Shown: positions 1-64,000 of the stretch, piece after piece
Layout: each line of letters starts with the position of its first letter
Position numbering within the stretch: the stretch's first letter is position 1
IMG/VR virus record: IMGVR_UViG_3300018012_000099
Direction: 5' to 3' (one strand)
DNA length: 64,000 bases
Origin: a virus
Taxonomy: Duplodnaviria; Caudoviricetes
Notes under the pieces: generated by a model
The model's database searches: none
Told to the model about the DNA's origin: nothing
Seen by the model: the letters and a program-made list of their open reading frames with translations, nothing else
Position numbers and translations under genes: made by a program

Positions 1-1815
1 TCGGTTAATGATTTATCCGCTGGTCGTCCAGAACTATTTTACGATCAAATTGCTACCAAGCCATTCGGTCTACAATTGATTGAAAAGATTAGGACTAAGG
101 GCGCTGCTAGCGTAGCAAATCTAGTCAAAAAGGGTCAAGTTCCACCTCCTCCAGCAGGTGGTGATGTAGGTGCTCCACCAGCAGGTGATATGGGAGCTCC
201 AGCAGGTGGTCCTCCAGAGGATACAGGTAAGTCTGGTGATCCAAAGCAAACTGCCATGGAACTAGCTGAAAAGGTTAGAGATTTATCTTCTGATCTTGTG
301 GAAGCTGTTCGTGCTCTAACTGGTGAACAAGCTGAAATGGGTGCAGGTGATGAAGGTTCTAGCGCCCCTCCAACCGCAGGTGGTGCTCCAGCTATGGCTG
401 ATGACAGCAAAATGTCCTCTGCCTCTTTTAGCGCCACTACTTTAAATACTCTCAGACGAGAACTAAATAGCGCGTTAACTCACGCTATGAAGGAAGCCGT
501 TGCAGAACTCAACGATCACAAACAAGAACTTGATATGATCGTCGGTTTGTTCGACAAGGGTGCCGTAGTTGATTCTAACAAGGACACCGTGAGCGCTCTC
601 GCCGACGATGCTTTTAATGAGACTAAGGCTGCTGTTGCTGATGGCTTTAAGCTAATGAATGCTTTCGTCAAGTACGCTCGTGGTACTGAAGCTATTGTCA
701 AGCGCGCTGAGATTGAGTCAGAATTACAAGCACTAGGTGCTGATGAAGGAGATGATATGAACGATGCCAAGAAGTCGAAGGACTCCTCTAAGGACAGTCA
801 CTCCGCTGACGCCGGTGACTTGATGGGTCTAATTAACGACACTAATGCAGATTTAGATGCTGTTCACAGCCTAATGAGCGATGACAACGATCATGTTGGT
901 GAAGAGCCACATGACGAAGCCATGGAACATCTAGAGGGCTTAGCCGCACTAGATGACGAAAATGGTGCCGTTGAAGTCAAGACTCCAGAACAAGCCGCCC
1001 AAGTAACTAAGGCTAACCCAGCAGCTAGTGTAGTGGTTCAAGCTTCTTTGGATACCCGAGAAGGTCGTTCCGCACTACGCGCCAAGTTAGCTGCCGATGC
1101 TCTTGGTAAGGAAGATGATGGAGAAGTTCAAGATGCTTCCAAGATTCAGTTCAGCGATATGCTAGATCAAGCTGACGGTCTTGCTGATGGTCAGACCCAC
1201 TTAGATGTCAAGCCGTCCGATAGCCTCGGATTGGTGGAAACTCTACCAGAAGAAAACAAGGCTATGTTGGAAGTCGCTAAGGCTCCACCAAAGGTTCGTA
1301 AGGAAGCCGAAGCTATTCAAAAGCTTGTTTCCGAAGGTTCCTTGGATCCAGCCGATCTAGATGCTTTAGTAGCAGAAGGTTTGGACAAGGATGCAGTGGC
1401 ATACTGGAAGAAGTATTACAGCCAAACTGATGGCGGTTCTGAATTCGCCAGTGAATTGGTTAAGGAGCATGTGAAGGCTCAACTCGAAGAAGAGTTCAAC
1501 AAGTTCCGTGTTAAGATTGCCAGAGCTTACGAGCTAGCCTATGATATGGCTGAACGTGGTATGTGCAACGGCGACAAGGGCTCTATCTCCCTACAAGTTG
1601 AGGAAATCATGAAGTTTGATGATCCAAGCTTCGAATCTCTTAAGAGAGTGGTTGCCAGAAACCCAGTAGTCGGTATGAAGAAGCAAGCTGGACGCCTTCC
1701 ACTAGTTGGCGTACGTGAGAACGACGAGCTATCCTCCACTGCCAGTGTTGAAGAACAAGGTACGGAATATGATAGACTATCCTCTATGTTCGGTAACAAA
1801 AAGGGCTCATTCTAA
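1..1815 (+). CDS. 5'-truncated putative head scaffold / prohead core protein (C-terminal part)
   Basis: Frame is open from base 1 (SVNDLSAGRPELF...), so the gene starts upstream of the window. Acidic, Ala-rich helical protein with a Pro/Gly linker and strongly biased codons (aag, gct, gac). Lies at the head of the operon leading to the MCP. Function inferred from composition and position. Confidence 0.55.
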   Translation, partial: SVNDLSAGRPELFYDQIATKPFGLQLIEKIRTKGAASVANLVKKGQVPPPPAGGDVGAPPAGDMGAPAGGPPEDTGKSGDPKQTAMELAEKVRDLSSDLVEAVRALTGEQAEMGAGDEGSSAPPTAGGAPAMADDSKMSSASFSATTLNTLRRELNSALTHAMKEAVAELNDHKQELDMIVGLFDKGAVVDSNKDTVSALADDAFNETKAAVADGFKLMNAFVKYARGTEAIVKRAEIESELQALGADEGDDMNDAKKSKDSSKDSHSADAGDLMGLINDTNADLDAVHSLMSDDNDHVGEEPHDEAMEHLEGLAALDDENGAVEVKTPEQAAQVTKANPAASVVVQASLDTREGRSALRAKLAADALGKEDDGEVQDASKIQFSDMLDQADGLADGQTHLDVKPSDSLGLVETLPEENKAMLEVAKAPPKVRKEAEAIQKLVSEGSLDPADLDALVAEGLDKDAVAYWKKYYSQTDGGSEFASELVKEHVKAQLEEEFNKFRVKIARAYELAYDMAERGMCNGDKGSISLQVEEIMKFDDPSFESLKRVVARNPVVGMKKQAGRLPLVGVRENDELSSTASVEEQGTEYDRLSSMFGNKKGSF

Positions 1816-1844
1816 AACTAGCTAACTAGGAAATAGGACTTACA

Positions 1845-2576
1845 ATGAAAAACAACAGTGTATCAGATTTCGTAGCTGCATCCATGGATGCAGCTCTGAA
1901 GAGCCAAGAATACAAGACCCTCTTTGGTACTCAGTATAAGTATGCTGACGACCAAAATGATGCCAAGAAAGAAACCATGTGTGCCAAACACGGTGAAATG
2001 GATTCTTGCATGGCTGATGACAATGACGCCAAGAAGAAGGACTCCTCTAAAGATTCTTCCAGTGCCTCGGATCAAAATGATGCTCGTAAGAGCAAGGATT
2101 CCTCATCTTCCTCCTCTTCTTCTAGCAAGGATTCTTCCTCTGCTGATGATCAGGCAGCTAAAGCTAAGAAGGATTCTAAGGATTCCAGTAGCGCAGATGA
2201 TCAAGATGCCAAGAAAAAGGATTCTAAGGACTCTAGCTCTGCTGATGATTCCGAGGAAAAGGTTTCCAGCGCTTTCGATGTGGCTATTGACAGCTTGCTA
2301 ACTGCTTCTGCTGCTTTAGATTCTGTTGGTCTCGGACGTGGTTCCGCCCTCAGCTTGAAGCTAGCTTCCTTGGTTGTTGAAGCCAAGAAGAAGGACAAGG
2401 ACTCTAAGAAGTCTTCTAAGGACTCCAAGAAGAGTGATTCTAACTCCGCTAAGGACAAGAAGCACAGCAAGGATTCCAAGGATTCTAAGAAGAGCGATTC
2501 CCATTCCGCTAAGGATAAGAAGAGCGATTCTAAGAAGTCTGACTCTAAGGACTCTAAGAAGTCTTCTAAGAAGTAA
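1845..2576 (+). CDS. Lys/Asp/Ser-rich low-complexity protein, putative internal head protein
   Basis: 243-aa ORF with AGGA RBS. Repeated (A)DD-x-x-DAKK and KDSKKS units; near-exclusive AAG Lys codons. Confidence 0.7.
   Translation: MKNNSVSDFVAASMDAALKSQEYKTLFGTQYKYADDQNDAKKETMCAKHGEMDSCMADDNDAKKKDSSKDSSSASDQNDARKSKDSSSSSSSSSKDSSSADDQAAKAKKDSKDSSSADDQDAKKKDSKDSSSADDSEEKVSSAFDVAIDSLLTASAALDSVGLGRGSALSLKLASLVVEAKKKDKDSKKSSKDSKKSDSNSAKDKKHSKDSKDSKKSDSHSAKDKKSDSKKSDSKDSKKSSKK
2030..2573 (+). repeat. Degenerate coding repeats (aaggattctaag / aaggactctaagaagtcttctaag)
   Basis: Multiple imperfect copies encoding KDSK, KDSS and KKSDS, interrupted by one non-repetitive helical segment. Confidence 0.8.
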
Positions 2577-2584
2577 GGGATCCC

Positions 2585-2800
2585 ATGTTCAAGAACAGCT
2601 TTGAGAACGAAATATTTCGTTCGATGGAGAAAACTCTAGTCAAAAATCAGACTGAGAACAACACGCACGGACTGAATAAGTTAGCTAAAGCTGTAGATTA
2701 TTTGAACGACGCTGCTGTTATCTTTGAGCGTGCAGGTATGACCCAAGAAGCCGATCTCATCACTGAGGTACTAGCTGGTTTAGCCAAGGATCTCAAATGA
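2585..2800 (+). CDS. Small helical protein, paralog of the N-terminus of 2797-3639
   Basis: FENEI...M and LxxAxxxFERAGMTQEAD align with FENEL...M and LHAALEILEDAGLSRHAD of the next gene. Confidence 0.75.
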   Translation: MFKNSFENEIFRSMEKTLVKNQTENNTHGLNKLAKAVDYLNDAAVIFERAGMTQEADLITEVLAGLAKDLK

Positions 2801-3639
2801 TTAAAAAGAGTGTCTTTGAAAATGAATTGATTGCAGGAATGCAGCAGGAACTGCGCAAACAAGCCTCAGGTGAAACGCCCGATCTTGTGAAGGCGGGAGA
2901 ATGTTTGCATGCTGCCTTGGAGATTTTAGAAGACGCAGGCTTATCACGCCATGCCGATAAGGTATTGGGCATTCTGCACAAGATTGCTGCTGATTCAACT
3001 AAGCGCATTCACAAAGTACCTACCCTTCAAGAATTAATGAGACATGGTTTAACCACCGAAGATATTCAATCTTTCGGGCGTGGTGACACTGGTGCCAAGA
3101 TGAAGATGAACTTGGTGCTTCGTAAAATGGACTTAGGAGAGCACGAAATTGCTCAGTTTATTGGTAAGCACAATGTGGTACCAGAACACGAACTAAAAAC
3201 CTATCAAAAATTCATGGGATGGATGCAAGATCCATTTAAAGTTGACGAAGGACCAGTTCAGCCGGGACAAACTGTGGAACTACAAAGTTTACCACAGTTA
3301 CCAGAAAATGAGAGTAATAAGCCAGTGGGTGAAGAAATTACTTTCAAGAGTTTGGCGAGTAAACCAGGACGTCCTGACAGGATTTCTGATGTTCATACTA
3401 AGAAATTAACGCCCGCTAAAATGGTGGAAAATCTTAAGCATCACGGCACTGAATTTAATATGCCAGATTTAGGTTGGGCTGACTTTGATCCAGAATTAGC
3501 TGATGCTCTGGATGCTCACAGTGCTGATGAAATGAATATTGAAGATATTTTTGATGCCGATATTGCTGATGACACTTTGGAAGTTTCCGACCTAGTTCCA
3601 CTAGAAGACTTCGAAGATGAAGTATCTTCTCCGAAGTAA
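2797..3639 (+). CDS. Putative internal head protein with acidic C-terminus
   Basis: 280-aa ORF translationally coupled by ATGA overlap. Shared N-terminal module, KQA/KIA motifs, Asp-rich tail. Confidence 0.65.
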   Translation: MIKKSVFENELIAGMQQELRKQASGETPDLVKAGECLHAALEILEDAGLSRHADKVLGILHKIAADSTKRIHKVPTLQELMRHGLTTEDIQSFGRGDTGAKMKMNLVLRKMDLGEHEIAQFIGKHNVVPEHELKTYQKFMGWMQDPFKVDEGPVQPGQTVELQSLPQLPENESNKPVGEEITFKSLASKPGRPDRISDVHTKKLTPAKMVENLKHHGTEFNMPDLGWADFDPELADALDAHSADEMNIEDIFDADIADDTLEVSDLVPLEDFEDEVSSPK

Positions 3640-3655
3640 TTCAAAGTGTGGATGA

Positions 3656-4495
3656 TTAAGTTAGTTCACAAAATTCTTTGTATTTATCGTATTTGCGTGG
3701 CAAATAAATAGTCGTGTCTTGATACAACCAGTCCAATACTTTTTTGACTTGCAGATTACCACCGACAGAAAGAACGGTAGTGATTTGATTAGTTTTGGGT
3801 TTGGACAGCGATATAGAACAGTGAATGTCTAATTTGTTTTCTAGTAAATCTTTGACTACCAAGCAGAATTGTCCTGTGGAAGTAATTTGCCAGCCCCAGT
3901 CTACCTGTCCTGTTTTCGTGGGTTTTCGAGCATATAAGCTCCCATCACCATCGAAGTAGCCCCTGATAAAATGTTGCTGCAATTTTGGGTCAACCAGCCA
4001 CTCTGGCCATGTTAGGATCAAACTCTTGACTGGAATACATCCCAATTTGGTGAGTTGTTGTGTTAGTAATTTACTGTTAATTCGTAGACGATAATATATT
4101 TCTGATACACTTGAATCGCTTACTATTTCAACAGAAGATAGTGGAGAAATCAAATCTCGAAATCTTTCCAATATCACTTTATCTTTCTCTTGTAACTTGA
4201 TGCTTATCTCGTAACTGTGGGCTTTCTTCACATAATTATTACCATCAGCATACATAAATCCCAATGTGTATGCTTTTTCTTCCGTGTCAATTATGTCAAA
4301 GAAATTTTCGTTGGGTATATATTTTCTTGTATATGACTGTGTAATTCTTCTTTGTATGCCGCATCTTTTCAAAGTGTTCATAATGAAAGTTTGAGAACAG
4401 CCGCATTTTTCAGCTACCTGATAAGTGTCCAGACCAGACGTATAAAGAGCAACTATAGTGGAGTCGAGTTCAGGAGATGATTTTATTTTCTGCAT
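3656..4495 (-). mobile_element. Free-standing two-motif LAGLIDADG homing endonuclease with N-terminal HTH
   Basis: AYTLGFMYADG and FIRGYFDGDG motifs plus WLY...LPRKY tail. AT-rich and opposite to operon orientation. Confidence 0.9.
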
Positions 4496-4602
4496 ATTTA
4501 AGTATATAACCAGCCCGGTTGAAGTTTTTGTGAGGAATGAATGAAAATAACTAGAATGCCGAACATTGCGGCTCCAAAAAACTCAATGATTTCAGGTAGT
4601 TA

Positions 4603-5292
4603 ATGTTGCGCTTGGTCCAAGTCGGAAATACTTTACCTGTCTCTTTTATTTGTGATCCAAGCGCGGAGTTTCAACCAGGTATGGTGGCCGAGCTTACTGT
4701 TATTGGTAACCAAGTGATGGCTACTGTCAGTAACGGCACTGCTCCGCTTGGTATTATTGACGATATCAAAACCAAAGCTTTTACCAATGTCAGCTGGAAC
4801 GAAGTAATTATCGTCCCGGCTATTGGTGTTCCGGGACCTAATAATACTATCGTGACGCCAGTAGATATTAAAGCGGAACTGAGAAGACCAAATATTGTTC
4901 CTACCAGTTTCAGTTCGACTGTTAATGTTCTATTAAATCCAATTAATGGAGTTATTACCTTCGTGGCTGGCACTCAGCTTAATTTCGATGCTGCTGGTAC
5001 AGGTACTCCTAACGCTATTCGTTCAGTAGTTAATTATACCTATCAAGTAGCCAATATTCCTGGCGATGATAGCACCCAGGGTTCTGGTCGTATGACCGTT
5101 TGGTTTGAAAGAATGTTTTTTCAAACCGATCAATATGAATCTAACCAACAATATCCTGTCCGTGCTAATTTATATTGTAGTGAAGTTGGGCAATTAACTA
5201 CTCGCCGTCCTAGCCCTATTCATCCAGCCATAGGGATGGTAACAGCTCCACCCACTCCAATGAACCCTATGATCGAGATTTTATTTTTTTAA
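4603..5292 (+). CDS. Capsid decoration/cement-like protein, paralog of 11293-12093
   Basis: DSTQGSGRMTVW matches HTATGSGKVTCW of 11293-12093; beta-rich. Confidence 0.55.
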   Translation: MLRLVQVGNTLPVSFICDPSAEFQPGMVAELTVIGNQVMATVSNGTAPLGIIDDIKTKAFTNVSWNEVIIVPAIGVPGPNNTIVTPVDIKAELRRPNIVPTSFSSTVNVLLNPINGVITFVAGTQLNFDAAGTGTPNAIRSVVNYTYQVANIPGDDSTQGSGRMTVWFERMFFQTDQYESNQQYPVRANLYCSEVGQLTTRRPSPIHPAIGMVTAPPTPMNPMIEILFF

Positions 5293-5360
5293 TTCGGAAT
5301 ACGAGTTGAAAGCATGGTTTGCGTCTACTGCATTATGGTAGATTAAATTCTTTATCTGAC

Positions 5361-5375
5361 TAATATCTCAGCATA
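5361..5375 (+). promoter_or_regulatory. Putative late promoter/operator, TAATA-N6-CATA
   Basis: taata tctcag cata in the intergenic region before 5406; same spacing recurs before many structural genes. Confidence 0.5.
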
Positions 5376-5405
5376 ATATAGACAAATCAACCGTTGGGGC
5401 TATTT

Positions 5406-6605
5406 ATGACTTTTAAACATGTGAAATTTGAGGATTCTCCTGTAATGCGCTCTTTAGAGAGGGTGGCGCAGCAAAAGGGATTGGTTAAGGCAGATTCCCT
5501 TCAAAAAACAGCTGTTGCTAAGAAGATTGTTTCCAACTTAGTACCTACTGAAAGTTTACTTGACAACGTTCTTAGGTTATGTGTTGGTTTGCGAGAACGC
5601 GGATTCGATAAACAAGCTGAAGATTTGGAAACTCACCTGTCCAACTACAAGAAAGCTCAAACGTTATATGAAACTTCTCCTGAAAAGGGAGAAGATGTAA
5701 TTGAGTTTGCGCATCCAGAAGGTAGTCATAAACTCGAGGGAGTAGATGCTAAGGATGATGGTGCCGTCTTTGAAGATATTCTAGATCAAATGGCTAAGTC
5801 CATTGAAATGGTCAACAAGAAACCAACTGGCAAATTATCTGAAGCTCAAAAAGCTATTCAAGCTGTAAAGGTAACTCTAGGTGCCGCCCCTTTAGACGTT
5901 AATTCTCTATACGCCCAGGCACAAGATGCGTTAGAGAAGTTTCGTAGTACTATGGGTAGTATTGCTACCATGATGGGCGAAAATGCCAGCACTAATTCTG
6001 AGTATTTGGATGGCATCAAAAATGTGTTAGATAAGAAACAAGTCTACCAAATGACCTCCGGTCATTTATATGGTCGCACTCCGGTAGCCTCTATTCTGCT
6101 TAATGTCTATGACAATTTTAAAAATACTATGGAACCTAGCTATCTTAATCCATTTGGTTGGGGCGGACCTTCCGCTTGGAGCCCCAAACAAGAACAGGCT
6201 TGGCAAGAAGTACAGAAGTATTTTCCCGTGTTGAAAAAGTATGCCGATCGATTTCACACTGTGGTTTCTCAAATTAATGATATCGAGAGCGGCGTCGCCA
6301 CCAAAGCCGATCAAGAAGCGGTCTCACAATTCGATCCTGAAGGTCCCGCCAATATCCTAATTAGTAAACTACAGGGTTTGAAAGAGACCATCAATACAGA
6401 TATTTCTAAAATTCAACAAAAGAAACTACCCAACGCTAATGATTTGGTTGGCTGGTTAAATAAAGCTAGAGATAATTTCGTAACCAAATATATGCAAGAA
6501 TTAACTGCTTCGGATAAGGGAGAGCAAGTAACCGCTGATTATGGCGCTAAATACAATAATCTTAAATCCAAGATTGATGCCTTTGAACAAAGGTGGTTAG
6601 CATGA
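5406..6605 (+). CDS. Putative internal head / ejection protein, N-terminal paralog of 9890-11179
   Basis: ORF track start is 5394; ATG at 5406 is more likely. VAQQKGLV, FAHPE and VNKKPTGKL match IAEEKGLV, IAHPE and VNKNSPDGQL in 9890-11179. Confidence 0.6.
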   Translation: MTFKHVKFEDSPVMRSLERVAQQKGLVKADSLQKTAVAKKIVSNLVPTESLLDNVLRLCVGLRERGFDKQAEDLETHLSNYKKAQTLYETSPEKGEDVIEFAHPEGSHKLEGVDAKDDGAVFEDILDQMAKSIEMVNKKPTGKLSEAQKAIQAVKVTLGAAPLDVNSLYAQAQDALEKFRSTMGSIATMMGENASTNSEYLDGIKNVLDKKQVYQMTSGHLYGRTPVASILLNVYDNFKNTMEPSYLNPFGWGGPSAWSPKQEQAWQEVQKYFPVLKKYADRFHTVVSQINDIESGVATKADQEAVSQFDPEGPANILISKLQGLKETINTDISKIQQKKLPNANDLVGWLNKARDNFVTKYMQELTASDKGEQVTADYGAKYNNLKSKIDAFEQRWLA

Positions 6606-7687
6606 ACGGTAAGAAAGGTTTAGTCAACCTGATTAAAAAGGTAGCACAGGAATTAGAGGACGCTCCGGGAGTGACTCCTAAGAGAGCTCCTGCGCCACCA
6701 CCGCCCAATTTGCCGCCCCCTCCCCCTCCGCCCATTGGGACGCCGGCACCCGCCGATTCAGTTGTCCCTAGCGAGGCGAAGTCAGTCGAATCAATGGAGC
6801 CCCCCGCCAGCATCGTGAGGATGCAAACAGAATTAAAGAATTTGGCTAATACCATGACCAGCCAAGTGGATCTGAAACAATTGGCTGGACCTCAGGGTGC
6901 AGTTGGACCAGATCCCACCCGAGAACAAAAACAAGCCTATGGACGTATGTCTTTCGCTGATTTTATTACCCAGCACTACACCAGAGACTCCGATATTCCG
7001 GGTGTAGAGTTTGATTGGGATCCAACCAAAACTGACATGAAGGATAAAGATCCTTCCAAACCAATTCGTACTAATGTAGTAATGGATACCATGCAAAGAA
7101 TTGGTCAGCCGGAAAGCGAGTTTAAGATTGATGGTATTTGGGGTCCTAGAACTAATGCTTCTTTGCGTAACGCCTATGCTATGGCTTTTGGTATGCTGAA
7201 AATGGCTACAGATTTCAAATATCAACCTCGTGCATATAATCAACGTAATTTGCAAGCCTTGAAGGAATTGATTCCACATTCTGCCAACGAAATTTCTATT
7301 CAAGAGAAGATTGAGAGGGCTGGCGAGATTTCTAAACACTTACAGTTGATTAGGGCTCTATATCGAGAAATAGAAACAAATATTTTTAATAGGAAAGAGT
7401 TCCAGCCTTATATTGATGGTACGCAACCTTATGCTACTTATGCTCCAGGCAAGGCGTTGGATCCTCGTATGATTGATGAGCTCAACCAGAAGTTTATTAA
7501 CATGAAGGTAATGGGAACTGTTGATGGTAAAAATGTTGCTGTTCCTATTTTGGTAAGTGATTTGGTGAGTACGCAAGCTTTAACAGACTGGCAGAAGAAG
7601 AATATGCCAAGTATGTCTCTTGTAGATATTTTATCTCAGATTAAAAAACACTTAGATAGTACTGATCCTGCTAAAAGGACACAATAA
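6602..7687 (+). CDS. Putative internal/ejection protein with polyproline tract and peptidoglycan-binding-like motif
   Basis: ATG at 6602 overlaps the previous stop. KKVAQ near the N-terminus; APPPPPNLPPPPPPP; IDGIWGPRTNASL resembles the PG_binding_1 DGxxGPxT signature. Confidence 0.55.
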   Translation: MNGKKGLVNLIKKVAQELEDAPGVTPKRAPAPPPPNLPPPPPPPIGTPAPADSVVPSEAKSVESMEPPASIVRMQTELKNLANTMTSQVDLKQLAGPQGAVGPDPTREQKQAYGRMSFADFITQHYTRDSDIPGVEFDWDPTKTDMKDKDPSKPIRTNVVMDTMQRIGQPESEFKIDGIWGPRTNASLRNAYAMAFGMLKMATDFKYQPRAYNQRNLQALKELIPHSANEISIQEKIERAGEISKHLQLIRALYREIETNIFNRKEFQPYIDGTQPYATYAPGKALDPRMIDELNQKFINMKVMGTVDGKNVAVPILVSDLVSTQALTDWQKKNMPSMSLVDILSQIKKHLDSTDPAKRTQ

Positions 7688-8832
7688 TGACTTTTATTCT
7701 TGAAGATAAACAATTAGTAGATACGCTACTTAGATACGCTCAAGCCGCACAACCACAGAGATATATGGCTGTCAGCCCAGAGGATGTTAATGTCGTGCGT
7801 GGTCTAATTGGTGATCTAGAACAGAAGTTATCTGGAGAAGCTGTTGCTGTGGAACCGGAAATTACTACTGGCAGTGAACAAAATGCCGCGCTTTCCAGCT
7901 CCAATATGAAAAATCTGAGTACCTTAGTTAATTGGTTGGGTATGAATGGTATCAAAGTCAATGGTAAGAACGTAGTAGTCGGATGGGATGATTTGCCTAA
8001 TGATCCGTCTTATGTAGCATACCAATTTGAAGGAGATCAAACTTTTAGACCTTCTAATCAATTGGTTTTTAAGGTCAATAAGGAATTACTGGCTCAATAT
8101 CTCAACAGTTTACGAAGTCAATTATCCAAATTACCTAACCCAGTGATGCAAGCCCAAGTAGATGGGTTGGTTCGTGAAGCTAACGAACAATTAGGTACCG
8201 GTGTGGGTAAAGACCACCCAGAGGTGAAACAAACTCCCGATTCTAAGTCAAGTGGTAATGCTTCGCCAAATCAACCGGGACCAAGTGGTGCGCCACAAGC
8301 CGCTACTCTGCAACAACTGGCAGACATTTTACCATTACAGAGAGATGTATTGGATTTTGGAAGAGTCAGAGATTTTATTAATCACTATCGTAGTTTGGTG
8401 GGTGCAAGTACCGATCCAAATAGAGCACAACAAGCTAATGTAGCGATGGATCAGGCGGAACAGTTTATGCAAGCCGCTACTAAAAATACCTTGGGTCAAA
8501 GTATGACTACTTTTCATATGGACGGATTGTCAGCTAATGATTTGAAAGAATGGTCTACTCCTCCTGATCCGGGTCAAGCCGCTCGTACTCGTGGTAGTGC
8601 TAGGGCCTTAGCCGACTATCTAGAACAGGTAGTACGACAGGTGTATGTCATTGTTAAAGATTTATACAACTCGCACTATCAACAGCTCAGAGATCCAAGA
8701 TTATCTGATTTAAATCTGGCTATTCAACAACAAGTAGGTGGTCCCAGCATCCCATTTGGGAGCTCTTTAGCTAGTTCTAACATGGATGATATTCAAACGG
8801 CTCGTGCCAGATTGCCACAAGTAGGAGCCTAA
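7687..8832 (+). CDS. Putative internal head / ejection protein
   Basis: 381-aa coupled ORF; LLRYAQ at residues 13-18; Gln/Ala-rich helical. Confidence 0.55.
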   Translation: MTFILEDKQLVDTLLRYAQAAQPQRYMAVSPEDVNVVRGLIGDLEQKLSGEAVAVEPEITTGSEQNAALSSSNMKNLSTLVNWLGMNGIKVNGKNVVVGWDDLPNDPSYVAYQFEGDQTFRPSNQLVFKVNKELLAQYLNSLRSQLSKLPNPVMQAQVDGLVREANEQLGTGVGKDHPEVKQTPDSKSSGNASPNQPGPSGAPQAATLQQLADILPLQRDVLDFGRVRDFINHYRSLVGASTDPNRAQQANVAMDQAEQFMQAATKNTLGQSMTTFHMDGLSANDLKEWSTPPDPGQAARTRGSARALADYLEQVVRQVYVIVKDLYNSHYQQLRDPRLSDLNLAIQQQVGGPSIPFGSSLASSNMDDIQTARARLPQVGA

Positions 8833-9842
8833 TGACTAAAGGTAATGCCAGTTTTTATCTAGATACACAGCTCGTTGAAACAGTTTTAGGAGATGGTAAA
8901 TTCACCAAAACTGCGCAGGCTGGAATTTTGTCTGGATTGGGGGGCATGGTTAAAGAATATTTTGGTGCTCACTTCGATCCCAACGATAAGGAGGGTAGCG
9001 TCATTAATATGTTAGCTCCCGCCGCCATTTCCTCTCTCTTCCGTGCTTTTGGTTTTGGTAAGCTGGGGTTGCTATTTGGTGTAGCTGCTAGTGCTTTACA
9101 TTTGGATGTAGCGAGTATGATTCGTAGTATCTACGAGCGTCTCAAAGTATCTATTGGAAAGGGTCAGGTTACACCATCCGAAGTAGATGGCGCAGTTAAT
9201 GAAGCTATCCAAGAGCATACCACTTCCCCACAAGAAAATGACCAGTCCCCCGCTTTCGATAAGAGAAATTTCGATAAAGAAATAAGAGATGCTCGCATAG
9301 TGCGTTTAGCTTTAGAGCAATATGAAACACAATTGTTTCAATTAACCAAAGAAGGCGCTCCCGCCCGTGGTTGGTTTTCTAGTGCCAAGCGTTCTGCTAC
9401 TGGTAACTTGATTGGTCGTATTATCGGATGGGTTTTTAAACTTATTCTAATGTCGGCAGGTTTTATGGTAGCTGGAGACATCGCCAACAAACTATTAGGT
9501 CGTCCTAATGCTCTAGATCATACTTATCAGGCAGCCCCTTCCAGCGAAAATAGCATCACTTCACATCCCGCATCTTCTAATGTGTGGATAGAACACGTGA
9601 CCAATGATCCAAATTCCATCGAGAATATGTTGCTTGGTTTTACCAGGGATATTTATCCGAATTTAGTGGGTAAAGAAGATGCTATTAAAAAATCTCCTAC
9701 TTTTCAAGCCATTAAAGATCAAATTGTTTGGTATAACCATACGGCTGCGGGAGAGCCGGAGGTCTATATTCCAGCAATATATACAGATAAGAAATCTCTA
9801 GTGGATCGTTACATCAATGAGGTGACCAAAAATGCATCTTGA
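8832..9842 (+). CDS. Putative membrane-active ejection protein
   Basis: FTKTAQ near the N-terminus, then Gly/Ala-rich hydrophobic segments (LFRAFGFGKLGLLFGVAASAL; LIGRIIGWVFKLILMSAGFMVAG). Confidence 0.5.
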   Translation: MTKGNASFYLDTQLVETVLGDGKFTKTAQAGILSGLGGMVKEYFGAHFDPNDKEGSVINMLAPAAISSLFRAFGFGKLGLLFGVAASALHLDVASMIRSIYERLKVSIGKGQVTPSEVDGAVNEAIQEHTTSPQENDQSPAFDKRNFDKEIRDARIVRLALEQYETQLFQLTKEGAPARGWFSSAKRSATGNLIGRIIGWVFKLILMSAGFMVAGDIANKLLGRPNALDHTYQAAPSSENSITSHPASSNVWIEHVTNDPNSIENMLLGFTRDIYPNLVGKEDAIKKSPTFQAIKDQIVWYNHTAAGEPEVYIPAIYTDKKSLVDRYINEVTKNAS

Positions 9843-9889
9843 TTACCTGCATATCCAAGCATATTCATATAATTTACCATGGTGGGATA

Positions 9890-11179
9890 ATGAGACGTTC
9901 AGATATTTTTGAGACTTTTGTCAAGATAGCCGAAGAAAAGGGCTTGGTTTCCAAAGGTTCACCAGAATCTGTGAAGGAAACTTTAGAAAAGACTCATCGT
10001 GCCGATTCTTTAAGTATTGAGGATATTGCTCATTTGTATAACACCAAACCTGGTGCTCCCAAGGAGATGGAATATAAGAAAAATATCGTGGAAATTGCTC
10101 ATCCTGAGCCTCAAGTGCTGTTTAATTCCTATGATAAGCTCAATGCTTTAGTGGAAAATATTCAAGAGCGTCAGAACATTCTTCTACATATCGTCAACAA
10201 AAATTCTCCCGATGGACAGTTGACCAATCGTAAATATGCCAAACGCGACTTCATTCTTTCTTTGGTGAGAGTGGGCAACGATATGGATAATCGTGGTCAG
10301 TCTGATCTAGTGACTTTAGCTGATGCTTGTTTGTATCAAGCTACAGCTAAATCTCTAAAGAAAAACGCTCAATTACAGCTAATTATTCCACTTATCGCTG
10401 CCGCGATGGGAGGATTATATGCTAAACAGCATCTTCGTTTTCATAGCGATGGTTTTGAAAGAGATTATCAGAAGGCGGTGGCTGAATTAGACGATTTGCT
10501 CAATTCTAATAGTAATTTTGGGGTAGGATACGAATATAAACCAGAATTTATTACTCGAGTCAATGATATCAAGAATAAGTTAAACGATTTAAACACTTCC
10601 GTTCAATCCGTTTTACCGGAGTTAGATAAATTGGAAGCGCCACATACCGGATCTGAATTGGTCACCATTGCTAAACAACCAGACACCCATGAAGCCCTAC
10701 ATGCTCTGCAAGAGTTTAAGAAAGTAGTAGGAGAAGTATATCCATATTTACGTCAAGTAGTGGCTGACTTTAGCAATGAAGGCTATAAACAACGCCAAAT
10801 TCAAGATAAGGGATGGTTAACTGGCGTGGTAGATAGCACCGAGGTATTGCACGGTGGCAAAGGGTTAATTGCGGATGATTTTGATGATGTAGCTCATGCC
10901 TTACAAACTATCTTCTATGATGTGGCAAATATTCAGAAATCTTTATCTGGTGCTGATAATGCTGCTGCTCTAGCTCAACAACAATTACAATCCGCCCAAG
11001 CTAGTATGCCGGGTGAAGAAGCTTCTCAAGAACCAGAATCTGCCTCAGTACCTCTTCCAACTGCCCACGAAATGGGTGGTAGAACTTCCACAGTTCCTGC
11101 TAATCCGGTGGAACAAGATCAGGCTTCCCAGTTGGAAAAAGAACTCTCCGACTTCTCTTGGGAAGATTTAAAGGGCTAA
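9890..11179 (+). CDS. Putative internal head / ejection protein with hydrophobic segment
   Basis: ATG at 9890 after GGTGG. N-terminal domain is paralogous to 5406; LKKNAQ is directly followed by LQLIIPLIAAAMGGLYA. Confidence 0.55.
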   Translation: MRRSDIFETFVKIAEEKGLVSKGSPESVKETLEKTHRADSLSIEDIAHLYNTKPGAPKEMEYKKNIVEIAHPEPQVLFNSYDKLNALVENIQERQNILLHIVNKNSPDGQLTNRKYAKRDFILSLVRVGNDMDNRGQSDLVTLADACLYQATAKSLKKNAQLQLIIPLIAAAMGGLYAKQHLRFHSDGFERDYQKAVAELDDLLNSNSNFGVGYEYKPEFITRVNDIKNKLNDLNTSVQSVLPELDKLEAPHTGSELVTIAKQPDTHEALHALQEFKKVVGEVYPYLRQVVADFSNEGYKQRQIQDKGWLTGVVDSTEVLHGGKGLIADDFDDVAHALQTIFYDVANIQKSLSGADNAAALAQQQLQSAQASMPGEEASQEPESASVPLPTAHEMGGRTSTVPANPVEQDQASQLEKELSDFSWEDLKG

Positions 11180-11292
11180 TCGAATTATTTTGACCAAATC
11201 TGGGAATAATACTATATCCCTGATGTAAGTCAAAGGTGTAAGTATATGCCGATTGCAAAAATCGAGCATTCAAGATTAAATAGGAAAATAAA

Positions 11293-12093
11293 ATGTCTCT
11301 AAAACTTTTACAACCAGGCATTCAGCCTTTGGGTCAATTTGATGGTCTCGACTCTGACGTATTAACGTTGAAGGGTGGAGAAGTTGTTTCTTTTGCTTCT
11401 ACCCAAACCTCTGGTCAACCAGGTGTTACTACTGCGAGTTTGGATAAAGCGGCTTATGATTCATTCGACGGATACGTCAATGGTGGCAGCAACGTCTTTT
11501 ATCGTCCAGTGGTAACTAGACTGTGGAATGGTACTAACCTTCCTGCTGACGGTTATACTGCTGTAACAGCTAGTGCTCCAGTGGGCGCTGCAACCGGTCG
11601 TCCTTTGATGCTCGCTGACGATGGTATTACTGGTTACGGTACTCTCTTCGGTACTGTAGTTGGTGGTACTGTTGGTCAAGTTTCCTACGGTCCAAACAGC
11701 GTTGTTGCTTCTGCTAACTTGCTCGGACCTCACACCGCTACCGGTTCTGGTAAAGTAACTTGCTGGGATAAGCCAGGTCTCTACGCCGTCTCCTTGGACG
11801 CTGTCGATACTACCGCTTCTACTGGTTTAGTTCCAACTAACGTTACAACTGCTACCGTCGGCGTTGCCCTTGGATTCACTTCCTTGGGACTCTTGACTCC
11901 AAGCGGTTCTGCTCAAGACATTACTCACGGTCTAGTGAGCGTGGGTCACTTCGTTGAGTTCAACACCAACGGTTCTTTGGTTACTACTCCTAACTTCCTA
12001 GTTGCCGCTCTCAATAGCCCATCTGGTAACGTTAGCTCGCTTGGTCCAAGATCCTTCGCCTTTGCTACTATTTACTTTGCTCCAAAGAGCTAA
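11293..12093 (+). CDS. Capsid decoration / minor capsid protein
   Basis: Directly upstream of the MCP, highly biased codons, Gly/Thr/Val-rich beta protein with the GSGKVTCW motif. Confidence 0.65.
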   Translation: MSLKLLQPGIQPLGQFDGLDSDVLTLKGGEVVSFASTQTSGQPGVTTASLDKAAYDSFDGYVNGGSNVFYRPVVTRLWNGTNLPADGYTAVTASAPVGAATGRPLMLADDGITGYGTLFGTVVGGTVGQVSYGPNSVVASANLLGPHTATGSGKVTCWDKPGLYAVSLDAVDTTASTGLVPTNVTTATVGVALGFTSLGLLTPSGSAQDITHGLVSVGHFVEFNTNGSLVTTPNFLVAALNSPSGNVSSLGPRSFAFATIYFAPKS

Positions 12094-12121
12094 TCTGACT
12101 AGTCAGTTTAGTTGAAATCTT

Positions 12122-12160
12122 AAAACAACCAGCTCATTCGAGCTGGTTGTTTTGTTTTTT
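12122..12160 (+). terminator. Intrinsic terminator
   Basis: Perfect 14-bp stem aaaacaaccagctc / gagctggttgtttt with attc loop, then a T tract. Confidence 0.85.
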
Positions 12161-12184
12161 ATGCATTTAAAATTCAAAATATGG

Positions 12185-12199
12185 TAATATTGAGTTATT
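12185..12199 (+). promoter_or_regulatory. Putative late promoter/operator of the MCP gene, TAATA-N6-TATT
   Basis: taata ttgagt tatt between the terminator and the MCP start; followed by the inverted repeat atacgcaa-t-ttgcgtat (12207-12223). Confidence 0.5.
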
Positions 12200-12268
12200 C
12201 TTGTTGATACGCAATTTGCGTATGCTGGTTTTTCCGGCAAACATTTCCAATAAAAACGTGGAGAACAC

Positions 12269-13282
12269 ATGAATATGTTCAATAACCAAGGCGCAGTAAA
12301 CGCCTCATCCCTTAAGGATGCACTACAGACTCTCGTCAAGTATGCTGCTATTCTCGAAGAGAACACCCCAGCAAATCAAGGCTTGGCAGGTCAACCATCT
12401 TTGTCTGATGACAAGCGTGATGAGTTGATTTCTCGTGCCATTATGACCCAAGACGGTAAAATTGCTCTAGCTCAGGCTATGGCAAACCCAATCCGTAGAA
12501 ACCTAGATTATCATGGTATCGCTCGTCGTGCCTTGGTGGTCGATCCATTGCCACAAGGTGCTATGCCAACTTACGATAGAGATATCGATGTTGCCGCTGT
12601 AGTTATCTCCAGCAACGGTACTGGTCCAGAATCCAGAGTATTCGGTGACAGAGTAGTTGTCCCTGAATTCGAAGTTTACGCAAATCCAACCGTTAGAATC
12701 GCCGAAGTCAAGCGTCGTAGATTCAACGTTATCGATAGAGCAGTCCAGAAGGCTCGTCAAGAAATCATGGCTCAAGAAGACGCAAACGTTTTCGCAGCTT
12801 TGGATGCAGCCGCTTCTGTGGAAAATACTCTAACCGACATCGCTGATGCCGGTCTTCTCAAGAGAGACTTGGTTGAAATCAAGCAACAAGTTGATCGTTG
12901 GGACTTAGTTACTACCAAGTACTTCATGAACATCAATGAGTTCACTGACATCCTCAAGTGGGGTTCTGGTGGTGGACAAGGCGTTGGTGGTGGAGACTTC
13001 GATCCAGTAACCATGCGTGAAGTTCTACAAACTGGTCTTTACGCTCATATTTGGGGTACTGACATTATGGTAAGCAAGATTGTTCCTCCTGGAACGATAT
13101 ACGGCGTAGCAGATCCTGAATTCGTCGGAGTCATGCCAATTCGTCAAGACATTGAAGTCTTGCCAGCAGACGAACCAAAGCAATTGAAGCTTGGATGGGT
13201 CGTCAGTGAAATAATTGGTATAGCGATAGTTAACCCACGTAGTGTTGCGGCCGGTAGGAAATCGGTTGTCATCGGGGCTTGA
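12269..13282 (+). CDS. Major capsid protein (HK97-like fold)
   Basis: 337 aa, GGAG RBS, strongest codon bias in the window, flanked by terminators. Segment order is MCP-like (RRALVVDPLPQG, AQEDANVF, YAHIWGTDIMVS, VSEIIGIAIVNP). Confidence 0.85.
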   Translation: MNMFNNQGAVNASSLKDALQTLVKYAAILEENTPANQGLAGQPSLSDDKRDELISRAIMTQDGKIALAQAMANPIRRNLDYHGIARRALVVDPLPQGAMPTYDRDIDVAAVVISSNGTGPESRVFGDRVVVPEFEVYANPTVRIAEVKRRRFNVIDRAVQKARQEIMAQEDANVFAALDAAASVENTLTDIADAGLLKRDLVEIKQQVDRWDLVTTKYFMNINEFTDILKWGSGGGQGVGGGDFDPVTMREVLQTGLYAHIWGTDIMVSKIVPPGTIYGVADPEFVGVMPIRQDIEVLPADEPKQLKLGWVVSEIIGIAIVNPRSVAAGRKSVVIGA

Positions 13283-13325
13283 TCCTGAATAATATCCAAT
13301 AGTTAGCAATAACTAATTGAAACTT

Positions 13326-13358
13326 GAAAAAGCTATCGTATGATAGCTTTTTCTTTGT
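13326..13358 (+). terminator. Intrinsic terminator after the MCP
   Basis: 12-bp stem gaaaaagctatc / gatagctttttc with gtat loop, followed by T-rich bases. Confidence 0.85.
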
Positions 13359-13396
13359 TATATAGCAGGTGTGTATGTATATAATGTGGAGCTTTT

Positions 13397-14236
13397 ATGA
13401 TTTCTGTAGAATTATATGAAGAATGTAAAAAATTATATTTAGGCGGTCATTCAATATCTAAAATTTGTTTGGAAAAACATTTGGATAGGCACAATTTGGG
13501 GCGTCGTTTTAAAAAAGATGGAATAAATGTTGGATTAGGTTGCTCAAATGCTCGAACATATAATCTAAATGAGCATTATTTTGACCATATTGATTCTGAA
13601 GAAAAAGCATATATGTTAGGATTCATATATGCGGATGGTAATAATCTATTTCAAACAAATAGAATTGCGATACAACTATCGATTGTAGATAAGGAGATAC
13701 TTCAAAAATTTTCTCAAATTATGTTCGGACAAGAGAATTTAAAATATCGCAAGAATAAAAATAATAAAGGAATTGAATTTGAATATGTGTCTTTAAGTAT
13801 GTATAGCAAACATATGAGCCAGCATCTTGCTACCTTGGGCGTGGTAGAAGCCAAATCCCATAAAATTGTCTTTCCTGACTGGCTTGATAAGTCTTTGTAT
13901 CGTCATTTTATCCGAGGACTAATCGATGGGGATGGTTGGATTTATCTGCCCAATGATAATCGAGATAGTCCTAATGTTGGACTAATTTGCACTCGCAAGT
14001 TAAATGATTTTCTAAAAGACTATTTTGAGAAAGAATTGAGGCTCAAATCTTATTTAGTCAAGGCATATAAACAGGATTTCGAAGTTATGTGTGAAATTCG
14101 TGTTAAGAACTATCACCAATGCAAAATATTTTTGGACTGGCTGTACAAGAGCGCCACTATCTCTTTGCAGAGGAAGTATGAATTATATCAGGAATTTCTC
14201 AACCGATACGATAATTTGAGAGATCAAAACAAGTAA
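13397..14236 (+). mobile_element. Free-standing LAGLIDADG homing endonuclease, paralog of 3656-4495
   Basis: AYMLGFIYADG and FIRGLIDGDG motifs; same length (279 aa) and layout as 3656-4495. Confidence 0.9.
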
Positions 14237-14253
14237 TTATTTTACATCTACCT

Positions 14254-14880
14254 ATGAGCCTCGATCGTTTATTAAAACAAGCCGAATACTTCGAAAAATT
14301 GTCGCAACAAGACCCATATGATAGTAATTTGCGTAATTTGGTAGTGAATACTCGCCCCGATGGACGCAATTTTTCATTTCGTGAAGTAGTGGATGTAGTG
14401 TTACAAGATCTAACATCTTTGGATCGAAGTGAAAAGGATCCGGAGGTTTCCCAAGCTAGTCATGGATTATTGAATATTCTTAATAGCCTGGAAGTTCCCG
14501 ATCCCAATGCTATGTTAAATGCAGCGAAGGCGGCTAATAATGTTATTCAACAGAGATATGCTAATGATGCTGAAAAAACCAAAATAGCCAAATATCTAGT
14601 ATCTCTGACGCAAATCATCATCAATAAGTATTTTACCCAAAAATCCACAGATACGTCTGGTGGTGATGTGACCACCGAAGGAACTTATGTGTTTCTGCAA
14701 AGAATATTTAATACTCTTCATAGCGGTCAATCTTTAAATGAGAATGATGCCAATGAGTGGAAAAATTCTCGTACCTTTTATGTGCGACGACTTAATGGGT
14801 TAAATTCTCTACCCAATTTGACACCATCTCAGCAAAACGAGAAACAACTAATCGAATTTGTGATCAGCAAATTGCACTAA
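14254..14880 (+). CDS. Hypothetical helical protein, possible internal head protein
   Basis: 208-aa ORF starting SLDRLLKQAEYFEK (KxA motif). Confidence 0.55.
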   Translation: MSLDRLLKQAEYFEKLSQQDPYDSNLRNLVVNTRPDGRNFSFREVVDVVLQDLTSLDRSEKDPEVSQASHGLLNILNSLEVPDPNAMLNAAKAANNVIQQRYANDAEKTKIAKYLVSLTQIIINKYFTQKSTDTSGGDVTTEGTYVFLQRIFNTLHSGQSLNENDANEWKNSRTFYVRRLNGLNSLPNLTPSQQNEKQLIEFVISKLH

Positions 14881-14955
14881 ATATTCTTATTGTCTCTTGT
14901 GTGAAAATTTTCCATAGAAAAATGAGTGATATTCCTGTATTTCTTTGGAGATTAT

Positions 14956-16176
14956 ATGCCAGATAATGAAACATTTTTTCAAAAACTGACCGATATTAAT
15001 TTTACGGTGAAAAATCTTTCACCTATCAGGAAAATACATATCTTCAATTACCCTATTTTCCCTGGTCAGACCCGAGATCTATTAGCCATTCCAGAGATTT
15101 CAGAAGCAGATATCCGACACTCTTTAATTAAAGGAGAGCTGGCTAATTTTATTCGCATGGGAGTGATCGATATTGTATCTAGCAGTATAGATTTGGTACA
15201 AGAAGATGCTAGTCAAGAAAATTTTTTAGTTAATGCGGGTTTGGTTGTTAATTCTCTGTTAGAGGCGCCCTTTACACAAACACAAACCGTATATGTTAAT
15301 AAGGCAGGTAGTGATACTTTAGGGACAGGTTCCTTGGTTCTACCATTTCAAACTATTAGTCATGCTCTTTCAGTCATTACAGACGCTTCACAAACTAAAG
15401 TATACAATATTACTGTAGGTGCCGGAGAATATACTGAAGATCTTCTCATTCGCCCTTGGGTTGGTATAACTGGGGTGCCCGGAACCAGCGCTTTTGAAGG
15501 ATTAACTACTGTTACTGTTAATTCTATTAGTTTTTCTCCATTATGGGCTGGTCCTACTTATAATGTGTCTTGGATGAGTCACATTACTTTTAATAATCAG
15601 CCTATATTTAATTTTAGCACTTTAAGCAGTATAAATGGACAATTAACATTTTTCGATTGCTTATTTAATTCTGGTGCCACTTATATTGGTGCTGGTAGTG
15701 GTAATGTTAATAATATTAATTGGGACGATTGCTTATCTTATGCCTTAGTTACCGTTAAAGACTGTCAATTTTTCTTTATGACTGGCGGATCACTAATTCA
15801 GATTACTGGCGGAGGTAATGCTCTTGATATTACTTCCACTGTGGAGGCAACTACTTGGTTAGCCTTACAGTGTGCTGTGAATGGCAATGTTAACTTACAT
15901 ACTCCTTTAATTAATCCAGTAGTGACCGCTCAATTGGTGGGGTGCGCGGTAGTAGGTACTCTAACTCTTAATGGCAATGTTACTTACACTTCCACGGCTA
16001 CTGGAATACCATCCAGTATTACATTGTTAAATTCTGCACCGCCACCCGTATTATCCACACAGGCCAATGCTATAGGATATGTCCCTACATCCAATGCCAA
16101 TTGGAATAATAGCGCCCCCACCACCGTTACTGCTGCTTTAGACCGTATTGCCGCTAAAATAGGTCCTATTTCATAA
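14956..16176 (+). CDS. Putative virion appendage with shared N-terminal anchor and beta-helix-like body
   Basis: ATG at 14956 after GGAG. N-terminal domain is paralogous to 18230-18943; VYVNKAGSDTLGTGSLVLPFQTISHA resembles the DUF1565-type cap of pectin-lyase-like beta-helices. Confidence 0.6.
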   Translation: MPDNETFFQKLTDINFTVKNLSPIRKIHIFNYPIFPGQTRDLLAIPEISEADIRHSLIKGELANFIRMGVIDIVSSSIDLVQEDASQENFLVNAGLVVNSLLEAPFTQTQTVYVNKAGSDTLGTGSLVLPFQTISHALSVITDASQTKVYNITVGAGEYTEDLLIRPWVGITGVPGTSAFEGLTTVTVNSISFSPLWAGPTYNVSWMSHITFNNQPIFNFSTLSSINGQLTFFDCLFNSGATYIGAGSGNVNNINWDDCLSYALVTVKDCQFFFMTGGSLIQITGGGNALDITSTVEATTWLALQCAVNGNVNLHTPLINPVVTAQLVGCAVVGTLTLNGNVTYTSTATGIPSSITLLNSAPPPVLSTQANAIGYVPTSNANWNNSAPTTVTAALDRIAAKIGPIS

Positions 16177-16178
16177 TT

Positions 16179-17471
16179 TTAACGTAATACCGCTTGTCGA
16201 AGCATTTCTAACAGATATTCTTTATCATTATGCTCGGGATGTTCCAAAATTTCCTGATAGCAAACATCTAAAAGTGCCTTCATTCTGGGACCGGGGGTCA
16301 TTCCCGCTTTTAGAAGATCGTCTCCGTTAATTTGCATAGCCTTACGAGAATGTACCGTGGTATCTTGGTATTTTGCCAGCAGCGTTTCCGCAGGCACGTC
16401 CATGGCTCTGGTTAACTTTATAAATTCATTATAGGTATGCTCCCATGGGTCGGGGGCTTCATTCTTGAACTTTGCTATAAACTTCCTGTAGGGAAACGCT
16501 CCGTCTTCTAGGTGCTGAAAATCTAACAACCTTTGCAGTAGGAAAGCAACTCTCTTGATGGATTTGTTTGAGAATTTAAGATCAATAAGCTCCTGCTCCA
16601 CTAGTAAGTGTGGTAACTTGTTGTAGAGTAAGGCTAAACGGGTTTCTAACTCACCCGCACATTGATTCAGTGACGGAATTAGGGGAAGTTGTCGTCCCAT
16701 CAAGCATGGACAGACAATATCCAAGGCTCCGGACATGTGTAGGTACATAACTCCAGCATGAGGGCGTGAAGTCATAAGAGTTTTGCTTAGTTCGTCATTG
16801 ATACGTTCTTTGGAAACCTTCTTCAAGGTTTCCAAAGAATCTATCATTCCCTGAAAGGTTTCATCATGGATAGCGAAGCCAAAACGTGCAGCGAAACGAG
16901 CTGCTCGCATAATACGTAAACCGTCTTCTTGGAATCGTTTTTGTGGAACCCCCACAGCACGAATGAGACCAATCTTAATGTCTTCGTATCCGTGAAAAGG
17001 ATCCACGCCCACATTGCTTACTGGATCGAAGGCTATGGCGTTGATGGTAAAATCTCGACGAGCCAAATCTTCCGTGATGTTTGTAACAAATTGGACCGAT
17101 GCCGGACGACGTCCATCTCGATATTCACCTTCTACTCGAAAAGTGGTGACTTCGAAATGATTTTCCACGCCTTCGCCCATGCATACCGTCACTGTGCCAT
17201 GTTGCAGTCCCGTAGGAATGGTTCTTTCAAACAGTTGGATGACTTGTTCAGGCGAAGCGTTAGTAGTAATGTCCCAATCTTTGGGCTGTAGTCCAAGATG
17301 TAGGTCTCGTACGCACCCTCCTACGATGTAGGCTTGAAAACCTGGATTCTGTAGAATGTTACAAATTTCGATAGCTTTTGGATGAATTAGGGGCTGAAAA
17401 AGACGATTATGTGACATATGCGGTAACATAAAGTTTAAAATTTGGGTGTCAAGCCCTTTCTTCAGCCGCAC
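16179..17471 (-). CDS. cca: Class II tRNA nucleotidyltransferase (CCA-adding enzyme)
   Basis: GGCVRD, DWDI, RRDFTINA and EDGLRIMRAARF motifs; the RVEGEYRDGRRP loop and TGLQHGTV are CCA-type, and the pcnB GRRF signature is absent. The true start may be slightly internal. Confidence 0.85.
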   Translation of the reverse strand: MRLKKGLDTQILNFMLPHMSHNRLFQPLIHPKAIEICNILQNPGFQAYIVGGCVRDLHLGLQPKDWDITTNASPEQVIQLFERTIPTGLQHGTVTVCMGEGVENHFEVTTFRVEGEYRDGRRPASVQFVTNITEDLARRDFTINAIAFDPVSNVGVDPFHGYEDIKIGLIRAVGVPQKRFQEDGLRIMRAARFAARFGFAIHDETFQGMIDSLETLKKVSKERINDELSKTLMTSRPHAGVMYLHMSGALDIVCPCLMGRQLPLIPSLNQCAGELETRLALLYNKLPHLLVEQELIDLKFSNKSIKRVAFLLQRLLDFQHLEDGAFPYRKFIAKFKNEAPDPWEHTYNEFIKLTRAMDVPAETLLAKYQDTTVHSRKAMQINGDDLLKAGMTPGPRMKALLDVCYQEILEHPEHNDKEYLLEMLRQAVLR

Positions 17472-17476
17472 TTAGA

Positions 17477-17491
17477 TAATATTTCGATATA
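17477..17491. promoter_or_regulatory. TAATA-N6-TATA site between divergent genes
   Basis: taata tttcga tata; the ATA-N6-TAT core reads on both strands. Confidence 0.45.
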
Positions 17492-17518
17492 TTATTGTAA
17501 TCTCAATAGGAATTCTAC

Positions 17519-18226
17519 ATGAAGCTTGACCAATTAACAGATCTGTACAGTCTAATTTCTAGAGGTGCCGAAAAAATACGGTTCAGAAAAACATCTATGA
17601 GATTAAGGCAAGCTGAATTTAACTCTGTTACTTTTAATCAGGGATTCACTAAAGTTGCCTTTGATACTCGTAGAATAGATCAAGCAAATCAATATAATCC
17701 TCGTCGTGGACTACAGTACTATAATCGTAGTGAGGCTTTTATCACCGAAGCTATGTCACAAAAAATTAAGAATTTTTCCAAACTCCGTCACGTGCTTAAT
17801 TCTATCAAAGATATTTATGGCCAGGAACCAGAGTGGCAAGATAGCAACGCTCGTGTATTATTAACTACTTTAGATAATGGCTTGCGCACTATTATTAAGG
17901 ATGGCGATTTTACTGAAGCACAACCTGGATTAGGCAGTTTTAATTATATTGAAGAGTTATTACATGTTAGATATCGTCTTGGTTTTGATGATTTGGTTAG
18001 TATGAGTGAGCTTGATTTACGACAAGTTATCTTAGCTAAAGATGAAGAGTTAACTAGGAAGGATGTGTCTCAATCTTTAGAGATCACTAAGAAAGATGTA
18101 ATCACTAAAGATTACGATTCTTTGATCGAAAAATTGTTTGATGGATGTAAGGCAAGTGCAGATAACCCCGATGTAGAGAGGACTATTAGCATAACTATTA
18201 GAGACCGATTCCATAAAGAAGGATAA
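17519..18226 (+). CDS. Hypothetical protein
   Basis: 235-aa ORF with AGGA RBS; contains FTKVAF (KxA-type motif). Confidence 0.6.
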   Translation: MKLDQLTDLYSLISRGAEKIRFRKTSMRLRQAEFNSVTFNQGFTKVAFDTRRIDQANQYNPRRGLQYYNRSEAFITEAMSQKIKNFSKLRHVLNSIKDIYGQEPEWQDSNARVLLTTLDNGLRTIIKDGDFTEAQPGLGSFNYIEELLHVRYRLGFDDLVSMSELDLRQVILAKDEELTRKDVSQSLEITKKDVITKDYDSLIEKLFDGCKASADNPDVERTISITIRDRFHKEG

Positions 18227-18229
18227 GTT

Positions 18230-18943
18230 ATGAGTAGTGAAAGTAATTTTGCTTATGCTCTTAAATACAATACTCATTTTATTGTAAGAAATATTACAGG
18301 TAGTTCTGTAAACTCACCTTATCAAAAAACTATTTTTATTTTTAATTATCCCATTAATTATGGAGATACTAGAGATATTTTGGCTATCCCTGGAATAGAA
18401 GAAACAAATATTCGTGCTTCGCTTCTCAAAGGCGTATTACGTCACAAGTTATTATGTGGAGATATTCAATTAGTTTCCAGCAATATTGATTTAATTCAGT
18501 TTAGCGATAAACAACGTACTTTTCTTCAAGGTTTTGGATTTGGTAAAGGTATTGCTGTGGGATATAATGAATTAGATGGATATGTACAAAGTCTTTTTGG
18601 TGGCGGGGGTAGTGGAGGAATTACACCACAACAGCATGAAACACTTAGGCAACTTATTCATTTCATATCGGATGGTCCGGGTGATGGATTTGCTACAGGC
18701 GCCGTTAGAATTATCAGTCCAGCAGGGAGCTCATTCCCTACCTCAATAATATGGTATTTAGATGGTACGCTAACTACTAAATTAGTAGAAAGATTAAATG
18801 TATGGGACAGTAATGGTATGCCGTCCACTATTACTTGGAATATGTACGATTTAGATGGTATTACTATTATTCATACCATAATAGATACGATTACATACGT
18901 CAACAATATTTTTGAAACAACAAGAGTTAGGACGATCATATGA
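18230..18943 (+). CDS. Putative virion appendage protein with shared N-terminal anchor domain
   Basis: IFNYPINYGDTRDILAIPGIEETNIRASLLKG matches IFNYPIFPGQTRDLLAIPEISEADIRHSLIKG of 14956. Confidence 0.6.
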   Translation: MSSESNFAYALKYNTHFIVRNITGSSVNSPYQKTIFIFNYPINYGDTRDILAIPGIEETNIRASLLKGVLRHKLLCGDIQLVSSNIDLIQFSDKQRTFLQGFGFGKGIAVGYNELDGYVQSLFGGGGSGGITPQQHETLRQLIHFISDGPGDGFATGAVRIISPAGSSFPTSIIWYLDGTLTTKLVERLNVWDSNGMPSTITWNMYDLDGITIIHTIIDTITYVNNIFETTRVRTII

Positions 18944-19581
18944 ATAATCTGTGTTCAATATATAAAGTTACTAATAAAACCAATGGTAAAATTTATATTG
19001 GTCAAACTTGGCTTACTTTACGAAAAAGATGGCGGTTTCACTCTAATGATAAAAGTGGTTGCATTAAATTACGAACAGCTATTAAAAAATATGGTATTAA
19101 TAGTTTTAGTATAAATCTTATTACTCTTTGTGGAACACAAGAGTCTGCTGACTATTGGGAAGATTATTTTATTAAACACTATGATGCCATTAAAAATGGC
19201 TACAATATAAAAGAAGGCGGTAGTCGTGGCAAATGGTCAGAAGAAAGTAAAATGAAGCTTTCAAAATCTAACATGGGACATTTAGTTAGTAATGAAACAA
19301 GAAAAAAATTATCTGTTTCTCATAGCGGCAAAGAATTTTCGGAAAAACATAAGCAGAATATATCAAGATCTCATATGGGCAAAATACATACTCAAGAAAC
19401 TAAAGAAAAAATGCGTGGAGAAAATAATGCACGCGCCAAACTTAACAAAGATCAAATAAATGAGATAATTAATTTATATAGCACTGGTAATTATTCATCC
19501 AGGCAGCTTGCTAAAAAATTCGGTATTGGCAAGACGCAAATTCTTAGAATAATTAACAAAAAATCCTGGGTTAATATTTAA
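18940..19581 (+). mobile_element. GIY-YIG homing endonuclease with NUMOD3-like repeats and C-terminal HTH
   Basis: SIYKVTNKTNGKIYIGQT, GYNIKEGG and repeated H(S/T)xETxxK(M/L)S motifs. Confidence 0.9.
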
Positions 19582-19590
19582 GGTGAACTA

Positions 19591-21339
19591 ATGTCAAACG
19601 AATCACCCGCAGCCATTTTATTTGACGAATTAGGTAATCCGGTTGGGGTTATGTTCGATGGATATGCGTATCGATTACAAGTAGAAGCTAAATTAGCCTC
19701 TAATGTAGATAATTTTTTATCGTCAGATCGATCTATTTTTGGGAGCGGTGTAATAGCAGATAGACTTTCGCAAGTATCTGCCAGTTTTGTAGGACAGCTA
19801 ACAGATACATTTAATAATAATATTGGTCAAATTACTTCTGGTAGCGGCTCAATTAATATTTCTAACAGTGTACTACAAGTTTCATCTGGTACTGATAATA
19901 CATCTACTGTTCAAGTATTTACCAATAGCACTACAAAATATTATCCAGGCAGAGAAATTTATGTGCAATTTACCGCAGGGTTTACCATTCCAACCGATGT
20001 TAATAGTGAACAACAAGCTGGTTTATATGATGGGTACAATGGATTCTTTATTGGTTATCATGGGACAATATTTGGACTCACGATTCGTAATCTTTCAATG
20101 GATTCTTTTGTTCCTCTATCTTCTTGTAATGGAGATTTGTTGGATGGTAATATCAACAGTAAGTTTACTCGAGATAATGTACCAGAGGTTCTTAATTTTA
20201 CCTTTTCCAATGTTTATCGCATTAGATTTGGGTGGCTAGGCAGCGCCCCCATATTATTTCAGATAATGGCACCAGATGGTCAATGGGTAACATTCCACAC
20301 CATACGACAACCAAATACAAGTTCTATGCCAGGTATTGCGGATCCAAATTTGCCAATTACTTTTGAAATTATAAAGAATAGTTCCGATACCAATAATATT
20401 CAAATAACTACCAGTTCTTGGGACGCTGGTATAGTCGATAGCTCTCAGAGTCCTTTTAGGATTGTTCCAACATTTTCTTTATTAAACTCTACTAGCGAAT
20501 TATTAGATGGCTATGCTTCGTTTATCGGAATTTCAGAAGATGTTTCCACTTATGTTTCTATAGATATTACCGTATTATCCGATCAAATTAGTGATGTTAA
20601 TGGATTATTATTAGAATGGTCTCAAGATGGTATTATTTTTGCTTATCCTGAAAAGTTTACCATTTTACCTGGTCTGGGAGCCTTTTATTCTTTTGCACCA
20701 AGAGCTAAATATTTTAGATTAACATATACAAACGGTCCGGTAAATCAAACACAATTTTCTTTAACAACTGTTTATTATCCGGTTAACCGATCTATTTACG
20801 TACAAAATTTAAATACTGATATTGCTGCACAAAGAGCTACCGATGTAGTTAGATCTGTTTTGGCCGCTCAGAAAACAGGTGGTATTAACAGTGATTATAC
20901 TAATTTACAGGCAACTGATGATGGTATTCTAAAAGTTATCTCTGAAATTACAGATAGTGTTAATGGTCCGGTGGCTGTTAAATCTCCGTTTACTGCCGCC
21001 ATAGCGAGTGATCCGGCTTTGGTGGTTGCTATTTCACCTAATAATTCATTTACTGTTACTACAACTAAACCGGCAACCAGCGTCACCTCAAGTGTTTCTG
21101 GTTCTACCTCCAATTCTAATTTTCTACCTTCTAATGGAACTAGGTTAGGTGCTACGATTTACAATGATTCGTCAGCTTTGCTGTACATAAAATTAGGTGC
21201 CGTGGCAAGTGTCACTGATTATACTATTAAACTTTTTCCATTAAGTTATTATGAAGTTCCATATGGCTATACTGGACAAATAGATGGCATTTGGTCAAAT
21301 GCAACCGGATTTGTTAGAATTAGTGAATTAACATCTTAA
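19591..21339 (+). CDS. Modular fibre/appendage protein
   Basis: Ser/Thr/Asn-rich beta-sandwich modules. The C-terminal ~90 aa are paralogous to the end of 21397-22101; an internal RAKYFR module is paralogous to part of 22542-24674. Confidence 0.65.
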   Translation: MSNESPAAILFDELGNPVGVMFDGYAYRLQVEAKLASNVDNFLSSDRSIFGSGVIADRLSQVSASFVGQLTDTFNNNIGQITSGSGSINISNSVLQVSSGTDNTSTVQVFTNSTTKYYPGREIYVQFTAGFTIPTDVNSEQQAGLYDGYNGFFIGYHGTIFGLTIRNLSMDSFVPLSSCNGDLLDGNINSKFTRDNVPEVLNFTFSNVYRIRFGWLGSAPILFQIMAPDGQWVTFHTIRQPNTSSMPGIADPNLPITFEIIKNSSDTNNIQITTSSWDAGIVDSSQSPFRIVPTFSLLNSTSELLDGYASFIGISEDVSTYVSIDITVLSDQISDVNGLLLEWSQDGIIFAYPEKFTILPGLGAFYSFAPRAKYFRLTYTNGPVNQTQFSLTTVYYPVNRSIYVQNLNTDIAAQRATDVVRSVLAAQKTGGINSDYTNLQATDDGILKVISEITDSVNGPVAVKSPFTAAIASDPALVVAISPNNSFTVTTTKPATSVTSSVSGSTSNSNFLPSNGTRLGATIYNDSSALLYIKLGAVASVTDYTIKLFPLSYYEVPYGYTGQIDGIWSNATGFVRISELTS

Positions 21340-21343
21340 ATAT

Positions 21344-21358
21344 CAATAAAAAAGCATA
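21344..21358 (+). promoter_or_regulatory. CAATA-N6-CATA putative late promoter
   Basis: caata aaaaag cata upstream of 21397. Confidence 0.4.
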
Positions 21359-21396
21359 CTGGTAAGTAATACCATTTGAATTATAATGGAGCCTTC

Positions 21397-22101
21397 ATGT
21401 CTAGTCAATCGCCAGCATCAGTTTTGTATAGTTCAGATGGTTATGAATTAGCCTCGATACCTGGCGCCATTATTCCAACTGGCACTCGTGCTATTTTAGT
21501 TGATGGTACAGATGGTACTCACGCACGTACTTTGTTAACTGATGCGCTTGGACGGCTTCAAGTAGTGGGGGCTGGTACCGCGGGCAGTCAGAGTGGCGGT
21601 GTTATTACTATTCAAGGCGATCCATCTGGTACCCCTGTTCCCGTTTCGGGCACGGTCGCAGTTAGTTCTGTTGGCGGTACTGTTACGGTAGCTGGTACTG
21701 TCACTTCGAATCAGGGCGCACCTAATACTCTAACCAATGCTTGGCCAGTTGAAATTACAGATGGCACTAATGTTTTAGGAACCTCCTCTCATCCAGTTAA
21801 TATTACGGGGTCCGTCACTACCAGCAAATCTTCTACTGGCACTATTACTAGTGTATCTGGTTCTGTTACTAGCATCACATTATTAGCTTCAAATGCTAAT
21901 AGAATTTCTGCGACTATTTTTAATGATGCCCCGTCTGGTAACATATTATACATAGCGCTTGCAGCTAGTTCAAGTACTGCGGCTTATACCGTTAAACTGT
22001 GGCCTGGCTCTTACTGGGAATTACCGGTGGATTATACCGGCACTATTTCTGGAATTTGGACTGCAGCCACCGGAAACGCATTAGTGACTGAACTGACTTA
22101 A
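21397..22101 (+). CDS. Modular fibre/appendage protein
   Basis: ATG at 21397 after GGAG. Contains the NAWPVEITDGTNVLGTSSHP module and the shared C-terminal ATIFND...YTGTISGIW domain. Confidence 0.65.
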   Translation: MSSQSPASVLYSSDGYELASIPGAIIPTGTRAILVDGTDGTHARTLLTDALGRLQVVGAGTAGSQSGGVITIQGDPSGTPVPVSGTVAVSSVGGTVTVAGTVTSNQGAPNTLTNAWPVEITDGTNVLGTSSHPVNITGSVTTSKSSTGTITSVSGSVTSITLLASNANRISATIFNDAPSGNILYIALAASSSTAAYTVKLWPGSYWELPVDYTGTISGIWTAATGNALVTELT

Positions 22102-22108
22102 AGGTAAA

Positions 22109-22516
22109 ATGCCGTTATTTTCACCACCGTTGGATATAAAAAGTAACGGCACTGATCTGGGACCAGTTTCTACTATAGATTTTACCACTGGTATTACTGT
22201 TTCTGAAGCTAATGCAGTTGCTACCGTTAGTGATATTGATACGGGCGGTGGCGATGTTACCATGGTAGAAATAGATTTTGGAACTATACCTACTAGATCA
22301 AAAACGTTTGTAGTAACTGATGCGACCATTACGAGTAGTTCTCATATTATGGTGACGCAATCTGGTACCGCCTCTACAGGTCGTTCTGCCGATGAAAATG
22401 AGATGGATCCTATTACTTTTTCAGGCACTCCACAATCTGGACAATTTATTTTAATCGCTAATACCCTTAATGGTCCGGTGGTTGGTAAATATAGGGCGAA
22501 TTACATGGTAGGGTAA
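22109..22516 (+). CDS. Small beta-rich structural protein
   Basis: 135-aa ORF with AAGGT RBS inside the fibre cassette. Confidence 0.55.
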   Translation: MPLFSPPLDIKSNGTDLGPVSTIDFTTGITVSEANAVATVSDIDTGGGDVTMVEIDFGTIPTRSKTFVVTDATITSSSHIMVTQSGTASTGRSADENEMDPITFSGTPQSGQFILIANTLNGPVVGKYRANYMVG

Positions 22517-22521
22517 ATCAC

Positions 22522-22536
22522 TAATAAGAAAGTATT
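22522..22536 (+). promoter_or_regulatory. TAATA-N6-TATT putative late promoter
   Basis: taata agaaag tatt just upstream of 22542. Confidence 0.5.
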
Positions 22537-22541
22537 AAGTT

Positions 22542-24674
22542 ATGGCTATAATTCAATCGGGTTCGTCCTCATCTTTACTCACTGTTGATGCTACATCCAC
22601 AGCAGCACGCGCTACTTTGTATGATATCAGTGGTAACGCCATGTGCGACGTAGCCTCTTTAAACAATATTTTAAACGCTCTCAATGCCAATGTCACATTT
22701 ACGTTGGGAGGGCAATCTACTATTGGTTTTAACGTTGCCGGTACTTCTGGTACTTTAACACTTACTTTTGAAGCCACTATTGATAATTTGAATTGGTTTA
22801 CCATTAACGGTACTCCGTTGGGTGGCGGATCTCCCGTTAGTTCTGTCACGGGAAATGGACAGTGGTTGGCTGACACAGGTGGCTTCTATGCCGTCCGCGC
22901 CCGCATTTCTGCCTTTACCTCGGGATCCATGACGGTGAGTTTAGTGGTTTCTCCTTCACCATCTAAAAATATTGCTCAAAACATAACTACCAGCGGAACC
23001 ATTACCATATCTGGAGCAGTAAATCAAGGCACTCCCAATACGTTAGCTAATGCTTGGCCAGTAGAGATGACTGATGGCACCAATGTGCTAGGTACTTCGT
23101 CACATCCTTTGCGAATGGACCCAACAGGGACGACCACACAACCAGTTTCCGGTACATTAACAACCAATCCAAATCCTATAGCTGATAGAACTGCTACGGG
23201 CACTATCACTGCTAATGGTCAAACTGTCAGCATCAGTACTAATGGTATTGGTACAGTGGGAGTTTTTATTGGCACTACCGCTTGGACTGGAACAATTTCT
23301 TTCGAGGGAACTATTAATGGTACTGACTGGTTTAGCGTAGTTGGTTTGCCAGTTGGCGCTGATACTATTGGTGTTACTTCTACTACTGCTAATGGGCAAT
23401 GGAGAGTAATTGGTTCTGGTTTGCTTGATGTGAGAGTGCACGCGACCGCTGCTATCACTGGTACGGCTACTATCACTCTGGAGGCTAATGCTACGGGCGG
23501 TTTGGTTAAGTCGGCACAAGGCTCGCCGAATTCCATAGCTAATTCATGGCCAGTAGAAGTAACTGACGGTACAAATATTCTTGGAACTTCAAGCCATCCA
23601 GTTCGCACAGATCCAACAGGCTCTACAACTCAACCAGTTTCTATTTCGGGAACGGTACTAGTATCAGGAACAGTTATCGCCAATCAGGGCACTGCAAATA
23701 CAGTTTCTAATGCATGGCCAACATTAATTACAGATGGTACCAATACAGCGGCTGTTAAAGCGGCTAGCACAGGTGCAGTTACTACTGATCCATCAGCAGT
23801 AGTGGCGTTGTCACCAAACTCTCCACTTCCAAATCTGGGTAACGTAGATTCTGGTAATAGCAGTACCGTTGCATTGGGTGCCAGCGCAACCTTTACAGGT
23901 ACTGGAACAAGTGGTCTAGGATACTCTGTTATTGCTGTTTCAGTTATGGCTATTGGCGCTTCAGCTCCACCAGGAACTTTGATTATCGAACAATCATCTG
24001 ATAATACCAACTGGGATGTTCAGGATTCGTATTCAGTAGTTGGTGGTACCGCTTCTCCGACAGGTGAATTTGATATTACTATTAACCTAAGAGCTAAATT
24101 TTATAGGGTTGTTTATGTAAATGGTGCTACCGCTCAAACAGCTTTTAGATTGCAAACTATTACGATTCCAGTCTTCTCTCCACAGTCGGACGCACCAACT
24201 CAAAAGGGTATTCAGGCGAATACATATTTACCAGTTCAGGAACCAAAAGATACTGGTAGAACAGTTAGAACATTTGTTGCCACTAATACTGCTGGTATAG
24301 CTACAGAAGCTATGGTGACACTAACACCTTATACTGGATTTACGGCAGGATCTACAGGAACAAGTTTTACGGTAACGGCAGGTAAAACTCTTAGATTACA
24401 GACTTTAACCGTGTCTGTAAGAACAGCCACTACTACTGGTCTTGGTGCCATCATTAGATTGAGAATTTCTAGCAGCGGCGCAGCAACAACGTCTACTGGA
24501 GCAATGGTTATCGCCGGAGCTTTTTCTGGTGCCGCTACCGGTGGTGTAGGTACTGCTACAGTAAACTTTCCAGATGGTTTGGAACTATCTGGAACACAAC
24601 AATTTGGAATATCAGAATTGGCAAGTAGCACGAGCGCCTTCGTAGATATTTCACTGGTTGGATATGAATACTAA
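22542..24674 (+). CDS. Modular fibre/appendage protein with duplicated beta-sandwich domains
   Basis: Two FE(A/G)TI(D/N)xxxWF...NGQW repeats, NAWPVE(M/V)TDGTN modules, and a C-terminal GKTLRLQ...GYEY domain shared with 27278-28357. Confidence 0.7.
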   Translation: MAIIQSGSSSSLLTVDATSTAARATLYDISGNAMCDVASLNNILNALNANVTFTLGGQSTIGFNVAGTSGTLTLTFEATIDNLNWFTINGTPLGGGSPVSSVTGNGQWLADTGGFYAVRARISAFTSGSMTVSLVVSPSPSKNIAQNITTSGTITISGAVNQGTPNTLANAWPVEMTDGTNVLGTSSHPLRMDPTGTTTQPVSGTLTTNPNPIADRTATGTITANGQTVSISTNGIGTVGVFIGTTAWTGTISFEGTINGTDWFSVVGLPVGADTIGVTSTTANGQWRVIGSGLLDVRVHATAAITGTATITLEANATGGLVKSAQGSPNSIANSWPVEVTDGTNILGTSSHPVRTDPTGSTTQPVSISGTVLVSGTVIANQGTANTVSNAWPTLITDGTNTAAVKAASTGAVTTDPSAVVALSPNSPLPNLGNVDSGNSSTVALGASATFTGTGTSGLGYSVIAVSVMAIGASAPPGTLIIEQSSDNTNWDVQDSYSVVGGTASPTGEFDITINLRAKFYRVVYVNGATAQTAFRLQTITIPVFSPQSDAPTQKGIQANTYLPVQEPKDTGRTVRTFVATNTAGIATEAMVTLTPYTGFTAGSTGTSFTVTAGKTLRLQTLTVSVRTATTTGLGAIIRLRISSSGAATTSTGAMVIAGAFSGAATGGVGTATVNFPDGLELSGTQQFGISELASSTSAFVDISLVGYEY

Positions 24675-24686
24675 AGGAGATATAAA

Positions 24687-24989
24687 ATGGCAAATAAACC
24701 AACTTTACTAATTAATTTTCAGTTTGATTATGATGGAACAACCGCAACAATAGTGGTAAATCCAAAAACTGGTCCCGTATTTTTAACAAATCAAGTAGGA
24801 TTTACAGAACTAACACCTGCTTTTAATGCTACTGTTACAGGAGTAATTTCTGGAAGCGTAACTATTACAGATAATGCTACTCAGCCAGTTGCAACAACTG
24901 CTTCGGTAGCAGGTGGTAATTTAACAGTTAATATTCCCGCTGGATTTAGCGCCGGACCCTTATATTGTACAGCCACAATTTCTTTTTGA
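24687..24989 (+). CDS. Small beta-rich hypothetical protein
   Basis: 100-aa ORF with AAGGAG RBS. Confidence 0.6.
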   Translation: MANKPTLLINFQFDYDGTTATIVVNPKTGPVFLTNQVGFTELTPAFNATVTGVISGSVTITDNATQPVATTASVAGGNLTVNIPAGFSAGPLYCTATISF

Positions 24990-25136
24990 AAAGAGCTAAT
25001 TAATCAAGCACTAACATTCAATAGTTCAGTAGTTAGCTTTTTATTTTATATCTGTTTGAAAGGAATTAGTTTTAAAAGACTAACATGATATATAAAAGTT
25101 AAACCCCGTGCGACGAAAAGGTGTGTAGACTATGAA

Positions 25137-26009
25137 ATGGAAGCACATATGAGAGCCCTTGTTCTTAGTGGCGGCGGGAGTAAATCAGCCTATTCCGTTG
25201 GTGTGCTGCAACATTTATTGGGTAATTTAGAAATTAAATATGATGCTATCGTTGGCGTCTCCTCTGGAGCCATTTGTGCTGCTTTTTTAGGTATGTTTTC
25301 TCATGGCTATGAAAAAGAATCTATCGACGCCCTGTCTAAAATATGGCTCAGTTTAAATAACGAAAAAATATATCAGAGATGGAATCCCTTTGGTCGTTTT
25401 CATGTGCTTTGGAAATTAGGATTTTTTGATAATTCACCCATGAAAGATTTAATCAGAGATAGCATATCATTAGAAAAAATACGATTATCGGGCAAAAATA
25501 TTACTGTTGGAACTGTCAGTTTAACTTCGGGAAAATATACCAATTTTGATCAGAATTCAGATGATTTTATTGGTGCGGTTATTAGTTCTGCCGCTTTTCC
25601 AGTTATGTTTGAACCTGTCATGATTGGAAATCAATTGTGGAGCGATGGGGGCATAAAATCTATTAGCCCTATTCATACGGCAATTATGCTGGGAGCAGAC
25701 CAAATTGATGTGATCGCTACCTCCCCAGAAACACGAGATAAAAGATGGATTGACAAGCCATCCATTATAGATATAATCAAGAGATCATTTGATCTCTTTA
25801 CGGAAAAAATACTTTCTAATGATATCGAAAAAGCCATCCTGTACAATAAGCTGGCATCCGTGGGATTAACCGAGAAAAAATGCGTACAGCTCAACATTAT
25901 CCGCCCAGATTACAACTTAATTGAGGATTTATTGGACTTCCATCCCACTAAAATAGCTGAAATGATTCAAAAAGGCTATCGCGACGCAAAATTGAAGTAC
26001 ACAGTGTAA
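25137..26009 (+). CDS. Patatin-like phospholipase
   Basis: Gly-rich LSGGG oxyanion motif, GVSSG nucleophile (G-x-S-x-G) and DGG catalytic motif are all intact. Confidence 0.9.
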   Translation: MEAHMRALVLSGGGSKSAYSVGVLQHLLGNLEIKYDAIVGVSSGAICAAFLGMFSHGYEKESIDALSKIWLSLNNEKIYQRWNPFGRFHVLWKLGFFDNSPMKDLIRDSISLEKIRLSGKNITVGTVSLTSGKYTNFDQNSDDFIGAVISSAAFPVMFEPVMIGNQLWSDGGIKSISPIHTAIMLGADQIDVIATSPETRDKRWIDKPSIIDIIKRSFDLFTEKILSNDIEKAILYNKLASVGLTEKKCVQLNIIRPDYNLIEDLLDFHPTKIAEMIQKGYRDAKLKYTV

Positions 26010-26021
26010 TAATTCTACATA
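26007..26021 (+). promoter_or_regulatory. TAATA-N6-CATA putative late promoter
   Basis: taata attcta cata upstream of the GGAG RBS of 26043. Confidence 0.5.
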
Positions 26022-26042
26022 CTATGATAGGAGCGCGCAAGA

Positions 26043-26402
26043 ATGACAACCAATGATTTCCCGGGAATTGGCTATACTAACTATGGACGTAATTTTAACT
26101 TTTTTCAAAAAGTATCGGTTACTGCCACCAGTTTTGGATCTAATAGTGTTGATGGATACCAGCCTGATGCTTTGATCACGTTTCCAACACAAACTGTAAC
26201 TTTTCAATTGGAGCCTGCCGCCGAATCTGACGGATATGGTCTCATTCAATATTCTTTTAATGGAATAACCATCGATGGCGACATGAGTTACGGAAATTAT
26301 AGTGCTAATTTAACTTTTGAAAATCGAGTTATTTCTAAAATTTGGTTTAAACTCGTTTCTGGTAGCGCTACCGTTAGAATAGAGGCTTGGGGCATTCGTT
26401 GA
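26043..26402 (+). CDS. Small beta-sandwich structural protein
   Basis: 119 aa, AGGAG RBS, two DGY motifs. Confidence 0.6.
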   Translation: MTTNDFPGIGYTNYGRNFNFFQKVSVTATSFGSNSVDGYQPDALITFPTQTVTFQLEPAAESDGYGLIQYSFNGITIDGDMSYGNYSANLTFENRVISKIWFKLVSGSATVRIEAWGIR

Positions 26403-26455
26403 TCGTTTAATATTTTTGGAGATGTTGAAGCCTGGGCATATAAATACATATTTAT

Positions 26456-27262
26456 ATGCGAGGTAAAATGGGAAGAAAATTTGTTGATTTGACTGGTCAG
26501 TGTTTCGGTATTCTAACTGTTATTAGGAAAACAGATAAAAATAAATTTGGACAATCTCGTTGGGTTTGTCGATGCACATGCGGCAATGAAATTACTACTG
26601 TCGGAAATAGGTTGATACAGGGCGGTGTAAAATCTTGTGGGTGCATCAAATTTACTAAAGATTTAAGTGGGCAAAAATTTGGTAGTTTGACGGTATTAAA
26701 TCAGTCCAAAACCGCTAACCAAAAAAATACTGGTAAACATATTTTTTGGTTGTGTCAATGTGTTTGTGGGATTAAAAAAGTTATTAGGGGAGATTCTTTG
26801 AAAAATGGAGAAGTAGTTTCGTGTGGTTGTTTACATCCACGTAAACCACATTCTGATCCAGAATCGGCTAGAATGTCCAGTGCTCGAAATGTATATAGAA
26901 ATACTTATATGGACGGAGATTTAAGTTTTGAAGATTTCTACGATCTTTCACAGTTGCCATGTTATTATTGTGGGGCACTTCCGTCAAATCGAGAAAATGT
27001 TTTTTTGAGACATCAATCCACAGATTTTGCAAAACGAAACGGTCTTTTTATTTACAATGGTCTTGACCGCGTGGACAGTAATTACGCACATGATAAGGAT
27101 AATGTTGTTCCGTGCTGCTACCCATGCAATTGGTCTAAATCCAGCAGAAGTGTCGATGATTTTGAAATATGGATAGTAAAATTGGCTATAAATTTGTGTA
27201 GCAGAGATAAATCCAAGTATCAGGAAATTATTGAATCTGTAGATGGTAATATGGTAGTATAA
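26456..27262 (+). mobile_element. HNH-type endonuclease with repeated DL(T/S)GQxFGxLTV Cys-rich N-terminal modules
   Basis: Two DLxGQxFGxLTV...WxCxCxCG...SCGC repeats; C-terminal CYYCG...GLDRVD...NVVPCCYPCNWSK beta-beta-alpha-Me core. Confidence 0.8.
27247..27261 (+). promoter_or_regulatory. TAATA-N6-TATA putative late promoter
   Basis: taata tggtag tata, embedded in the endonuclease 3' end upstream of the GAGGAG RBS of 27278. Confidence 0.45.
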
Positions 27263-27277
27263 TAAAGTAATGAGGAG

Positions 27278-28357
27278 ATGATAATGACAATTTCATTAGA
27301 CAGTTTAACTTCTGATCCAGTTGGAACAGAAAATGGTTTAGTTACAAGAAATATTCCATCAGGAACACAAGATGTTAGTGGTTCTGAAGTTATTATCGAT
27401 GGTTATGTCCAAACCAATCCTAATGTTATTGTTTCTAATTTTCCATCGGAACAGCACGTACTTGTTGATGGTTATGTGGAAACTAATCCGGTGGTTATTC
27501 AGGGTACCAATCCTTGGAATGTTAGTATTAGTAATTTTCCATCCGATCAACATGTGATAATAGATGGCTATGTACAAACTAATCCAAATGTTAATGTCAC
27601 TAATTTTCCAGCAACACAAGCGGTCACTCAAAGTACTAGTCCGTGGGTAGTTTCATCTTCTGGCAATTTTAATAACTCTTCTGTTTCTTCTATTGCATCG
27701 GGCGCCCCCACTTCAGCTACTTTTGTTGGTGGTGAGGTTCAAGCTGTACAATCAGGTTTAACATCTGGAGATTTGTATCCACTCTCTTTAACCACTACTG
27801 GATTATTGCGTGTCGACGGATCAAATATTACACAGCCTGTCAGCGGTACCGTAACTGTCAATCAAGGCTCAGCGGCTGCCTTATCAGGCGCGTGGCCAGT
27901 AGAGATAACTGATGGATATGGTAATATTCTTGGAACTTCTTCCAATCCTATTATAACTACATCTAAAGCTGTTAATCGTACGACATTAACTTTTGTAGGT
28001 TCTCATTTTAATGGTGTAAGTAATACAGAAACTATGATAACTTTTACCCCATATTCTAATTTTGTGGCGGGAACTGCCGGAACTTCTTTTGCTGTTGACA
28101 CTGGTAAAACATTAAGATTACAAAGTATAATTTTAAGTGGTTATAATGGCAACGGATTTTTTAATTTAAGAATTTCTAGTAGCGGATCTGTTACCACAAG
28201 TACGCCAATTATTATAAGTGTGTATTTAACAGGCACTGTTAATGTTCCAATTCCAGAAGGACTAGAATTGACTGGATCGGTACAATTTGGAGTATCTCAA
28301 GTGCAAACTCCTACTGGCGCTGTATTTAGTATGACTATTACTGGATACGAATATTAA
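27278..28357 (+). CDS. Modular fibre/appendage protein with tandem DGY repeats
   Basis: Three (V/I)IDGYV(Q/E)TNP...NFP repeats, the AWPVEITDG module, and a C-terminal domain shared with 22542. Confidence 0.7.
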   Translation: MIMTISLDSLTSDPVGTENGLVTRNIPSGTQDVSGSEVIIDGYVQTNPNVIVSNFPSEQHVLVDGYVETNPVVIQGTNPWNVSISNFPSDQHVIIDGYVQTNPNVNVTNFPATQAVTQSTSPWVVSSSGNFNNSSVSSIASGAPTSATFVGGEVQAVQSGLTSGDLYPLSLTTTGLLRVDGSNITQPVSGTVTVNQGSAAALSGAWPVEITDGYGNILGTSSNPIITTSKAVNRTTLTFVGSHFNGVSNTETMITFTPYSNFVAGTAGTSFAVDTGKTLRLQSIILSGYNGNGFFNLRISSSGSVTTSTPIIISVYLTGTVNVPIPEGLELTGSVQFGVSQVQTPTGAVFSMTITGYEY

Positions 28358-28383
28358 TTTTCCTGTAAGTTTAGGGGTAAGTC

Positions 28384-28725
28384 ATGCCATTTAGATTAAA
28401 TGATAATGGACAAATAGATACGACTAAATATAATGATCGCGCCATGTCTGAGCGAGAGACTCGACATAAATTATTATCTTGGGCGAGACAATTAGGCTAT
28501 GAAAGGGATATGCTACTGTTGTTTGCTAAGTTTGATAAACTACTAAAAAACTGTACTAATGAGGGAGAACGCAAAGATATTGCTGCATTAGGGTGGGCAG
28601 AAACCCTAAAATTGATGGGCTCATATGGCACTTTTTTCATGGATGGAAAAGTAATTTATTCGAAGGAAGATGATCAAAGATACTCTTTGCTCTTGAATAA
28701 AGAAGATAAAGGAATTGTGAAATGA
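28384..28725 (+). CDS. Hypothetical protein
   Basis: 113-aa ORF coupled to the cold-shock gene. Confidence 0.55.
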
Positions 28726-28955
28726 CAGATAGTAAGTTTTTTGGCGAAGTGTTATGGTTCGATCCTGCTAGAGGATTTGGATTTATAGGTTGGGAGAAAG
28801 ATGGCGTACAACAAAAAGACCTGTTTGTCCACTTTTCCGATATTTCGTGCGAAGGTTTTAAAACCCTTTACAAGCATCAAAAGGTATCTTTTGGTCTGGG
28901 CACCAACATTCGTGGGCAACCCAAAGCAGTGGATGTCGCCGTCTTGAAGAACTAA
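28722..28955 (+). CDS. Cold-shock domain protein
   Basis: [15 protein letters not shown] (RNP1) and DLFVHFSDI (RNP2) motifs, GFKTL. Confidence 0.92.
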
Positions 28956-29009
28956 ATTATCTATCTAGTTCTCTAATGATGATGTCTAATTTGCTGTTAA
29001 CATTATCCG

Positions 29010-29642
29010 TCAAGTTTTTGCCGTTAATTTTGAAAACCACTTAGATGATAATTGTCTGAACTTTTTAATTTGTTTAGTTTTAGATATTTTTGCTTTAGTC
29101 TCTTCTGAACGTGGCTTACCAAAAGTCCAATGTTTATCTTGACGACAAGCGTTACTTATTTTGTTTTTAGTTTCTTGCGAGTGTTGTTTACCAAACATTG
29201 AGGTTTCTTGACCTATTTTTCTTGGTCTTTGTTTGGCTTTTTCCGACATTATCTGTTTGGTGTCCAAAGAATGTGTTTTGCCAAACATTTTATTATTTTC
29301 TCCCAAATTTAATTTTGAAAGTCTCTTTTTGCTTTCTTCTGAATGCCCTCCCTTATACCCTTCACCACCGTTAGTTAAATTATAGACATTGTTCTTGCCT
29401 AATAATTCTTTAGCTCTAATAATCCACTCTATCTCAGTATAATTAGCTTGATCTTCTGTTTCTACGCTAGTAATAATATTTAATGAAAAATTTTGTCTCC
29501 CATATTTGTTAATAGCAAGATCAATAGGCATAGACTTACTTTTACATGAATTGTGTTCCCAATTTCTTCTTTTGAGATTATTAGTTTGACCAATATATAC
29601 TTTACCATTGATCAAATTTTCATAAATATAAATATCAATCAT
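29010..29642 (-). mobile_element. GIY-YIG homing endonuclease with NUMOD3-like repeats
   Basis: DIYIYENLINGKVYIGQT, VYNLTNGG and repeated FGKxHSxETK motifs. Confidence 0.9.
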
Positions 29643-29907
29643 TTTTTAAATGTTCCAATATTTCATCTAATTTATTGGTACAAATATTTTCTAGATTTTT
29701 TACTTTGACATCCAGAGATGTAATATCTTTAGCATCTTGTAAAATGTGGTCGTTCAAACTTTTTTCAATATTGCTTAATTGATCGTCATGTTTTTGTCTG
29801 TATGTTCTAATTAATCCAATTACAGAAATAACGACGGCTACTATGACGCCAACGGAACTAATAATATCTTTGAGTTGTGACCACTGAATAACAGTGGGAT
29901 CACTCAT
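29635..29907 (-). CDS. Small single-TM protein (holin- or XhlA-like)
   Basis: One hydrophobic helix (IISSVGVIVAVVISVIGLI) followed by a coiled coil. Confidence 0.45.
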   Translation of the reverse strand: MSDPTVIQWSQLKDIISSVGVIVAVVISVIGLIRTYRQKHDDQLSNIEKSLNDHILQDAKDITSLDVKVKNLENICTNKLDEILEHLKND

Positions 29908-30044
29908 TTTTTTCGCCTTTTAGTTTTGATTTTGGCGATAACGATGTCGCATTTATCACTAACTTGTTCGCAATCCGTTGCCACCTGTTCAGATGCTTCT
30001 AACACATCTGTTTGTTGTTTTACTTGTTGTTGCTTTTGTACCAT
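29904..30044 (-). CDS. 46-aa hypothetical peptide, absent from the ORF track
   Basis: MVQKQQQVKQQTDVLEASEQVATDCEQVSDKCDIVIAKIKTKRRKK; AAGGG RBS, and the stop overlaps the next ATG (ATGA). Confidence 0.55.
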   Translation of the reverse strand: MVQKQQQVKQQTDVLEASEQVATDCEQVSDKCDIVIAKIKTKRRKK

Positions 30045-30046
30045 AA

Positions 30047-30466
30047 TTACCCCTTAGTAGCAATAAAAGGCTTGAACTCATCCATCTGCGCTAAATCGGC
30101 ATTCTCATTAGCGTATTCTTCATCTTTCTTTTGCTGATCGAGGTTGGAAACTTCTAATTCTTCGTAATGCGTCTCTTTGATTTCTAAGATAGATCGTTCC
30201 CTAGTTGGAATAAAGGTCTCTTTTAAGAATGGCATACTAGGTTGAATGATGTTGGGAGCCGTTTGACGAACTTTTATCTTATCGCTCTTTTTATAGATGG
30301 ATCCGCTAGATGCTGATTTTTGAAGTTGTTCTAAGGTATATTGATAATGTCTCTTATCCAATAGATTAATGGAACGAAATGCTGGCACCGTCAGATTTAA
30401 ATCTGCCAGACTAACATTACGATTACAAACGTTAGAAATCCAGAAGGTAGGAGCTTCTTTTACCAT
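30047..30466 (-). CDS. Hypothetical protein, possible distant homolog of the 14956/18230 anchor domain
   Basis: ATG at 30466 after AGAGG. FWISN...SINLL...EQLQKSASSGSI resembles FTVKN...TRDLL...ADIRHSLIKGEL. Confidence 0.5.
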   Translation of the reverse strand: MVKEAPTFWISNVCNRNVSLADLNLTVPAFRSINLLDKRHYQYTLEQLQKSASSGSIYKKSDKIKVRQTAPNIIQPSMPFLKETFIPTRERSILEIKETHYEELEVSNLDQQKKDEEYANENADLAQMDEFKPFIATKG

Positions 30467-30480
30467 ATGAGACCTCTTTG

Positions 30481-30495
30481 TAATACTAGTATATT
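30481..30495. promoter_or_regulatory. Bidirectional AATA-N6-TATT site
   Basis: Plus strand taata ctagta tatt; minus strand gaata tactag tatt. Sits between divergent genes. Confidence 0.55.
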
Positions 30496-30525
30496 CATAA
30501 TTTGTCATAATACCAAAGGAACCAG

Positions 30526-30882
30526 ATGACCGAAATCTTACAATACATGCCGGGTATGCAAGTCACTATCTTTTTGGAAACATTAGATATCAATGGACAA
30601 CGTACCAACGATGGATATGATGGATACACCGTACCCGTGGTGACTCGTATCATTTTGCCGGGTTATACCTTAGCGATGGGATATCCACAACCACTTATTC
30701 AATTGGATGTAGGTCTATATACTTTTCAGTTTCAATTGCCTAGTGGAGCCGCGGCAGTCGGCAGTTATTTAGTAGATGTAGCCTATATGAATACGTTGGG
30801 GTTTGTGAATTATCAAACTTATCAAATTATTGTGACTGCGCCGTTTGGTCTCTACGGTATAACTGTGCCGAGTGTATCATGA
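30526..30882 (+). CDS. Small Ig-like neck-associated protein
   Basis: Resembles the N-terminal domain of 30879-31775 (GLYTFQF vs GQYSYIF, then G.Y...W/V); tandem DGYDGY. Confidence 0.55.
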   Translation: MTEILQYMPGMQVTIFLETLDINGQRTNDGYDGYTVPVVTRIILPGYTLAMGYPQPLIQLDVGLYTFQFQLPSGAAAVGSYLVDVAYMNTLGFVNYQTYQIIVTAPFGLYGITVPSVS

Positions 30883-31775
30883 TTAAGGGTAGAGGCGAAT
30901 TAATTGACGTGACAGATCAGGTCAATTTAATTGTACAATTTAAAGATGCATCAGGTAACCCCATCAACACGGATTCCTTTCCACAAATTTCTATTGTTCA
31001 ACCCAGTGGCTTGGTGCTATTAGCGCCCACTTCTATGGGAGTAGCTCAAGTGGGGACGGGTCAATATTCCTATATCTTTACCGTTCCTATCAACGGTCCT
31101 TATGGTGTCTTCAATGATGTTTGGACGGGTTTTATCAATGGTTCTCGTGTGCAAGCCACTTTGAGTTTTGTGGTGACTCACACCCAGATTCCAGCCATCA
31201 ATACGGATGGTTACATTCATTTGGGTGATGATCCAGGATTTCGTTATTCCCAATGTGCTATTCAAAATATCAACAAATTGATTAAATCACTGAAGGCTAG
31301 ACTTAACAGCGCCGGTAAAGCTAAATCGGTAGATGGTTATGGCAATACTATCTATGTGGATTGTGATATCTTTTCAATTGATATGTTGGTGACTTTTATT
31401 GCTACAGCTTTGTGGGATTTTAATCAGGTGCCGTATTTTACTTTCTTTACTTTTGATGAAGATGATTTCGTTAATCAGTTCGGGGAGATTTTGGTGGAGG
31501 GAGCTACTTTGTATGCGTTGGCTTCCAAGGCTTTGATCGAGAGGGGAAGAGAGTTTCAGATTACGGATAATGGATTGAATTTTAATCCGCCGACGGTAAG
31601 TGAGTTGATGGAGACACAGTATTCGACACTACTAACGGCATATAATGATAAGCTACGATATATAAAGAACTCACTTCGTCCGGCACCAAGAGGTTTAGGA
31701 GTATTTAGTATGAATAGTGCTATAAACCCGGCATTTGCAAGATTACGCCACCTTAGGGCGAGACGTCTGATCTAA
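30879..31775 (+). CDS. Head-tail connector (neck) protein
   Basis: Ig-like N-terminus plus helical C-terminus (GATLYALASKALIE...QYSTLL); position between head and tail genes. Confidence 0.6.
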   Translation: MIKGRGELIDVTDQVNLIVQFKDASGNPINTDSFPQISIVQPSGLVLLAPTSMGVAQVGTGQYSYIFTVPINGPYGVFNDVWTGFINGSRVQATLSFVVTHTQIPAINTDGYIHLGDDPGFRYSQCAIQNINKLIKSLKARLNSAGKAKSVDGYGNTIYVDCDIFSIDMLVTFIATALWDFNQVPYFTFFTFDEDDFVNQFGEILVEGATLYALASKALIERGREFQITDNGLNFNPPTVSELMETQYSTLLTAYNDKLRYIKNSLRPAPRGLGVFSMNSAINPAFARLRHLRARRLI

Positions 31776-31777
31776 TA

Positions 31778-32551
31778 TTATCTATGTCTAGTTCTATTAA
31801 TACCTTCTAGAAAGTTCTGTTTAGATGATAAGGGACGTAAATTATTTAATGACCAACATCTCATAAATTTTTCATCGTCCATGGAGGTATAATCAAACAG
31901 TGACTGTGGAATAATATGGTCGATTTGCCATGTCCATGTTGAGCTGGCATTATCGTCCCATGTTTTAGGATTATATTTGCCATAGTTGTCCCAAGACATC
32001 CATGGTTCGAATTGTTTTTCTAAATGCTCTTTTAGTTCTTGAATAGAATAGGGAAGATAATCTAAACAGGAATATCCATTTTTAGATGAATCATTAGACT
32101 TCAGATAAAAATTAATATTAGCCGAGACAGATGTCCTGATTCTAAAATTAGGATCATTAATGCGACGTTCTTTAGTATATTCGTTTTGATATTTTCTGAT
32201 TTTATCCGCATTTTTAATGCGATATTCTTTATCCTGTTTTAGGATATCTTCTTTGTTTTCTTGGTAATATATTTTGTTATACTCTTGTCTTTCTTCTTTA
32301 TGTTCCTGATAATACTCTTTTTGTTTTTCTAATTTTTCTTCTTTATTTTCTTCGTAGTGATCTTTTTTATAGGTTAAAATTTCTTCTTTATTTTCCTGAT
32401 AATATGTTGCGTCATACTCTCGTTGATACTTTTTAATCTTGTCTTTGTTTTTCTCACGGTATTGGCGCATATATTCGGTGTTGCACTGCTTACATTTTCC
32501 ACTCTTGCCGACATCATCCTTTTCAAGCCCGCACATACTACATTTCTTCAT
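31778..32551 (-). mobile_element. HNH homing endonuclease with N-terminal Zn finger and EKY-rich helical repeats
   Basis: CSMC...CKQC, YYQENKEE repeats, MSWDNYG...IDHIIP...NLRPL...N; start at 32551 after GGAGA. Confidence 0.85.
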
Positions 32552-32601
32552 GATTTCTCCTACCACGATCTATATCACTACTGGGAGAAGTTGAAATAAA
32601 A

Positions 32602-32970
32602 TTATTTAGGTTCTAACGGATTAGCTAAAACTCCTGAAACCGCCTCGGCTTCTATGCAAATGCCTTCTACAATAATCCAGTCGCCAGAAGTAAAGTTTTT
32701 GGTTATTTCTTGATCATTAGCTAACCAAGCATTTGGTGCGCGCCCCACTTCAACATTATCTGTTTCAATGACTATCTGTAGGGGCAATTTTTGGGCTGCC
32801 GGGTGGACATAGCTGTGTGAAAATAATCCTTCCATTTTTAATCGATCAAACATTATTCTGGACACATCCAACTTATGACCATTATAGGGACCGACGCCAG
32901 CATAAGTAATAGATTGAATTTTGCCCACTAAAACATCACCCAGTAAGACTTTTATATTTATATATGTCAT
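32602..32970 (-). CDS. Shortened paralog of the tail tube protein
   Basis: VGKIQS, RIMFDRLKMEGLFSHSYVHPAAQKLPLQIVI and DWIIVEGICIEAEAV align with tube VGAVQS, RVRFDRLRVAEAFSRGFVHVASQAYPFDIVI and DWVITDTMTWEAETI. Confidence 0.75.
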   Translation of the reverse strand: MTYINIKVLLGDVLVGKIQSITYAGVGPYNGHKLDVSRIMFDRLKMEGLFSHSYVHPAAQKLPLQIVIETDNVEVGRAPNAWLANDQEITKNFTSGDWIIVEGICIEAEAVSGVLANPLEPK

Positions 32971-33002
32971 ATGAAACAATATATCAGAGACCAGCTAACT
33001 TC

Positions 33003-33554
33003 TCAAATACTTCTATCTGATTCAACAGCGCTCCGTGCTTCTTTCTCTCGGGCGCTTTCAATTGGTAAGGTGGTAAAGAGCTTGGTATCTCCCTCATCTC
33101 CGCCCCACAGCACCGCTTCCTGCACCATAAACTGCAAGGGCGTGTCCATCTTATAATCATCATATCCATGGGGAGAATAAGCCAAGGTAATATGGGGCTT
33201 GTATTCTTTGAAGGTCTGCTTAAAATCCACTTTAGCGGCTTGCAAGGCTTTGACCAATTTTTTATGCAATTGGTGCAATTCCTCCGACTTGACGGGGGCG
33301 ATGATGGGAACGGGATGATCGGGGCGAGGAGGAAAATGTGAGACGTGATCTGCTTTGACGGAGAAGGGCTCCGTCTCCGCCATAATTTCATAAGCCGCTT
33401 CGGTGGCTTTCAACATCTTCTTGATGGACCAGTTATCTTCAAACACCAATAAAGTAATATGATACTCCGAAGGTGTTTCTTTTTCACCCGGAACCTCCAA
33501 ATTACGAATTAATCTGCCCACCTCGTGGGGCACGCGAATTCCCAAAAAAGCCAT
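33003..33554 (-). CDS. 2H phosphoesterase (LigT/ThpR-like)
   Basis: Two HxT motifs, EYHITL and KPHITLAY, at the expected spacing. Confidence 0.88.
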   Translation of the reverse strand: MAFLGIRVPHEVGRLIRNLEVPGEKETPSEYHITLLVFEDNWSIKKMLKATEAAYEIMAETEPFSVKADHVSHFPPRPDHPVPIIAPVKSEELHQLHKKLVKALQAAKVDFKQTFKEYKPHITLAYSPHGYDDYKMDTPLQFMVQEAVLWGGDEGDTKLFTTLPIESAREKEARSAVESDRSI

Positions 33555-33603
33555 AGCTTAACCTCTATATCATATGGTAATATGACTATTTTCTCATTTC
33601 TAT

Positions 33604-34146
33604 ATGTCTTTCAAGAAACATGAGAAAATCCCACTCTCGGTGGCACGCAAATTACCCTATAAGTCACTGGCTCGCATGATTAAAAAGATGCGCGAGTACT
33701 TGAAGAAGGACCCAGTGGTGCAGGAAATGTTCAAGGACTATGGGGTGGAGATCGAAGAAATTGATTATATTCCTATGATGTTTGGAAATATTGATGTCTC
33801 GGCCAAGACGGATCATGGCGTCATTATCTTTAACTTTAAATTGCTGACCGATGGTGATTTTTTCGAAGATTTTTCCTACGGGGTGCATGAAATGACCCAC
33901 TGGCTGCAACAAACTACGGGTAATAAAGCGACTCGTAGTTCGGATGATGGTAACTATCTTAGAAATCCTTTTGAACAGGAAGGGTTTGCTAATCAGGTAG
34001 AATATATTGCAAATCAATTTGGCGATGGTAAGGCGGAAAAGTACGTGGACGATTTATTAGATCATCATGATGTAGATGGTAAAAAAGAAAAAGATGAATT
34101 AAAAGCTATCTTCCTTGACAAAGTGGCAGGAAAATATTCTTTCTGA
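33604..34146 (+). CDS. Zincin-type metallopeptidase-like protein
   Basis: VHEMTHWLQ (HExxH) with a downstream NPFEQEG candidate third ligand. Confidence 0.65.
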   Translation: MSFKKHEKIPLSVARKLPYKSLARMIKKMREYLKKDPVVQEMFKDYGVEIEEIDYIPMMFGNIDVSAKTDHGVIIFNFKLLTDGDFFEDFSYGVHEMTHWLQQTTGNKATRSSDDGNYLRNPFEQEGFANQVEYIANQFGDGKAEKYVDDLLDHHDVDGKKEKDELKAIFLDKVAGKYSF

Positions 34147-34151
34147 AAAAT

Positions 34152-34742
34152 TTAATTCTTATTACTATTTATTAGATTTTGTTTGGCGCTCAAAGGGCGG
34201 AGGTTATCAAGAGACCAACATTTCTTGAAGTTATCATCTTCCATGCTTGTGTACGGTAATTTGCTTTGTGGGATAATATGATCGATATTCCATGTCCAAG
34301 TAGATGGATCATTATCGTCCCAAGTTTGAGCACTATATTTGCCATAGTTGTCCCAGGTCATCCATGCTTCAAACTGTTTTTCTAAATGGTCTTTTAAATC
34401 TTTAATATCATATTCTAGATATTTGAGACATGATTCATTATTTTTGGAAGAATTATTAAGTTTCATATAGTATGCTATGTATTTGGATACATGCCCACGT
34501 AATTTGAAATATGGATTATTCCTTTTTTTACTGTGGTAATATCTGGCATTCTTTTCTTTTATTTTGTTTTTATTATTTTGCCTATAAATTTTTCCATCTT
34601 CGGCTAATTTTTCTTTGTTCTTTTGGTTGTATATTTTTCGATAAGTTTTTAGGAAAATTTTTCTGCAATCCTTGCATTGGTTGCGATTTTTTTCAAAGCA
34701 TGTTTCATCTTTGTAATTTTTACACATCGTACATTGTTTCAT
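34152..34742 (-). mobile_element. HNH homing endonuclease, paralog of 31778-32551
   Basis: CTMC...CKDC; the C-terminal HLEKQFE.WM.WDNYGKY...WDDN..STWTW.IDHIIPQS is nearly identical to the first copy. Confidence 0.85.
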
Positions 34743-34771
34743 GAATTTTATCGATAAATTGATATTGTGGT

Positions 34772-36760
34772 ATGGTAACTTATGCTGATCCAGTTCGAGT
34801 GGGGCTATCTCGCGTAGCATCAATGGGTGATGGTTACACTATTAATATATCATGGTTTCAGGCTTATTCCACGCTTCCTTCAAACAAAATAGCTTATCAT
34901 ATTTATTATGGTACGGATAACACTAAATTAATTCCAGATTCAGAATATCCAGACATATTTTCTGAAGGTGTCAAGCTGGTGGTGATTGATGGTTCCACCG
35001 AAGTTAATGTGATTGGATTAACTCCAGGTCAGGAATACTGGTTTTGTGTGCGACCGGTAGAGTATGATCCAACCATTTTTAATTTGTCAAATTTACCTAT
35101 TGCTCATGATAACGTGCGTTTTTATCCCAGTAGCTTGCTCCGTCAAAATATGACGGCTACCGATTTGATTGTGCCACTAATGGATGTGGAAGGATTTCCC
35201 AATATGGGAGTCGTGCAAGTAGGTATAGAACTAATTTTATATTTAGCGGTAGATGCGGTCAATAACAATTTGATTGTACCGGGCGGCACCTCTCCAATTA
35301 GTGGACATTTGGTATTACAATCTAACAATCAATACTATTTGCCAAACCCTAATAATACGGGACAGGGATCTTTAGGTTCTTTGACTTTGGTAGGTGGTGA
35401 CACTAATGGCACCTACAGTATTAGGTGCATCTTTGTGCAACGAGATGGTAGTGGTAATCCCATCTCCGGCACTGCTAAATTCGTGGTTATTAGTCCCCCA
35501 CCAGGCGATCCGGTGGATGGTTATGGCAACTACCCAGTTTGGGTGGCTAACGGTCCGATAGTTTCTGATGGTATCTTGAGTTTTGGTATTGTTGAAAATG
35601 ATGGATATACTTTTGTACCGGGCGATTCTTTTACCGTCCAAGTAGCCGGAGCACAACCAGGTCTGTCCAGCGGTCGTGGCTATGATAACACTCCGATTAC
35701 CTCTCACTCGGTTAGTGGTTTCGATGGCTACAATACCTGGAATCCTTTGGTTACTGTCTTTACTTTAACCGAGTCTCGCCTTTATGATCAGATGTATGTT
35801 TGCTTATCTCGTTTTGAATATCCTAACTTTCCTTTCACTATTATTGATGGTTATAGGCAGGTACCCGTCGATTATTTGAGCACAGATTTAGCTGCCGCTG
35901 ACGCGGCTAATGTTACTTTCCCGATATACGACTATGCGGGCTATCACCGTACTGATCCGGTACAATTGCTCAATGGTACTTGCGTAGGCAGTTACATCGG
36001 TGGAGAGATGGGTTGTATCGATGCTTACGGCAACTACAACATCTATCGTGGTTTCTCACTCCAGGATCAAAATACTCAGCGTCAAGACATTTTATTGTCC
36101 GTTACGGGGCAACCAGCTGTTCTAGTACAGAGAGTGCAGACGGGAGACGTATGCAGTTGTTACCTCTCCACTAGCGAATATCCTGACGACCGTTGCCCGT
36201 TCTGCTACGGCACCAAGTTTGTCTTTGGATACACCCAATATTTCAATCCGCGTCAGTCGGACGGACGCATCATGGTGCGTTTGGGACCAACTGCTGAAAA
36301 TCTAAAAATGCATGAAGGTGGTTTGGAATCTGAGTTCCCGCTAGATATTTGGACTCTCACGGTGCCTACCATCAAGACACGTGATTTCTTGATTTTGTTC
36401 GACCAGAACGATAACGAATCCTTCCGCTACGAAGTAGGGGACGTCATTCGTAATCAGACCATTTTAGGTCAAGATGGCGGTCAGCACTTGAAGACCTTCC
36501 GTATCCGTAAGACCGATCCGGCTTATCAAGTTAGGGTGTTCCGTAACACTTCCGATTTTCCAAATACCATCAATACTTCTTTGGGTATGGCTCCTCCTGC
36601 TATTCCGCCTCATAGCCACACCATCGTAGTAAATGAAAAGGTTTTGGCGGTCAGCCAAATTAATCAGACTACCGGTATCTCACAGGGACATAATCACCCA
36701 ATTACGGATGGGGTCGTTCAAACGGTGCTCGGGCATACACATACTATTATTCTCCCCTGA
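34772..36760 (+). CDS. Head-closure / neck protein with accessory domains
   Basis: FN3-like N-terminus, a domain shared with the sheath, a CSCY...CPFC Zn site, a head-closure-like C-half (IKTRDFLI...RYEV) and HxH repeats at the end. Confidence 0.6.
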   Translation: MVTYADPVRVGLSRVASMGDGYTINISWFQAYSTLPSNKIAYHIYYGTDNTKLIPDSEYPDIFSEGVKLVVIDGSTEVNVIGLTPGQEYWFCVRPVEYDPTIFNLSNLPIAHDNVRFYPSSLLRQNMTATDLIVPLMDVEGFPNMGVVQVGIELILYLAVDAVNNNLIVPGGTSPISGHLVLQSNNQYYLPNPNNTGQGSLGSLTLVGGDTNGTYSIRCIFVQRDGSGNPISGTAKFVVISPPPGDPVDGYGNYPVWVANGPIVSDGILSFGIVENDGYTFVPGDSFTVQVAGAQPGLSSGRGYDNTPITSHSVSGFDGYNTWNPLVTVFTLTESRLYDQMYVCLSRFEYPNFPFTIIDGYRQVPVDYLSTDLAAADAANVTFPIYDYAGYHRTDPVQLLNGTCVGSYIGGEMGCIDAYGNYNIYRGFSLQDQNTQRQDILLSVTGQPAVLVQRVQTGDVCSCYLSTSEYPDDRCPFCYGTKFVFGYTQYFNPRQSDGRIMVRLGPTAENLKMHEGGLESEFPLDIWTLTVPTIKTRDFLILFDQNDNESFRYEVGDVIRNQTILGQDGGQHLKTFRIRKTDPAYQVRVFRNTSDFPNTINTSLGMAPPAIPPHSHTIVVNEKVLAVSQINQTTGISQGHNHPITDGVVQTVLGHTHTIILP

Positions 36761-36847
36761 TCTATGCATAGCTCTGGAAACCATTTAAGCGACAACTATC
36801 AGACAAATTGGGTTGAAATATAATTCGGTCGTCAAGATTATAAAGAC

Positions 36848-36862
36848 TAATAAAAAGCCATA
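36848..36862 (+). promoter_or_regulatory. TAATA-N6-CATA putative late promoter
   Basis: taata aaaagc cata just before ATG 36868. Confidence 0.5.
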
Positions 36863-36867
36863 ACATC

Positions 36868-38766
36868 ATGACGGACAACAGACAAAAACCAGCAGTTCCA
36901 AATTATGTGCCAGACGTAGGTCGTTTGGTCACGGATAGATTTGATTTTCAACAGCATGTTAATGGTACTGGTTTCCGTCACGTGGCTAATCAAATCGATA
37001 TGTCCCCATTAATCACTATTAGTGGTGAGCAGCCCACTAATGTGCAAGACGCTATTGCTTTACTGGCTGAAGCAGCATCCCCAGTTTTAAATCCAGCAAC
37101 TACAACTACTTTAGGTATTGTTCAATTATCTGGAGATATTGCTGGAACTGCTACTAATGTTAGGGTAGTCAATATTCAGGGACGACCGATTAGTACCTTA
37201 CCGCCGTCTACGGGTCAAGTATTGACTTGGCAAAGTGGCGGATTCTGGTCCCCACAAAATGTGAATAATGGGGCGGCAGGTGGCGACTTACGAGGCACCT
37301 ATCCTAATCCATTGGTAATAGCTTTGGATGGTTACAAGTTTAAAACTCCTACTAATCCACTCAATGGGCAAGTGCCCACTTGGGTGTCTGCGGATGGTTA
37401 TATCGAATGGAATTATACTGGACAAAATGTGGTCGTCTATCAACCCGGAGGTACCGCGGGAGGTAATGTGTATACCACTTTCGCGGGTGTGTATGCTTTT
37501 GCGCAAACTTTGGGCAGTGCACCAGTCACCATTTACTTGGACTCCACTCATAGTAGCACTTTCACTGTGCCAGCCGGCACCTATACTTGGGGCAATCAGC
37601 TATTGACCATCTTGGGATCCGGGGGTCCCGGACCTCCCATGCTGCAATTGCAAGCTGGCGTGGTGTGGAACGGCATTCTCTCTATGAATGTGGTAGGAGC
37701 CCAACTGACCAATGCTTCTACTAGTAGCACTCCCATCAGTTTCTCGGATGCTCTCAATCATACCGTACAAATTTTCTCTCATAGCTTTCTCAATGTGGAA
37801 GGGGGTTGTCAACCGCTGATGACCATTACCAATACCACTTCCGGACATTTATTTATTGAGTCGGATGGAGGTACCATTGGTGGTTTACCCGGAGGCGGTG
37901 CTCCCGTCATTACTGTCACGGGAGGTGTCAGTACTTTGACGCTAGTAATTGACGCCAACGCCTCTACTATCAGCGCTTCCTGTGTGTCTGCGGCGGTGGC
38001 AGGTAATGCACAAATCGTGTATGATGCCAATTCCAGTATATCTTTGCCACAGACTAATGTCACCTTGATTTTAGATGATATCGCCGCACAGGTCTCCTAT
38101 AATGATGGCTATGTCTCTCCCACTATCGGAGCGGTGACCGTGCAAGCTGCCATTGATTATCTCAAACAACATAGTGGAAGCGGAGGTACTATCGCCGGAG
38201 ATGTCACGGGGACGTTAGGATCCTCCACCGTAGTCAAACTACGAGGAAAAAATCTCTCCACCACTTTGTCTTCTCTTGGGGCTGCCCAAGATGGATATGC
38301 CCTCACCTGGGATAACACGGATGGCTATTGGTTTGCGGAATCACCTCCCGCCTATCAATGGGCGACTAATGCCTCACCCGTTACTTTATCAGATACCGCA
38401 GCACATATCATTACTAGCGTCACTATTGTACCTACCGTGACAGGACGATTGATTGCTTCCGCCACTGGTTATGTTAATAACTTGTCGGAAGCTGATACGG
38501 TGTCTTTGGGGATGTTTTACAGTATTGGTGCAGGCAATACTACTAATATTGCTCCCATTGGACTGTATACTATTCCACCCGCCATTAGTTTTACTTTTGC
38601 CGCTACCGTGGATTTACCTTTCTATATTATTTCTAACTTCCCCATCAATGAACCATGGGTGATCAATATTTGTGCCCAAGCCGGCACTGCTAATGATATT
38701 CAGTTCCCCGCTAGTGGATGTAATCTAGAAGTGGAAGAAAACCTACAGGCTAACTTATTGCCATAA
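36868..38766 (+). CDS. Tail fibre protein
   Basis: ATTTTLGIVQLSGDIAGT, AGGDLRGTYPNP and AGDVTGT fibre-shaft motifs; central region is GC-richer than its surroundings. Confidence 0.7.
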   Translation: MTDNRQKPAVPNYVPDVGRLVTDRFDFQQHVNGTGFRHVANQIDMSPLITISGEQPTNVQDAIALLAEAASPVLNPATTTTLGIVQLSGDIAGTATNVRVVNIQGRPISTLPPSTGQVLTWQSGGFWSPQNVNNGAAGGDLRGTYPNPLVIALDGYKFKTPTNPLNGQVPTWVSADGYIEWNYTGQNVVVYQPGGTAGGNVYTTFAGVYAFAQTLGSAPVTIYLDSTHSSTFTVPAGTYTWGNQLLTILGSGGPGPPMLQLQAGVVWNGILSMNVVGAQLTNASTSSTPISFSDALNHTVQIFSHSFLNVEGGCQPLMTITNTTSGHLFIESDGGTIGGLPGGGAPVITVTGGVSTLTLVIDANASTISASCVSAAVAGNAQIVYDANSSISLPQTNVTLILDDIAAQVSYNDGYVSPTIGAVTVQAAIDYLKQHSGSGGTIAGDVTGTLGSSTVVKLRGKNLSTTLSSLGAAQDGYALTWDNTDGYWFAESPPAYQWATNASPVTLSDTAAHIITSVTIVPTVTGRLIASATGYVNNLSEADTVSLGMFYSIGAGNTTNIAPIGLYTIPPAISFTFAATVDLPFYIISNFPINEPWVINICAQAGTANDIQFPASGCNLEVEENLQANLLP

Positions 38767-38772
38767 TAAAAA

Positions 38773-38934
38773 TCTACCAATAACATAAACTAGTGTGCAA
38801 ATCAATTCGCATGCTTCTGAAAAATTGATACTGCTTCTTCTTATGTGATTAATACTAACTTCGCTGAGATTACTTTGATTAGCGATGGCACAAATTGGTT
38901 TGTCTGTGATTCTTATAATGGTACCATAGTTTGA
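38773..38934 (+). pseudogene. Relic of a fibre C-terminal domain
   Basis: Broken frames give STNNI / HASEK / IDTASSYVINTNFAEITLISDGTNWFV, resembling a common fibre-end motif (IDG.SSYVI...SDGTNW). No start codon; frameshift at the A run 38820-38824. Confidence 0.65.
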
Positions 38935-39020
38935 TTCTACTCCTAATATTTCGAGAAAAATATATAGGGCATCATAATTCGTAATATATTACTTATTTCG
39001 TATGTCTTGAAGGAGTTATC

Positions 39021-39503
39021 ATGGACCCAATTTTGCAAGTGCTGCTTAGCTGGCAGTTTGTGTTGTTTTCTCTGGCTGTTGCGGCTGTTATGTATGTCTT
39101 TAGAATTATTGGAGAATATATTTTATCTCTTTTTAAGGTTGATCCCAAGAAGCCAACATGGTGGAATGATCTAATTCTTCCTATTTTGCCGGTTTTCATT
39201 GGTGCTTTCGGAGCGCTACATATTAAAACCTTTCCTTATCCGGACGGTTTAACTTCTCATGGTGATAGGCTTATTTTCGGATTAGTGGCTGGCTTACTTT
39301 CTACCCTCTTGTATCGTGTCTTTAAAGCTTTACTGTATCAAAAGATTCAAGGTTTTGTTCAGGCTTTACCTGGTGCTGTTCCGGTTGCTACCACCCCAGC
39401 TGTAGTTGATCCAACAGTTGGTCCCACGATTCCTGTTCCAACCCCAGCCGCTACCACTAATACGGTAGTTACGGCTAATCTACCGTCGCGTGGAAGTTTA
39501 TAA
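39021..39503 (+). CDS. Three-TM membrane protein, holin-like
   Basis: GGAG RBS, three hydrophobic helices, Pro/Thr-rich tail. Confidence 0.55.
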   Translation: MDPILQVLLSWQFVLFSLAVAAVMYVFRIIGEYILSLFKVDPKKPTWWNDLILPILPVFIGAFGALHIKTFPYPDGLTSHGDRLIFGLVAGLLSTLLYRVFKALLYQKIQGFVQALPGAVPVATTPAVVDPTVGPTIPVPTPAATTNTVVTANLPSRGSL

Positions 39504-39571
39504 TTCGGAAGTGCATTATATCGTATATTACGTAGAAATCATGCAACCATACGATATACGAAGAGAGAATA

Positions 39572-42500
39572 ATGAGTAATTTTCCTCAGAACTTTGACGA
39601 TGATACAACTTTACCAGTTGTTAATGATAATCTAACAGAAATTGGTGGCGACGCCATTAATGCTTTGCGAGATGCTGTCTTTAACATCGAGATGAATATT
39701 GGTTTGGGTGCCGCAGGAACTACTCCATCTATCGCAGCCCGTTTGGGTTTGCTTATTAATCCGGATGGAACTCCTAATGCTTCTGCTATTACTAGTTTAG
39801 GTTTGGTAACTTTACCAATTACTCAAGATCAAATTATTGATAACGCCCAAATTCCAGAATCCAAATTGCGTTTGGATTATCGTACCCAGGATCTCTTTAA
39901 TTATATCAGAGATCTGTCTAGGGATGTAAATCTAGCTTTAGGATGGATATCCGTTAGTGGTGTCAAGTTAGAACCTCATCTTATAGGGGCTATTTATCGT
40001 CATGATTTGTCTCAGATCGACGTAGCGGAAAATTCTAGCCAGTTTTTAAACAATGTTTTTAGAACCCAGCGTGATAACGCTAATTCCTATACGCTAATTA
40101 ACGATATGAATAGTGAGTTGTTGGCTCATCAATGGGCGGACGGCTCTCCATTTGGTATATTGCGTAACATTATCACAAATGATGGTTCCATTTATCCTTC
40201 TTATTATGCACATGTGGCTAGTGGTATATTTCTGAATACCAGTAGATTTAATACTATTCCACAAACGGCGCAAGACCTTCAATCGTTTGCCCAGTTTATT
40301 GATGAAGCTAGCATTTTCTTGTTAGGTACTAGAATACAAAACCTATACGCTAATGGTATTTCTAGAACTTCCACTTCTTCTAGCCTTACTACTGATGGTT
40401 ATGGACAACCAATTATCCCTCCAACACCAGCTACTGCCTTCTTAAGATTTCCATCGGGAAATAATAGTGCGCCAGTAGATGACATTGATCATGGAGATGA
40501 TATCATACAATTTTTTCCGGCTGCCGCGGACATAAGTTCTAATTCTTTTGATGAAAAGTTTGCTTTAGTTCAAGTGGGCGATATTATCAGAATAAATTAT
40601 GGAACCGTTGAGGTTCAGTTTGTCATTTTAGAAAAGAAATACACTCACGGAACCTATGCTATAAGAATAGCTGGCAAAAATTTAGCCTATACAACCACCG
40701 CGGTTGCTAGAATTGATAGACCATTATTTAATACGAATAAATATGGTGTATTGGCTTTAGCTGCCGCTAATAGCAGTTTTAATAGCTCCAATATTCCAAC
40801 CAGTTTAATTGTGGGTGCCCCCCGCGGAGCCCAAACTTTGGGTATAGGATTTAATCCAGATCAATTTGATAGTCAACATTATCTGTTGTATTTGGCCTTG
40901 TATCCAACAGGATCTCCACAAGATGGTTATACTATATTACCAGCTATTGATGTGACTGGTAATCAAGGTGCTACACCGGGATTTTACACTTTAGATTCTA
41001 TAGTCCAATCTACCAATCTAGCTTTTAGGCAGCCTGGTTACAATTATAGGTTTATTGCCTTTTCCTACCAGGGTGAATTTGGCATTATGTTAGCTGATTC
41101 TTATAATAACGCCTCTTTCTCTATTATAAGTGGCGTTGTTCTTCCTAACGGAACCGGTTATGACCCTACTGGAACGGGTATTAATTTTCCACACAATGTG
41201 ATAGATGTATTTTCTACCAATCATGATCCATTGGGTTTTGGTGCATTAGGCTCTAACGTCGCCTCTCCGCCATTTACATCTTCTTTTGCTTCGGTTGCAG
41301 CCTCACAATTTGTTACTCGTATTTTAGTACCACTAAGAAGAAATAATTACTATGTAGATGGTGTAGAAAAAGAAAAACTCAACCTACAGATAGGACAAGC
41401 TCTTGATCAATATGGTGACGGCTATTGGGTTGCGTCTATTGATGGATATCAGTCTGTTTCTGGACATGTTCAAACTACATATTTAGTTCCGCTGGATTTA
41501 TCTACTTCTGATCTAAAAATAGGAAAAACGCTAGTTGTTCAATCCTTGGGATCGGGTAGTTTGGTAGATTTTGGTAGATTTGTAATTAGTGGAATTAATT
41601 TCAATTGTTCTACTAGTCCAGCCACTGCTATTACAGTATACGATGCGGTGCATGCGACAGGTACCTTTCCGGCTCCCACCCTAGCTAGTAGTCCAGATGG
41701 CTATGGTAAACCAGTTGCCTTATATTTTAATTCTGATTCCGTGGCTTTTGATCAAGAGTCAGCCACCGATATTACCATACCATCACCTAACGGTCCTTTT
41801 AAGAGATTCTTTGAAATTTATGTGGATGAAAATGGTAACACTTTTACTCACGAACGAGCCAGATTAAACAACAGCGGAAGTGTGATTACGGTTAATCCAA
41901 CTACTGGTAGCTCTGTTCCTTTGTATAATTCCTCTTCTTCATTATCTTTCATCAATATTTATGATATTTCTCCAAAACTTAGAGGATACAATTTTGGCAT
42001 AACCAAAATTAATTTGCGACTCTTTTCATATGATGCTACCACCGGCTTATTTGATGGATACTTATGTCAATTTGACGGTACAACCGTTACTCATGCCGGA
42101 CCCATTATCGTTGGACAAAAAGGATTAATTTCTAGATTTTATGATGCAACAAATGTAGATTACATCGATTTTATCTTTAATCCTGGTGACACTATATCAT
42201 CTTTTACTACTCCACAATCGGTAGATATACAATTATTTCCATCTTTGAGTTTAGATGGTCAAATTATGCAGTTGGGCACTTGTCAATTTAATACTGTAAA
42301 TTATCAAGTATCTTATCTGAATGATAAAAGACAATTTGGAAATATTAGTGAAGAACAGCTATCTACTTCAGCTATTGATTTTATTCAATCGTCTGATAGA
42401 GAGTTATGTGATAATGGAATTATTAGAGGATTTGATGCTTTGGATGCTAATGGAAATCCAACCATTCAAATTAATATTGCAGGAGGCACTATTAATTTTA

Positions 42501-45382
42501 GTGGTGGAGAGGCATTTATCAATGGAAAAATTATACAACTAAATCCACAATCTGTTGATTTGCCGGTAGTATTAGAAGCTGTCAATGGCACGACCACTTC
42601 TACAGTTAATGTTATTACTTGGTTTATTTGTGTGAATGATAAATCCGAAATAGAGTTGGTTGCCTCCACCGATTTTGATCCTTTCGGACCATTCGTTGGA
42701 CAGTATGCTGCATTTTCGCTCAATCATTTGAGAATATTTTATGTGTTAAACCCCAACGATCCTCTACCTACTCCGTATCAGGTTAGGGGTACTTATTTTG
42801 GTGGATTGGTTGTTAATCAAAAGGATGTAACCCCTATTGCGGTGGCAGTTGCTACTGTAACCAACCCAGGTTCAGGATTTGCTGTTACCAATGTAGTGCT
42901 GAACGACGCTAAGAGATTCGTTACCAATGGATATGGTGGACTTATTGATCCGTTAACGTTAGGTACTTTTGCCAGCTTTAGAAATTTTGACTCATTACTT
43001 AATTGGCTTTATCAACTAAATAATTTATTCTCTGCTTCGGTGGGTGAAAGTAATCCAATTTCCAACAGGGTTATTGTTAAAGGGCATGTTAGTATTGTGG
43101 CCCCTATACCTCTAGGATACATCTTCGGAGAAATACATTTCGAGGGAGATAACGGAGTCTTTGATGTTTTCATTCCAACAGGATTTGAATTGCAGAGCAA
43201 CGTTCATTTTGACAATATTATTTTTAACTATCTATATGATCCTGTAGTTTATAATTCTGTGTATGGAGATGTTACCGACGGTTATTTTAGTAGTACTAAT
43301 TTAATCAATACTGGTAGAGGGCTTATTCATGTAGGTACTGGTACCGTACCGGGTAGTAATGCTTTCAACAGAAATATTTCTATCACTAACTGCCATTTTA
43401 TTTGGGTACCACTCATCGGTGGTTTGGGCGGCGTACCACCATTCGTAGCGGTTCCACCTATTACTTCTACTGGTATTAACAGATATTCTTTCATCAACAT
43501 AGAATTAGCACAACCGCCTGTGGGTGCCCCAACCATTTTGCAAAGTTTAGATATTTCCAATAATACTTTTATAGAAAATACTCTAAATTCATTTGCACCC
43601 GCCAACCAAGAAACACAACGTGCGGCTATTTCTATAGTATCTTTAGCAAATTCTATTACGGTGCCCGCCTCTGGTGTCAAACTAATTAATGCTACTATTA
43701 GAAATAATGTATGTGATAAAGATCAAATGATTGCTATAGTGCCAGCTTCTACTGCCACCAGTAATACTGTCAACGCAGCTATAAATGCTACTGGTTGTAT
43801 AATTGAGGCTAATACTTGTGGAGCTATTTCAATTTTTACGCAATATGATATCGCACTTGATGTCAATTTTACAGCTAATTTTATTAGTTTCACGTTGGAT
43901 AAAAATCTGGGTTTAATTATTAAGGACAATACCTGCAAATATATTACTTCTACGGATGCCCGAGGAATAGATTTAGCTAATAATGTAACAACCATTGCCC
44001 CCAATACGGGACCTCTTATTATTAGTGATAATACATGTTGCTGGATTAAACCAGTTCTTAATATTAATTCTGCTGCCCCAGTTGCTGCCCCCTGTGTTAT
44101 TAAAAATAATATCCTTAACGGTTATGATGTTAATTTCCGCAGATCATATTTAATTGGTAGTAACAGTATCACTAATACTGCTATCGAGGTTATTAATATT
44201 GCAAGTAGCACTGCTTTGGAAAGTATAATTATAGATGGCAACTGGATTAGTGCAGGATTATATGCTACGCCACCAACCATATCACAATTTGCTTATGATT
44301 TAGGTATTGTTTCACAACATGACGCCAATATTTGTAACAATATCATTAGTAATCTTCAAACTGTTCTTCTAACTGGTAATCCTCCTATCGGTATTACAGT
44401 GGCTGGAACCAATTCTTGTAATATTCATCACAACAAATTGTTCAGATTAGCCACTATCTGGCAAGCGTATGTTAATGCGGGTGGTGGTCATCACTTAATT
44501 ACTGATAACTTTTTTGATCAAACTACTGTGGACGGTACTCATACTGAACAGCAGGTGATAGGCAGCCTAAATCAACATAGCATTTCCAGAAATGTTAATC
44601 AGATAGTTTACGAAGCCATGTCGCTAGTAGATTATAAGTACTACTATATTGCTACTGGTGCAGGGGCAGCGTCTAATACCGGTCCGGCTCCAACTACAAC
44701 TTTAATTTTCGTTGATCCGGTTAATAATACATTTTTATCTAGATATTCATCGGATGCGGTCACTACTTCTTCTTCAGCATATACTCAATTCGCCGAATTG
44801 GCAGGCTTCCCTAACGCTAGCCCTCCCACTACTGCGGAAAGAGATTTAAGTTTCACTATCCCATTGAGTGATCAACTGCCAAATGGGGTGAGAATCCTTA
44901 GTGTAGAAATGGGCGTATGGCTACAGCTTAATGGAGCTACATTAGATACTACCCAACCTGCTAATAATGCTATCAGTTTAAATTTGGTTTCCCACGCTGA
45001 TAATTTGTTTACTGGTGTTTCTGGAACTGCACGTATTACAGACGTGAGAAATAATATTTTTCCGGCTTCTACTGGTGGTACTGTGGGCGCTGACTTTTCT
45101 GTTCCTACTATATTTTTGTCCGATCCTTTGGTATTTACACTATTGGTGGGATCTGTTGATTCTTCTGGTCCAGGATATAAAGTAGTTACTATAGGTGATT
45201 TAACAGCTAGCACACAATTTTTAACTATAAATACTATTCCGGGAGTCAATTTTACCACTGGCAATAATCATAGAATAAATTTACAAATAGATATGAACTT
45301 TTTGAGGTTAAATGGTACCGGTTCAGGCGGTAATGGTGTTTTCTGGTACTTTTCGCCAATTTTAGTAACATATAGTTGGTAA
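39572..45382 (+). CDS. Large (1936 aa) tail fibre / tailspike-like structural protein
   Basis: N-terminal NFP...INALRDAVFNIE fibre-head motif; C-terminal third has IxNNxC / IxxNxI parallel beta-helix repeats; seven DGY motifs. Confidence 0.7.
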   Translation: MSNFPQNFDDDTTLPVVNDNLTEIGGDAINALRDAVFNIEMNIGLGAAGTTPSIAARLGLLINPDGTPNASAITSLGLVTLPITQDQIIDNAQIPESKLRLDYRTQDLFNYIRDLSRDVNLALGWISVSGVKLEPHLIGAIYRHDLSQIDVAENSSQFLNNVFRTQRDNANSYTLINDMNSELLAHQWADGSPFGILRNIITNDGSIYPSYYAHVASGIFLNTSRFNTIPQTAQDLQSFAQFIDEASIFLLGTRIQNLYANGISRTSTSSSLTTDGYGQPIIPPTPATAFLRFPSGNNSAPVDDIDHGDDIIQFFPAAADISSNSFDEKFALVQVGDIIRINYGTVEVQFVILEKKYTHGTYAIRIAGKNLAYTTTAVARIDRPLFNTNKYGVLALAAANSSFNSSNIPTSLIVGAPRGAQTLGIGFNPDQFDSQHYLLYLALYPTGSPQDGYTILPAIDVTGNQGATPGFYTLDSIVQSTNLAFRQPGYNYRFIAFSYQGEFGIMLADSYNNASFSIISGVVLPNGTGYDPTGTGINFPHNVIDVFSTNHDPLGFGALGSNVASPPFTSSFASVAASQFVTRILVPLRRNNYYVDGVEKEKLNLQIGQALDQYGDGYWVASIDGYQSVSGHVQTTYLVPLDLSTSDLKIGKTLVVQSLGSGSLVDFGRFVISGINFNCSTSPATAITVYDAVHATGTFPAPTLASSPDGYGKPVALYFNSDSVAFDQESATDITIPSPNGPFKRFFEIYVDENGNTFTHERARLNNSGSVITVNPTTGSSVPLYNSSSSLSFINIYDISPKLRGYNFGITKINLRLFSYDATTGLFDGYLCQFDGTTVTHAGPIIVGQKGLISRFYDATNVDYIDFIFNPGDTISSFTTPQSVDIQLFPSLSLDGQIMQLGTCQFNTVNYQVSYLNDKRQFGNISEEQLSTSAIDFIQSSDRELCDNGIIRGFDALDANGNPTIQINIAGGTINFSGGEAFINGKIIQLNPQSVDLPVVLEAVNGTTTSTVNVITWFICVNDKSEIELVASTDFDPFGPFVGQYAAFSLNHLRIFYVLNPNDPLPTPYQVRGTYFGGLVVNQKDVTPIAVAVATVTNPGSGFAVTNVVLNDAKRFVTNGYGGLIDPLTLGTFASFRNFDSLLNWLYQLNNLFSASVGESNPISNRVIVKGHVSIVAPIPLGYIFGEIHFEGDNGVFDVFIPTGFELQSNVHFDNIIFNYLYDPVVYNSVYGDVTDGYFSSTNLINTGRGLIHVGTGTVPGSNAFNRNISITNCHFIWVPLIGGLGGVPPFVAVPPITSTGINRYSFINIELAQPPVGAPTILQSLDISNNTFIENTLNSFAPANQETQRAAISIVSLANSITVPASGVKLINATIRNNVCDKDQMIAIVPASTATSNTVNAAINATGCIIEANTCGAISIFTQYDIALDVNFTANFISFTLDKNLGLIIKDNTCKYITSTDARGIDLANNVTTIAPNTGPLIISDNTCCWIKPVLNINSAAPVAAPCVIKNNILNGYDVNFRRSYLIGSNSITNTAIEVINIASSTALESIIIDGNWISAGLYATPPTISQFAYDLGIVSQHDANICNNIISNLQTVLLTGNPPIGITVAGTNSCNIHHNKLFRLATIWQAYVNAGGGHHLITDNFFDQTTVDGTHTEQQVIGSLNQHSISRNVNQIVYEAMSLVDYKYYYIATGAGAASNTGPAPTTTLIFVDPVNNTFLSRYSSDAVTTSSSAYTQFAELAGFPNASPPTTAERDLSFTIPLSDQLPNGVRILSVEMGVWLQLNGATLDTTQPANNAISLNLVSHADNLFTGVSGTARITDVRNNIFPASTGGTVGADFSVPTIFLSDPLVFTLLVGSVDSSGPGYKVVTIGDLTASTQFLTINTIPGVNFTTGNNHRINLQIDMNFLRLNGTGSGGNGVFWYFSPILVTYSW

Positions 45383-45383
45383 T

Positions 45384-46208
45384 ATGTCATCTAATAATTT
45401 TTTTAAGAGCGATCTTTATGGTTTGTATAACATCGTACAAGCCTCTATGCTAGTGTATCCAAAAGAAATGGTTATTAATACATTAAGAAATTTTTTTAAT
45501 CGAGATAGTTATTACCATTATTCCAAAGATCAGTGGGGATTTGCCAACACTACTGATCATACCGATCTGCCACCTGGTGCCGATTTGCCATTTGGTCCAG
45601 GCTCTCATCCTGAACTTAACCCTAATCCAATTCTGTCCACTCGTTTGTTTATTGGTGAAAATTATCGTTATGATAGCATTTACTATCCTGCTTTGTTAGT
45701 TAAGAGCGGCGGATCTCGCTATGTACCAATTTCTATCAATAGGGAGCAGGGTACCGTCTACTTCAGTGAGATGTTGTTTGAAGACGGCTACGGTCACGAA
45801 ACGTTGGTTCGCAGACCACAATCTTTTGTGACTGCGGGAGCGTGGGAAGGATCCATCATCGTGGATGTTTATTCTAGAAGTTTACGTGCTAGGGATGATT
45901 TATGTGAATTAGTAGGTATGTGTTTTGCAGAGGTGAATTTTGATACTTTGCATGAAGTGGGGGTAATCGTTAAACCACCGGTTATTGGGGCACCCAGTGA
46001 AGGTGATGATCGAAATGATAAGCTATTTAGGCAAAGTATCACATTAGATATAAGAACCGAATGGCGAAGGGAAATTCCCATTGGAAACTTAATAGATGCT
46101 ATTCTCTTCACTGTTAATTTCGGTGGCTTCACGCCCAATAGCCCAAATGCGGCTAATCTGACCATTAATACAGAAGTGAGTATAATTGATATGCTACTAA
46201 ATGGGTAA
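45384..46208 (+). CDS. Tail terminator / tail completion protein
   Basis: Directly upstream of the sheath; YPALLV...IIVDVYSRSLRARDDLCELV pattern. Confidence 0.6.
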   Translation: MSSNNFFKSDLYGLYNIVQASMLVYPKEMVINTLRNFFNRDSYYHYSKDQWGFANTTDHTDLPPGADLPFGPGSHPELNPNPILSTRLFIGENYRYDSIYYPALLVKSGGSRYVPISINREQGTVYFSEMLFEDGYGHETLVRRPQSFVTAGAWEGSIIVDVYSRSLRARDDLCELVGMCFAEVNFDTLHEVGVIVKPPVIGAPSEGDDRNDKLFRQSITLDIRTEWRREIPIGNLIDAILFTVNFGGFTPNSPNAANLTINTEVSIIDMLLNG

Positions 46209-46291
46209 ATAGTAGTGGGGACAAATGGGTAAATTAGAAACTTTAAAGACGGGTCGACCAACAAAATGTACTAATATATCACTAGGAATAG

Positions 46292-46306
46292 GAATATTAT
46301 TACATT
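46292..46306 (+). promoter_or_regulatory. GAATA-N6-CATT putative late promoter of the sheath operon
   Basis: gaata ttatta catt in the 46209-46349 spacer. Confidence 0.4.
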
Positions 46307-46349
46307 TTAGTGTACCAACCCCTATAACCGAGTGAGATAAGGATTTAAC

Positions 46350-49187
46350 ATGGCTGACATACCCGGAGCAACTAATGCATTACCAGGACCGTTTACGCTC
46401 GTCCAGACATCGTCTGCGGCTGTATCTATTCCGGGCGGTTCTCGTGTAACTGCCATGATCGGTCAAGGTCAGACTAATGAGACCGTTGTGGCTCAAGCTC
46501 AAGGTGGCGGAGTTGATGGTTTGAACGCAACCTATACCTCTACTAGCGGTGCAGACGGTAGACATTTTACACTGTTACAAGCTCCAATCATCTCTAACAG
46601 AACTACTCTATTTAAAAACGGTATCCCCCTCGTCGGTATGGAGTCTACTATCACTGCAACTACCACTTTCAGTGATGCTTTTGATTATCTTATCGATGTC
46701 ACTACGGGTCATATCCTATTACAATCTGCCCACTTAGTAGATCAAGGTGGCGCTTTCTATGTTCCTCTTTCTACTAACGTTGGTTTGGGTACTATCAATG
46801 CTCTGACTCTAGTGGATGTTAATGCTCCACCAGAAACTTGGACCGTGCGCTGTATATCCGTTCAAAGAAATTCTATGAATCAACCAATCGGTGGTACTGC
46901 TACATTTATTGCCGTAGGTTCTGTTTCCGGTGCGCAGGTAGATGCTAATGGTAATCCAATCGTTTGGATTGCTGACGGCTATGTTGTTAGCAATGGTATT
47001 TTGAGCTTCAGCATCATTGAAACTCAAGTACTAAGCGTATATGTTTCTCCATTCGTTCCAGGTGACGCTTTCACTATCGAAGTGGCTAGCGGCGTGTTGA
47101 TTAAAAATGATAGTTTAACTGCTACCTATATTCCAGTAGCTAATATTAATAATCCTATTTTAACTCAAGGTCAAAATCAGGTTATTGCTCAATTTGGCAA
47201 TCCGAGCTTAGATAATAGTTTGTCTTTGGGTGGTCAACTGTTCTACGCCAACGGCGCTTCTAGTCTTATCTGTTTACAGGCCGCACCACCGCTACCTCGA
47301 CGAACTTCTTTCATTCTCTCTCATTCGGTTAATTCTGCCTCCACTAATGATGATGATTTCGTTTTCCCGTTACCTGTGGGTGTGGTTCCGGCGTTCAATG
47401 ACGATATCCACTTTTTCATTACTAACAATACTAATCAAGTAGAAACTCAGATTCTACCTAACAAACAGACATATTATACTTTAGGTACAGCGGGTAATCC
47501 AACCTTAGATCAATTTATCAAGGATAACGTACCCGCTCCTGGTGGATTTTCCTACTTCTATACCGTTATTCAAAGTTTCGAAACCTTGGTAACTGGTTTT
47601 GATGGTTATATTGGTAGAACTGGACCACAAACTAATCAGGGAGTTTTCTCGTCTTCTGTTACTTTTGACTCTACCTACATTGGTAAAGAAATTAGAATCA
47701 TTGACGCGCAGAATGTAGCTAACATTAATGCCTCAGCTACTGGCGGAAATGATAATCCAACTTTCACCGTCACTGGTGTTTTTGATGGTCAATTGTACTT
47801 CATGGGCAGCGTACCATTCCCAGATTTAACCAACGTAGCCGGTACCGAAGCTTTTGAGCTGATCGATCCATCTACTGATACAGTGGTTCCAGGCAGCCAA
47901 GCAACCCAAGGAACTGTTGTAGAAAATGTAGGCACTGGAACTGGTACTATTACCGATGCTGTGGTTAATTTTAACAGCATATCTGCTTTCGTAGCAAATC
48001 CAACTCACTATAAAGTACAAATCAACGGAGATATTAATAACCAGGGTTTGTATGATATTACTGGTTATAGTTCTGTAGGCAATGGTGTCATTTCTATTGC
48101 CAAGGCTTTGGTTAACGAACATAATGTACGTTATGAAATTATTGATCCTACTTTGGTGAGTAACTATATCGTTATTAATCATAACGTGGTACCAAATGGT
48201 TTCGGTTTGAGAGTTACTCTCGTTGATAATCGTGATGCTACTTTCTATGATGCTGGGTGGCTTAATGCTCTTGCTGCTTTAGAAACAATAGAATGCGATA
48301 TCTTAGTTCCATTGCCAAATCAAACTATCAGCGTTATCTTCCAGAACTGTGTCAATCACTGCATCGCTATGAGCAACATCGTCAACAAGAAAGAACGTGT
48401 GTTGTTCATCGGAGCTATCAATGGTTTGACCCCAGCTAACGTAACTGGACAACAACTAGCTGCCGTTGAAGACCTAGGACCACTAGAGGGTATTCCGGGT
48501 AGCAACCCAAGCTTGATTCTACAAGCTAACCCACAAGACTTGGCAAACTACTCAGTATCTGCCGCTTACGGATACACTTTCCGTGTTGTCTACTTCTATC
48601 CTGACCAAATTGTGGTCGCTGCTGGAGGTAACAACATTTTGGTGGATGGATTCTATATCGCTGCTGCCGCCGCGGGTTACGAATCTGCTGACGTTATTCT
48701 CCAAAATCCTCTAACTAACAAAACCATTTCTGGGTTCACTATCTTGAATAACAAGAAGTTCTCTACCCTGGTACTAGAACAATTAGCTGCTGCCGGTATT
48801 ACCACCTTGCAGCCAGTTGCCGGAGGTGGGAATGTGGTCTGGGGTATCACCACCAGTCAGTCTGGATTCCCAGAAGAACAAGAAATTTCCATCGTTTTTA
48901 TCAGAGACCGCGTAGCGAAGGTTTTGAGAGCCGGATTCCAAGGTTTCATTGGCACTCCACAGGATGTCAATACTGCCGCTGTACTCAACACCGAAGCAGT
49001 AGTTCTGTTGAACTCTCTAGTAGGTCAAGGTTTGATTACCGCATACAAGGACCTGGCAGTATCACAAGATACCGTAGACCCACGTCAATGGAACATCTCG
49101 GTGAGCGTCAGCCCAGCTTATCCAATTAATTGGATCTTTATCAAGGTTAACATTACCAACCTTAATCTAGGTGGTTCTGGCGGTTAA
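46350..49187 (+). CDS. Contractile tail sheath protein with large insertion domains
   Basis: N-terminal LPGPFTLVQT and C-terminal EISIVFIRDRVAK...DPRQWNISVSVSPAYPINWIFI sheath signatures; followed by the tube gene. Confidence 0.88.
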   Translation: MADIPGATNALPGPFTLVQTSSAAVSIPGGSRVTAMIGQGQTNETVVAQAQGGGVDGLNATYTSTSGADGRHFTLLQAPIISNRTTLFKNGIPLVGMESTITATTTFSDAFDYLIDVTTGHILLQSAHLVDQGGAFYVPLSTNVGLGTINALTLVDVNAPPETWTVRCISVQRNSMNQPIGGTATFIAVGSVSGAQVDANGNPIVWIADGYVVSNGILSFSIIETQVLSVYVSPFVPGDAFTIEVASGVLIKNDSLTATYIPVANINNPILTQGQNQVIAQFGNPSLDNSLSLGGQLFYANGASSLICLQAAPPLPRRTSFILSHSVNSASTNDDDFVFPLPVGVVPAFNDDIHFFITNNTNQVETQILPNKQTYYTLGTAGNPTLDQFIKDNVPAPGGFSYFYTVIQSFETLVTGFDGYIGRTGPQTNQGVFSSSVTFDSTYIGKEIRIIDAQNVANINASATGGNDNPTFTVTGVFDGQLYFMGSVPFPDLTNVAGTEAFELIDPSTDTVVPGSQATQGTVVENVGTGTGTITDAVVNFNSISAFVANPTHYKVQINGDINNQGLYDITGYSSVGNGVISIAKALVNEHNVRYEIIDPTLVSNYIVINHNVVPNGFGLRVTLVDNRDATFYDAGWLNALAALETIECDILVPLPNQTISVIFQNCVNHCIAMSNIVNKKERVLFIGAINGLTPANVTGQQLAAVEDLGPLEGIPGSNPSLILQANPQDLANYSVSAAYGYTFRVVYFYPDQIVVAAGGNNILVDGFYIAAAAAGYESADVILQNPLTNKTISGFTILNNKKFSTLVLEQLAAAGITTLQPVAGGGNVVWGITTSQSGFPEEQEISIVFIRDRVAKVLRAGFQGFIGTPQDVNTAAVLNTEAVVLLNSLVGQGLITAYKDLAVSQDTVDPRQWNISVSVSPAYPINWIFIKVNITNLNLGGSGG

Positions 49188-49213
49188 CATATACTTAGGG
49201 AGTATAAAATAAT

Positions 49214-49885
49214 ATGGCTCAAGCACCCAATACAAATTCGACACTTTCTTTTCCGGGCGGTCAGAATAAGACCTCCACGGCTATATCTACTAACATTATC
49301 ATTACTGTTAGAAACTCTACGGGAGTAAATATTCCCGTGGGAGCCGTTCAATCTATGGCTATCTCTGAGAAAAGACCTATCAAGATGGTTGATGAAGTTG
49401 GAACCGATGGTCACATCGATTCTGTGCCAAATCAATCTACTAATATTACTGGTTCTTGTCAACGTGTACGTTTCGACCGATTGAGAGTGGCAGAAGCCTT
49501 CAGCCGTGGATTTGTTCACGTAGCTTCTCAAGCTTACCCTTTCGACATCGTAATTTTTGACAAGCAAAAGTTAGCACAAGGTTTACAGATTTCTACCGTT
49601 ATCAAGAACGTGTGGATTTCTGGTATTGATTATACTTATCAAGTTAGCGACTGGGTTATTACCGATACTATGACTTGGGAAGCGGAAACTATCTTCTCTA
49701 TTCTTAACAACGGATCTTCTACTCCAGTTGCTCAAGGTGGCGAACTTGGTATCCCATTCAGCAATATTCCAATCGAACGTCAGACAGACACCGGCACCAA
49801 CGGTCGTCGTGGTTCTTTGGATGCTCCGGGTCTCATAGATCTCGGATCTGCCGCATATACCCCTCCTGGAACTGCAATCTTCTAA
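49214..49885 (+). CDS. Tail tube protein
   Basis: Follows the sheath; VGAVQSMAISEKR...EVG and WISGIDY...EAE tube-like pattern. Confidence 0.8.
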   Translation: MAQAPNTNSTLSFPGGQNKTSTAISTNIIITVRNSTGVNIPVGAVQSMAISEKRPIKMVDEVGTDGHIDSVPNQSTNITGSCQRVRFDRLRVAEAFSRGFVHVASQAYPFDIVIFDKQKLAQGLQISTVIKNVWISGIDYTYQVSDWVITDTMTWEAETIFSILNNGSSTPVAQGGELGIPFSNIPIERQTDTGTNGRRGSLDAPGLIDLGSAAYTPPGTAIF

Positions 49886-49981
49886 TCTATATAATTAGAT
49901 CAATATACTCCCTAATATTGACTAACGATGTCTCCTATTGTGTTATATACAGTAGGAGATATTGCTTTTGTGGAGAAAATA

Positions 49982-50674
49982 ATGACCGGATATGATAGCC
50001 CCATCGGAAAAAAACAATTTCAAGGACAACCCTTTAAGGAAGTGACCATTCCAGATGAGAGTGTGCAATCACCTCAAAATCAATCGCCGCAAGGTGTGCG
50101 TCCACAACAACCATCACAGTATGCGTTTCAAATGGATGAAGCCGCTTTACGAGATTTCAATGCTCGTTATGGTCCTCCACAAGAACCTATGCCCACCAGA
50201 GAACAAGCTGATTTAGAGCAGCAATTTCGTGAGGCAAGAGAGGCTAAGAAACTAGGTCGTGAAAGGCTTAGCGAAGGCGCTAGACGTCGTATTGAAATGT
50301 TAGTAGGTATGACGAATCATACCCGCTCCTTTGAGGTCGGCAGTAATATTTATGTTTTGCGAACTCTAAGAGACAGGGAATTAAGAGATGCAATCATAGC
50401 TGCTACCGCTTTTGATGGAAGTGTCCAATCACCTTTCGAAATTAGAAAACAATTATTAGCGCGTTCTTTAGTGCAAATTGCGGGCATGGATGCCAATCAA
50501 TTTATGGGATCCTCAGCCGTAGAAGATAAATTAGCCGGCTTAGAAGAATTTGATCATTATCTATTGGGCAGATTATATGATGAATATCTATCGATGGTGA
50601 AAGAAGCCCAGGCTAAATATGCTGTCCAGACACAGGAGCAAGCCCAAGAGGTTGTTGAAGATCTAAAAAAATAA
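49982..50674 (+). CDS. Tail assembly chaperone (gpG-like)
   Basis: Between tube and tape measure; ATG at 49982 after GGAGA; ends in a slippery A AAA AAA immediately before TAA. Confidence 0.75.
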   Translation: MTGYDSPIGKKQFQGQPFKEVTIPDESVQSPQNQSPQGVRPQQPSQYAFQMDEAALRDFNARYGPPQEPMPTREQADLEQQFREAREAKKLGRERLSEGARRRIEMLVGMTNHTRSFEVGSNIYVLRTLRDRELRDAIIAATAFDGSVQSPFEIRKQLLARSLVQIAGMDANQFMGSSAVEDKLAGLEEFDHYLLGRLYDEYLSMVKEAQAKYAVQTQEQAQEVVEDLKK

Positions 50675-51045
50675 TACACGAACCGGAACATCGATTCACG
50701 TGGTATTTGTGTAAAGAAATATTTCATACCACACCCGATGATCCACGTATTACTGAGATGGACCCGGTTCAAAAACTTTGGATGTTTCATCAGTGGGTGG
50801 GAGATCAGTTGGATCGAGCAGAACTAGCTAAAAATCAGGCATATCTATTAGCCTCCTTTGATCATCCAGAAGAAGTTAAGAAATTGATGGGTGACGGTGA
50901 CGTTCACATATCTACCGATGAAGAGTTTGAAGAGTCAAGTCGTATGGTTAGGGAAGCTAATCTTCAAGCCCTTAATACAATAAATAACGGGGACAGAAAG
51001 AGTCGCAGAAAGAGACGCCTCACTTTACAACAAACTTCACAGTAA
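50665..51045 (+). CDS. -1 frameshift extension of the tail chaperone (gpGT-like)
   Basis: The -1 frame is open from the heptamer 50665-50671 (KKIIHEPEHRFTWYLCKEIF...); no RBS before the TTG at 50707. Confidence 0.75.
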   Translation, partial: KKIIHEPEHRFTWYLCKEIFHTTPDDPRITEMDPVQKLWMFHQWVGDQLDRAELAKNQAYLLASFDHPEEVKKLMGDGDVHISTDEEFEESSRMVREANLQALNTINNGDRKSRRKRRLTLQQTSQ

Positions 51046-51056
51046 CGAGATACTAA

Positions 51057-53303
51057 ATGGCTGACCCAACCACCCCTACCACCCCTACCACCCCTACCAC
51101 CCCACCAGATCCGGCTACAACAGCCGCCACTACTGCTGCTATTAATGAGCAAACGACGGCTGTGGGCAATTTGACATCAGCTACCAATACTCAGTCAGCT
51201 GCCTATCGTTCGCTAAATTCTGTTAGTGATTTGGTGCAATCGAGCATGGCTAATATTGAGTCAGTGGCTAATAGCGTAGGTGTTAGTATGGGTAACATAA
51301 CCAGCCTGACTAATGAACAAATAGAAAAGTTTGGATTACTTTCTGCCGCCTTTGTTAATGCTAGAGAAGCTTTTGTTAATTTTTCCAATGTCGATTATAG
51401 TGGTTTAACCACTTTTTCTGCTCAAATTAAACATATCGGAGATGCTCTAAGTAATGTTCCCGCCGAAAAAATGGCAGAATCTCTGGGATCATTGGGAAAC
51501 GTATTACTCAAATCCGGAGTGAGTCAGTCAACATGGACAGCTACCTTGGGTAAAGGCAAAGAAGCGGTTCTGGAACTGGCTACCAATGTCTTCAAGCATG
51601 CTGATAATATGTTGCGCGCTCAAACAGCTTATGTACAAATGGCTGCTAGAACAGGTCAACTGGGTGATGTCACTAAGGCTGCTGGCAAAGACTTTAAAGA
51701 TTTGGGTACTATTTTAGAATCTCAGCAAACTATGTTGAGAAATACCAGAGAAGCTACTGGTTTAACTGCCGATCAAACTGAAAGGTGGTATAATCAATTG
51801 GGGCTTATTCCCGGTGCTCTTAATTCTGTGGTAAATGTTTCCGAAAAAGATGGCAGAACCATGAGCATGTTAACGGCGGTTATTCAAACTGCGGTTGGAT
51901 CAGGTCGTGCTCAAGAAGATGTAATGAGAGATTTGAATATTGCCTTTAAGGATTATGGTTTGGTAGGCGAAAAAGCATTACAGTTTTCTGTGCGTATGAG
52001 TGACGTTTCTACTCGTCTAAAAGCTCCTATTGAGGATGTCACTACTGCTCTACGTGGTTCGGCAGATGCTTTCAAAATGTTTGCCACGGGTCAAGACGCC
52101 GCCTCTAAGGCTTCCGAAGGACTAGCCAATACACTCAATACATATGGTAAAGCCCTAGAATCTACTGGTCTAAGCGCCAGTGCTTCTGTAGAAATTGCTT
52201 CTCAGATGACTAATCAAGTAGGTAGACTTAGTATTGCACAACAAGCTTTCGTCTCTCAGCAAACTGGTGGTCCAGGTGGTTTAATGGGAGGTTACAGGAT
52301 TGAACAAAGGCTACAACAAGGTGATACTGCTGGTGTAGTTCAAGACGTGATGAAAACTTTAGAAAGACAGATGGGTAGATTGGTGTCGGTAGATGAAGCT
52401 GCTCGCAGTGAAGCTGCTGCCAGCCAATTAACTAAGCAAACAGCTATGTTACAAAGTCTATTAGGACCAATAGCCAAAGATAGACAGACGGCAGAGAAGC
52501 TTATTCAAGGAATGATTAACCAACAAAAAGGCGTTCCAGATGCTTTGGCAAACGCTTTAAAACCTACCGGTGTTCAAGACGCCGCCAAACAAGGCTTGGA
52601 TCTACAGCAAAAATCTTATAGCGAATTAACAATGATTAGCAATACCTTGGAACAAATCCGTGATTTAGGAGATACTGCCGCTGGTCGTGTAGTAGGTCGC
52701 ATGACTGCTGGTGGCGTTAATCAACCCACTACTGGGACTTCGGGCGTGTTATCTATGAATCTTGCCGATCGTGCTCGTGCTGCTAGAGAAACTGGCGGAG
52801 CGCAGGTTGCCGCCTTCACTAGAGGGATAGAAACTGGCAAAGTGAAAGAAACGGCTGGTTTGGATTACGGTGCCGCTTTACATACCACGCTTACTGGTAT
52901 TAAGGATATGCCAGTCGCATTGCGCTCTACTTTTGATACTATCAAGAGTGCCTTCTCTAGAGGTGACAAAGAGAGCGCGGACAAGCAAGAACAGATGTTA
53001 GCGGAGTTTGTGGCTGCCCGTAAAACGTTAGATACTGCTAAAAATATAGCTGGACCGGCATCTGGGACCGTTCTTCCGTCAGAACAAGTGGGCGCCGCGG
53101 CGCGCGCCTCAATTGCTGCTCGTCCTCCTGGTGCTACTACACCAGCTGGAACCACTACCAGTCAGGGACCGGGAGCTAATATCGCGGGCGTCCCACAAAC
53201 TATCAATATTGTAGGTAAATTTACTATCGATTGTCCTACTTGCGGTAGACCACATGATGTTACTGATAATGCAATGGTTACCCCAGCCCAATTCAACCGT
53301 TAA
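51057..53303 (+). CDS. Tape measure protein
   Basis: Ala/Thr/Gln-rich helical protein following the chaperones; N-terminal PTT repeats and C-terminal CPTCGRPH. Confidence 0.78.
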   Translation: MADPTTPTTPTTPTTPPDPATTAATTAAINEQTTAVGNLTSATNTQSAAYRSLNSVSDLVQSSMANIESVANSVGVSMGNITSLTNEQIEKFGLLSAAFVNAREAFVNFSNVDYSGLTTFSAQIKHIGDALSNVPAEKMAESLGSLGNVLLKSGVSQSTWTATLGKGKEAVLELATNVFKHADNMLRAQTAYVQMAARTGQLGDVTKAAGKDFKDLGTILESQQTMLRNTREATGLTADQTERWYNQLGLIPGALNSVVNVSEKDGRTMSMLTAVIQTAVGSGRAQEDVMRDLNIAFKDYGLVGEKALQFSVRMSDVSTRLKAPIEDVTTALRGSADAFKMFATGQDAASKASEGLANTLNTYGKALESTGLSASASVEIASQMTNQVGRLSIAQQAFVSQQTGGPGGLMGGYRIEQRLQQGDTAGVVQDVMKTLERQMGRLVSVDEAARSEAAASQLTKQTAMLQSLLGPIAKDRQTAEKLIQGMINQQKGVPDALANALKPTGVQDAAKQGLDLQQKSYSELTMISNTLEQIRDLGDTAAGRVVGRMTAGGVNQPTTGTSGVLSMNLADRARAARETGGAQVAAFTRGIETGKVKETAGLDYGAALHTTLTGIKDMPVALRSTFDTIKSAFSRGDKESADKQEQMLAEFVAARKTLDTAKNIAGPASGTVLPSEQVGAAARASIAARPPGATTPAGTTTSQGPGANIAGVPQTINIVGKFTIDCPTCGRPHDVTDNAMVTPAQFNR

Positions 53304-53315
53304 TAGAGAGTAGTT

Positions 53316-54215
53316 ATGGCTTTTTCCTTAGACAATATCATTTCTAGTATCAATAGTGCACAAAATACACTTAATCAAGCTACTAATCCGCTCAACGGCA
53401 GCTTATCTAATTCTCCAGGTTTTAACGCACCTCAGTTACCCGAAGCCAACGGTAATGGCTTACCTTATAGTAGGATTGCGAGTGGTAGTGACGGCGTTAT
53501 TCGTCGTAATATTATTTCTTGGTTTGTTCCTCAATTTGGCGTAGCCCAAATGTTCATTAACCCACAGAATATTAGCTACTCCAACAAAAAACTAATCACC
53601 AAAGAAAGAACCAAGGGTGGATTTACGCTGCAATACTGGGGAGAAGATTTAACTACTATTAATATTAATGGAACTACAGGTAGTTCTGGTATCGAAGGCA
53701 TTAATATGCTATATGAAATCTATCGTGCAGAACAATACGCTTTTGATGCGGTAGGTTTGACTTTGGCTGCCAATAATGCCTCAGCTGACGTAGCAACCAA
53801 TTTAGTTAATTCTTTAGGAGGAAACTTAGGTCAATTTACCAATAGTTTGTTGCCAACTAATGTGCAGGTAGGACCACAGACCGCGGCTGCCGAGGGGGCA
53901 GGACTACTGGGCGGTATATTGGGATTGGACTCACCTAATAATACATTATCGGCCAAAAATATTCCATCTTTGGCTCAGTTGGCCTTTACAGTGGAAATGT
54001 ATTACAACGGGTGGGTTTTTCGTGGATATTTTGATAGTATGACTTTTACCGAACGTGCCGACAACTTTTTAATTGACTATCAAATGGTTTTTATGGCTAC
54101 TCAAAGGAGAGGTTACCGTACCAATTATTTTCCATGGTCTCATGCTGCCAATACTGGCTACAGCACTTACAACACGCCCACTTCTTTCAATGGAAATATT
54201 ACTGGAGTCAGATGA
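53316..54215 (+). CDS. Baseplate tube-initiator-like protein
   Basis: FINPQNISYSNKKLITKERTKGG...YWGE...ININGTTG tube-fold pattern directly after the tape measure. Confidence 0.6.
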   Translation: MAFSLDNIISSINSAQNTLNQATNPLNGSLSNSPGFNAPQLPEANGNGLPYSRIASGSDGVIRRNIISWFVPQFGVAQMFINPQNISYSNKKLITKERTKGGFTLQYWGEDLTTININGTTGSSGIEGINMLYEIYRAEQYAFDAVGLTLAANNASADVATNLVNSLGGNLGQFTNSLLPTNVQVGPQTAAAEGAGLLGGILGLDSPNNTLSAKNIPSLAQLAFTVEMYYNGWVFRGYFDSMTFTERADNFLIDYQMVFMATQRRGYRTNYFPWSHAANTGYSTYNTPTSFNGNITGVR

Positions 54216-54256
54216 AAGTACATTTGAAATGTATTGGATAAGGATAGGAAAAAGTA

Positions 54257-57200
54257 ATGTCTTTTCTCGGGCAGCTTGCGGATCAAATTAGTAGCCAGTT
54301 TTCACTTGGTGAAAATAGTACACACACACTGGATGGTGTGATAGATGGAAGCAACACCAAGTATGGATCTCTTGGAGATTTTGCTAAAAACATAGATAAA
54401 TCGGCAGAAAGGCGCTATGTAGAAGAGGGATATCTCCGTCGAGATCCTTACAACACAGATCCGAAACAATTTGAAATTTTGATGCAAGAACCTAATGCCA
54501 CAGTGCTGGTTAAAAAGAGAATGTTCTCTTCCGTAGGTGATAATTTTCGTCCAGATTTTATGAATAATGACGAGAAACTGTATTATAAAGCAACTCGTAT
54601 TCTCTTTCAAAATAAATGCAATCAAATTGCTGCCCTGGAAAAATTATCCAAGATATCTCAAGTGACTAATGCTGTCGGAAGTGTTAGTGATCAACTTATT
54701 CCTATTATTGTCACACTAACCGATCAACTTAATTATGGTGGTCCTTTAACTAATGTACCATTTAGTTCTGGTTTGTTTGGCTCCCTCCCAGATTCCAATC
54801 CTTTTCAAACCAATCAAATAAGTCAATTCACTCAGGTTATCGATAAGTTGCGAAAAGTGTATGCTTTTAATGGCAGTGCTCAATATACTAGCTGGATTAC
54901 TGACCATATGGATTTATTTCAATCTACTCTAGGACAAGGAACTGGAGTTATTGAAATTACTAATTTCAGCAATTTGAGCACCACTACCACTCTTGAACTA
55001 GAATCAGGTGGTAGTTTTAGTCTAACTATTTCTGATCCGTATGAATCCATGTTGATTACTGATTATGACATTGAGATAGCTTTGAGTGATGCTACCAATA
55101 TGTTCTATAATCACAAGATTTTTCAATTCGGTACCCAAGCCGCTAATAATGTTATCCAAACTACTCAAGCCCAACTTAATGCGGCACGACAGGCCAGAAA
55201 CGCCAGCCCTCTTACTATAAAAGTAGATCCAAATACCTTACTTTATAAACGTGTACAGGTTATTGTCGATCGATTGGGAGAAGAGTTAATATTTGACTAT
55301 GATTCCACCAATTCTGGATTAGGTTTCAGTTTTCCAGGTCTTGGAGGTTCGGGTGATAGTGTGGCTGTGGCTCCCGAATACCTACAGGGCGGTGTTGTTC
55401 TAGGCTACGATGGTTTGTCTGTTTCAGCTCAAGGTAATCTGCCCGGTACTAATGTCAGGGCTTTAGTTCCGCAGTCGGAACTCTCTTTGTTTAAGGTATT
55501 GATTGCCGCTATCTATAATCAGTTGCAGATGAATGCCAATTCGCAAAATGCTTTTCAAACCGGTAACGCTGCCACTAACTACGCTAGAAGAAAGATGAGA
55601 TTTAACTATAGCGGTCAGTTGATTGTCCAGCCTATGGACGTCGTACATATCTATCTTTCTTCTAAGAGTAGATATGACAATAAGATTTTATCTGGGTTGA
55701 ATAACATGTTGTCGGGTGTGGGCATCCTACAAAATGTCAATAATACTTTAACTGATTTTACCAATGCTTTTTCTACTATCTTTCAGACTTCTGGTAATAT
55801 TCCGTTACAGTTGGAGAAGTCCACTTATGTAGGTCCTGATTTTCCTAATTTTTTGTGGAGCATGCTACGCACTCAATTTGTAACGGAGAAAGAGGGCTGC
55901 CACGTCTTCGCTGGTTTGGTGGATAATGCTACTGATAATTGGTCAGATGGTCATTTCACTATTGATGTTAGAGGTCGCGATCAATCTTTGTATTTTGAAC
56001 AAGGCAAGGTTAATTTTAAACCAGGAGCTGATGTATTTAATGGTGCTTGGTTTGATCCTATGACTCCATTCAAAAGTTCTTTCGACCAGATTTCGGCTGA
56101 TTATAAGATTAATACTCCGGAACTATTGGATGAGAATAAGGCTTTATTAGCGGACAACACAGCCAGAGTAACTATTAAAAAGAAGTTAGGTCCTTTCGCC
56201 GGAAGTATCACTACTGATTCTAATTTCATTGATGATAGAAGTGTAGATCCACTTACTGGATTGGTAACTAAAACCTTTTATGCTCCTGATGGTCTGGTTT
56301 ATATTTGGAGAGAGGGTATTGGAGTATTTACTCAAGCCGGATTATCCAGCAGTATTAATGATCCTAATAGAATAGGTAAGCCTAATATTTTCAAAGAACC
56401 TTTCGCTGGTCAAGATGTTATGAATGTTTTATCTCTTTTAATTACCGGCACACCATATAATTTTACTACGTTCTACCAAGGTGTATTAGGTGATGGTAAA
56501 TATGGTATCGATCCTCACAGTAATCAAAATGCTGCTTTTGCTTTTATTAATTCTTTGACCAACCAACTCACTAAAAATAATACACTTTGGGGTAATTTTA
56601 TTCCTTTCAAAAGCTTAACGATGGATGAACAAACCTATGCCAAAGCCCAATTTAATCAATTTAATATTACTCAACAGAATCAGATATTAGATCAACAAAT
56701 TAAACAATTACAAACGTTACAACAGCAAAGCCTGCTATTTAATGCTATCAAAGATTATGCTCCTAATCTAGCTACTACTGATCCTAATTTTATTGACGTT
56801 TCTACTCAAATTAGTGTTTTGACAGAAAATATTAACAATACAATTACCAGAATTAATAGCCAACAGAGTCAATTTTATCAACAGGCTGGTAATGATCCAT
56901 CATTCAATACCGGTAGTTTCATTAGTAATACGGACACTAATCAAGTAGCTGATCCACAACTTAGAAAACAGTTAAGGCGCCAAATAAACTATCTAACTAG
57001 ACGCATGTCATATGATGTTCGTGCTAATGAAGATAGGAACCTTTTTATTGTGGATGATTACTATGATAAAGATTACGATATTTTGGCTTTTGAACAATCC
57101 ATTAACAACAATCTAAAAATTTGGAATAACGAATTTACCTCTGTTAAAGAGAAGATTATCGCTGTTGCTAAATTACTTAATCTAGAAGTATTTTGTGATA

Positions 57201-59263
57201 CTCAAGGGCATATTCGAGTTCGCCCACCTCAGTATAATAGAATGCCAAGTTCTGTTTTCTATCGTATGATGTATTTAAAGCAGACTCTGAATATCCAAAT
57301 TTTTCCAGAATATCTTAACGAGTTATTCACCGATCAGTTGGATGGTTTGAGAACTCAGATTGAAGTGCTCGAAGATGAAATCAGATTAGATTGTGATATT
57401 CTAACCATTAGTTACGGTCTAGGTGGTTTGGAAAGCGATTCACTAGCCCTTAGCTTTATTAATGATGGGGCTACCAGTGGTACTGGTGCATCTTTTAATT
57501 TTCTTTCTGACAGAGTTAGTGGTAAAATAACCGATATTACTTCTTTAGTTCAACAAGCCAATCCAGATGTAGTAAGTAGTTTGTTACCCAACGGAATATC
57601 TGACTATCAATCAGTTAAGCAACAGGCTGGTCTGAAGAGTGTCTTTAGTAACTCTCAAAGATTTACCGTGATTGACAAAGCTGTTAAAGCTCAACAATTA
57701 TCACAAAGTGGATATAGTGGAACCAATAATACTATTACCGGTAATACGGATGTTAATCTACTAATAAACAGGATTCAAAGCAAATCCGGAGAACAAATTT
57801 CATTAAATGATTATGTTCAAACCAATAATGTTAATATTAAATTTGTTCAATTACCACCTAATCAGACAGTGGATGTTTTTAAAACCACTAATGATTTACA
57901 AGATAAAATTTCTAAGAGGCAACGCGTTGTTAAGTTATTCTACAGCACTATTAAAAATGCTGCCGAATTAAAGTCTCTAGACTCTAGTTCTACTATTTCT
58001 AACCAGCTGATTACTCCTGGTGGATATGGTAATTCTAATATACCTGAGGTATTTGAGCATATGATTGAAGATGAGACTTATGACGACTATGGTGTTGGAT
58101 CGTCTCAAAGGTACATTATTAAACGTTCTCAAATCAAAAATATCAATATTTCAGCTAATTCACCGCCCTACACTACAGTAGAAGTGCAGGGTATTTTGGA
58201 TCCTTTCTTAGCTGATCCTAGCAATTTGCCACAAGACCTTAATTTTTTTCCGTCTAGTGGTAACGGCATGGTCACTGCTATGGCTATCGATTATGATATG
58301 TGGAGAACCTATGGATTTAAGGGACAATCTACCGTTCAAGTACCTTTTCTCAGTGACCCTATCAAACAATGTGGTCCTTATGCTGCTATGCTATTAAGTG
58401 TAGCTCGTAAGAACATCTTTCGTGGCTCGATAACTTTAATGGGTAATGAATATTATCAGCCTGGCGAAGTAGTGTTTTTAGAAGACCGTGGTATGTTATT
58501 TTATGTTACCTCTGTAAGGCACAATCTAACTCTGGCTACGGGATTTACTACAACTCTAGAATTAACATACGGTCATACCCCGGGAGAATATATTCCTACC
58601 ACTATGGATTTTATTGGCAAGCTTATTTACAAAAATAAAAATGATGGCACTATTGTCGTACAGAGACAAGATAATTCCGGTAACGAACAAAACTTAGGAG
58701 CTTTTACATTACCACCTAATTATTTATCTAATAATAACGGTGTTATTGATGCCGTTAATACAGGAGCTACTAATCAAACTCCAAATCCTACTTCTAATTT
58801 TAATAGTCAAATTATGAGCAATATTATGTATATGGCTGCTTATACCATTAACTCTAATTCTACTAGTGGTAATAATATAACTACTTCTATTGAAATACGC
58901 GTATATTATAACGACGATAATCCGCAAAATGAAAATCTAATTAACTTTGCCGAAGAGCTACTCAATCAAATTACTGCATTTGCTACCGGTCCAAAAGACT
59001 TCCCATCAGCCACTGCTAACGCTCCTAATGCACCAATTTCTAGTAATGCAGTTAATATTGTGCCAGTTAATTTGTCGGATACTACCAATCGACTTTCACC
59101 ATCCCAAAAAGCTTGGGATTTAGCCAGAAATCAAGTATCTAATTCTACCACGGGAGCATCCGATCCTACTAGTGGGCGGGCGGCTCAGCAAGCTTTGTTT
59201 AGTTATATAGTAGATATCTGGTTAGTTAATAATCCAGTTGCTCCAACCACCAGTGGTCAATAA
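54257..59263 (+). CDS. Large baseplate hub protein (gp27/VgrG-like with insertions)
   Basis: HVFAGLV...IDVRGRD, LEVFCDTQGHIRVRPP and RGSITLMGNEYYQPGEVV...FYVTSVRH...TTLELTYG hub motifs. Confidence 0.7.
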   Translation: MSFLGQLADQISSQFSLGENSTHTLDGVIDGSNTKYGSLGDFAKNIDKSAERRYVEEGYLRRDPYNTDPKQFEILMQEPNATVLVKKRMFSSVGDNFRPDFMNNDEKLYYKATRILFQNKCNQIAALEKLSKISQVTNAVGSVSDQLIPIIVTLTDQLNYGGPLTNVPFSSGLFGSLPDSNPFQTNQISQFTQVIDKLRKVYAFNGSAQYTSWITDHMDLFQSTLGQGTGVIEITNFSNLSTTTTLELESGGSFSLTISDPYESMLITDYDIEIALSDATNMFYNHKIFQFGTQAANNVIQTTQAQLNAARQARNASPLTIKVDPNTLLYKRVQVIVDRLGEELIFDYDSTNSGLGFSFPGLGGSGDSVAVAPEYLQGGVVLGYDGLSVSAQGNLPGTNVRALVPQSELSLFKVLIAAIYNQLQMNANSQNAFQTGNAATNYARRKMRFNYSGQLIVQPMDVVHIYLSSKSRYDNKILSGLNNMLSGVGILQNVNNTLTDFTNAFSTIFQTSGNIPLQLEKSTYVGPDFPNFLWSMLRTQFVTEKEGCHVFAGLVDNATDNWSDGHFTIDVRGRDQSLYFEQGKVNFKPGADVFNGAWFDPMTPFKSSFDQISADYKINTPELLDENKALLADNTARVTIKKKLGPFAGSITTDSNFIDDRSVDPLTGLVTKTFYAPDGLVYIWREGIGVFTQAGLSSSINDPNRIGKPNIFKEPFAGQDVMNVLSLLITGTPYNFTTFYQGVLGDGKYGIDPHSNQNAAFAFINSLTNQLTKNNTLWGNFIPFKSLTMDEQTYAKAQFNQFNITQQNQILDQQIKQLQTLQQQSLLFNAIKDYAPNLATTDPNFIDVSTQISVLTENINNTITRINSQQSQFYQQAGNDPSFNTGSFISNTDTNQVADPQLRKQLRRQINYLTRRMSYDVRANEDRNLFIVDDYYDKDYDILAFEQSINNNLKIWNNEFTSVKEKIIAVAKLLNLEVFCDTQGHIRVRPPQYNRMPSSVFYRMMYLKQTLNIQIFPEYLNELFTDQLDGLRTQIEVLEDEIRLDCDILTISYGLGGLESDSLALSFINDGATSGTGASFNFLSDRVSGKITDITSLVQQANPDVVSSLLPNGISDYQSVKQQAGLKSVFSNSQRFTVIDKAVKAQQLSQSGYSGTNNTITGNTDVNLLINRIQSKSGEQISLNDYVQTNNVNIKFVQLPPNQTVDVFKTTNDLQDKISKRQRVVKLFYSTIKNAAELKSLDSSSTISNQLITPGGYGNSNIPEVFEHMIEDETYDDYGVGSSQRYIIKRSQIKNINISANSPPYTTVEVQGILDPFLADPSNLPQDLNFFPSSGNGMVTAMAIDYDMWRTYGFKGQSTVQVPFLSDPIKQCGPYAAMLLSVARKNIFRGSITLMGNEYYQPGEVVFLEDRGMLFYVTSVRHNLTLATGFTTTLELTYGHTPGEYIPTTMDFIGKLIYKNKNDGTIVVQRQDNSGNEQNLGAFTLPPNYLSNNNGVIDAVNTGATNQTPNPTSNFNSQIMSNIMYMAAYTINSNSTSGNNITTSIEIRVYYNDDNPQNENLINFAEELLNQITAFATGPKDFPSATANAPNAPISSNAVNIVPVNLSDTTNRLSPSQKAWDLARNQVSNSTTGASDPTSGRAAQQALFSYIVDIWLVNNPVAPTTSGQ

Positions 59264-59265
59264 AT

Positions 59266-61308
59266 ATGAATCCAACTAGTAAATTTGATCCGCCAGTTGG
59301 CCTGCTCCAGAGGGGAAGTATCAAAGGATATGATCCTACTCGTGGCACTATGCAGGTTCAACTAAATACTGCAGCAGCAGTTAAAGGACAAGACCGTCTA
59401 GTGGTAGATGTGCCGGCACCTCACGCCATGTTCTACAATAATGGTTTGTTTATTGGAACATTACCATCCATAGGAACTCCAGTAGTAGTGGGGCAAGCTT
59501 TAGGTGGAGGATATCACTTTGTGTCCTTTTTGGCAGAAAATTTGCCTGTGGTACCTATCTTAGTTCAAGATGAATTGTTACTACAATCTAACGATGCTAC
59601 TTACATAACGTTAGATACTGGTAATAATATTAGTATCGGATCAGATAATAATCAAATTCATATCAACACTGGAAATAAGAATTTTCCTAAGACTAATCTT
59701 ATCTCTATCAATTTTCAAAACGAGAATCACTTCACTCAAGCTTACCGTGAAGTAGGAGGTTTAGTTAAGAGAGATTTACGTCCTAACATATATTTTGATC
59801 CTAACAGTAAATTAGAAGATGACTCTTATGATAAGAAGTATAAAATTATAGGAATTGATCCAACAGTTACTGCCAATGATTTATTGTCTGGTTCAGCCAA
59901 AAATCCTCCGTTTGCAGAACACCGAGAAATGGTGTATGAGTTTCAATATATGTCAGATACTCAGGATGACGTAATTGAAGCCGCCAGATATGGAAGCGGC
60001 AAACAGACGCCACCCACGTATACGCGCCCCAATCGACGTAAAAGTCGCGCTGATACTTTAAGTCTCAGTCTAGTAGCGCCAAATTATTTGATGGAACAAG
60101 TAAAAGGTACGGTGGTCGATATCTTTGGTAATATTCTAGATATCAATCGTGTACCAATTCAAGTAGGACAGGGACAAAATACTCTAAAACCTAACAACAG
60201 TTTGGATAAATCTACAGCTTTCACCAATATTAGGGCACTAGAGCGTAACAGCGTGGCCTATCATTTTGAGATTAATGCCCGTAAAGATCTTTCTATGCAG
60301 ACAGGAGATAGCGAAGTTACTCTACTGGGTATCAATCAGGATAATTACAATGCTAAATTACTGCGTAGTCGTTTCTTTATGGATATCAATAAAGAAGGGC
60401 AATTCAAATTAAATGTGCCATCGTCCAGCGAGACGGGCAGCGTGCCAATCTTAGCTCGTTACGAGAACTACTCTACTTATGGACCTGAAGATAGCGGAAA
60501 TCCTAACAAGTTGTGGTTCCGCAACGACAACCTGGATATTTTCTTGGATGGATTAGCAGCCTACAAAGCTACTCCATCTAACGATGGCGGTTTTACCTAT
60601 TCTACCGCACATGGCTCTATTACTATCAAAGACGGTAGCAGTATAGCCACTCCAATTGATCGTATTACTAATGCACACTTGATGCATGGTACAGTTTTTC
60701 ACGATATTCTGCAAACCTGTTATGTGCACCAAAACAATAACTTTCTCAATTATCAAGCGGGTGAAAACCCACTACCTATCGATTTGAGCTATATTGTTCC
60801 GCTTAGTAATGTAGTAAGTGACACTATCTATGTGGGTGGTACTCAAGCCAATTCTGGCGGACGTAGTGCTTCCGTTAGTTTGGATGGTTCTTTGGAATTA
60901 AATATTGGTGCCAATACGGTTGATCGACAGTCGTTGTGGTTGGATACGGCTGGCGGCGTGGTAGCCAATATTGGTCGTGATCGCAACTCTCGTAGCGCTG
61001 TTGTCTCTATGAATGGAGACTTTTATATGCAAATAGGCGGTTTTGGCGTATCGGGGGACACTCGTTTCGCGCAATTAAACAATGGCAACTACGGTGCCGT
61101 GCTAGATCTGAGAGTGTCCAGTGGCGGTGGATATGTTACCATGTTTAGGGTGGATCAGCACGGTGTTACCGTTCTTACTCCGGGCAATTTCGCTTGTCAT
61201 GCTAAAGGTAATATGACACTCACGGCTGATGGAAATATGACTATCGATGCTGCTTCTCTAACTATACAGCAAAGATTTGTACTGAAAGATTCGGGAGGAT
61301 CTATATGA
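59266..61308 (+). CDS. Baseplate central spike protein (gp5/gpV-like)
   Basis: N-terminal OB-fold-like RGSIKGYDPTRGTMQV...PSIGTPVVVG; C-terminal beta-helix repeats (AKGNMTLTADGNMTIDA). Confidence 0.7.
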   Translation: MNPTSKFDPPVGLLQRGSIKGYDPTRGTMQVQLNTAAAVKGQDRLVVDVPAPHAMFYNNGLFIGTLPSIGTPVVVGQALGGGYHFVSFLAENLPVVPILVQDELLLQSNDATYITLDTGNNISIGSDNNQIHINTGNKNFPKTNLISINFQNENHFTQAYREVGGLVKRDLRPNIYFDPNSKLEDDSYDKKYKIIGIDPTVTANDLLSGSAKNPPFAEHREMVYEFQYMSDTQDDVIEAARYGSGKQTPPTYTRPNRRKSRADTLSLSLVAPNYLMEQVKGTVVDIFGNILDINRVPIQVGQGQNTLKPNNSLDKSTAFTNIRALERNSVAYHFEINARKDLSMQTGDSEVTLLGINQDNYNAKLLRSRFFMDINKEGQFKLNVPSSSETGSVPILARYENYSTYGPEDSGNPNKLWFRNDNLDIFLDGLAAYKATPSNDGGFTYSTAHGSITIKDGSSIATPIDRITNAHLMHGTVFHDILQTCYVHQNNNFLNYQAGENPLPIDLSYIVPLSNVVSDTIYVGGTQANSGGRSASVSLDGSLELNIGANTVDRQSLWLDTAGGVVANIGRDRNSRSAVVSMNGDFYMQIGGFGVSGDTRFAQLNNGNYGAVLDLRVSSGGGYVTMFRVDQHGVTVLTPGNFACHAKGNMTLTADGNMTIDAASLTIQQRFVLKDSGGSI

Positions 61309-61661
61309 AGAAATTAAATACGGTAATTTATCACAAGCTACTTTTACAATCTCACGAAGCAAAAGCTCAAGGTATGGTTAAACTAGCCGACGGCATCATT
61401 AATGCTTTGGGCCCCATGACTGAAGATGAAAAGGTTGAGTATAATTATGCACAATTGCGTGACGAAGTGTATGATGGAATGTGGAAAATAGCTACACACG
61501 TTATTAAGTACTACGATGTTAAAAGTGCTGATGCTGGTAAGATCCATGAACGATTGGAAGCATTAGCTGACAGATTTTTGGGAGAGTTGGAACAATCATT
61601 AGATGTAGAAGGGGTGGTTGCTGGCCCATTAGAGAGTCTACTTCCTGGTGAATCTAAATAA
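61305..61661 (+). CDS. Hypothetical helical protein
   Basis: 118-aa coupled ORF; N-terminus (LLQSHEAKAQGMVKLAD) resembles the shared head-protein helical module. Confidence 0.55.
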   Translation: MKKLNTVIYHKLLLQSHEAKAQGMVKLADGIINALGPMTEDEKVEYNYAQLRDEVYDGMWKIATHVIKYYDVKSADAGKIHERLEALADRFLGELEQSLDVEGVVAGPLESLLPGESK

Positions 61662-61680
61662 GCCGATATATAGATAGTTA

Positions 61681-63840
61681 ATGTCACCGTGTAGTCCTAC
61701 AGATGTCTCTTTTCCATCACCCACTGTTCCAAGTGGTCCTCCCATTCCGGGGGTAGGAATACCATTTGCTTTAAAACTTCCGAATATCTCACCATTTCCC
61801 CAAGGTTTCCCAGAAGATTTATTAGAGCTATTTGATAAATTACAGTTAGTTATACCTCCGGGCATATTAAAACCAACTTTATTTCCCAATTTTTCCAAAG
61901 ATGTGTTTGATGGCATATTGAGCATGTTAGATCAATTTATGCCATTCTTAACTCTATATAAATTCTTTTTGCCGGTGCTTAATCTCATCATTTGTATTAT
62001 CGAGGTTTTGTGCGCCCTGATGAACCCTTTTGCGTTGATTTCAGCTATCAATAGATTATTTAGTCAGTGCATTCCAGAATTCTTGAACCTATTTCCCATT
62101 TTTGCTTTGATTATTATGATAATTTCATTACTATTACTTTTGTTAGCCCTAATTGAATACATCATCGCCCAAATATTAAAACTTATTAATGACATTTTAC
62201 GTAATCTCAATGCCCTAATAAAATCATTCCAAGATGCTGACGCTAATGCTGTTTTAGCTATTGCTAACAAGTTAGGTGCTCTACTATGTGTGTTCCAAAA
62301 CCTTTTTGTTCTGCTCTCTATTTTCAATATCATTATTGAAATCATTAGAGATATGCTGAGATTAGCCTTCGCTATTCCTCCATGTGAGGGGTCCTCTAGT
62401 AGTGATATTAATAGTTGTTGTTCTCCACTAACTTGCCCAACTATTGTACAAGGAAATTATACTAGAACAACTGGTACTCTACAATATTTACCAGAAGTGG
62501 GTTTACAAACCAGTATTAATTCTTTTTTTGGACCCACTACTACTGATTTGAGACATGAAACATGGCAATTATATGATCCCTCTCAAACTCAATCACAAGC
62601 CTTTTCTAATATTTACAATGCTTCTGATATCACCAACACAACTAACAAGCCAGTATTTTTTCCTACAGATGCTAATTATACTGCTACTACTAATCCAAAT
62701 CAAGCAGCATATACAGTAAATTTAAGAGTATTTTATAATCCTATTAATTGGGGTCGTACCGGTATTGCGCGTTTCATTCGTTTTAATAATTGTATTATGT
62801 TAGCAGTTCCAACTCCTAATTTGGTTAATTATAATAATTTAAATATCACAGAAAATACTGGCGTTGTTTATCTGGCTGGAGGAGCGGGTTTTGAAGATGA
62901 TGACATAACTGTGCTGACTGGATTTTCTTCTGATGGTATTACCCCCGTTTCTAGTCAAGCTACACTTAATAATTTTCTTCATAGACCACAAACCGTTATT
63001 ATAGTGCCCACCTCTAATGTTTTACCGAATGATGGTTATACATTTTCTAATATTACCTATACTTTCCAACCTAATATGCAAGTTTTATTTAACAAGCAGT
63101 TAGTTACATTAGGGTGTGAACCCAGTGTAGCTCTTAATAGGGCTTTCGTTAATACTGTTATGTTTGGTAATGTGGGGACCCAAACTGTGGCTCTCAATAA
63201 TCTTATCAATAACATTAATGGTCAGGTGTTTCCAGATCCGAATGCCGCTCAACAATGTTTGACTGCTGCCCTTTCTGCTCTGAGAAGCAATCTTTCAGTA
63301 GAGGGTGTCGCAGCTTTTCAAGCTACCGCCACTACTTGTTTGAATAATTTAGCCAATGATACCAGCTCTGCGTTAACTAGTATGGTAGGTATTGGGTTTA
63401 ATGCTTGTCAAAGTACTTTATCACGTGAGCCTACTATCCAGTTTACCTCCGAAACTATTACGGTGACGGTTAATCTTAATGAGAATAATGGATTACCATT
63501 GACACAAGGTATGCCAATTAGTGTGGGTAATGAAATTGCGACTCATATTACTTCGCATATCACTTTTGGCAATATATCTAATTTTACTTATGACGGATAT
63601 CAAGCATTTACCGCTCAGATTTCTAGTCCAACACCGGGTAACGGTCAGATTATGGTAGCATTTGATAATCAAATTTTGTGTACCAACACCCTTTCGACGG
63701 ACCCAACTGTGCCACCAGTCCATACATTACAGACTTTAGACTATCAATTTGTTTATACTCCTTTGGGATCTGTGGGTGGTGATGGTCAGCCACGCAGAGA
63801 TGCGGGCGATGTTAGCAGAAGCGGTAAGGATAATATCTAA
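61681..63840 (+). CDS. Baseplate-region protein with long hydrophobic helices and a C-terminal Ig-like domain
   Basis: Pro-rich N-terminus, Leu/Ile-rich helices (about aa 90-230), a CC/C cluster and a beta-rich C-half. Confidence 0.6.
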   Translation: MSPCSPTDVSFPSPTVPSGPPIPGVGIPFALKLPNISPFPQGFPEDLLELFDKLQLVIPPGILKPTLFPNFSKDVFDGILSMLDQFMPFLTLYKFFLPVLNLIICIIEVLCALMNPFALISAINRLFSQCIPEFLNLFPIFALIIMIISLLLLLLALIEYIIAQILKLINDILRNLNALIKSFQDADANAVLAIANKLGALLCVFQNLFVLLSIFNIIIEIIRDMLRLAFAIPPCEGSSSSDINSCCSPLTCPTIVQGNYTRTTGTLQYLPEVGLQTSINSFFGPTTTDLRHETWQLYDPSQTQSQAFSNIYNASDITNTTNKPVFFPTDANYTATTNPNQAAYTVNLRVFYNPINWGRTGIARFIRFNNCIMLAVPTPNLVNYNNLNITENTGVVYLAGGAGFEDDDITVLTGFSSDGITPVSSQATLNNFLHRPQTVIIVPTSNVLPNDGYTFSNITYTFQPNMQVLFNKQLVTLGCEPSVALNRAFVNTVMFGNVGTQTVALNNLINNINGQVFPDPNAAQQCLTAALSALRSNLSVEGVAAFQATATTCLNNLANDTSSALTSMVGIGFNACQSTLSREPTIQFTSETITVTVNLNENNGLPLTQGMPISVGNEIATHITSHITFGNISNFTYDGYQAFTAQISSPTPGNGQIMVAFDNQILCTNTLSTDPTVPPVHTLQTLDYQFVYTPLGSVGGDGQPRRDAGDVSRSGKDNI

Positions 63841-64000
63841 TGCCGGCAGATAATACTAATCAGTCTAGTTCAGAAGACAATCAGATTTTTGAAATTGATA
63901 TTGATAAAATATATCATGATTATATTCAGCAGATAGATAGTGTACGTAGTTATGTTAATATAATCGGGCAAAAAACTAACCAACTATTAGACGCTGTGGG
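63840..64000 (+). CDS. 3'-truncated hypothetical protein
   Basis: ATG overlaps the previous TAA; frame is open to the window end (MPADNTNQSSSEDNQIFEIDID...). Confidence 0.55.
   Translation, partial: MPADNTNQSSSEDNQIFEIDIDKIYHDYIQQIDSVRSYVNIIGQKTNQLLDAV

Follow-up and report, generated by a model that had tools for sequence, protein, structure and literature searches.

A hydrophobic-x-Lys-x-Ala motif specific to the head module of a phage G-type megaphage, probably read by its prohead protease

The window, a stretch of 64,000 nucleotides from an uncultured giant tailed virus (Duplodnaviria; Caudoviricetes; IMG/VR record IMGVR_UViG_3300018012_000099), opens with a block of head genes that begins within a protease-scaffold polyprotein and includes the major capsid protein (MCP). 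Throughout this block recurs the motif [LIVFM]-x-K-x-A, written Φ-x-K-x-A below. In the following features, the arrow marks the candidate cut after Ala (P1), which places Lys at P3 and the hydrophobic residue at P5.

1..1815, + strand: C-terminal 604 aa of the ~1,240-aa protease-scaffold polyprotein (from homologue alignment)
121..135, +: scaffold site LVKKG↓Q, with Gly at P1 here; strict motif in this column in 77/118 homologues, e.g. KLIKKA↓Q
664-678, +: scaffold site FVKYA↓R; strict motif in 48/118 aligned polyproteins
694-708, +: scaffold site IVKRA↓E; strict motif in 79/118 aligned polyproteins
1294..1308, +: scaffold site VRKEA↓E; 63/118 polyproteins
1675..1689, +: MKKQA↓G, an M-site-like site of the scaffold, 41 residues short of the C-terminus
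1845..2576, +: Lys/Ser/Asp-rich head protein; variant site QYKYA↓D at 1932-1946
2585..2800, +: 71-aa paralogue of the leader domain of ORF 2797; LNKLA↓K at 2672-2686
2797..3639, +: head protein whose leader has three sites in tandem, LRKQA↓S (2851-2865), LVKAG↓E (2884-2898) and LHKIA↓A (2974-2988)
5406..6605, +: head protein whose leader has four sites, LERVA↓Q (5454-5468), LQKTA↓V (5499-5513), FDKQA↓E (5604-5618) and NYKKA↓Q (5643-5657)
6602..7687, +: head protein, leader site IKKVA↓Q (6632-6646) and, after it, a Pro-rich linker
7687..8832, +: head protein; LLRYA↓Q (7726-7740), a weak variant with Arg
8832..9842, +: head protein, leader site FTKTA↓Q (8901-8915) and mid-protein LTKEG↓A (9342-9356)
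9890..11179, +: head protein with two sites, FVKIA↓E (9917-9931) and LKKNA↓Q (10355-10369)
12269..13282, +: MCP (phrog_2522, E 1e-78)
12332-12346, +: candidate MCP propeptide site LVKYA↓A, residues 22-26; 56/57 orthologues
14254..14880, +: protein with candidate site LLKQA↓E (14269-14283); a sole orthologue was found
17519..18226, +: head or neck-region protein, FTKVA↓F (17645-17659)

Within their first 50 residues, 9 of the 14 head-block proteins of the window contain the motif. Composition-preserving shuffles, of either the whole protein or its first 60 residues, give 1.0-1.2 ± 1.0 positives, with a maximum of 6 in 5000 shuffles, and among 400 patterns of the form Φ-x-B-x-Z the K/A combination ranks first, its 9 head-block proteins comparing with 5 for the runner-up. 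In the rest of the window, 3 of 37 proteins are positive. Some carriers are paralogous (ORFs 2585 and 2797, BLASTP E 6e-7; ORFs 5406 and 9890, weakly, E 0.007), and once paralogues are merged and unconserved matches removed, at least 6 of 12 independent families are positive (binomial P ~2e-4). In a complete 481-kb relative (G001; 653 ORFs), too, the motif lies above background: 9/15 proteins in the head block versus 51/638 elsewhere (Fisher p 8e-7), the latter matching the shuffle rate of ~8%. Sliding windows along this genome have the head block as their sole maximum, with 9 positives, and at most 4 at any other place. Its carriers are the MCP, six or more mutually unrelated internal head proteins, and both the scaffold and the protease, as a cleavage code predicts; as a class, tail and replication genes lack the motif.

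All of the peptides listed in the initial annotation are present. Beyond them are sites LNKLA (ORF 2585-2800), LERVA and FDKQA (both ORF 5406), and matches LVKAG (ORF 2797) and LDKAA (ORF 11293). Conservation was compared over ~80 relatives, in which the internal head proteins are 21-60% identical. At the N-proximal sites, Lys (P3) and Ala or Gly (P1) are kept in 85-100% of orthologues while neighbouring residues vary, and in families at 30-45% identity, P3 and P1 carry 3.6-4.3 bits versus 1-2.4 bits at P4, P2 and the flanks. Pooled over sites, Ala is about as invariant as Lys (94-95%), and the residue after Ala is usually Gln, Ser or Ala, the same P1' preference appearing in the leaders of unrelated proteins. 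The sites in ORFs 2797, 5406, 6602, 8832, 9890 and 17519 and in the MCP are retained in 80-100% of orthologues; distal occurrences of the motif are unconserved. The motif is thus a genuine short linear signal under selection, with specificity for the head module. (As to its register, Φ-x-K could instead be P3-P2-P1, as in the L/I-x-E of T4.)

The individual families bear this out at considerable divergence. The sites LRKQA, LVKAG and LHKIA of ORF 2797 persist in 9/10, 8/11 and 8/10 orthologues, respectively (mean identity 46%), and LNKLA↓K of its paralogue in 13/18. For ORF 5406 (mean identity 31%), all three motif residues are found in 25/32, 28/32 and 28/32 orthologues, and Y-K-x-A is nearly invariant; the similar variant of ORF 1845, which has no hydrophobic residue at P5, keeps Y-K-[YF]-A in 5/5 aligned orthologues. 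IKKVA↓Q of ORF 6602 occurs in 30/34 orthologues at a mean identity of 30%, with 3.6-3.7 bits at P5, P3 and P1 versus 1-2 bits in the flanks. The full FTKTA↓Q motif of ORF 8832 is present in 40/43 orthologues (LTKEG↓A in 26/47), and in the alignment of this 55-aa leader, K26 is one of two invariant columns, A28 is at least 90% conserved, and indels follow directly after the site. ORF 9890 (mean identity 43%) has FVKIA↓E in 50/50 and LKKNA↓Q in 49/52 orthologues. In ORF 17519, FTKVA↓F is kept in 50/50; the sequence upstream is variable, and the Ala is immediately followed by an invariant FDTRR block. Two peptides from the initial annotation are less secure: LLRYA (ORF 7687) is weakly conserved, with the full motif in 5/11 orthologues and Gly or Ala at P1, and LLKQA (ORF 14254) is a candidate with a single orthologue for comparison, in which the Lys is absent. 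LDKAA↓Y (11440..11454, +), in the product of the gene immediately preceding that of the MCP, was rejected as an instance; with the full motif in merely 6/61 orthologues (Lys in 30/61), it looks like a chance match.

The MCP belongs to a clade of at least 317 IMG/VR contigs with an MCP relative. Its site, originally assigned to residues 23-27, lies one residue earlier. The MCPs of phage G and Tunturi_5 start ~15 residues downstream of LVKYA, the whole N-terminal segment being absent, and the site is unconserved in the more distant PaBG, AD1, Lu11, Motura and Rctr197k. A second candidate MCP site, V-N-A↓S-S (residues 10-14), is more widely conserved among distant relatives.

The initial annotation pointed to a prohead protease upstream. 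The protease domain lies ~1.9 kb upstream of the window start, not as a separate gene but fused to the "scaffold-like" protein that opens the window. ORF 1-1815 aligns to residues ~620-1242 of P0001 (L085:10567-14295) and to 116 further homologues. The fusion is seen as single stop-free ORFs of 1,207-1,253 aa in three complete relatives, and 133 of the 150 homologues listed exceed 1,000 aa. In relative L085, the gene order is terminase, a ~625-aa ORF in the portal position (without a family match and so a candidate portal only), further ORFs and the protease-scaffold ORF, with the internal head proteins and MCP ~10 kb downstream of its end.

The polyprotein family (133 proteins) is rich in the motif, with 9.6 copies per protein versus 3.0 in shuffles, and 132/133 members lie above expectation. 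At the N-terminus of the protease, FRKFA↓T is found in 96/118 proteins; after the protease domain, a motif follows within ~170 residues in 85/117, often exactly 21 residues after it. Near the other end, the strict motif falls in the last 75 residues of 95/134 polyproteins, most often 36-42 residues from the end, with x-P-Q-V-G and the C-terminal tail, both conserved, coming after this M-site-like motif. The 977 scaffold instances exclude Pro at P4, P2 and P1' and are enriched for Gln and Ser at P1'.

The N-terminal ~270 aa of the polyprotein have the assemblin/T4 gp21 fold (AlphaFold model, pLDDT 84.7). The top VIA-align matches of this model comprise herpesvirus proteases and T4 gp21 exclusively (Z 8-11.1, rmsd 2.4-3.0, 112-132 residues), led by the VZV protease (Z 11.1), PrV pUL26N (Z 10.6) and T4 gp21 (5jbl; Z 10.1 over 132 residues); unrelated MCE-domain rows lie below these, at Z ~7, and Foldseek E-values are just ~0.02. 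A candidate catalytic pair, H132 (C-x-D-H) and S183 (V-S-M-G), is invariant in 65 sequences and common to gp19 of phage G, to which the domain is 34-37% identical. PHROG models point the same way (phrog_18299, "head maturation protease", E 1.7e-13; phrog_2774, E 7.6e-16). No Pfam family matched the protease domain at E < 0.01, and Pfam S77 had no match in three complete relatives, which is weak evidence of absence, since the control genomes were also unmatched. A Cys cluster (C193/C196/C207) is inserted in the domain, to which 1,448 representative proteins show a match. The cognate enzyme is thus predicted to be a serine prohead protease of the assemblin/T4 gp21 fold.

What is the signal for? 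The initial annotation proposed that this phage uses a K-x-A specificity to mature many of its head proteins. The signal is conserved and head-specific, and a gp21-fold protease accompanies it; from these, cleavage and the bond cut are inferred. We favor this reading as the probable one: the motif would be a prohead-protease cleavage code, probably cut after Ala. The polyprotein, the MCP and ~8 internal head proteins would co-assemble into a procapsid, in which the protease would free itself via its own N-terminal site and the sites after the protease domain. It would then cut the scaffold at several conserved sites, one of them ~40 residues from the C-terminus, and remove 26 residues from the MCP N-terminus and leaders of ~14-84 residues, often with 2-4 tandem sites each, from the internal proteins. 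Conserved residues upstream of the sites probably also assist procapsid loading, like the capsid-targeting sequence (CTS) of T4. Literature searches found no published K-x-A protease specificity.

The main rival reading, a rather unlikely one, is that the motif is instead an uncut signal for capsid targeting or for binding scaffold or MCP, with processing elsewhere or none, acting as a helical or extended docking peptide comparable to the T4 CTS or the cargo-loading peptides of encapsulins. Conservation in the leaders of ORFs 8832, 9890 and the MCP extends far outside the motif, suggestive of a binding role; with its spacing Φ(i), K(i+2), A(i+4), the motif also suits an amphipathic helix, and the AlphaFold model has the site at the protease N-terminus within a helix, H26-42. 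Nor is the motif generally avoided in the bodies of head proteins (207 observed versus 158 expected). On the other hand, MCP, scaffold and protease carry the motif without any need to target themselves, and the polyprotein has ~10 copies, at positions where assemblin-type polyproteins are cut, behind the protease domain and ~40 residues short of the C-terminus. The 2-4 tandem copies often found per leader are typical of cleaved propeptides (PMC10052503), and indels cluster directly after the Ala.

Quite unlikely, too, is a cleavage signal with its scissile bond after Lys, in which Φ would be P3, Lys P1 and Ala P2', a T4-type geometry (L/I-x-E↓) with Lys replacing Glu. HK97 gp5 is cut after a Lys, and every characterised protease of the assemblin fold recognises a hydrophobic or small residue at P3 together with a specific P1 two positions on (T4 L/I-x-E, SPN3US A-x-E, herpesvirus V/L-x-A). 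The strongest Pro exclusion among the 977 scaffold instances (×0.04) is at the residue after Lys, as expected of P1'. However, an Ala as invariant as the Lys would be unusual at P2', the position after Ala clearly prefers Gln, Ser or Ala and is depleted of Pro, conserved blocks of the mature part, for instance FDTRR of ORF 17519, start right after Ala, and herpesvirus enzymes of the same fold cut between Ala and Ser. That the recurrence merely reflects common descent of leaders or Lys/Ala-rich composition, without a function of its own, is highly improbable: it would accommodate the paralogous carriers, the fairly Lys- and Ala-rich proteins and a genomic background at the shuffle rate, but is contradicted by the shuffles (~1 versus 9 observed), by the families left after paralogue merging and by Lys and Ala standing as isolated conservation peaks in families diverged to 30% identity.

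A cleavage code after Ala recalls the herpesviruses. In the assemblin precursors (HSV and PrV pUL26, HCMV pUL80a; MEROPS S21), an N-terminal protease is likewise fused to a long scaffold, and herpesvirus enzymes are the best structural matches of the phage domain (Z 10.6-11.1). Herpesvirus assemblins cut after Ala, at YLQA-T and VQA-S, and the PrV M-site cut removes 37 residues (PMC4498786); the candidate phage cuts also follow Ala, precede a small or polar residue, and lie in R- and M-like places, shortly after the protease domain and ~40 residues before the C-terminus. The phage motif differs in its demand for a Lys at P3, two positions upstream of Ala, and for a hydrophobic P5, where the herpesvirus sites have V/L/I at P3. 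The phage also has far more sites (~10 per polyprotein), N-terminal leaders on numerous internal proteins and the inserted Cys cluster, and its sequence similarity to the herpesvirus enzymes is undetectable.

T4 gp21 (S77) shares the fold (5jbl, Z 10.1), and in T4, one short motif likewise serves to process the scaffold, the propeptide of the MCP and internal proteins with N-terminal tags, the leader doubling as packaging signal; here, the processing and the packaging role are the presumed counterparts. The fixed residues here are Lys and Ala, with no Glu at P1, and the protease is fused to the scaffold rather than encoded separately, in a domain to which Pfam S77 is blind. The phiKZ-type prohead proteases fall in the same Pfam S77 group as T4 gp21, whereas phage G-type phages form group 3 of Iyer et al., without obvious S77 homologues (PMC7824862). 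The giant heads of phiKZ (gp175) and SPN3US (gp245) resemble the present case in their many internal proteins with N-terminal propeptides and tandem sites, the latter known from experimentally cleaved SPN3US propeptides (PMC10052503), but these phages belong to a different jumbo-phage group, and their motif is (S/A/G)-x-Glu↓.

The nearest cultured relative is Bacillus phage G (MCP 53.7% identical). In its head maturation protease, gp19, the clade's N-terminal site has an in-register counterpart, LVKTA↓A, and gp9, gp13, gp14 (portal) and gp20 each have a copy of the motif no more than 20 residues from the N-terminus. Phage G differs in its stand-alone protease of 300 aa and its leaderless MCP, and in the 40 kb examined, motif enrichment was not significant (5/23 versus 3/37, p = 0.13). 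In the phage G literature, of which coverage was incomplete, no cleavage sites or peptide-level data were found.

Tentatively, Φ-x-K-x-A↓ may serve phage G-type megaphages across the clade as an "address and cut" code. They are a very abundant group of huge environmental phages whose only cultured megaphage, phage G, still has the motif in its protease and in several proteins of the head module. Measured specificities of prohead proteases come from only a few phages, nearly all of which cut after Glu. If the code is real, sequence alone could suffice to list the head proteins that are packaged and possibly injected; the code would mark the head-internal cargo among the clade's many unknown proteins and predict exact mature N-termini for use in building cryo-EM models. 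It would also tighten the link between phage and herpesvirus maturation, through a shared fold, a fused scaffold and a small P1 residue. With Ala at P1, a protease-scaffold fusion and an R/M-like layout, the herpesvirus mode of capsid maturation, an assemblin cutting after Ala, would then already be present in tailed phages, and the Glu-specific enzymes of T4 and phiKZ would be one derived branch.

The head-morphogenesis block of this uncultured huge phage occupies window bases 1-18226 and includes the capsid gene (ORFs are named by their start coordinate):

12269-13282, major capsid protein (MCP), matching phrog_2522 at E 1e-78

The nearest cultured relative of this MCP is gp27 of Bacillus phage G (53.7% identity over residues 45-327), and megablast of 5 kb of the window against phage records gave no match and hence no near-identical record. 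MCP relatives are encoded on at least 317 IMG/VR contigs; the contigs of 80 relatives, up to 481 kb long and with MCPs 90-98% identical, were used here. Head-block proteins other than the MCP matched no PHROG or Pfam family, and the product of ORF 11293, encoded before the MCP, has no similarity to the phage G decoration protein gp26. Some genes of other kinds are interspersed in the block:

3656-4495, minus strand, likely homing-endonuclease gene
13397-14236, plus strand, likely homing-endonuclease gene (phrog_4645, E 5.5e-50)
16179-17471, minus strand, full-length tRNA nucleotidyltransferase of the CCA-adding type (phrog_2244, E 1.3e-64), opposite to the head genes and between the MCP gene and ORF 17519
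18940-19581, plus strand, likely homing-endonuclease gene

Of the three dispersed endonuclease ORFs, 13397 belongs to a mutually similar pair, and the remaining one is of the GIY-YIG type (phrog_314, E 3e-36). Their best matches in relatives are just ~30-35% identical, perhaps because the copies are mobile and not strictly orthologous.

The initial annotation had listed a series of K-x-A peptides near the N-termini of head-block proteins. All of them are present in the window, the MCP site being at residues 22-26 rather than 23-27. Defined as Phi-x-K-x-A, where Phi is L, I, V, F or M (P5), Lys is P3 and Ala is P1, the motif occurs in residues 1-50 of 9 of the 14 head-block proteins; the same count in composition-preserving shuffles is 1.0-1.2 +/- 1.0, and at most 6 in 5000. 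Among 400 patterns of the form Phi-x-B-x-Z, K/A ranks first with these 9 (the runner-up has 5), and 3/37 window proteins outside the head-block set are positive. Two pairs of carriers are paralogous (2585/2797, E 6e-7; 5406/9890, E 0.007), and when paralogues are merged and unconserved hits dropped, at least 6 of 12 families are still positive (P ~2e-4). In a genome-wide replicate on a complete relative (480,838 bp, 653 ORFs called), 9/15 head-block proteins are positive compared with 51/638 elsewhere (Fisher p 8e-7); positives beyond the head block occur at the chance rate, and the head block is the sole such cluster in the genome. Among those outside it, the ORFs starting at 1385, 31642, 122230, 178105 and 240132 would be the candidates for packaged cargo. 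A frequency no higher than background had been considered at the outset, and both the shuffles and the comparison of head block with the rest of the complete relative place the motif well above it. In phage G the motif is found in gp9, gp13, gp14 (Ala at residue 20), gp19 (Ala at residue 45) and gp20, and enrichment over a 40-kb region is suggestive only (5/23 vs 3/37, p = 0.13, not significant). Many small phage G proteins (gp5, gp8, gp9, gp12, gp13, gp17, gp20 and gp38) also share a basic N-terminus of the form M-K-R-L-I-K-K-(A/S), which in gp13, gp20 and gp38 ends in K-x-A within the first 13 residues; these N-termini may be very short leaders.

Are the sites conserved? The internal head proteins are 21-60% identical among relatives, as against 90-97% for the MCP, so the comparison has power. 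An intact motif is retained by 80-100% of orthologues at the N-proximal sites of 2797, 5406, 6602, 8832, 9890, 17519 and the MCP. Information content in the families that evolve fast (8832, 6602 and 5406) is 2.4-4.3 bits over the three motif positions P5, P3 and P1 (3.6-4.3 for P3 and P1 alone), and about 1-2.4 bits at P4, P2 and the flanks. When the families are pooled, 95% of sites have Lys at P3, 94% have Ala and 5% Gly at P1, and P1' is chiefly Gln, Ala, Phe or Ser. Lys26 is among just two invariant columns in the 55-residue alignment of the ORF 8832 leader, where indels fall immediately after the motif. Leaders often have 2-4 sites in tandem, with four within 84 residues in ORF 5406 and three in ORF 2797. 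Distal occurrences (5406:276, 6602:198 and 8832:331) are not conserved among orthologues. The LLRYA listed for ORF 7687 is present, but its conservation is weak (5/11 orthologues). For LLKQA in ORF 14254 the comparison covered a single orthologue, in which the Lys is absent. LDKAA in ORF 11293, kept in 6/61 orthologues, looks like chance and was rejected.

The initial annotation had proposed looking for the prohead protease upstream; in relatives it is fused to the counterpart of the "scaffold-like" protein of ORF 1-1815. Phage G gp19, named as a head maturation protease (PMC12484599), matches three complete relatives with 37% identity, in each case at the start of an uninterrupted reading frame of 1,207-1,253 aa. 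It is with the C-terminal half of this protein that the 5'-open ORF 1-1815 aligns, and the "scaffold-like" protein is therefore the scaffold portion of a polyprotein that also includes the protease, whose domain lies ~1.9 kb upstream of the window. Among PHROG models, phrog_18299, "head maturation protease", matches the domain (E 1.7e-13). Pfam S77 had no match in the three complete relatives, but control genomes were unmatched too, so this miss is no evidence of absence; querying Pfam and PDB with the domain sequence gave nothing meaningful. Its AlphaFold model reaches pLDDT 84.7 with a 65-sequence alignment (37 from the single sequence), and the best structural matches are the herpesvirus proteases of VZV (Z 11.1) and PrV (pUL26N, Z 10.6) and T4 gp21 (Z 10.1 over 132 residues). 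H132 and S183, invariant in the 65-sequence alignment, are putative equivalents of known catalytic residues. When the leader of ORF 8832 and the protease domain (residues 37-270) were predicted as a complex, the score was 0.00, which speaks neither for nor against an interaction.

Several other features of this region were observed. An invariant cluster of C193, C196 and C207, then a frequent His (residues 193-209 of the relatives' copy P0001), is shared with phage G gp19, follows the putative catalytic Ser and precedes the last strands, and looks like a zinc ribbon. In some homologues the protease domain is interrupted by an intein that contains a homing endonuclease of the LAGLIDADG type, as at residues ~90-490 of homologue P0016 (Intein_splicing, E 2e-13; LAGLIDADG_3, E 7.5e-13), and about 20 more show two matched stretches like P0016. 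In the distant relative Virus Rctr197k (L114), several head genes at 4541-18745, including the protease-scaffold ORF, are annotated solely as misc_features. Directly after the polyprotein, ORF 1845-2576 encodes 243 aa, of which 20.6% are Lys, and includes long repeats of Ser, Asp and Lys. Its product shows weak similarity (E 1.7e-5) to the acidic central part of the scaffold and may be an internal head protein of polyelectrolyte character.

The polyprotein is itself rich in the motif. The 133 full-length homologues, drawn from 1,448 representative proteins matching the protease domain, average 9.6 motifs compared with 3.0 in shuffles, and 132/133 are above expectation. The protease's own N-terminus has FRKFA↓T in 96/118 (arrows mark candidate scissile bonds), in the same register as LVKTA↓A of phage G gp19; that of Virus Rctr197k has the Arg/Lys variants LVRIA and LKRVA↓S. 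In many homologues a site lies exactly 21 residues past the protease fold. (LKKIA-P, adjoining the fold, was rejected as a second motif, its conserved Lys being at P4 and its Ala followed by Pro.) Another conserved site, MKKQA↓G in the window, lies 36-42 residues from the C-terminus; P-Q-V-G and the tail that come after it are conserved as well. Across the aligned polyproteins, the conserved scaffold sites in the window are:

ORF 1-1815, residues 41-45
ORF 1-1815, residues 222-226
ORF 1-1815, residues 232-236
ORF 1-1815, residues 432-436

The 977 instances in scaffolds exclude Pro at P4, P2 and P1' and show enrichment of Gln/Ser at P1', the same preference as in the leaders of unrelated proteins.

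In a cross-clade MAFFT alignment of MCPs (PaBG, AD1, Lu11, Motura, Rctr197k, Tunturi_5 and phage G), K-x-A at MCP residues 24-26 is not conserved outside the window's clade, and an equivalence to MSAYA↓S of PaBG, drawn by eye, is unsupported. The phage G and Tunturi_5 MCPs start ~40 residues later than the window MCP, without the whole N-terminal leader. Upstream of K-x-A, MCP residues 9-15 (window 12293-12313) read A-V-N-A-S-S-L, and Phi-N-A-(S/G/Y)-(S/D) is kept in the MCPs of PaBG, AD1, Lu11, Motura and Rctr197k at ≤28% identity. With its resemblance to V-N-A↓S, the M-site of herpesviruses, V-N-A-S-S is a further candidate for cleavage of the MCP.

What does the motif do? It is common to the MCP N-terminus, scaffold, protease and leaders, a pattern as in T4, with its L/I-x-E motif and capsid-targeting sequences, and in phiKZ/SPN3US, where A-x-E occurs at several sites per propeptide (PMC10052503). 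Herpesvirus pUL26 cuts after Ala (YLQA-T and VQA-S) and has its M-site 25-37 residues before the C-terminal end (PMC4498786). The polyprotein mirrors its layout: N-terminal assemblin, fused scaffold, a candidate R-site after the protease and a candidate M-site near the C-terminus. On these grounds, we read Phi-x-K-x-A, with moderate confidence, as the predicted cleavage code of the polyprotein's protease, probably cut after Ala. A real rival, if an unlikely one, is that the motif only docks and is not cut, since its i/i+2/i+4 spacing is compatible with an amphipathic helix too, and AlphaFold models the site of the protease itself as helical. Mature bodies show no overall avoidance of the motif (207 observed vs 158 expected in total); the MCP and 5406 are depleted but 8832 and 17519 enriched, in tests that are not independent. 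The register could also be Phi-x-K↓ (P3-P2-P1, T4-like), with the cut after Lys, as Pro exclusion is strongest at the residue after Lys.

The described phage prohead-protease sites of T4, SPN3US and P1 (E120↓S121 in P1) end in Glu, and literature searches found none with K-x-A specificity for a prohead protease. Most plausibly, a single machine reads all instances of the motif. As a cleavage code, it would have the polyprotein's protease cut after the Ala of Phi-x-K-x-A, and the leaders would probably serve packaging through their conserved upstream parts.

Follow-up and report, generated by a model that had tools for sequence, protein, structure and literature searches.

To our knowledge, no sequon for tyrosine O-glycosylation is known anywhere, and a literature search returned neither such a sequon nor a paper on a D-G-Y (DGY) motif in phages. 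Chlorovirus PBCV-1, a eukaryotic virus, carries N-linked glycans on Asn residues of one capsid protein. Bacterial sequons include D/E-X-N-X-S/T of Campylobacter PglB and D-S/T-A/I/L/V/M/T of Bacteroidota, both read outside the cytoplasm by membrane oligosaccharyltransferases that act on Asn or Ser/Thr. In mycobacteriophages, glycans are reportedly borne by subunits of the capsid and the tail tube, in C-terminal stretches rich in Ser/Thr. This glycosylation of virions is phage-encoded (Freeman et al. 2023, cited in PMC12582341), is cytoplasmic, coats exposed virion proteins and involves glycosyltransferase (GT) genes that adjoin the structural genes. Tyrosine O-glycosylation itself has been described for the S-layer proteins of Paenibacillus and Thermoanaerobacter, surface arrays on which 6-deoxy sugars (rhamnose) are abundant (PMC2943079); their glycans are assembled on lipid carriers before being transferred outside the membrane, with a few Tyr modified per protein and the sequon undefined.

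The locus described here, a 64,000-nt stretch of viral DNA (IMGVR_UViG_3300018012_000099; hereafter the window), encodes structural proteins rich in the tripeptide DGY, a candidate Tyr-O-glycosylation sequon. As in mycobacteriophages, GT genes adjoin the structural genes (here in relatives of the window), and modification would be cytoplasmic and coat exposed virion proteins, a candidate role read from the genes; unlike in mycobacteriophages, the candidate acceptor is a strict tripeptide spread over many proteins and missing from the MCP and tube. With PBCV-1, the locus would share the cytoplasmic action of soluble, virus-encoded GTs on an acceptor motif that is non-canonical and specific to the virus, whereas virus type (phage), candidate acceptor (Tyr) and number of virion proteins concerned (many) all differ. 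Like the bacterial sequons, DGY belongs to the class of three-to-five-residue motifs in which the acceptor is preceded, two positions earlier, by an acidic residue, and which occur on many surface proteins and are gained or lost in evolution; the soluble GTs and the candidate Tyr acceptor set it apart. Of the two hallmarks of PglB/PglL-type systems, a short motif enriched on surface proteins is seen here (13-fold, specific in order and residues), while the other, a membrane oligosaccharyltransferase with a lipid-linked glycan, has no counterpart among the cassette GTs, none of which has a TM helix. The S-layer systems offer the likeness of a Tyr acceptor on a surface array and of 6-deoxy sugars, and the nearest cultured relative of the clade infects a Bacillus.

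DGY occurs 39 times in 14 of the 54 ORFs of the window (Table 1), in the same ORFs and with the same number per ORF as in the hand count of the original prediction. Per-protein composition leads one to expect 2.9 occurrences (13-fold enrichment, z = 21), within-protein shuffles (n = 2000) gave a mean of 3.0 (SD 1.7) and a maximum of 9, and against a dipeptide-based (Markov) expectation of 8.1 the excess still reached z = 10.9. Among all tripeptides of the window, DGY deviates most from expectation, by a wide margin. Tyr follows 39 of the 143 DG dipeptides window-wide (27%), with T as the runner-up (n = 13), and 39 of 77 (51%) inside the 14 DGY proteins, in line with the quarter and the half that had been estimated. 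The enrichment is therefore real and the initial observation confirmed. The claimed absences held as well: DGY was found neither in the ten ORFs of positions 1-11179, nor in the MCP (12269-13282), the ORFs 3′ of the sheath gene (49214-61661), the tRNA nucleotidyltransferase or any homing endonuclease of the window. The 1668-aa hub-like protein contains nine DG and no DGY. For one ORF, previously labelled 21397, the DGY count stood and the start did not, the frame now being listed from a TTG at 21376.

Table 1. DGY-bearing ORFs of the window, with positions of the motif and comparison to the complete relative G001.
ORF	Coordinates	Strand	DGY (aa)	Remarks
266-aa ORF	11293..12093	+	2 (59, 86)	Directly upstream of MCP; aa 59 conserved in G001
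237-aa ORF	18230..18943	+	1 (116)	Conserved in G001
582-aa virion structural protein (phrog_1645)	19591..21339	+	3 (23, 147, 306)	
241-aa Gly-rich ORF	21376..22101	+	1 (21)	DGT there in G001 paralogue
119-aa ORF	26043..26402	+	2 (37, 63)	Both in stretches missing from G001 orthologue
359-aa ORF	27278..28357	+	4 (41, 64, 96, 212)	
118-aa ORF	30526..30882	+	2 (29, 32)	Tandem DGYDGY
298-aa conserved ORF	30879..31775	+	2 (110, 152)	85% identical to G001; aa 110 conserved, aa 152 DAY in G001
662-aa protein	34772..36760	+	5 (20, 249, 277, 318, 359)	
632-aa highly variable fibre-like protein	36868..38766	+	5 (154, 176, 413, 475, 485)	
1936-aa beta-rich structural protein	39572..45382	+	7 (275, 451, 616, 624, 709, 828, 1236)	
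274-aa ORF upstream of sheath gene	45384..46208	+	1 (134)	DEF in G001
945-aa tail sheath	46350..49187	+	2 (209, 418)	Sheath PHROGs match aa 759-937
719-aa ORF	61681..63840	+	2 (451, 638)	Both conserved in G001

Similarity or gene position hints at the role of several of these proteins. The 266-aa ORF occupies the position of the phage G capsid decoration gene gp26, which suggests, by position, a similar role; its sequence gave no match to gp26. The 662-aa protein starts with tandem FN3-like domains resembling neck proteins of phage 812, and its C-terminal part holds a Cys cluster and HxH motifs. The 719-aa ORF lies 3′ of the large hub-like and spike-like ORFs and thus, by position, in the baseplate region. 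A fold search with the 1936-aa protein and a PDB sequence search with the FN3-rich protein family returned no match.

At which level is the motif selected? The nucleotide pattern GAYGGNTAY occurs 45 times in the window, 39 times in the coding frame and six times in all other frames and strands together, and codon choice at DGY mirrors overall codon usage. With codons free and the pattern largely restricted to the reading frame, a DNA-level motif is ruled out and DGY is under selection at the level of the protein. This selection is strict as to order and residues: DGY is enriched 9-29x, all five permutations as well as NGY, EGY, DGF, DGW, DAY and DSY are found at about 1x, and NGY, DGF and DGW in particular range from 0.5x to 1.4x. 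Together with the Markov expectation, the flat values of these near-equivalents rule out composition or turn bias, and the strictness suggests that the Asp carboxylate and the Tyr hydroxyl are recognised as such, as opposed to a generic preference for turns or aromatic residues. Nor is DGY a repeated domain, since the flanks of 36 of the 39 sites are mutually unrelated, with a similarity no better than that of controls. The sole exceptions are three sites in an internal repeat (h-h-DGYV-Q/E-TNP) of the 359-aa protein. Context rules are weak, comprising an enrichment of Val and a depletion of Pro after Tyr, acidic residues at -3 and common hydrophobic residues ahead of Asp.

Alignments of homologues indicate that DGY has been both retained and re-created. 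In the family of the 662-aa protein (115 homologues), DGY appears in 20 alignment columns, more than any other tripeptide, and in that of the 1936-aa protein in 30, as compared to four columns for DGF or NGY. Invariance is seen at some sites, such as 275 and 616 of the 1936-aa protein (61 of 61 homologues) and several that persist over 55-85% identity, and many other sites are sporadic across homologues. DGY also arises in lineage-specific insertions and through two-step changes (SGF to DGY, DQY to DGY). Together with the 20 and 30 columns, these changes bear out the proposal that the motif was gained independently at different positions of homologous domains. In the sheath family, all but one of 119 homologues (118) have DGY at site 418; the motif is confined to reference positions 59-616, and none of 127 DG dipeptides in 617-945 is followed by Tyr. 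DGY hence avoids the conserved C-terminal core of the sheath and falls in the non-core two thirds.

The enrichment is common to the whole clade, whose members have MCPs at least 77% identical to that of the window and genomes of up to about 480 kb; every clade locus examined is DGY-enriched. The complete relative G001 contains 80 DGY against 20.9 expected, 62 of them in the structural block. Equal enrichment of non-virion proteins would have spoken against a virion-specific motif, and in G001 the genome outside the structural block is at expectation. Concentration in structural proteins thus stands, although the stronger wording, virion proteins only, does not: two G001 proteins matching Pfam Kelch families (starting at 98306, with six DGY, and at 74784, with two) lie outside the block. 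Their DGY recur once per repeat and are a property of the repeat, distinct from the pattern in virion proteins. A cytoplasmic enzyme reading every DGY should lead to depletion of the motif from non-virion proteins; this depletion is weak in G001 (eight non-Kelch sites versus roughly 13 expected). DGY enrichment was seen neither in phage G and its relatives nor in an intermediate lineage. Phage G has 28 DGY versus 18 expected, the sole notable case being a paralogue family with DGYWYVRG, and the loci on the phage G side and of the intermediate lineage are at expectation, so that DGY is not a general trait of phage G-like phages.

Genes that could provide a reader are found in relatives, the window itself ending before this point. 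Directly after the last DGY-rich structural gene, G001, G004 and about 35 clade loci carry a cassette of the order GT4-GT2-(Fpg)-TM protein-GT2-dehydratase, the last gene encoding a dTDP-glucose 4,6-dehydratase-like protein. The clade loci examined are syntenic for the cassette, with GT4 and dehydratase present in every locus that has enough upstream sequence; no natural cassette-loss variant was found. The cassette GTs are soluble, having no TM helix, and its sole membrane protein is an unannotated, conserved 330-aa protein with a single N-terminal helix. The search for glycosyltransferases suggested along with the original prediction has thus turned up a candidate set. The GT2s are variable among clade loci, and loci without both GT2s retain the enrichment, making a sequon compatible with the data only if GT4 is the priming enzyme. 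PDB matches of the cassette GTs were generic only. One GT2 was considered as a mycofactocin glycosyltransferase and rejected, its best NCBIfam match being far below the cut-off and limited to the generic GT2 core. A complex prediction in which the first FN3-like domain was partnered with a 233-aa protein, GT4 and GT2 scored 0.02, which speaks neither for nor against.

Covariation of GTs with the enrichment, also part of the original proposal, held in part. By BLAST, homologues of the cassette GT2s were absent from phage G, G006 and the examined 180 kb of G010, and a dehydratase homologue was absent from phage G and G006, with a weak partial match in G010 (27% over 122 aa). On the other hand, G006 and G010 hold other GT clusters without being DGY-enriched, hence the rule that any GT cluster predicts DGY fails.

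Taken together, we read DGY as a short linear motif that is kept and re-created on outward parts of the virion and read by a trans-acting factor, most likely the glycosylation cassette of the phage; the best reading is a candidate Tyr-O-glycosylation sequon, with a probability of about 0.35. In the cytoplasm, the conserved GT4 would add the first sugar to the Tyr hydroxyl of D-G-Y, with the Asp two residues upstream as the recognition element, and the variable GT2s would then extend a glycan that may include a 6-deoxy-hexose, so that decoration, neck, sheath-surface, baseplate and fibre proteins would end up coated with glycans. Attachment to Tyr, action of the cassette on proteins and the identity of the priming enzyme are what we infer, the link between cassette and motif coming from one phylogenetic co-occurrence. 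The conserved membrane-anchored protein and the proximity of the cassette to the lysin gene mean that the cell envelope or DNA could be its target instead. More doubtful is the full scheme, in which a soluble GT4 would prime the Tyr of DGY and interchangeable GT2s would make strain-specific glycans, with DGY becoming the first sequon to be defined for the O-glycosylation of protein tyrosines.

Foremost among the alternatives, if unlikely, is an intrinsic structural motif without a reader, that is, a preferred surface-loop design of the clade in which the chain turns tightly or bulges at D-G, and exposed beta-hairpins gain stability from packing or hydrogen bonds of the Tyr. N-G and D-G form hairpin turns of type I′, and DGY resembles these where an aromatic or beta-branched residue adjoins a D-G that links two strands. 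Many sites do lie at strand-turn-strand junctions, the Val, Pro and hydrophobic preferences around the motif are those expected at strand starts, and the sites invariant over long divergence would suit a structural role. In the 662-aa protein, DGY falls in or beside inter-strand turns or loops of the modelled FN3-like domains, a placement that we count in favour of the sequon reading. Predicted contexts appear mixed: among 11 modelled sites, several occupy hairpin turns or strand starts, and long loops, strand interiors and low-confidence regions account for two each. The two sites inside strands also count against the sequon reading. A generic turn preference would furthermore favour N-G equally or more and accept Phe or Trp, whereas NGY, DGF and DGW show no enrichment. 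At conserved sites Tyr is swapped for H, T, N, Q, L, I or V and not for Phe, and Gly is exchanged with Q, T, V, A or K in the same columns, arguing that a positive-phi Gly is not needed there. DG-rich beta proteins of clade virions, namely the hub-like protein and a 1755-aa beta-rich protein of G001 (18 DG), do without DGY, and the outgroups have the same kinds of protein and no enrichment.

Next, and improbable too, DGY loops might be docking or ligand-binding sites, many and weak, for an adaptor or decoration protein of the phage, a carbohydrate from the envelope or matrix of the host, or a metal ion; in the carbohydrate version, Asp may hydrogen-bond and Tyr stack. Restriction to outer virion proteins and to beta domains of kinds often used in adhesion, the FN3-like ones among them, agrees with this, as does the residue specificity, which fits a defined contact. 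Tyr, Gly and Asp are also typical of binding loops. Yet a tripeptide with unrelated flanks and differing local structure makes a poor stand-alone binding site, composition-type selection would enrich YGD or GDY too (both at 1x), and a candidate partner was not identified.

Quite improbable is a different chemistry at DGY, be it phosphorylation, nucleotidylation, sulfation or DOPA oxidation of Tyr, or succinimide or isoaspartate formation at Asp-Gly, possibly with cross-linking and helped by Tyr. Such chemistry would explain the strict need for Asp, Gly and Tyr, Asp-Gly being a classic succinimide-forming dipeptide (cf. PMC12447389), and the modifier could be an enzyme of the host or of the phage. 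Against it, a search of two clade genomes for the Pkinase and PCMT families found no match, and beside the structural genes the GT cassette is the one candidate found. Chance, a DNA-level signal or a repeated-domain artefact is barely credible and rejected for the bulk of sites: internal repeats account for three of the 39 and Kelch repeats for eight in G001, set against the shuffles, the free codons, the unrelated flanks and an enrichment reproduced in every clade locus.

As far as our searches reach, a strict tripeptide on the outer face of the virion that is repeatedly re-invented appears undescribed for any phage. It points to an undescribed mark read by something, most plausibly by the phage's own sugar-adding enzymes. 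If DGY is a glycosylation sequon, it would constitute the first sequence rule for Tyr O-glycosylation and a portable enzyme-tag pair for glyco-engineering, and would cast new light on the ways in which giant environmental phages shield or target their particles; were the GT4/GT2 scheme true, a globally abundant phage clade of ~0.5 Mb would wear a variable sugar coat. Even as a structural or docking site, DGY would be a clade-specific signature and a cheap in-silico marker of exposed proteins and loops on uncultured virions. Metagenomes abound in this clade: its MCPs are encoded on more than 300 IMG/VR contigs, with 90-98% identity among the best 80, and for every structural protein searched the homologues number in the hundreds.

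Translation of the 54 non-overlapping ORFs of the window yielded 39 Asp-Gly-Tyr (DGY) sites in 14 ORFs, identical in total and per ORF to the counts of the original prediction. The proposed check against shuffled proteins revealed a pronounced excess: per-protein amino-acid composition gives an expectation of 2.9 sites, and 2000 within-protein shuffles a mean of 3.0 (SD 1.7, maximum 9), with DGY being the top outlier of all tripeptides (z = 21; runner-up, 6.6). It kept this rank relative to the expectation from DG and GY dipeptides (8.1 sites, z = 10.9). The residue following DG was Y in 39 cases, T in 13, and L and I in 12 each; GY was preceded by D in 39 (runner-up T, 7), and D and Y enclosed G in 39 (runners-up, 4 each). 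Tyr followed 27% of all DG dipeptides and 51% of those within the 14 proteins, matching the quarter and half estimated before. Likewise, the proteins listed as DGY-free had none: the ten ORFs upstream of 11179, the MCP, the ORFs between the sheath gene and 61661, the five homing or HNH-type endonucleases and the tRNA nucleotidyltransferase. The 2H phosphoesterase also lacked the motif. Tube, tape measure, hub and spike were identified solely from gene position and weak matches.

The enrichment depends on both residue and order. DGY was 9-29-fold enriched in the window, as it was in the structural block of G001, a complete and syntenic relative (480,838 bp, sheath 67% identical to the window's). 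The five permutations of D, G and Y reached 0-3x, and NGY, EGY, DGF, DGW, DGH, DAY, DSY and SGY all about 0-2x. In-register similarity of the flanks did not exceed that at random sites or at DG sites lacking Tyr, except for three internal repeats in the protein of ORF 27278. Among 234 non-redundant sites of the clade (MCP at least 77% identical to the window's), the position after Tyr favoured Val (43 vs 18) and disfavoured Pro (2 vs 12), acidic residues were over-represented at -3, as was Val at -4, and no further context rules emerged. Thus, DGY is a free-standing tripeptide, neither a domain signature nor a composition effect. The 39 sites are spelled by 12 different codon combinations, with GAT/GAC, GGT/GGA/GGC and TAT/TAC in the proportions of the whole gene set, and of all occurrences of the corresponding degenerate DNA pattern, 39 are in the coding frame and 6 in all other frames and strands combined. 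The signal is therefore one of protein sequence rather than of DNA or RNA.

Among 317 related IMG/VR matches to the window's MCP (contigs of up to 480 kb), the best 80 share 90-98% identity with it, whereas sheath, hub and fibre of the same genomes reach ~50-67%, an extreme conservation contrast inside one virion. The closest cultured relative by MCP, at 54% identity, is the 497-kb Bacillus phage G. G001 carries 80 DGY vs 20.9 expected, of which 62 (about 6.7 expected) fall into the 260-400 kb bins holding the structural genes; the remaining genome lies at or slightly under expectation, and half of the sites there belong to two Kelch-repeat proteins with DGY as part of the repeat. DGY was above expectation at every locus with an MCP at least 77% identical to the window's, the clade loci other than G001 being 5-17-fold enriched, which confirms the pattern across the clade. 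On the phage G side (17 loci, MCP 74-100% identical to phage G), we counted 14 DGY vs about 14.6 expected, and in an intermediate lineage (four loci, MCP 57-61% identical to the window's) 1 vs 4.3. Longer outgroup sequences gave 28 vs 18 (phage G, first 400 kb), 9 vs 8.6 (G006, whole 205 kb) and 12 vs 9.7 (G010, first 180 kb). DGY enrichment is hence a derived trait of a single clade. The only local excess in phage G comes from a set of very large paralogues sharing a DGYWYVRG-containing module (L114-L133, 316-347 kb). In G006 (L225-L235), [ST]-G-[ST] is enriched about 3-fold in the large structural proteins at 0-60 kb, in part through fibre repeats of the TGTxISGT type.

Many individual sites vary within the clade. 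Of 28 window sites aligning to G001 orthologues (54% overall identity), 14 are DGY there too, and the others differ by single changes (DGT, DAY, NGQ, DEF); G001 in turn carries sites absent from the window. Independent gain at different positions of homologues, as originally proposed, was seen in two families. In that of the 34772 protein (115 homologues, 63-82% identical), DGY occupies 20 alignment columns, the most of any tripeptide (DGF 4, NGY 4, EGY 2). Apart from three nearly fixed sites, occurrence is sporadic, with SGF/DGY and DQY/DGY polymorphisms; a quick tree gave 4-17 state changes per sporadic column, values biased upward by tree error and recombination. Over residues 1-1200 of the 39572 protein (61 homologues), DGY occupies 30 columns (DGF 4, NGY 4, EGY 0), two of them invariant (61/61), and several lineage-specific insertions bear the motif. 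At lost conserved sites, the residue in place of Tyr is H, T, N, Q, L, I or V and almost never Phe; Gly interchanges with Q, T, V, A and K. Such substitutions do not resemble those of a buried aromatic residue or an indispensable positive-phi glycine.

In its AlphaFold model, the 34772 protein comprises tandem FN3-like domains (pLDDT 76.6 on average and about 90 for residues 1-350), and the Foldseek matches include phage 812 neck proteins. Its DGY sites lie in the hairpin turn joining the first two strands (DGY20), a loop (DGY249), directly after a strand (DGY277), in a four-residue hairpin loop (DGY318) and in a low-confidence stretch (DGY359). In the model of residues 1-1200 of 39572 (mean pLDDT 70), for which a fold search returned no match, contexts are mixed: turn-to-strand junctions (451, 616), a long loop (709), strands near their start (624, 828) and the edge of the disordered N-terminal region (275). 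Among 119 sheath homologues, the motif is found at 11 alignment columns, every one of them within reference residues 59-616; in residues 617-945, which include the conserved sheath domain, none of 127 DG dipeptides is followed by Tyr. Because the inner layer of sheaths consists of the conserved terminal domains, with inserted domains facing outward, this distribution supports a probable exposure of the sheath sites. An intrinsic structural role of DGY is unlikely, as NGY and DGF show no enrichment and the substitution patterns weaken it. In the family consensus, the C-terminal third of the 34772 protein shows, close to the C-terminus, a cluster of four Cys (CSC ... CPFC) as well as three HxH motifs, which recalls the metal-binding tips of fibres; model confidence in this third is below that of the N-terminal half.

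A trans-acting reader of DGY would explain why residue identity and order are so strict, why flanks and local structure make no difference, why variable loops and insertions gain the motif repeatedly, and why it is confined to outer virion parts. Tyr O-glycosylation is the leading candidate (probability about 0.35), because a soluble glycosyltransferase (GT) cassette adjoins the DGY-rich structural genes. The originally suggested search for such enzymes located GT4 and GT2 genes right after these structural genes in relatives: in G001, the cassette lies on the same strand as the last large one (1341 aa, 7 DGY) and downstream of it, with a TubZ-like tubulin and a GH25 lysin coming next. No TM segments were found in the cassette GTs. 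Gene order was conserved at the clade loci examined, and GT4 and dehydratase were present wherever the sequence reached far enough upstream of TubZ (~35 loci); seven loci lack one or both GT2s, and DGY is still enriched there. A conserved GT4 with variable GT2s fits what would be expected of a priming enzyme and variable extension. BLAST against phage G, G006 and 180 kb of G010 returned no homologues of the GT2s or the 233-aa and 330-aa proteins, one 24% match to the GT4 (G006) and one weak partial match to the dehydratase (G010; 27% over 122 aa). G006, of the intermediate lineage (GT cluster at 132-137 kb), and G010 have GT clusters unrelated to the cassette and no DGY enrichment, and two complete phage G-like genomes (G008, G009) had no GT2 or GT1 match above family cut-offs. 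The association of cassette and DGY is one single evolutionary co-occurrence.

We know of no Tyr glycosylation sequon. Chlorovirus capsid glycosylation uses virus-specific sequons and bacterial sequon-directed glycosylation an acidic residue at -2; both are among the closest known systems, but neither uses D-G-Y. The same holds for virion glycosylation in mycobacteriophages, as far as cited in PMC12582341, and for Tyr-linked S-layer glycans (PMC2943079). A literature search for DGY in phages found nothing. A docking or ligand site at DGY is less probable than Tyr O-glycosylation. Other chemistry, at Tyr or the Asp-Gly bond, is more doubtful still, with no matches to kinase or isoaspartyl methyltransferase families in the two clade genomes searched.

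Features of the window and of the complete relative G001
Feature	Location	Strand
Window: homing-type endonuclease gene, structural block	3656-4495	-
Window: MCP gene (match to phrog_2522)	12269-13282	
Window: homing-type endonuclease gene, structural block	13397-14236	+
Window: tRNA nucleotidyltransferase gene (CCA-adding type)	16179-17471	-
Window: homing-type endonuclease gene, structural block	18940-19581	+
Window: homing-type endonuclease gene, structural block	26456-27262	+
Window: homing-type endonuclease gene, structural block	29010-29642	-
Window: 2H phosphoesterase gene (2'-5' RNA ligase superfamily)	33003-33554	-
Window: ORF 34772	34772-36760	
G001: 233-aa protein without assigned function	cassette gene 1	
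G001: GT4/GT1-type glycosyltransferase	cassette gene 2	
G001: GT2	cassette gene 3	
G001: Fpg/Nei glycosylase, variably present	cassette gene 4	
G001: 330-aa protein, one N-terminal TM helix	cassette gene 5	
G001: second GT2	cassette gene 6	
G001: dTDP-glucose 4,6-dehydratase-like (354.8 bits vs equivalog cut-off 365)	cassette gene 7	
G001: TubZ/PhuZ-like tubulin gene, directly 3' of cassette	L104:13719-15077	
G001: CsaB-like polysaccharide pyruvyl transferase beside GT1 enzyme	L092, about 85.7-88.0 kb	

The tubulin gene is kept across the clade (66-100% identity, 52 loci). G001 has a second glycan-related cluster, with a CsaB-like gene and two Kelch-repeat propeller genes (L091/L092) about 10 kb to either side. 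CsaB-type pyruvylation is tied to S-layer anchoring in Gram-positive bacteria, and the gene may offer a weak hint about the host.

The density of homing-type endonucleases among the window's structural genes is unusual (LAGLIDADG, endonuclease PHROG, GIY-YIG-like, HNH/EndoVII, and GIY-YIG with NUMOD3), and most are without a counterpart at the same G001 position. Five 34772 homologues (P0014, P0015, P0024, P0089, P0102) of about 1070-1100 aa contain intein/Hint domains (PF14890, PF13403), one of them also LAGLIDADG; inteins have thus entered this structural gene in some clade members. Two further genes lie on the opposite strand: the tRNA nucleotidyltransferase gene among the head genes and the 2H phosphoesterase gene inside the structural block. 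The latter has a sub-threshold match to anti-CBASS Acb1 and is a candidate cyclic-nucleotide-degrading counter-defence gene.

Follow-up and report, generated by a model that had tools for sequence, protein, structure and literature searches.

The short open reading frame on the minus strand at 32602-32970 of the 64,000-nucleotide stretch of phage DNA analysed here (the window) is a true paralog of the phage's tail tube gene. Comparison with its relatives suggests that it is probably a functional, dispensable and fast-evolving accessory gene, and not a core part of the virion. What the protein encoded by this antisense gene does is a more tentative matter: it may act as a non-polymerising mimic or decoy of the tube, a reading that we favour but hold with considerable doubt. 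The window belongs to a wetland-metagenome contig of about 245 kb, and tubes with 51-90% identity to its own occur on IMG/VR contigs of up to 480 kb.

The tail tube gene and its short paralog

The genes that enter the comparison are the following.

32602..32970, minus strand: short tube paralog, 122 aa; the tube beta-sandwich core without N arm, hairpin tip and C arm
46350..49187, plus strand: tail sheath (PHROG tail sheath, E 5.6e-12)
49214..49885, plus strand: full-length tail tube protein, 223 aa; parent family of the short paralog

The gene at 49214-49885 is assigned to the tail tube because it lies directly after the sheath gene and because its AF2 model matches the tail tube of phage 812 (Foldseek E 1e-6, TM 0.71 by target). 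An HMM scan of all six frames detected only two members of the tube family in the window, this gene and the short one. By BLASTP the two proteins share 31% identity over 87 aa (E 1e-11), and when the alignments of the two families were compared with hhalign, residues 3-119 of the short protein were matched to residues 25-168 of the tube with a probability of 100 and an E value of 8e-40. The motifs GAIQS, RxRFD, FSRGFxH, NAW, DWII and EAE are common to the tube and the short family, and the motifs of the short family also include QxxPxQI. Between VGxxQS and RxxFD the tube has 36 aa and the short form 17, and it is in this segment that hhalign places a 19-residue gap; two further, smaller gaps comprise 5 and 6 residues. 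Neither residues 1-24 of the tube (a 24-residue N arm) nor residues 169-223 (a 55-residue C arm) have a counterpart in the short form. The short gene starts with an ATG, at which its homologs begin as well; a start at the in-frame TTG at 32979 would lengthen the protein by 3 residues. It is separated by 16.2 kb from the tube gene, which is on the other strand, and it lies 32 nt downstream of a gene for a 2H phosphoesterase (33554..33003). A preliminary description of this locus had recognised a tube paralog in which the VGxxQS-RxxFD segment is shrunk and both terminal arms are missing, and had placed it on the opposite strand, 16 kb from the tube and downstream of the 2H gene. The alignments and the measured distances agree with it on all of these points.

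The same description had treated the short gene as a lone orphan, and this does not hold, since we found about 60 clusters of homologs and a conserved genomic slot. A phmmer search of 1.84 billion representatives returned 60 proteins at E values up to 1e-3, nearly all of them 109-170 aa long and matching the query from end to end; the family amounts to about 60 clusters, at 50% identity, of homologs of 110-145 aa. The profile built from the short homologs also retrieves tubes of 200-235 aa. Other resources returned nothing beyond the protein itself. No match to either the short protein or the tube was obtained by tblastn among GenBank phages, a word-index protein search with the short protein as a single sequence found only itself, and a pattern scan of IMG/VR with the short protein found no relative. 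The short protein has no Pfam match at E values up to 1, the short family has no PHROG model, and the 2023 PADLOC library gave no match for P0001, P0005 or P0064 at E values up to 0.1. We know of no name or description, in the libraries searched or elsewhere, for truncated, non-stacking tube paralogs that behave as accessory genes; the fold and the parent family are known, and the short-tube family itself is, to our knowledge, previously unnamed.

When tubes and short forms were placed in one tree, the tubes clustered tightly on short branches of about 0.05-0.5, and the short forms lay on long branches of about 0.6-2.5. A single clade of short forms was not rejected by the AU test (p 0.956), and on this result we make no claim of recurrent, independent truncation. 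The identical short protein occurs on 22 contigs from many samples, and the ten of these loci that were fetched carry the window's allele without any nucleotide difference.

Short tubes of a second subfamily, 141-143 aa long with an N-terminal extension and 43-50% identical to the window's tube, are encoded in non-structural surroundings, immediately before a phage EF-Ts gene. Their neighbours include RNase HII and tRNA-synthetase-like genes (loci compared: L042:6279-6704, L046:3644-4075 and L072, the last at G004:72000-79000). A complete relative of 480 kb has the same EF-Ts junction, with an EF-Ts 65-81% identical, and no short tube of the second subfamily there. When L043 was compared with L042 (L042:6030-7148), 57 of 1120 aligned bases differed, and only one of these differences, a synonymous one, fell within the 426-nt short-tube gene; the divergence is concentrated in the flanks, including the downstream gene of 134/137 aa. 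This pattern could reflect a recombination boundary or strong local conservation.

Further observations concern the tail genes of the window. A domain of about 100-180 aa of the tail sheath (46350-49187, plus strand) recurs in the product of the 662-aa gene at 34772-36760 (plus strand) and in the homologs of that protein in relatives, the relatives' copies being 35-56% identical to the window's sheath by BLASTP. The gene at 53316-54215 (plus strand), which lies downstream of the tube, of two small chaperone-like ORFs and of a 748-aa candidate tape measure, has a weak match to a putative tail tube initiator family of Pfam (PF23980, E 4.9e-5, below the cut-off) and to a PHROG virion structural protein.

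Predicted structure of the short protein

From an alignment of 50 sequences AF2 predicted for the short protein a compact, tube/Hcp-like beta-sandwich of eight strands with one short helix (mean pLDDT 91, pTM 0.83). The ESM Atlas's own model of the protein was poor (pLDDT 0.46) and its neighbours were uninformative. The best Foldseek matches of the AF2 model are short Hcp proteins of similar length, and its matches in the PDB include tail tubes as well as cap, neck and baseplate chains. In the AF2 model of the tube (pLDDT 71) two extra strands, 56-60 and 67-72, form a protruding hairpin. The place of these strands in the short model is taken by a 5-residue turn (residues 27-31), the length and sequence of which vary across the short family. 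The tip of the hairpin is near-invariant in the tube alignment (E61, G63, D65, G66, D69 and P72), and the 19-residue gap of the short form falls exactly on it. The models, then, do not retain the hairpin, a point chosen beforehand as one on which the preliminary description could fail. A two-chain prediction of the tube together with the short protein gave a score of 0.00, below the mark, in a single job run without controls, and it carries no weight for or against binding.

The roles of the missing elements can be read from the tube of the myophage phiTE, in which the extended hairpin makes up a large part of the interface between rings, the N-terminal extension wraps the hairpin of the neighbouring ring, and the C-terminal arm wraps the adjacent subunit laterally (PMC11972413). 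In the model of the short protein the core is kept and the elements that stack and lock the rings, namely the N arm, the extended hairpin and the C arm, are lost. Being without all three, it would present tube-like surfaces and would not be expected to polymerise. The anatomical part of the preliminary description, a paralog stripped of the ring-stacking elements of solved myophage tubes, is supported by these models; the function derived from it, the poisoning or capping of tails, fares less well, as discussed below.

A plastic slot within the structural module

The order of genes around the short tube in the window is 118-aa gene (+), 298-aa gene (+), HNH gene (-), short tube (-), 2H gene (-), 180-aa gene (+), HNH gene (-) and 662-aa gene (+). 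The features of this region are listed here.

29010..29642, minus strand: GIY-YIG/NUMOD3 homing endonuclease, within the structural module
30879..31775, plus strand: 298-aa structural-module gene, one border of the slot; conserved, 75-91% identity in relatives
31778..32551, minus strand: HNH homing-endonuclease-like gene, inserted downstream of the short tube gene
32978..33006, minus strand: sigma-70-like promoter match, TTGAGA-17-TATATT with an extended -10 TG; a consensus match only
33003..33554, minus strand: 2H phosphoesterase (LigT / 2'-5' RNA ligase superfamily), immediately upstream of the short gene and on the same strand
33604..34146, plus strand: 180-aa gene with an HExxH motif, the other border of the slot; conserved, 49-86% identity in relatives
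34152..34742, minus strand: second HNH-like gene, paralogous to 31778-32551

The promoter match ends 7 nt before the ATG of the short gene and is the best site of the region, which contains no more sites of this kind than shuffled sequence would lead one to expect. Upstream of the ATG there is no Shine-Dalgarno sequence, and an mRNA started from the promoter match would be leaderless or nearly so. When all upstream regions were inspected by eye for a late-promoter motif in common, nothing usable emerged. A search of public RNA runs listed none for the region or the gene. The 2H gene, whose antisense position is conserved in all examined relatives that keep it, shows weak similarity, just below the Pfam cut-off, to Acb1, the anti-CBASS protein that is among the 2H enzymes (Pfam PF23474); the neighbour may alternatively be an RNA-repair enzyme.

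We considered whether the short gene could be the cargo of a composite cassette bracketed by HNH genes and rejected this, as relatives keep the short-tube and/or the 2H arrangement without either HNH gene. The HNH gene at 31778-32551 is not found at the corresponding position in L045, L041 and L069. Several short-tube loci are free of HNH genes, which are therefore regarded as later insertions and not as carriers of a cassette. The two HNH-like genes and the GIY-YIG/NUMOD3 gene are missing at these positions in relatives with the same flanking genes, and so they look like independent insertions and not like the ends of one composite element.

In at least eight lineages of related huge phages the short gene lies in the same slot, between the 298-aa and 180-aa genes and antisense to the structural genes (the window, L040, L041, L045, L047, L068, L069/L070 and the P0012 contig), and it is antisense in every locus seen. 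The 2H gene is directly upstream in four of them (the window, L045, L068 and the P0012 contig), and the slot holds the short gene without 2H in L040, L041, L047 and L069/L070. Five larger relatives, on the other hand, have no short tube detectable by tblastn or by profile search, and yet they keep the tube, the antisense 2H gene, the 180-aa gene and the 298-aa gene (75-85% identical). A 394-kb record that is 92% complete and a 480-kb record that is 100% complete are among them. In these five relatives the place downstream of 2H holds nothing, a 105-aa ORF, a Methyltransf_24 methyltransferase, an HNH gene, or LAGLIDADG and GIY-YIG genes. The place downstream of 2H is a plastic slot for accessory or mobile genes. 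The absence of the short gene from five relatives, two of them 92-100% complete, indicates that it does not encode a conserved, stoichiometric part of the baseplate or neck, the role that would have told against the preliminary description.

Some observations on the genes around the slot may be added. In all five of the large relatives (L053-L057) the 2H gene lies antisense between the 298-aa and 180-aa genes. A second, partial paralog of the 298-aa protein, with 50-53% identity over residues of about 123-278, is found elsewhere in two large relatives, at G004:175526-175993 and G002:13846-14283, each match with an internal TAA. The structural module of related phages also contains genes for a patatin-like phospholipase and a cold-shock-domain protein (L068:14486-15346, L069:11183-12925).

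The short gene changes rapidly within this slot. Across the syntenic loci, identity to the window is 30-42% for the short tube, 81-91% for the 298-aa gene, 69-86% for the 180-aa gene, 57-72% for the 662-aa gene and 46-64% for the 2H gene. A 118-aa gene of the structural module nearby is also fairly divergent (44-57%), so that rate alone does not cleanly separate the classes of genes. NG86 estimates were obtained for one close pair, L041 and L071. In this pair 15 of 129 residues of the short tube differ, with dN 0.059, dS 0.215 and dN/dS 0.27. The corresponding values for the part of the 180-aa gene that was compared are 2 of 122 residues, dN 0.007, dS 0.366 and dN/dS 0.019, and in the part of the 298-aa gene none of 107 residues differs and dN/dS is about 0.013. 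The ratio for the short gene is thus roughly 15-20 times that of its flanks in this single pair. Since a dN/dS of 0.27 is clearly below 1, the short gene is under purifying selection and encodes a real protein; as estimated from the one pair of sequences, its constraint is far looser than that of its structural neighbours.

Possible roles and related systems

The scheme that we tentatively favour, that of a soluble tube mimic, draws on where the short gene lies and on how fast it evolves. A copy of the tail tube gene of this phage would have become a short paralog without N arm, hairpin and C arm, read in the direction opposite to the late structural genes, either jointly with the 2H gene or directly after it. 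Its orientation and the promoter-like site directly upstream would allow expression ahead of the late genes. The product would be a soluble mimic of the unassembled tube subunit and not a stoichiometric part of the virion, and it would tie up a tube-monomer-binding factor, in the first place a host immune sensor, and not set it off. Evasion of such a sensor by changes in the tube would be barred by the constraint of assembly, whereas a free copy could evolve fast. A host sensor is the preferred target because the tail tube protein is a known immune trigger: bacterial DSR2 senses the monomeric tail tube protein (PMC10981675). The decoy is favoured in addition because a constrained tube beside a fast-evolving free copy matches the observed asymmetry of rates, and because the short gene travels with 2H, a member of the superfamily of the anti-CBASS protein Acb1 (matches below the cut-off). 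We know of no phage-encoded tube-like decoy. Fast evolution and a patchy distribution also fit other accessory roles.

According to the preliminary description, the short protein would be a chain terminator that joins or caps tube rings through its core and stops their elongation, poisoning the tails of co-infecting relatives or host contractile systems, or capping the phage's own tube. This model is structurally reasonable, as all three stacking or locking elements are missing and the core is kept (the roles of the elements being those described for phiTE, PMC11972413), and it has a genomic analogue in Tab of phage JBD26, another antisense gene in a structural module, with its own promoter, such as the short gene possibly has (PMC10884400). 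It would also suit an accessory gene of patchy distribution in phages of which many close relatives co-occur in similar samples. We nevertheless consider it unlikely, because under it the tube should be drawn into conflict, yet the evolution of the tube is not accelerated, and because it calls for a gene for self-protection, of which none was seen. The presumed target is conserved (51-90% identity) and slow, with no sign of escape, and it is the short gene that evolves fast; the phage's own tube, 70-90% identical to those of its competitors, would be equally exposed, and no immunity partner resembling anti-Tab is evident in the loci inspected. Nor are Tab and Tai described as tube paralogs, and Tab acts from a prophage. 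The variant in which the protein caps the phage's own tube is made improbable by complete relatives that do without the short gene.

It is similarly doubtful that the short protein is a lineage-specific minor component of the virion, such as an extra ring at the end of the tube or an adaptor in the neck or baseplate, even though many virion ring proteins reuse the tube fold (PMC11972413), the PDB matches include cap, neck and baseplate chains, and the gene sits inside the structural module, with neck or fibre-like genes on either side. It is missing from relatives in which the adjacent structural genes are nearly identical, two of these relatives being near-complete; it runs antisense to every structural gene around it; its dN/dS exceeds that of the flanks roughly 15-20-fold in the one pair, and its identity is 30-42% against 69-91% for the flanks; and the sister subfamily resides among translation and replication genes. 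The resemblance to short Hcp proteins of similar length, the best Foldseek matches, could instead point to a free Hcp-like ring or monomer that has taken up a new job, as a chaperone or carrier for a small protein or as a partner of the 2H protein, whose gene it often adjoins and with which it is likely co-transcribed. We rate this as improbable, too: four lineages have the short gene without 2H and five have 2H without the short gene, and since each occurs without the other, neither needs the other; moreover, no conserved gene for a small partner adjoins the short gene. Truncation, fast evolution and a patchy distribution, finally, are what a decaying, functionless duplicate of the tube gene would display, but this is very unlikely and largely refuted by the occurrence, across about 60 clusters, of intact ORFs that are alike in length and conserve the core motifs, by an AF2 pLDDT of 91, by the dN/dS of 0.27 and by the identical protein on 22 contigs.

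More generally, we consider it close to an even matter whether huge phages carry dedicated, fast-evolving, polymerisation-dead mimics of the tube core, either as decoys for sensors or as dominant-negative caps against the tails of competitors. If they do, this would be the first case of a virion protein that has been duplicated and stripped down into a mimic for use in conflicts between phage and host or between phages. Tail tube proteins are among the most conserved proteins of phages, are sensed by bacterial immunity and are hard to mutate, and a cheap, freely evolving copy that does not assemble could interfere with host sensors or with the assembly lines of rival phages. The family of about 60 clusters combines a clear structural logic with a conserved slot, presence/absence polymorphism and an elevated dN/dS. 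The short protein is small, soluble and easily expressed, and the model makes predictions on rings, on the capping of tubes and on defences that sense tubes.

Among known systems the tail tube of contractile-tailed phages is the closest in descent. The short protein has the beta-sandwich core and flanking short helix homologous to those of the tubes of phage 812, Milano, PVC/AFP and diffocin, but it lacks the extended hairpin with its near-invariant tip and both the N- and the C-terminal arms. A tube gene of this clade is expected directly downstream of the sheath and in every member; the short gene does not lie there, is antisense and not universal, and evolves many times faster than the tube gene. 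In size (about 120-160 aa), in having a bare tube-fold core and in its best Foldseek matches, the short protein resembles Hcp of the T6SS. Hcp rings do not stack spontaneously, and Hcp also serves as a chaperone. Unlike Hcp, however, the short protein has no Pfam match, and its gene lies in a phage structural module and not in a T6SS context.

The tube fold is also reused to end or to start the tube, in the tail terminator, the head-completion protein and tube initiators (PMC11972413), of which the window's 53316-54215 is a candidate. These caps and adaptors are encoded by conserved, co-oriented core genes of the late operon, whereas the short gene is antisense and dispensable among close relatives. 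Tab of phage JBD26 is likewise encoded by an accessory gene on the opposite strand of a structural operon, with its own promoter (PMC10884400), where the short gene has a promoter consensus match only. The outcome of Tab and Tai, tailless particles, is the one that the poisoning model would predict for the short protein. Tab, however, targets the tape measure and is not described as a tube paralog (PMC10884400), and it is expressed from a prophage together with an anti-Tab gene, for which no candidate counterpart is evident in the short-tube loci inspected. As to the role proposed here, the nearest analogues may be DSAD1 and other inhibitors of DSR2, which stop the sensor from responding to the tail tube protein. 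In the papers surveyed DSAD1 is not described as tube-like, whereas the short protein is, and by this analogy the short protein might act on DSR2 or a comparable sensor by resembling the very subunit that is sensed.
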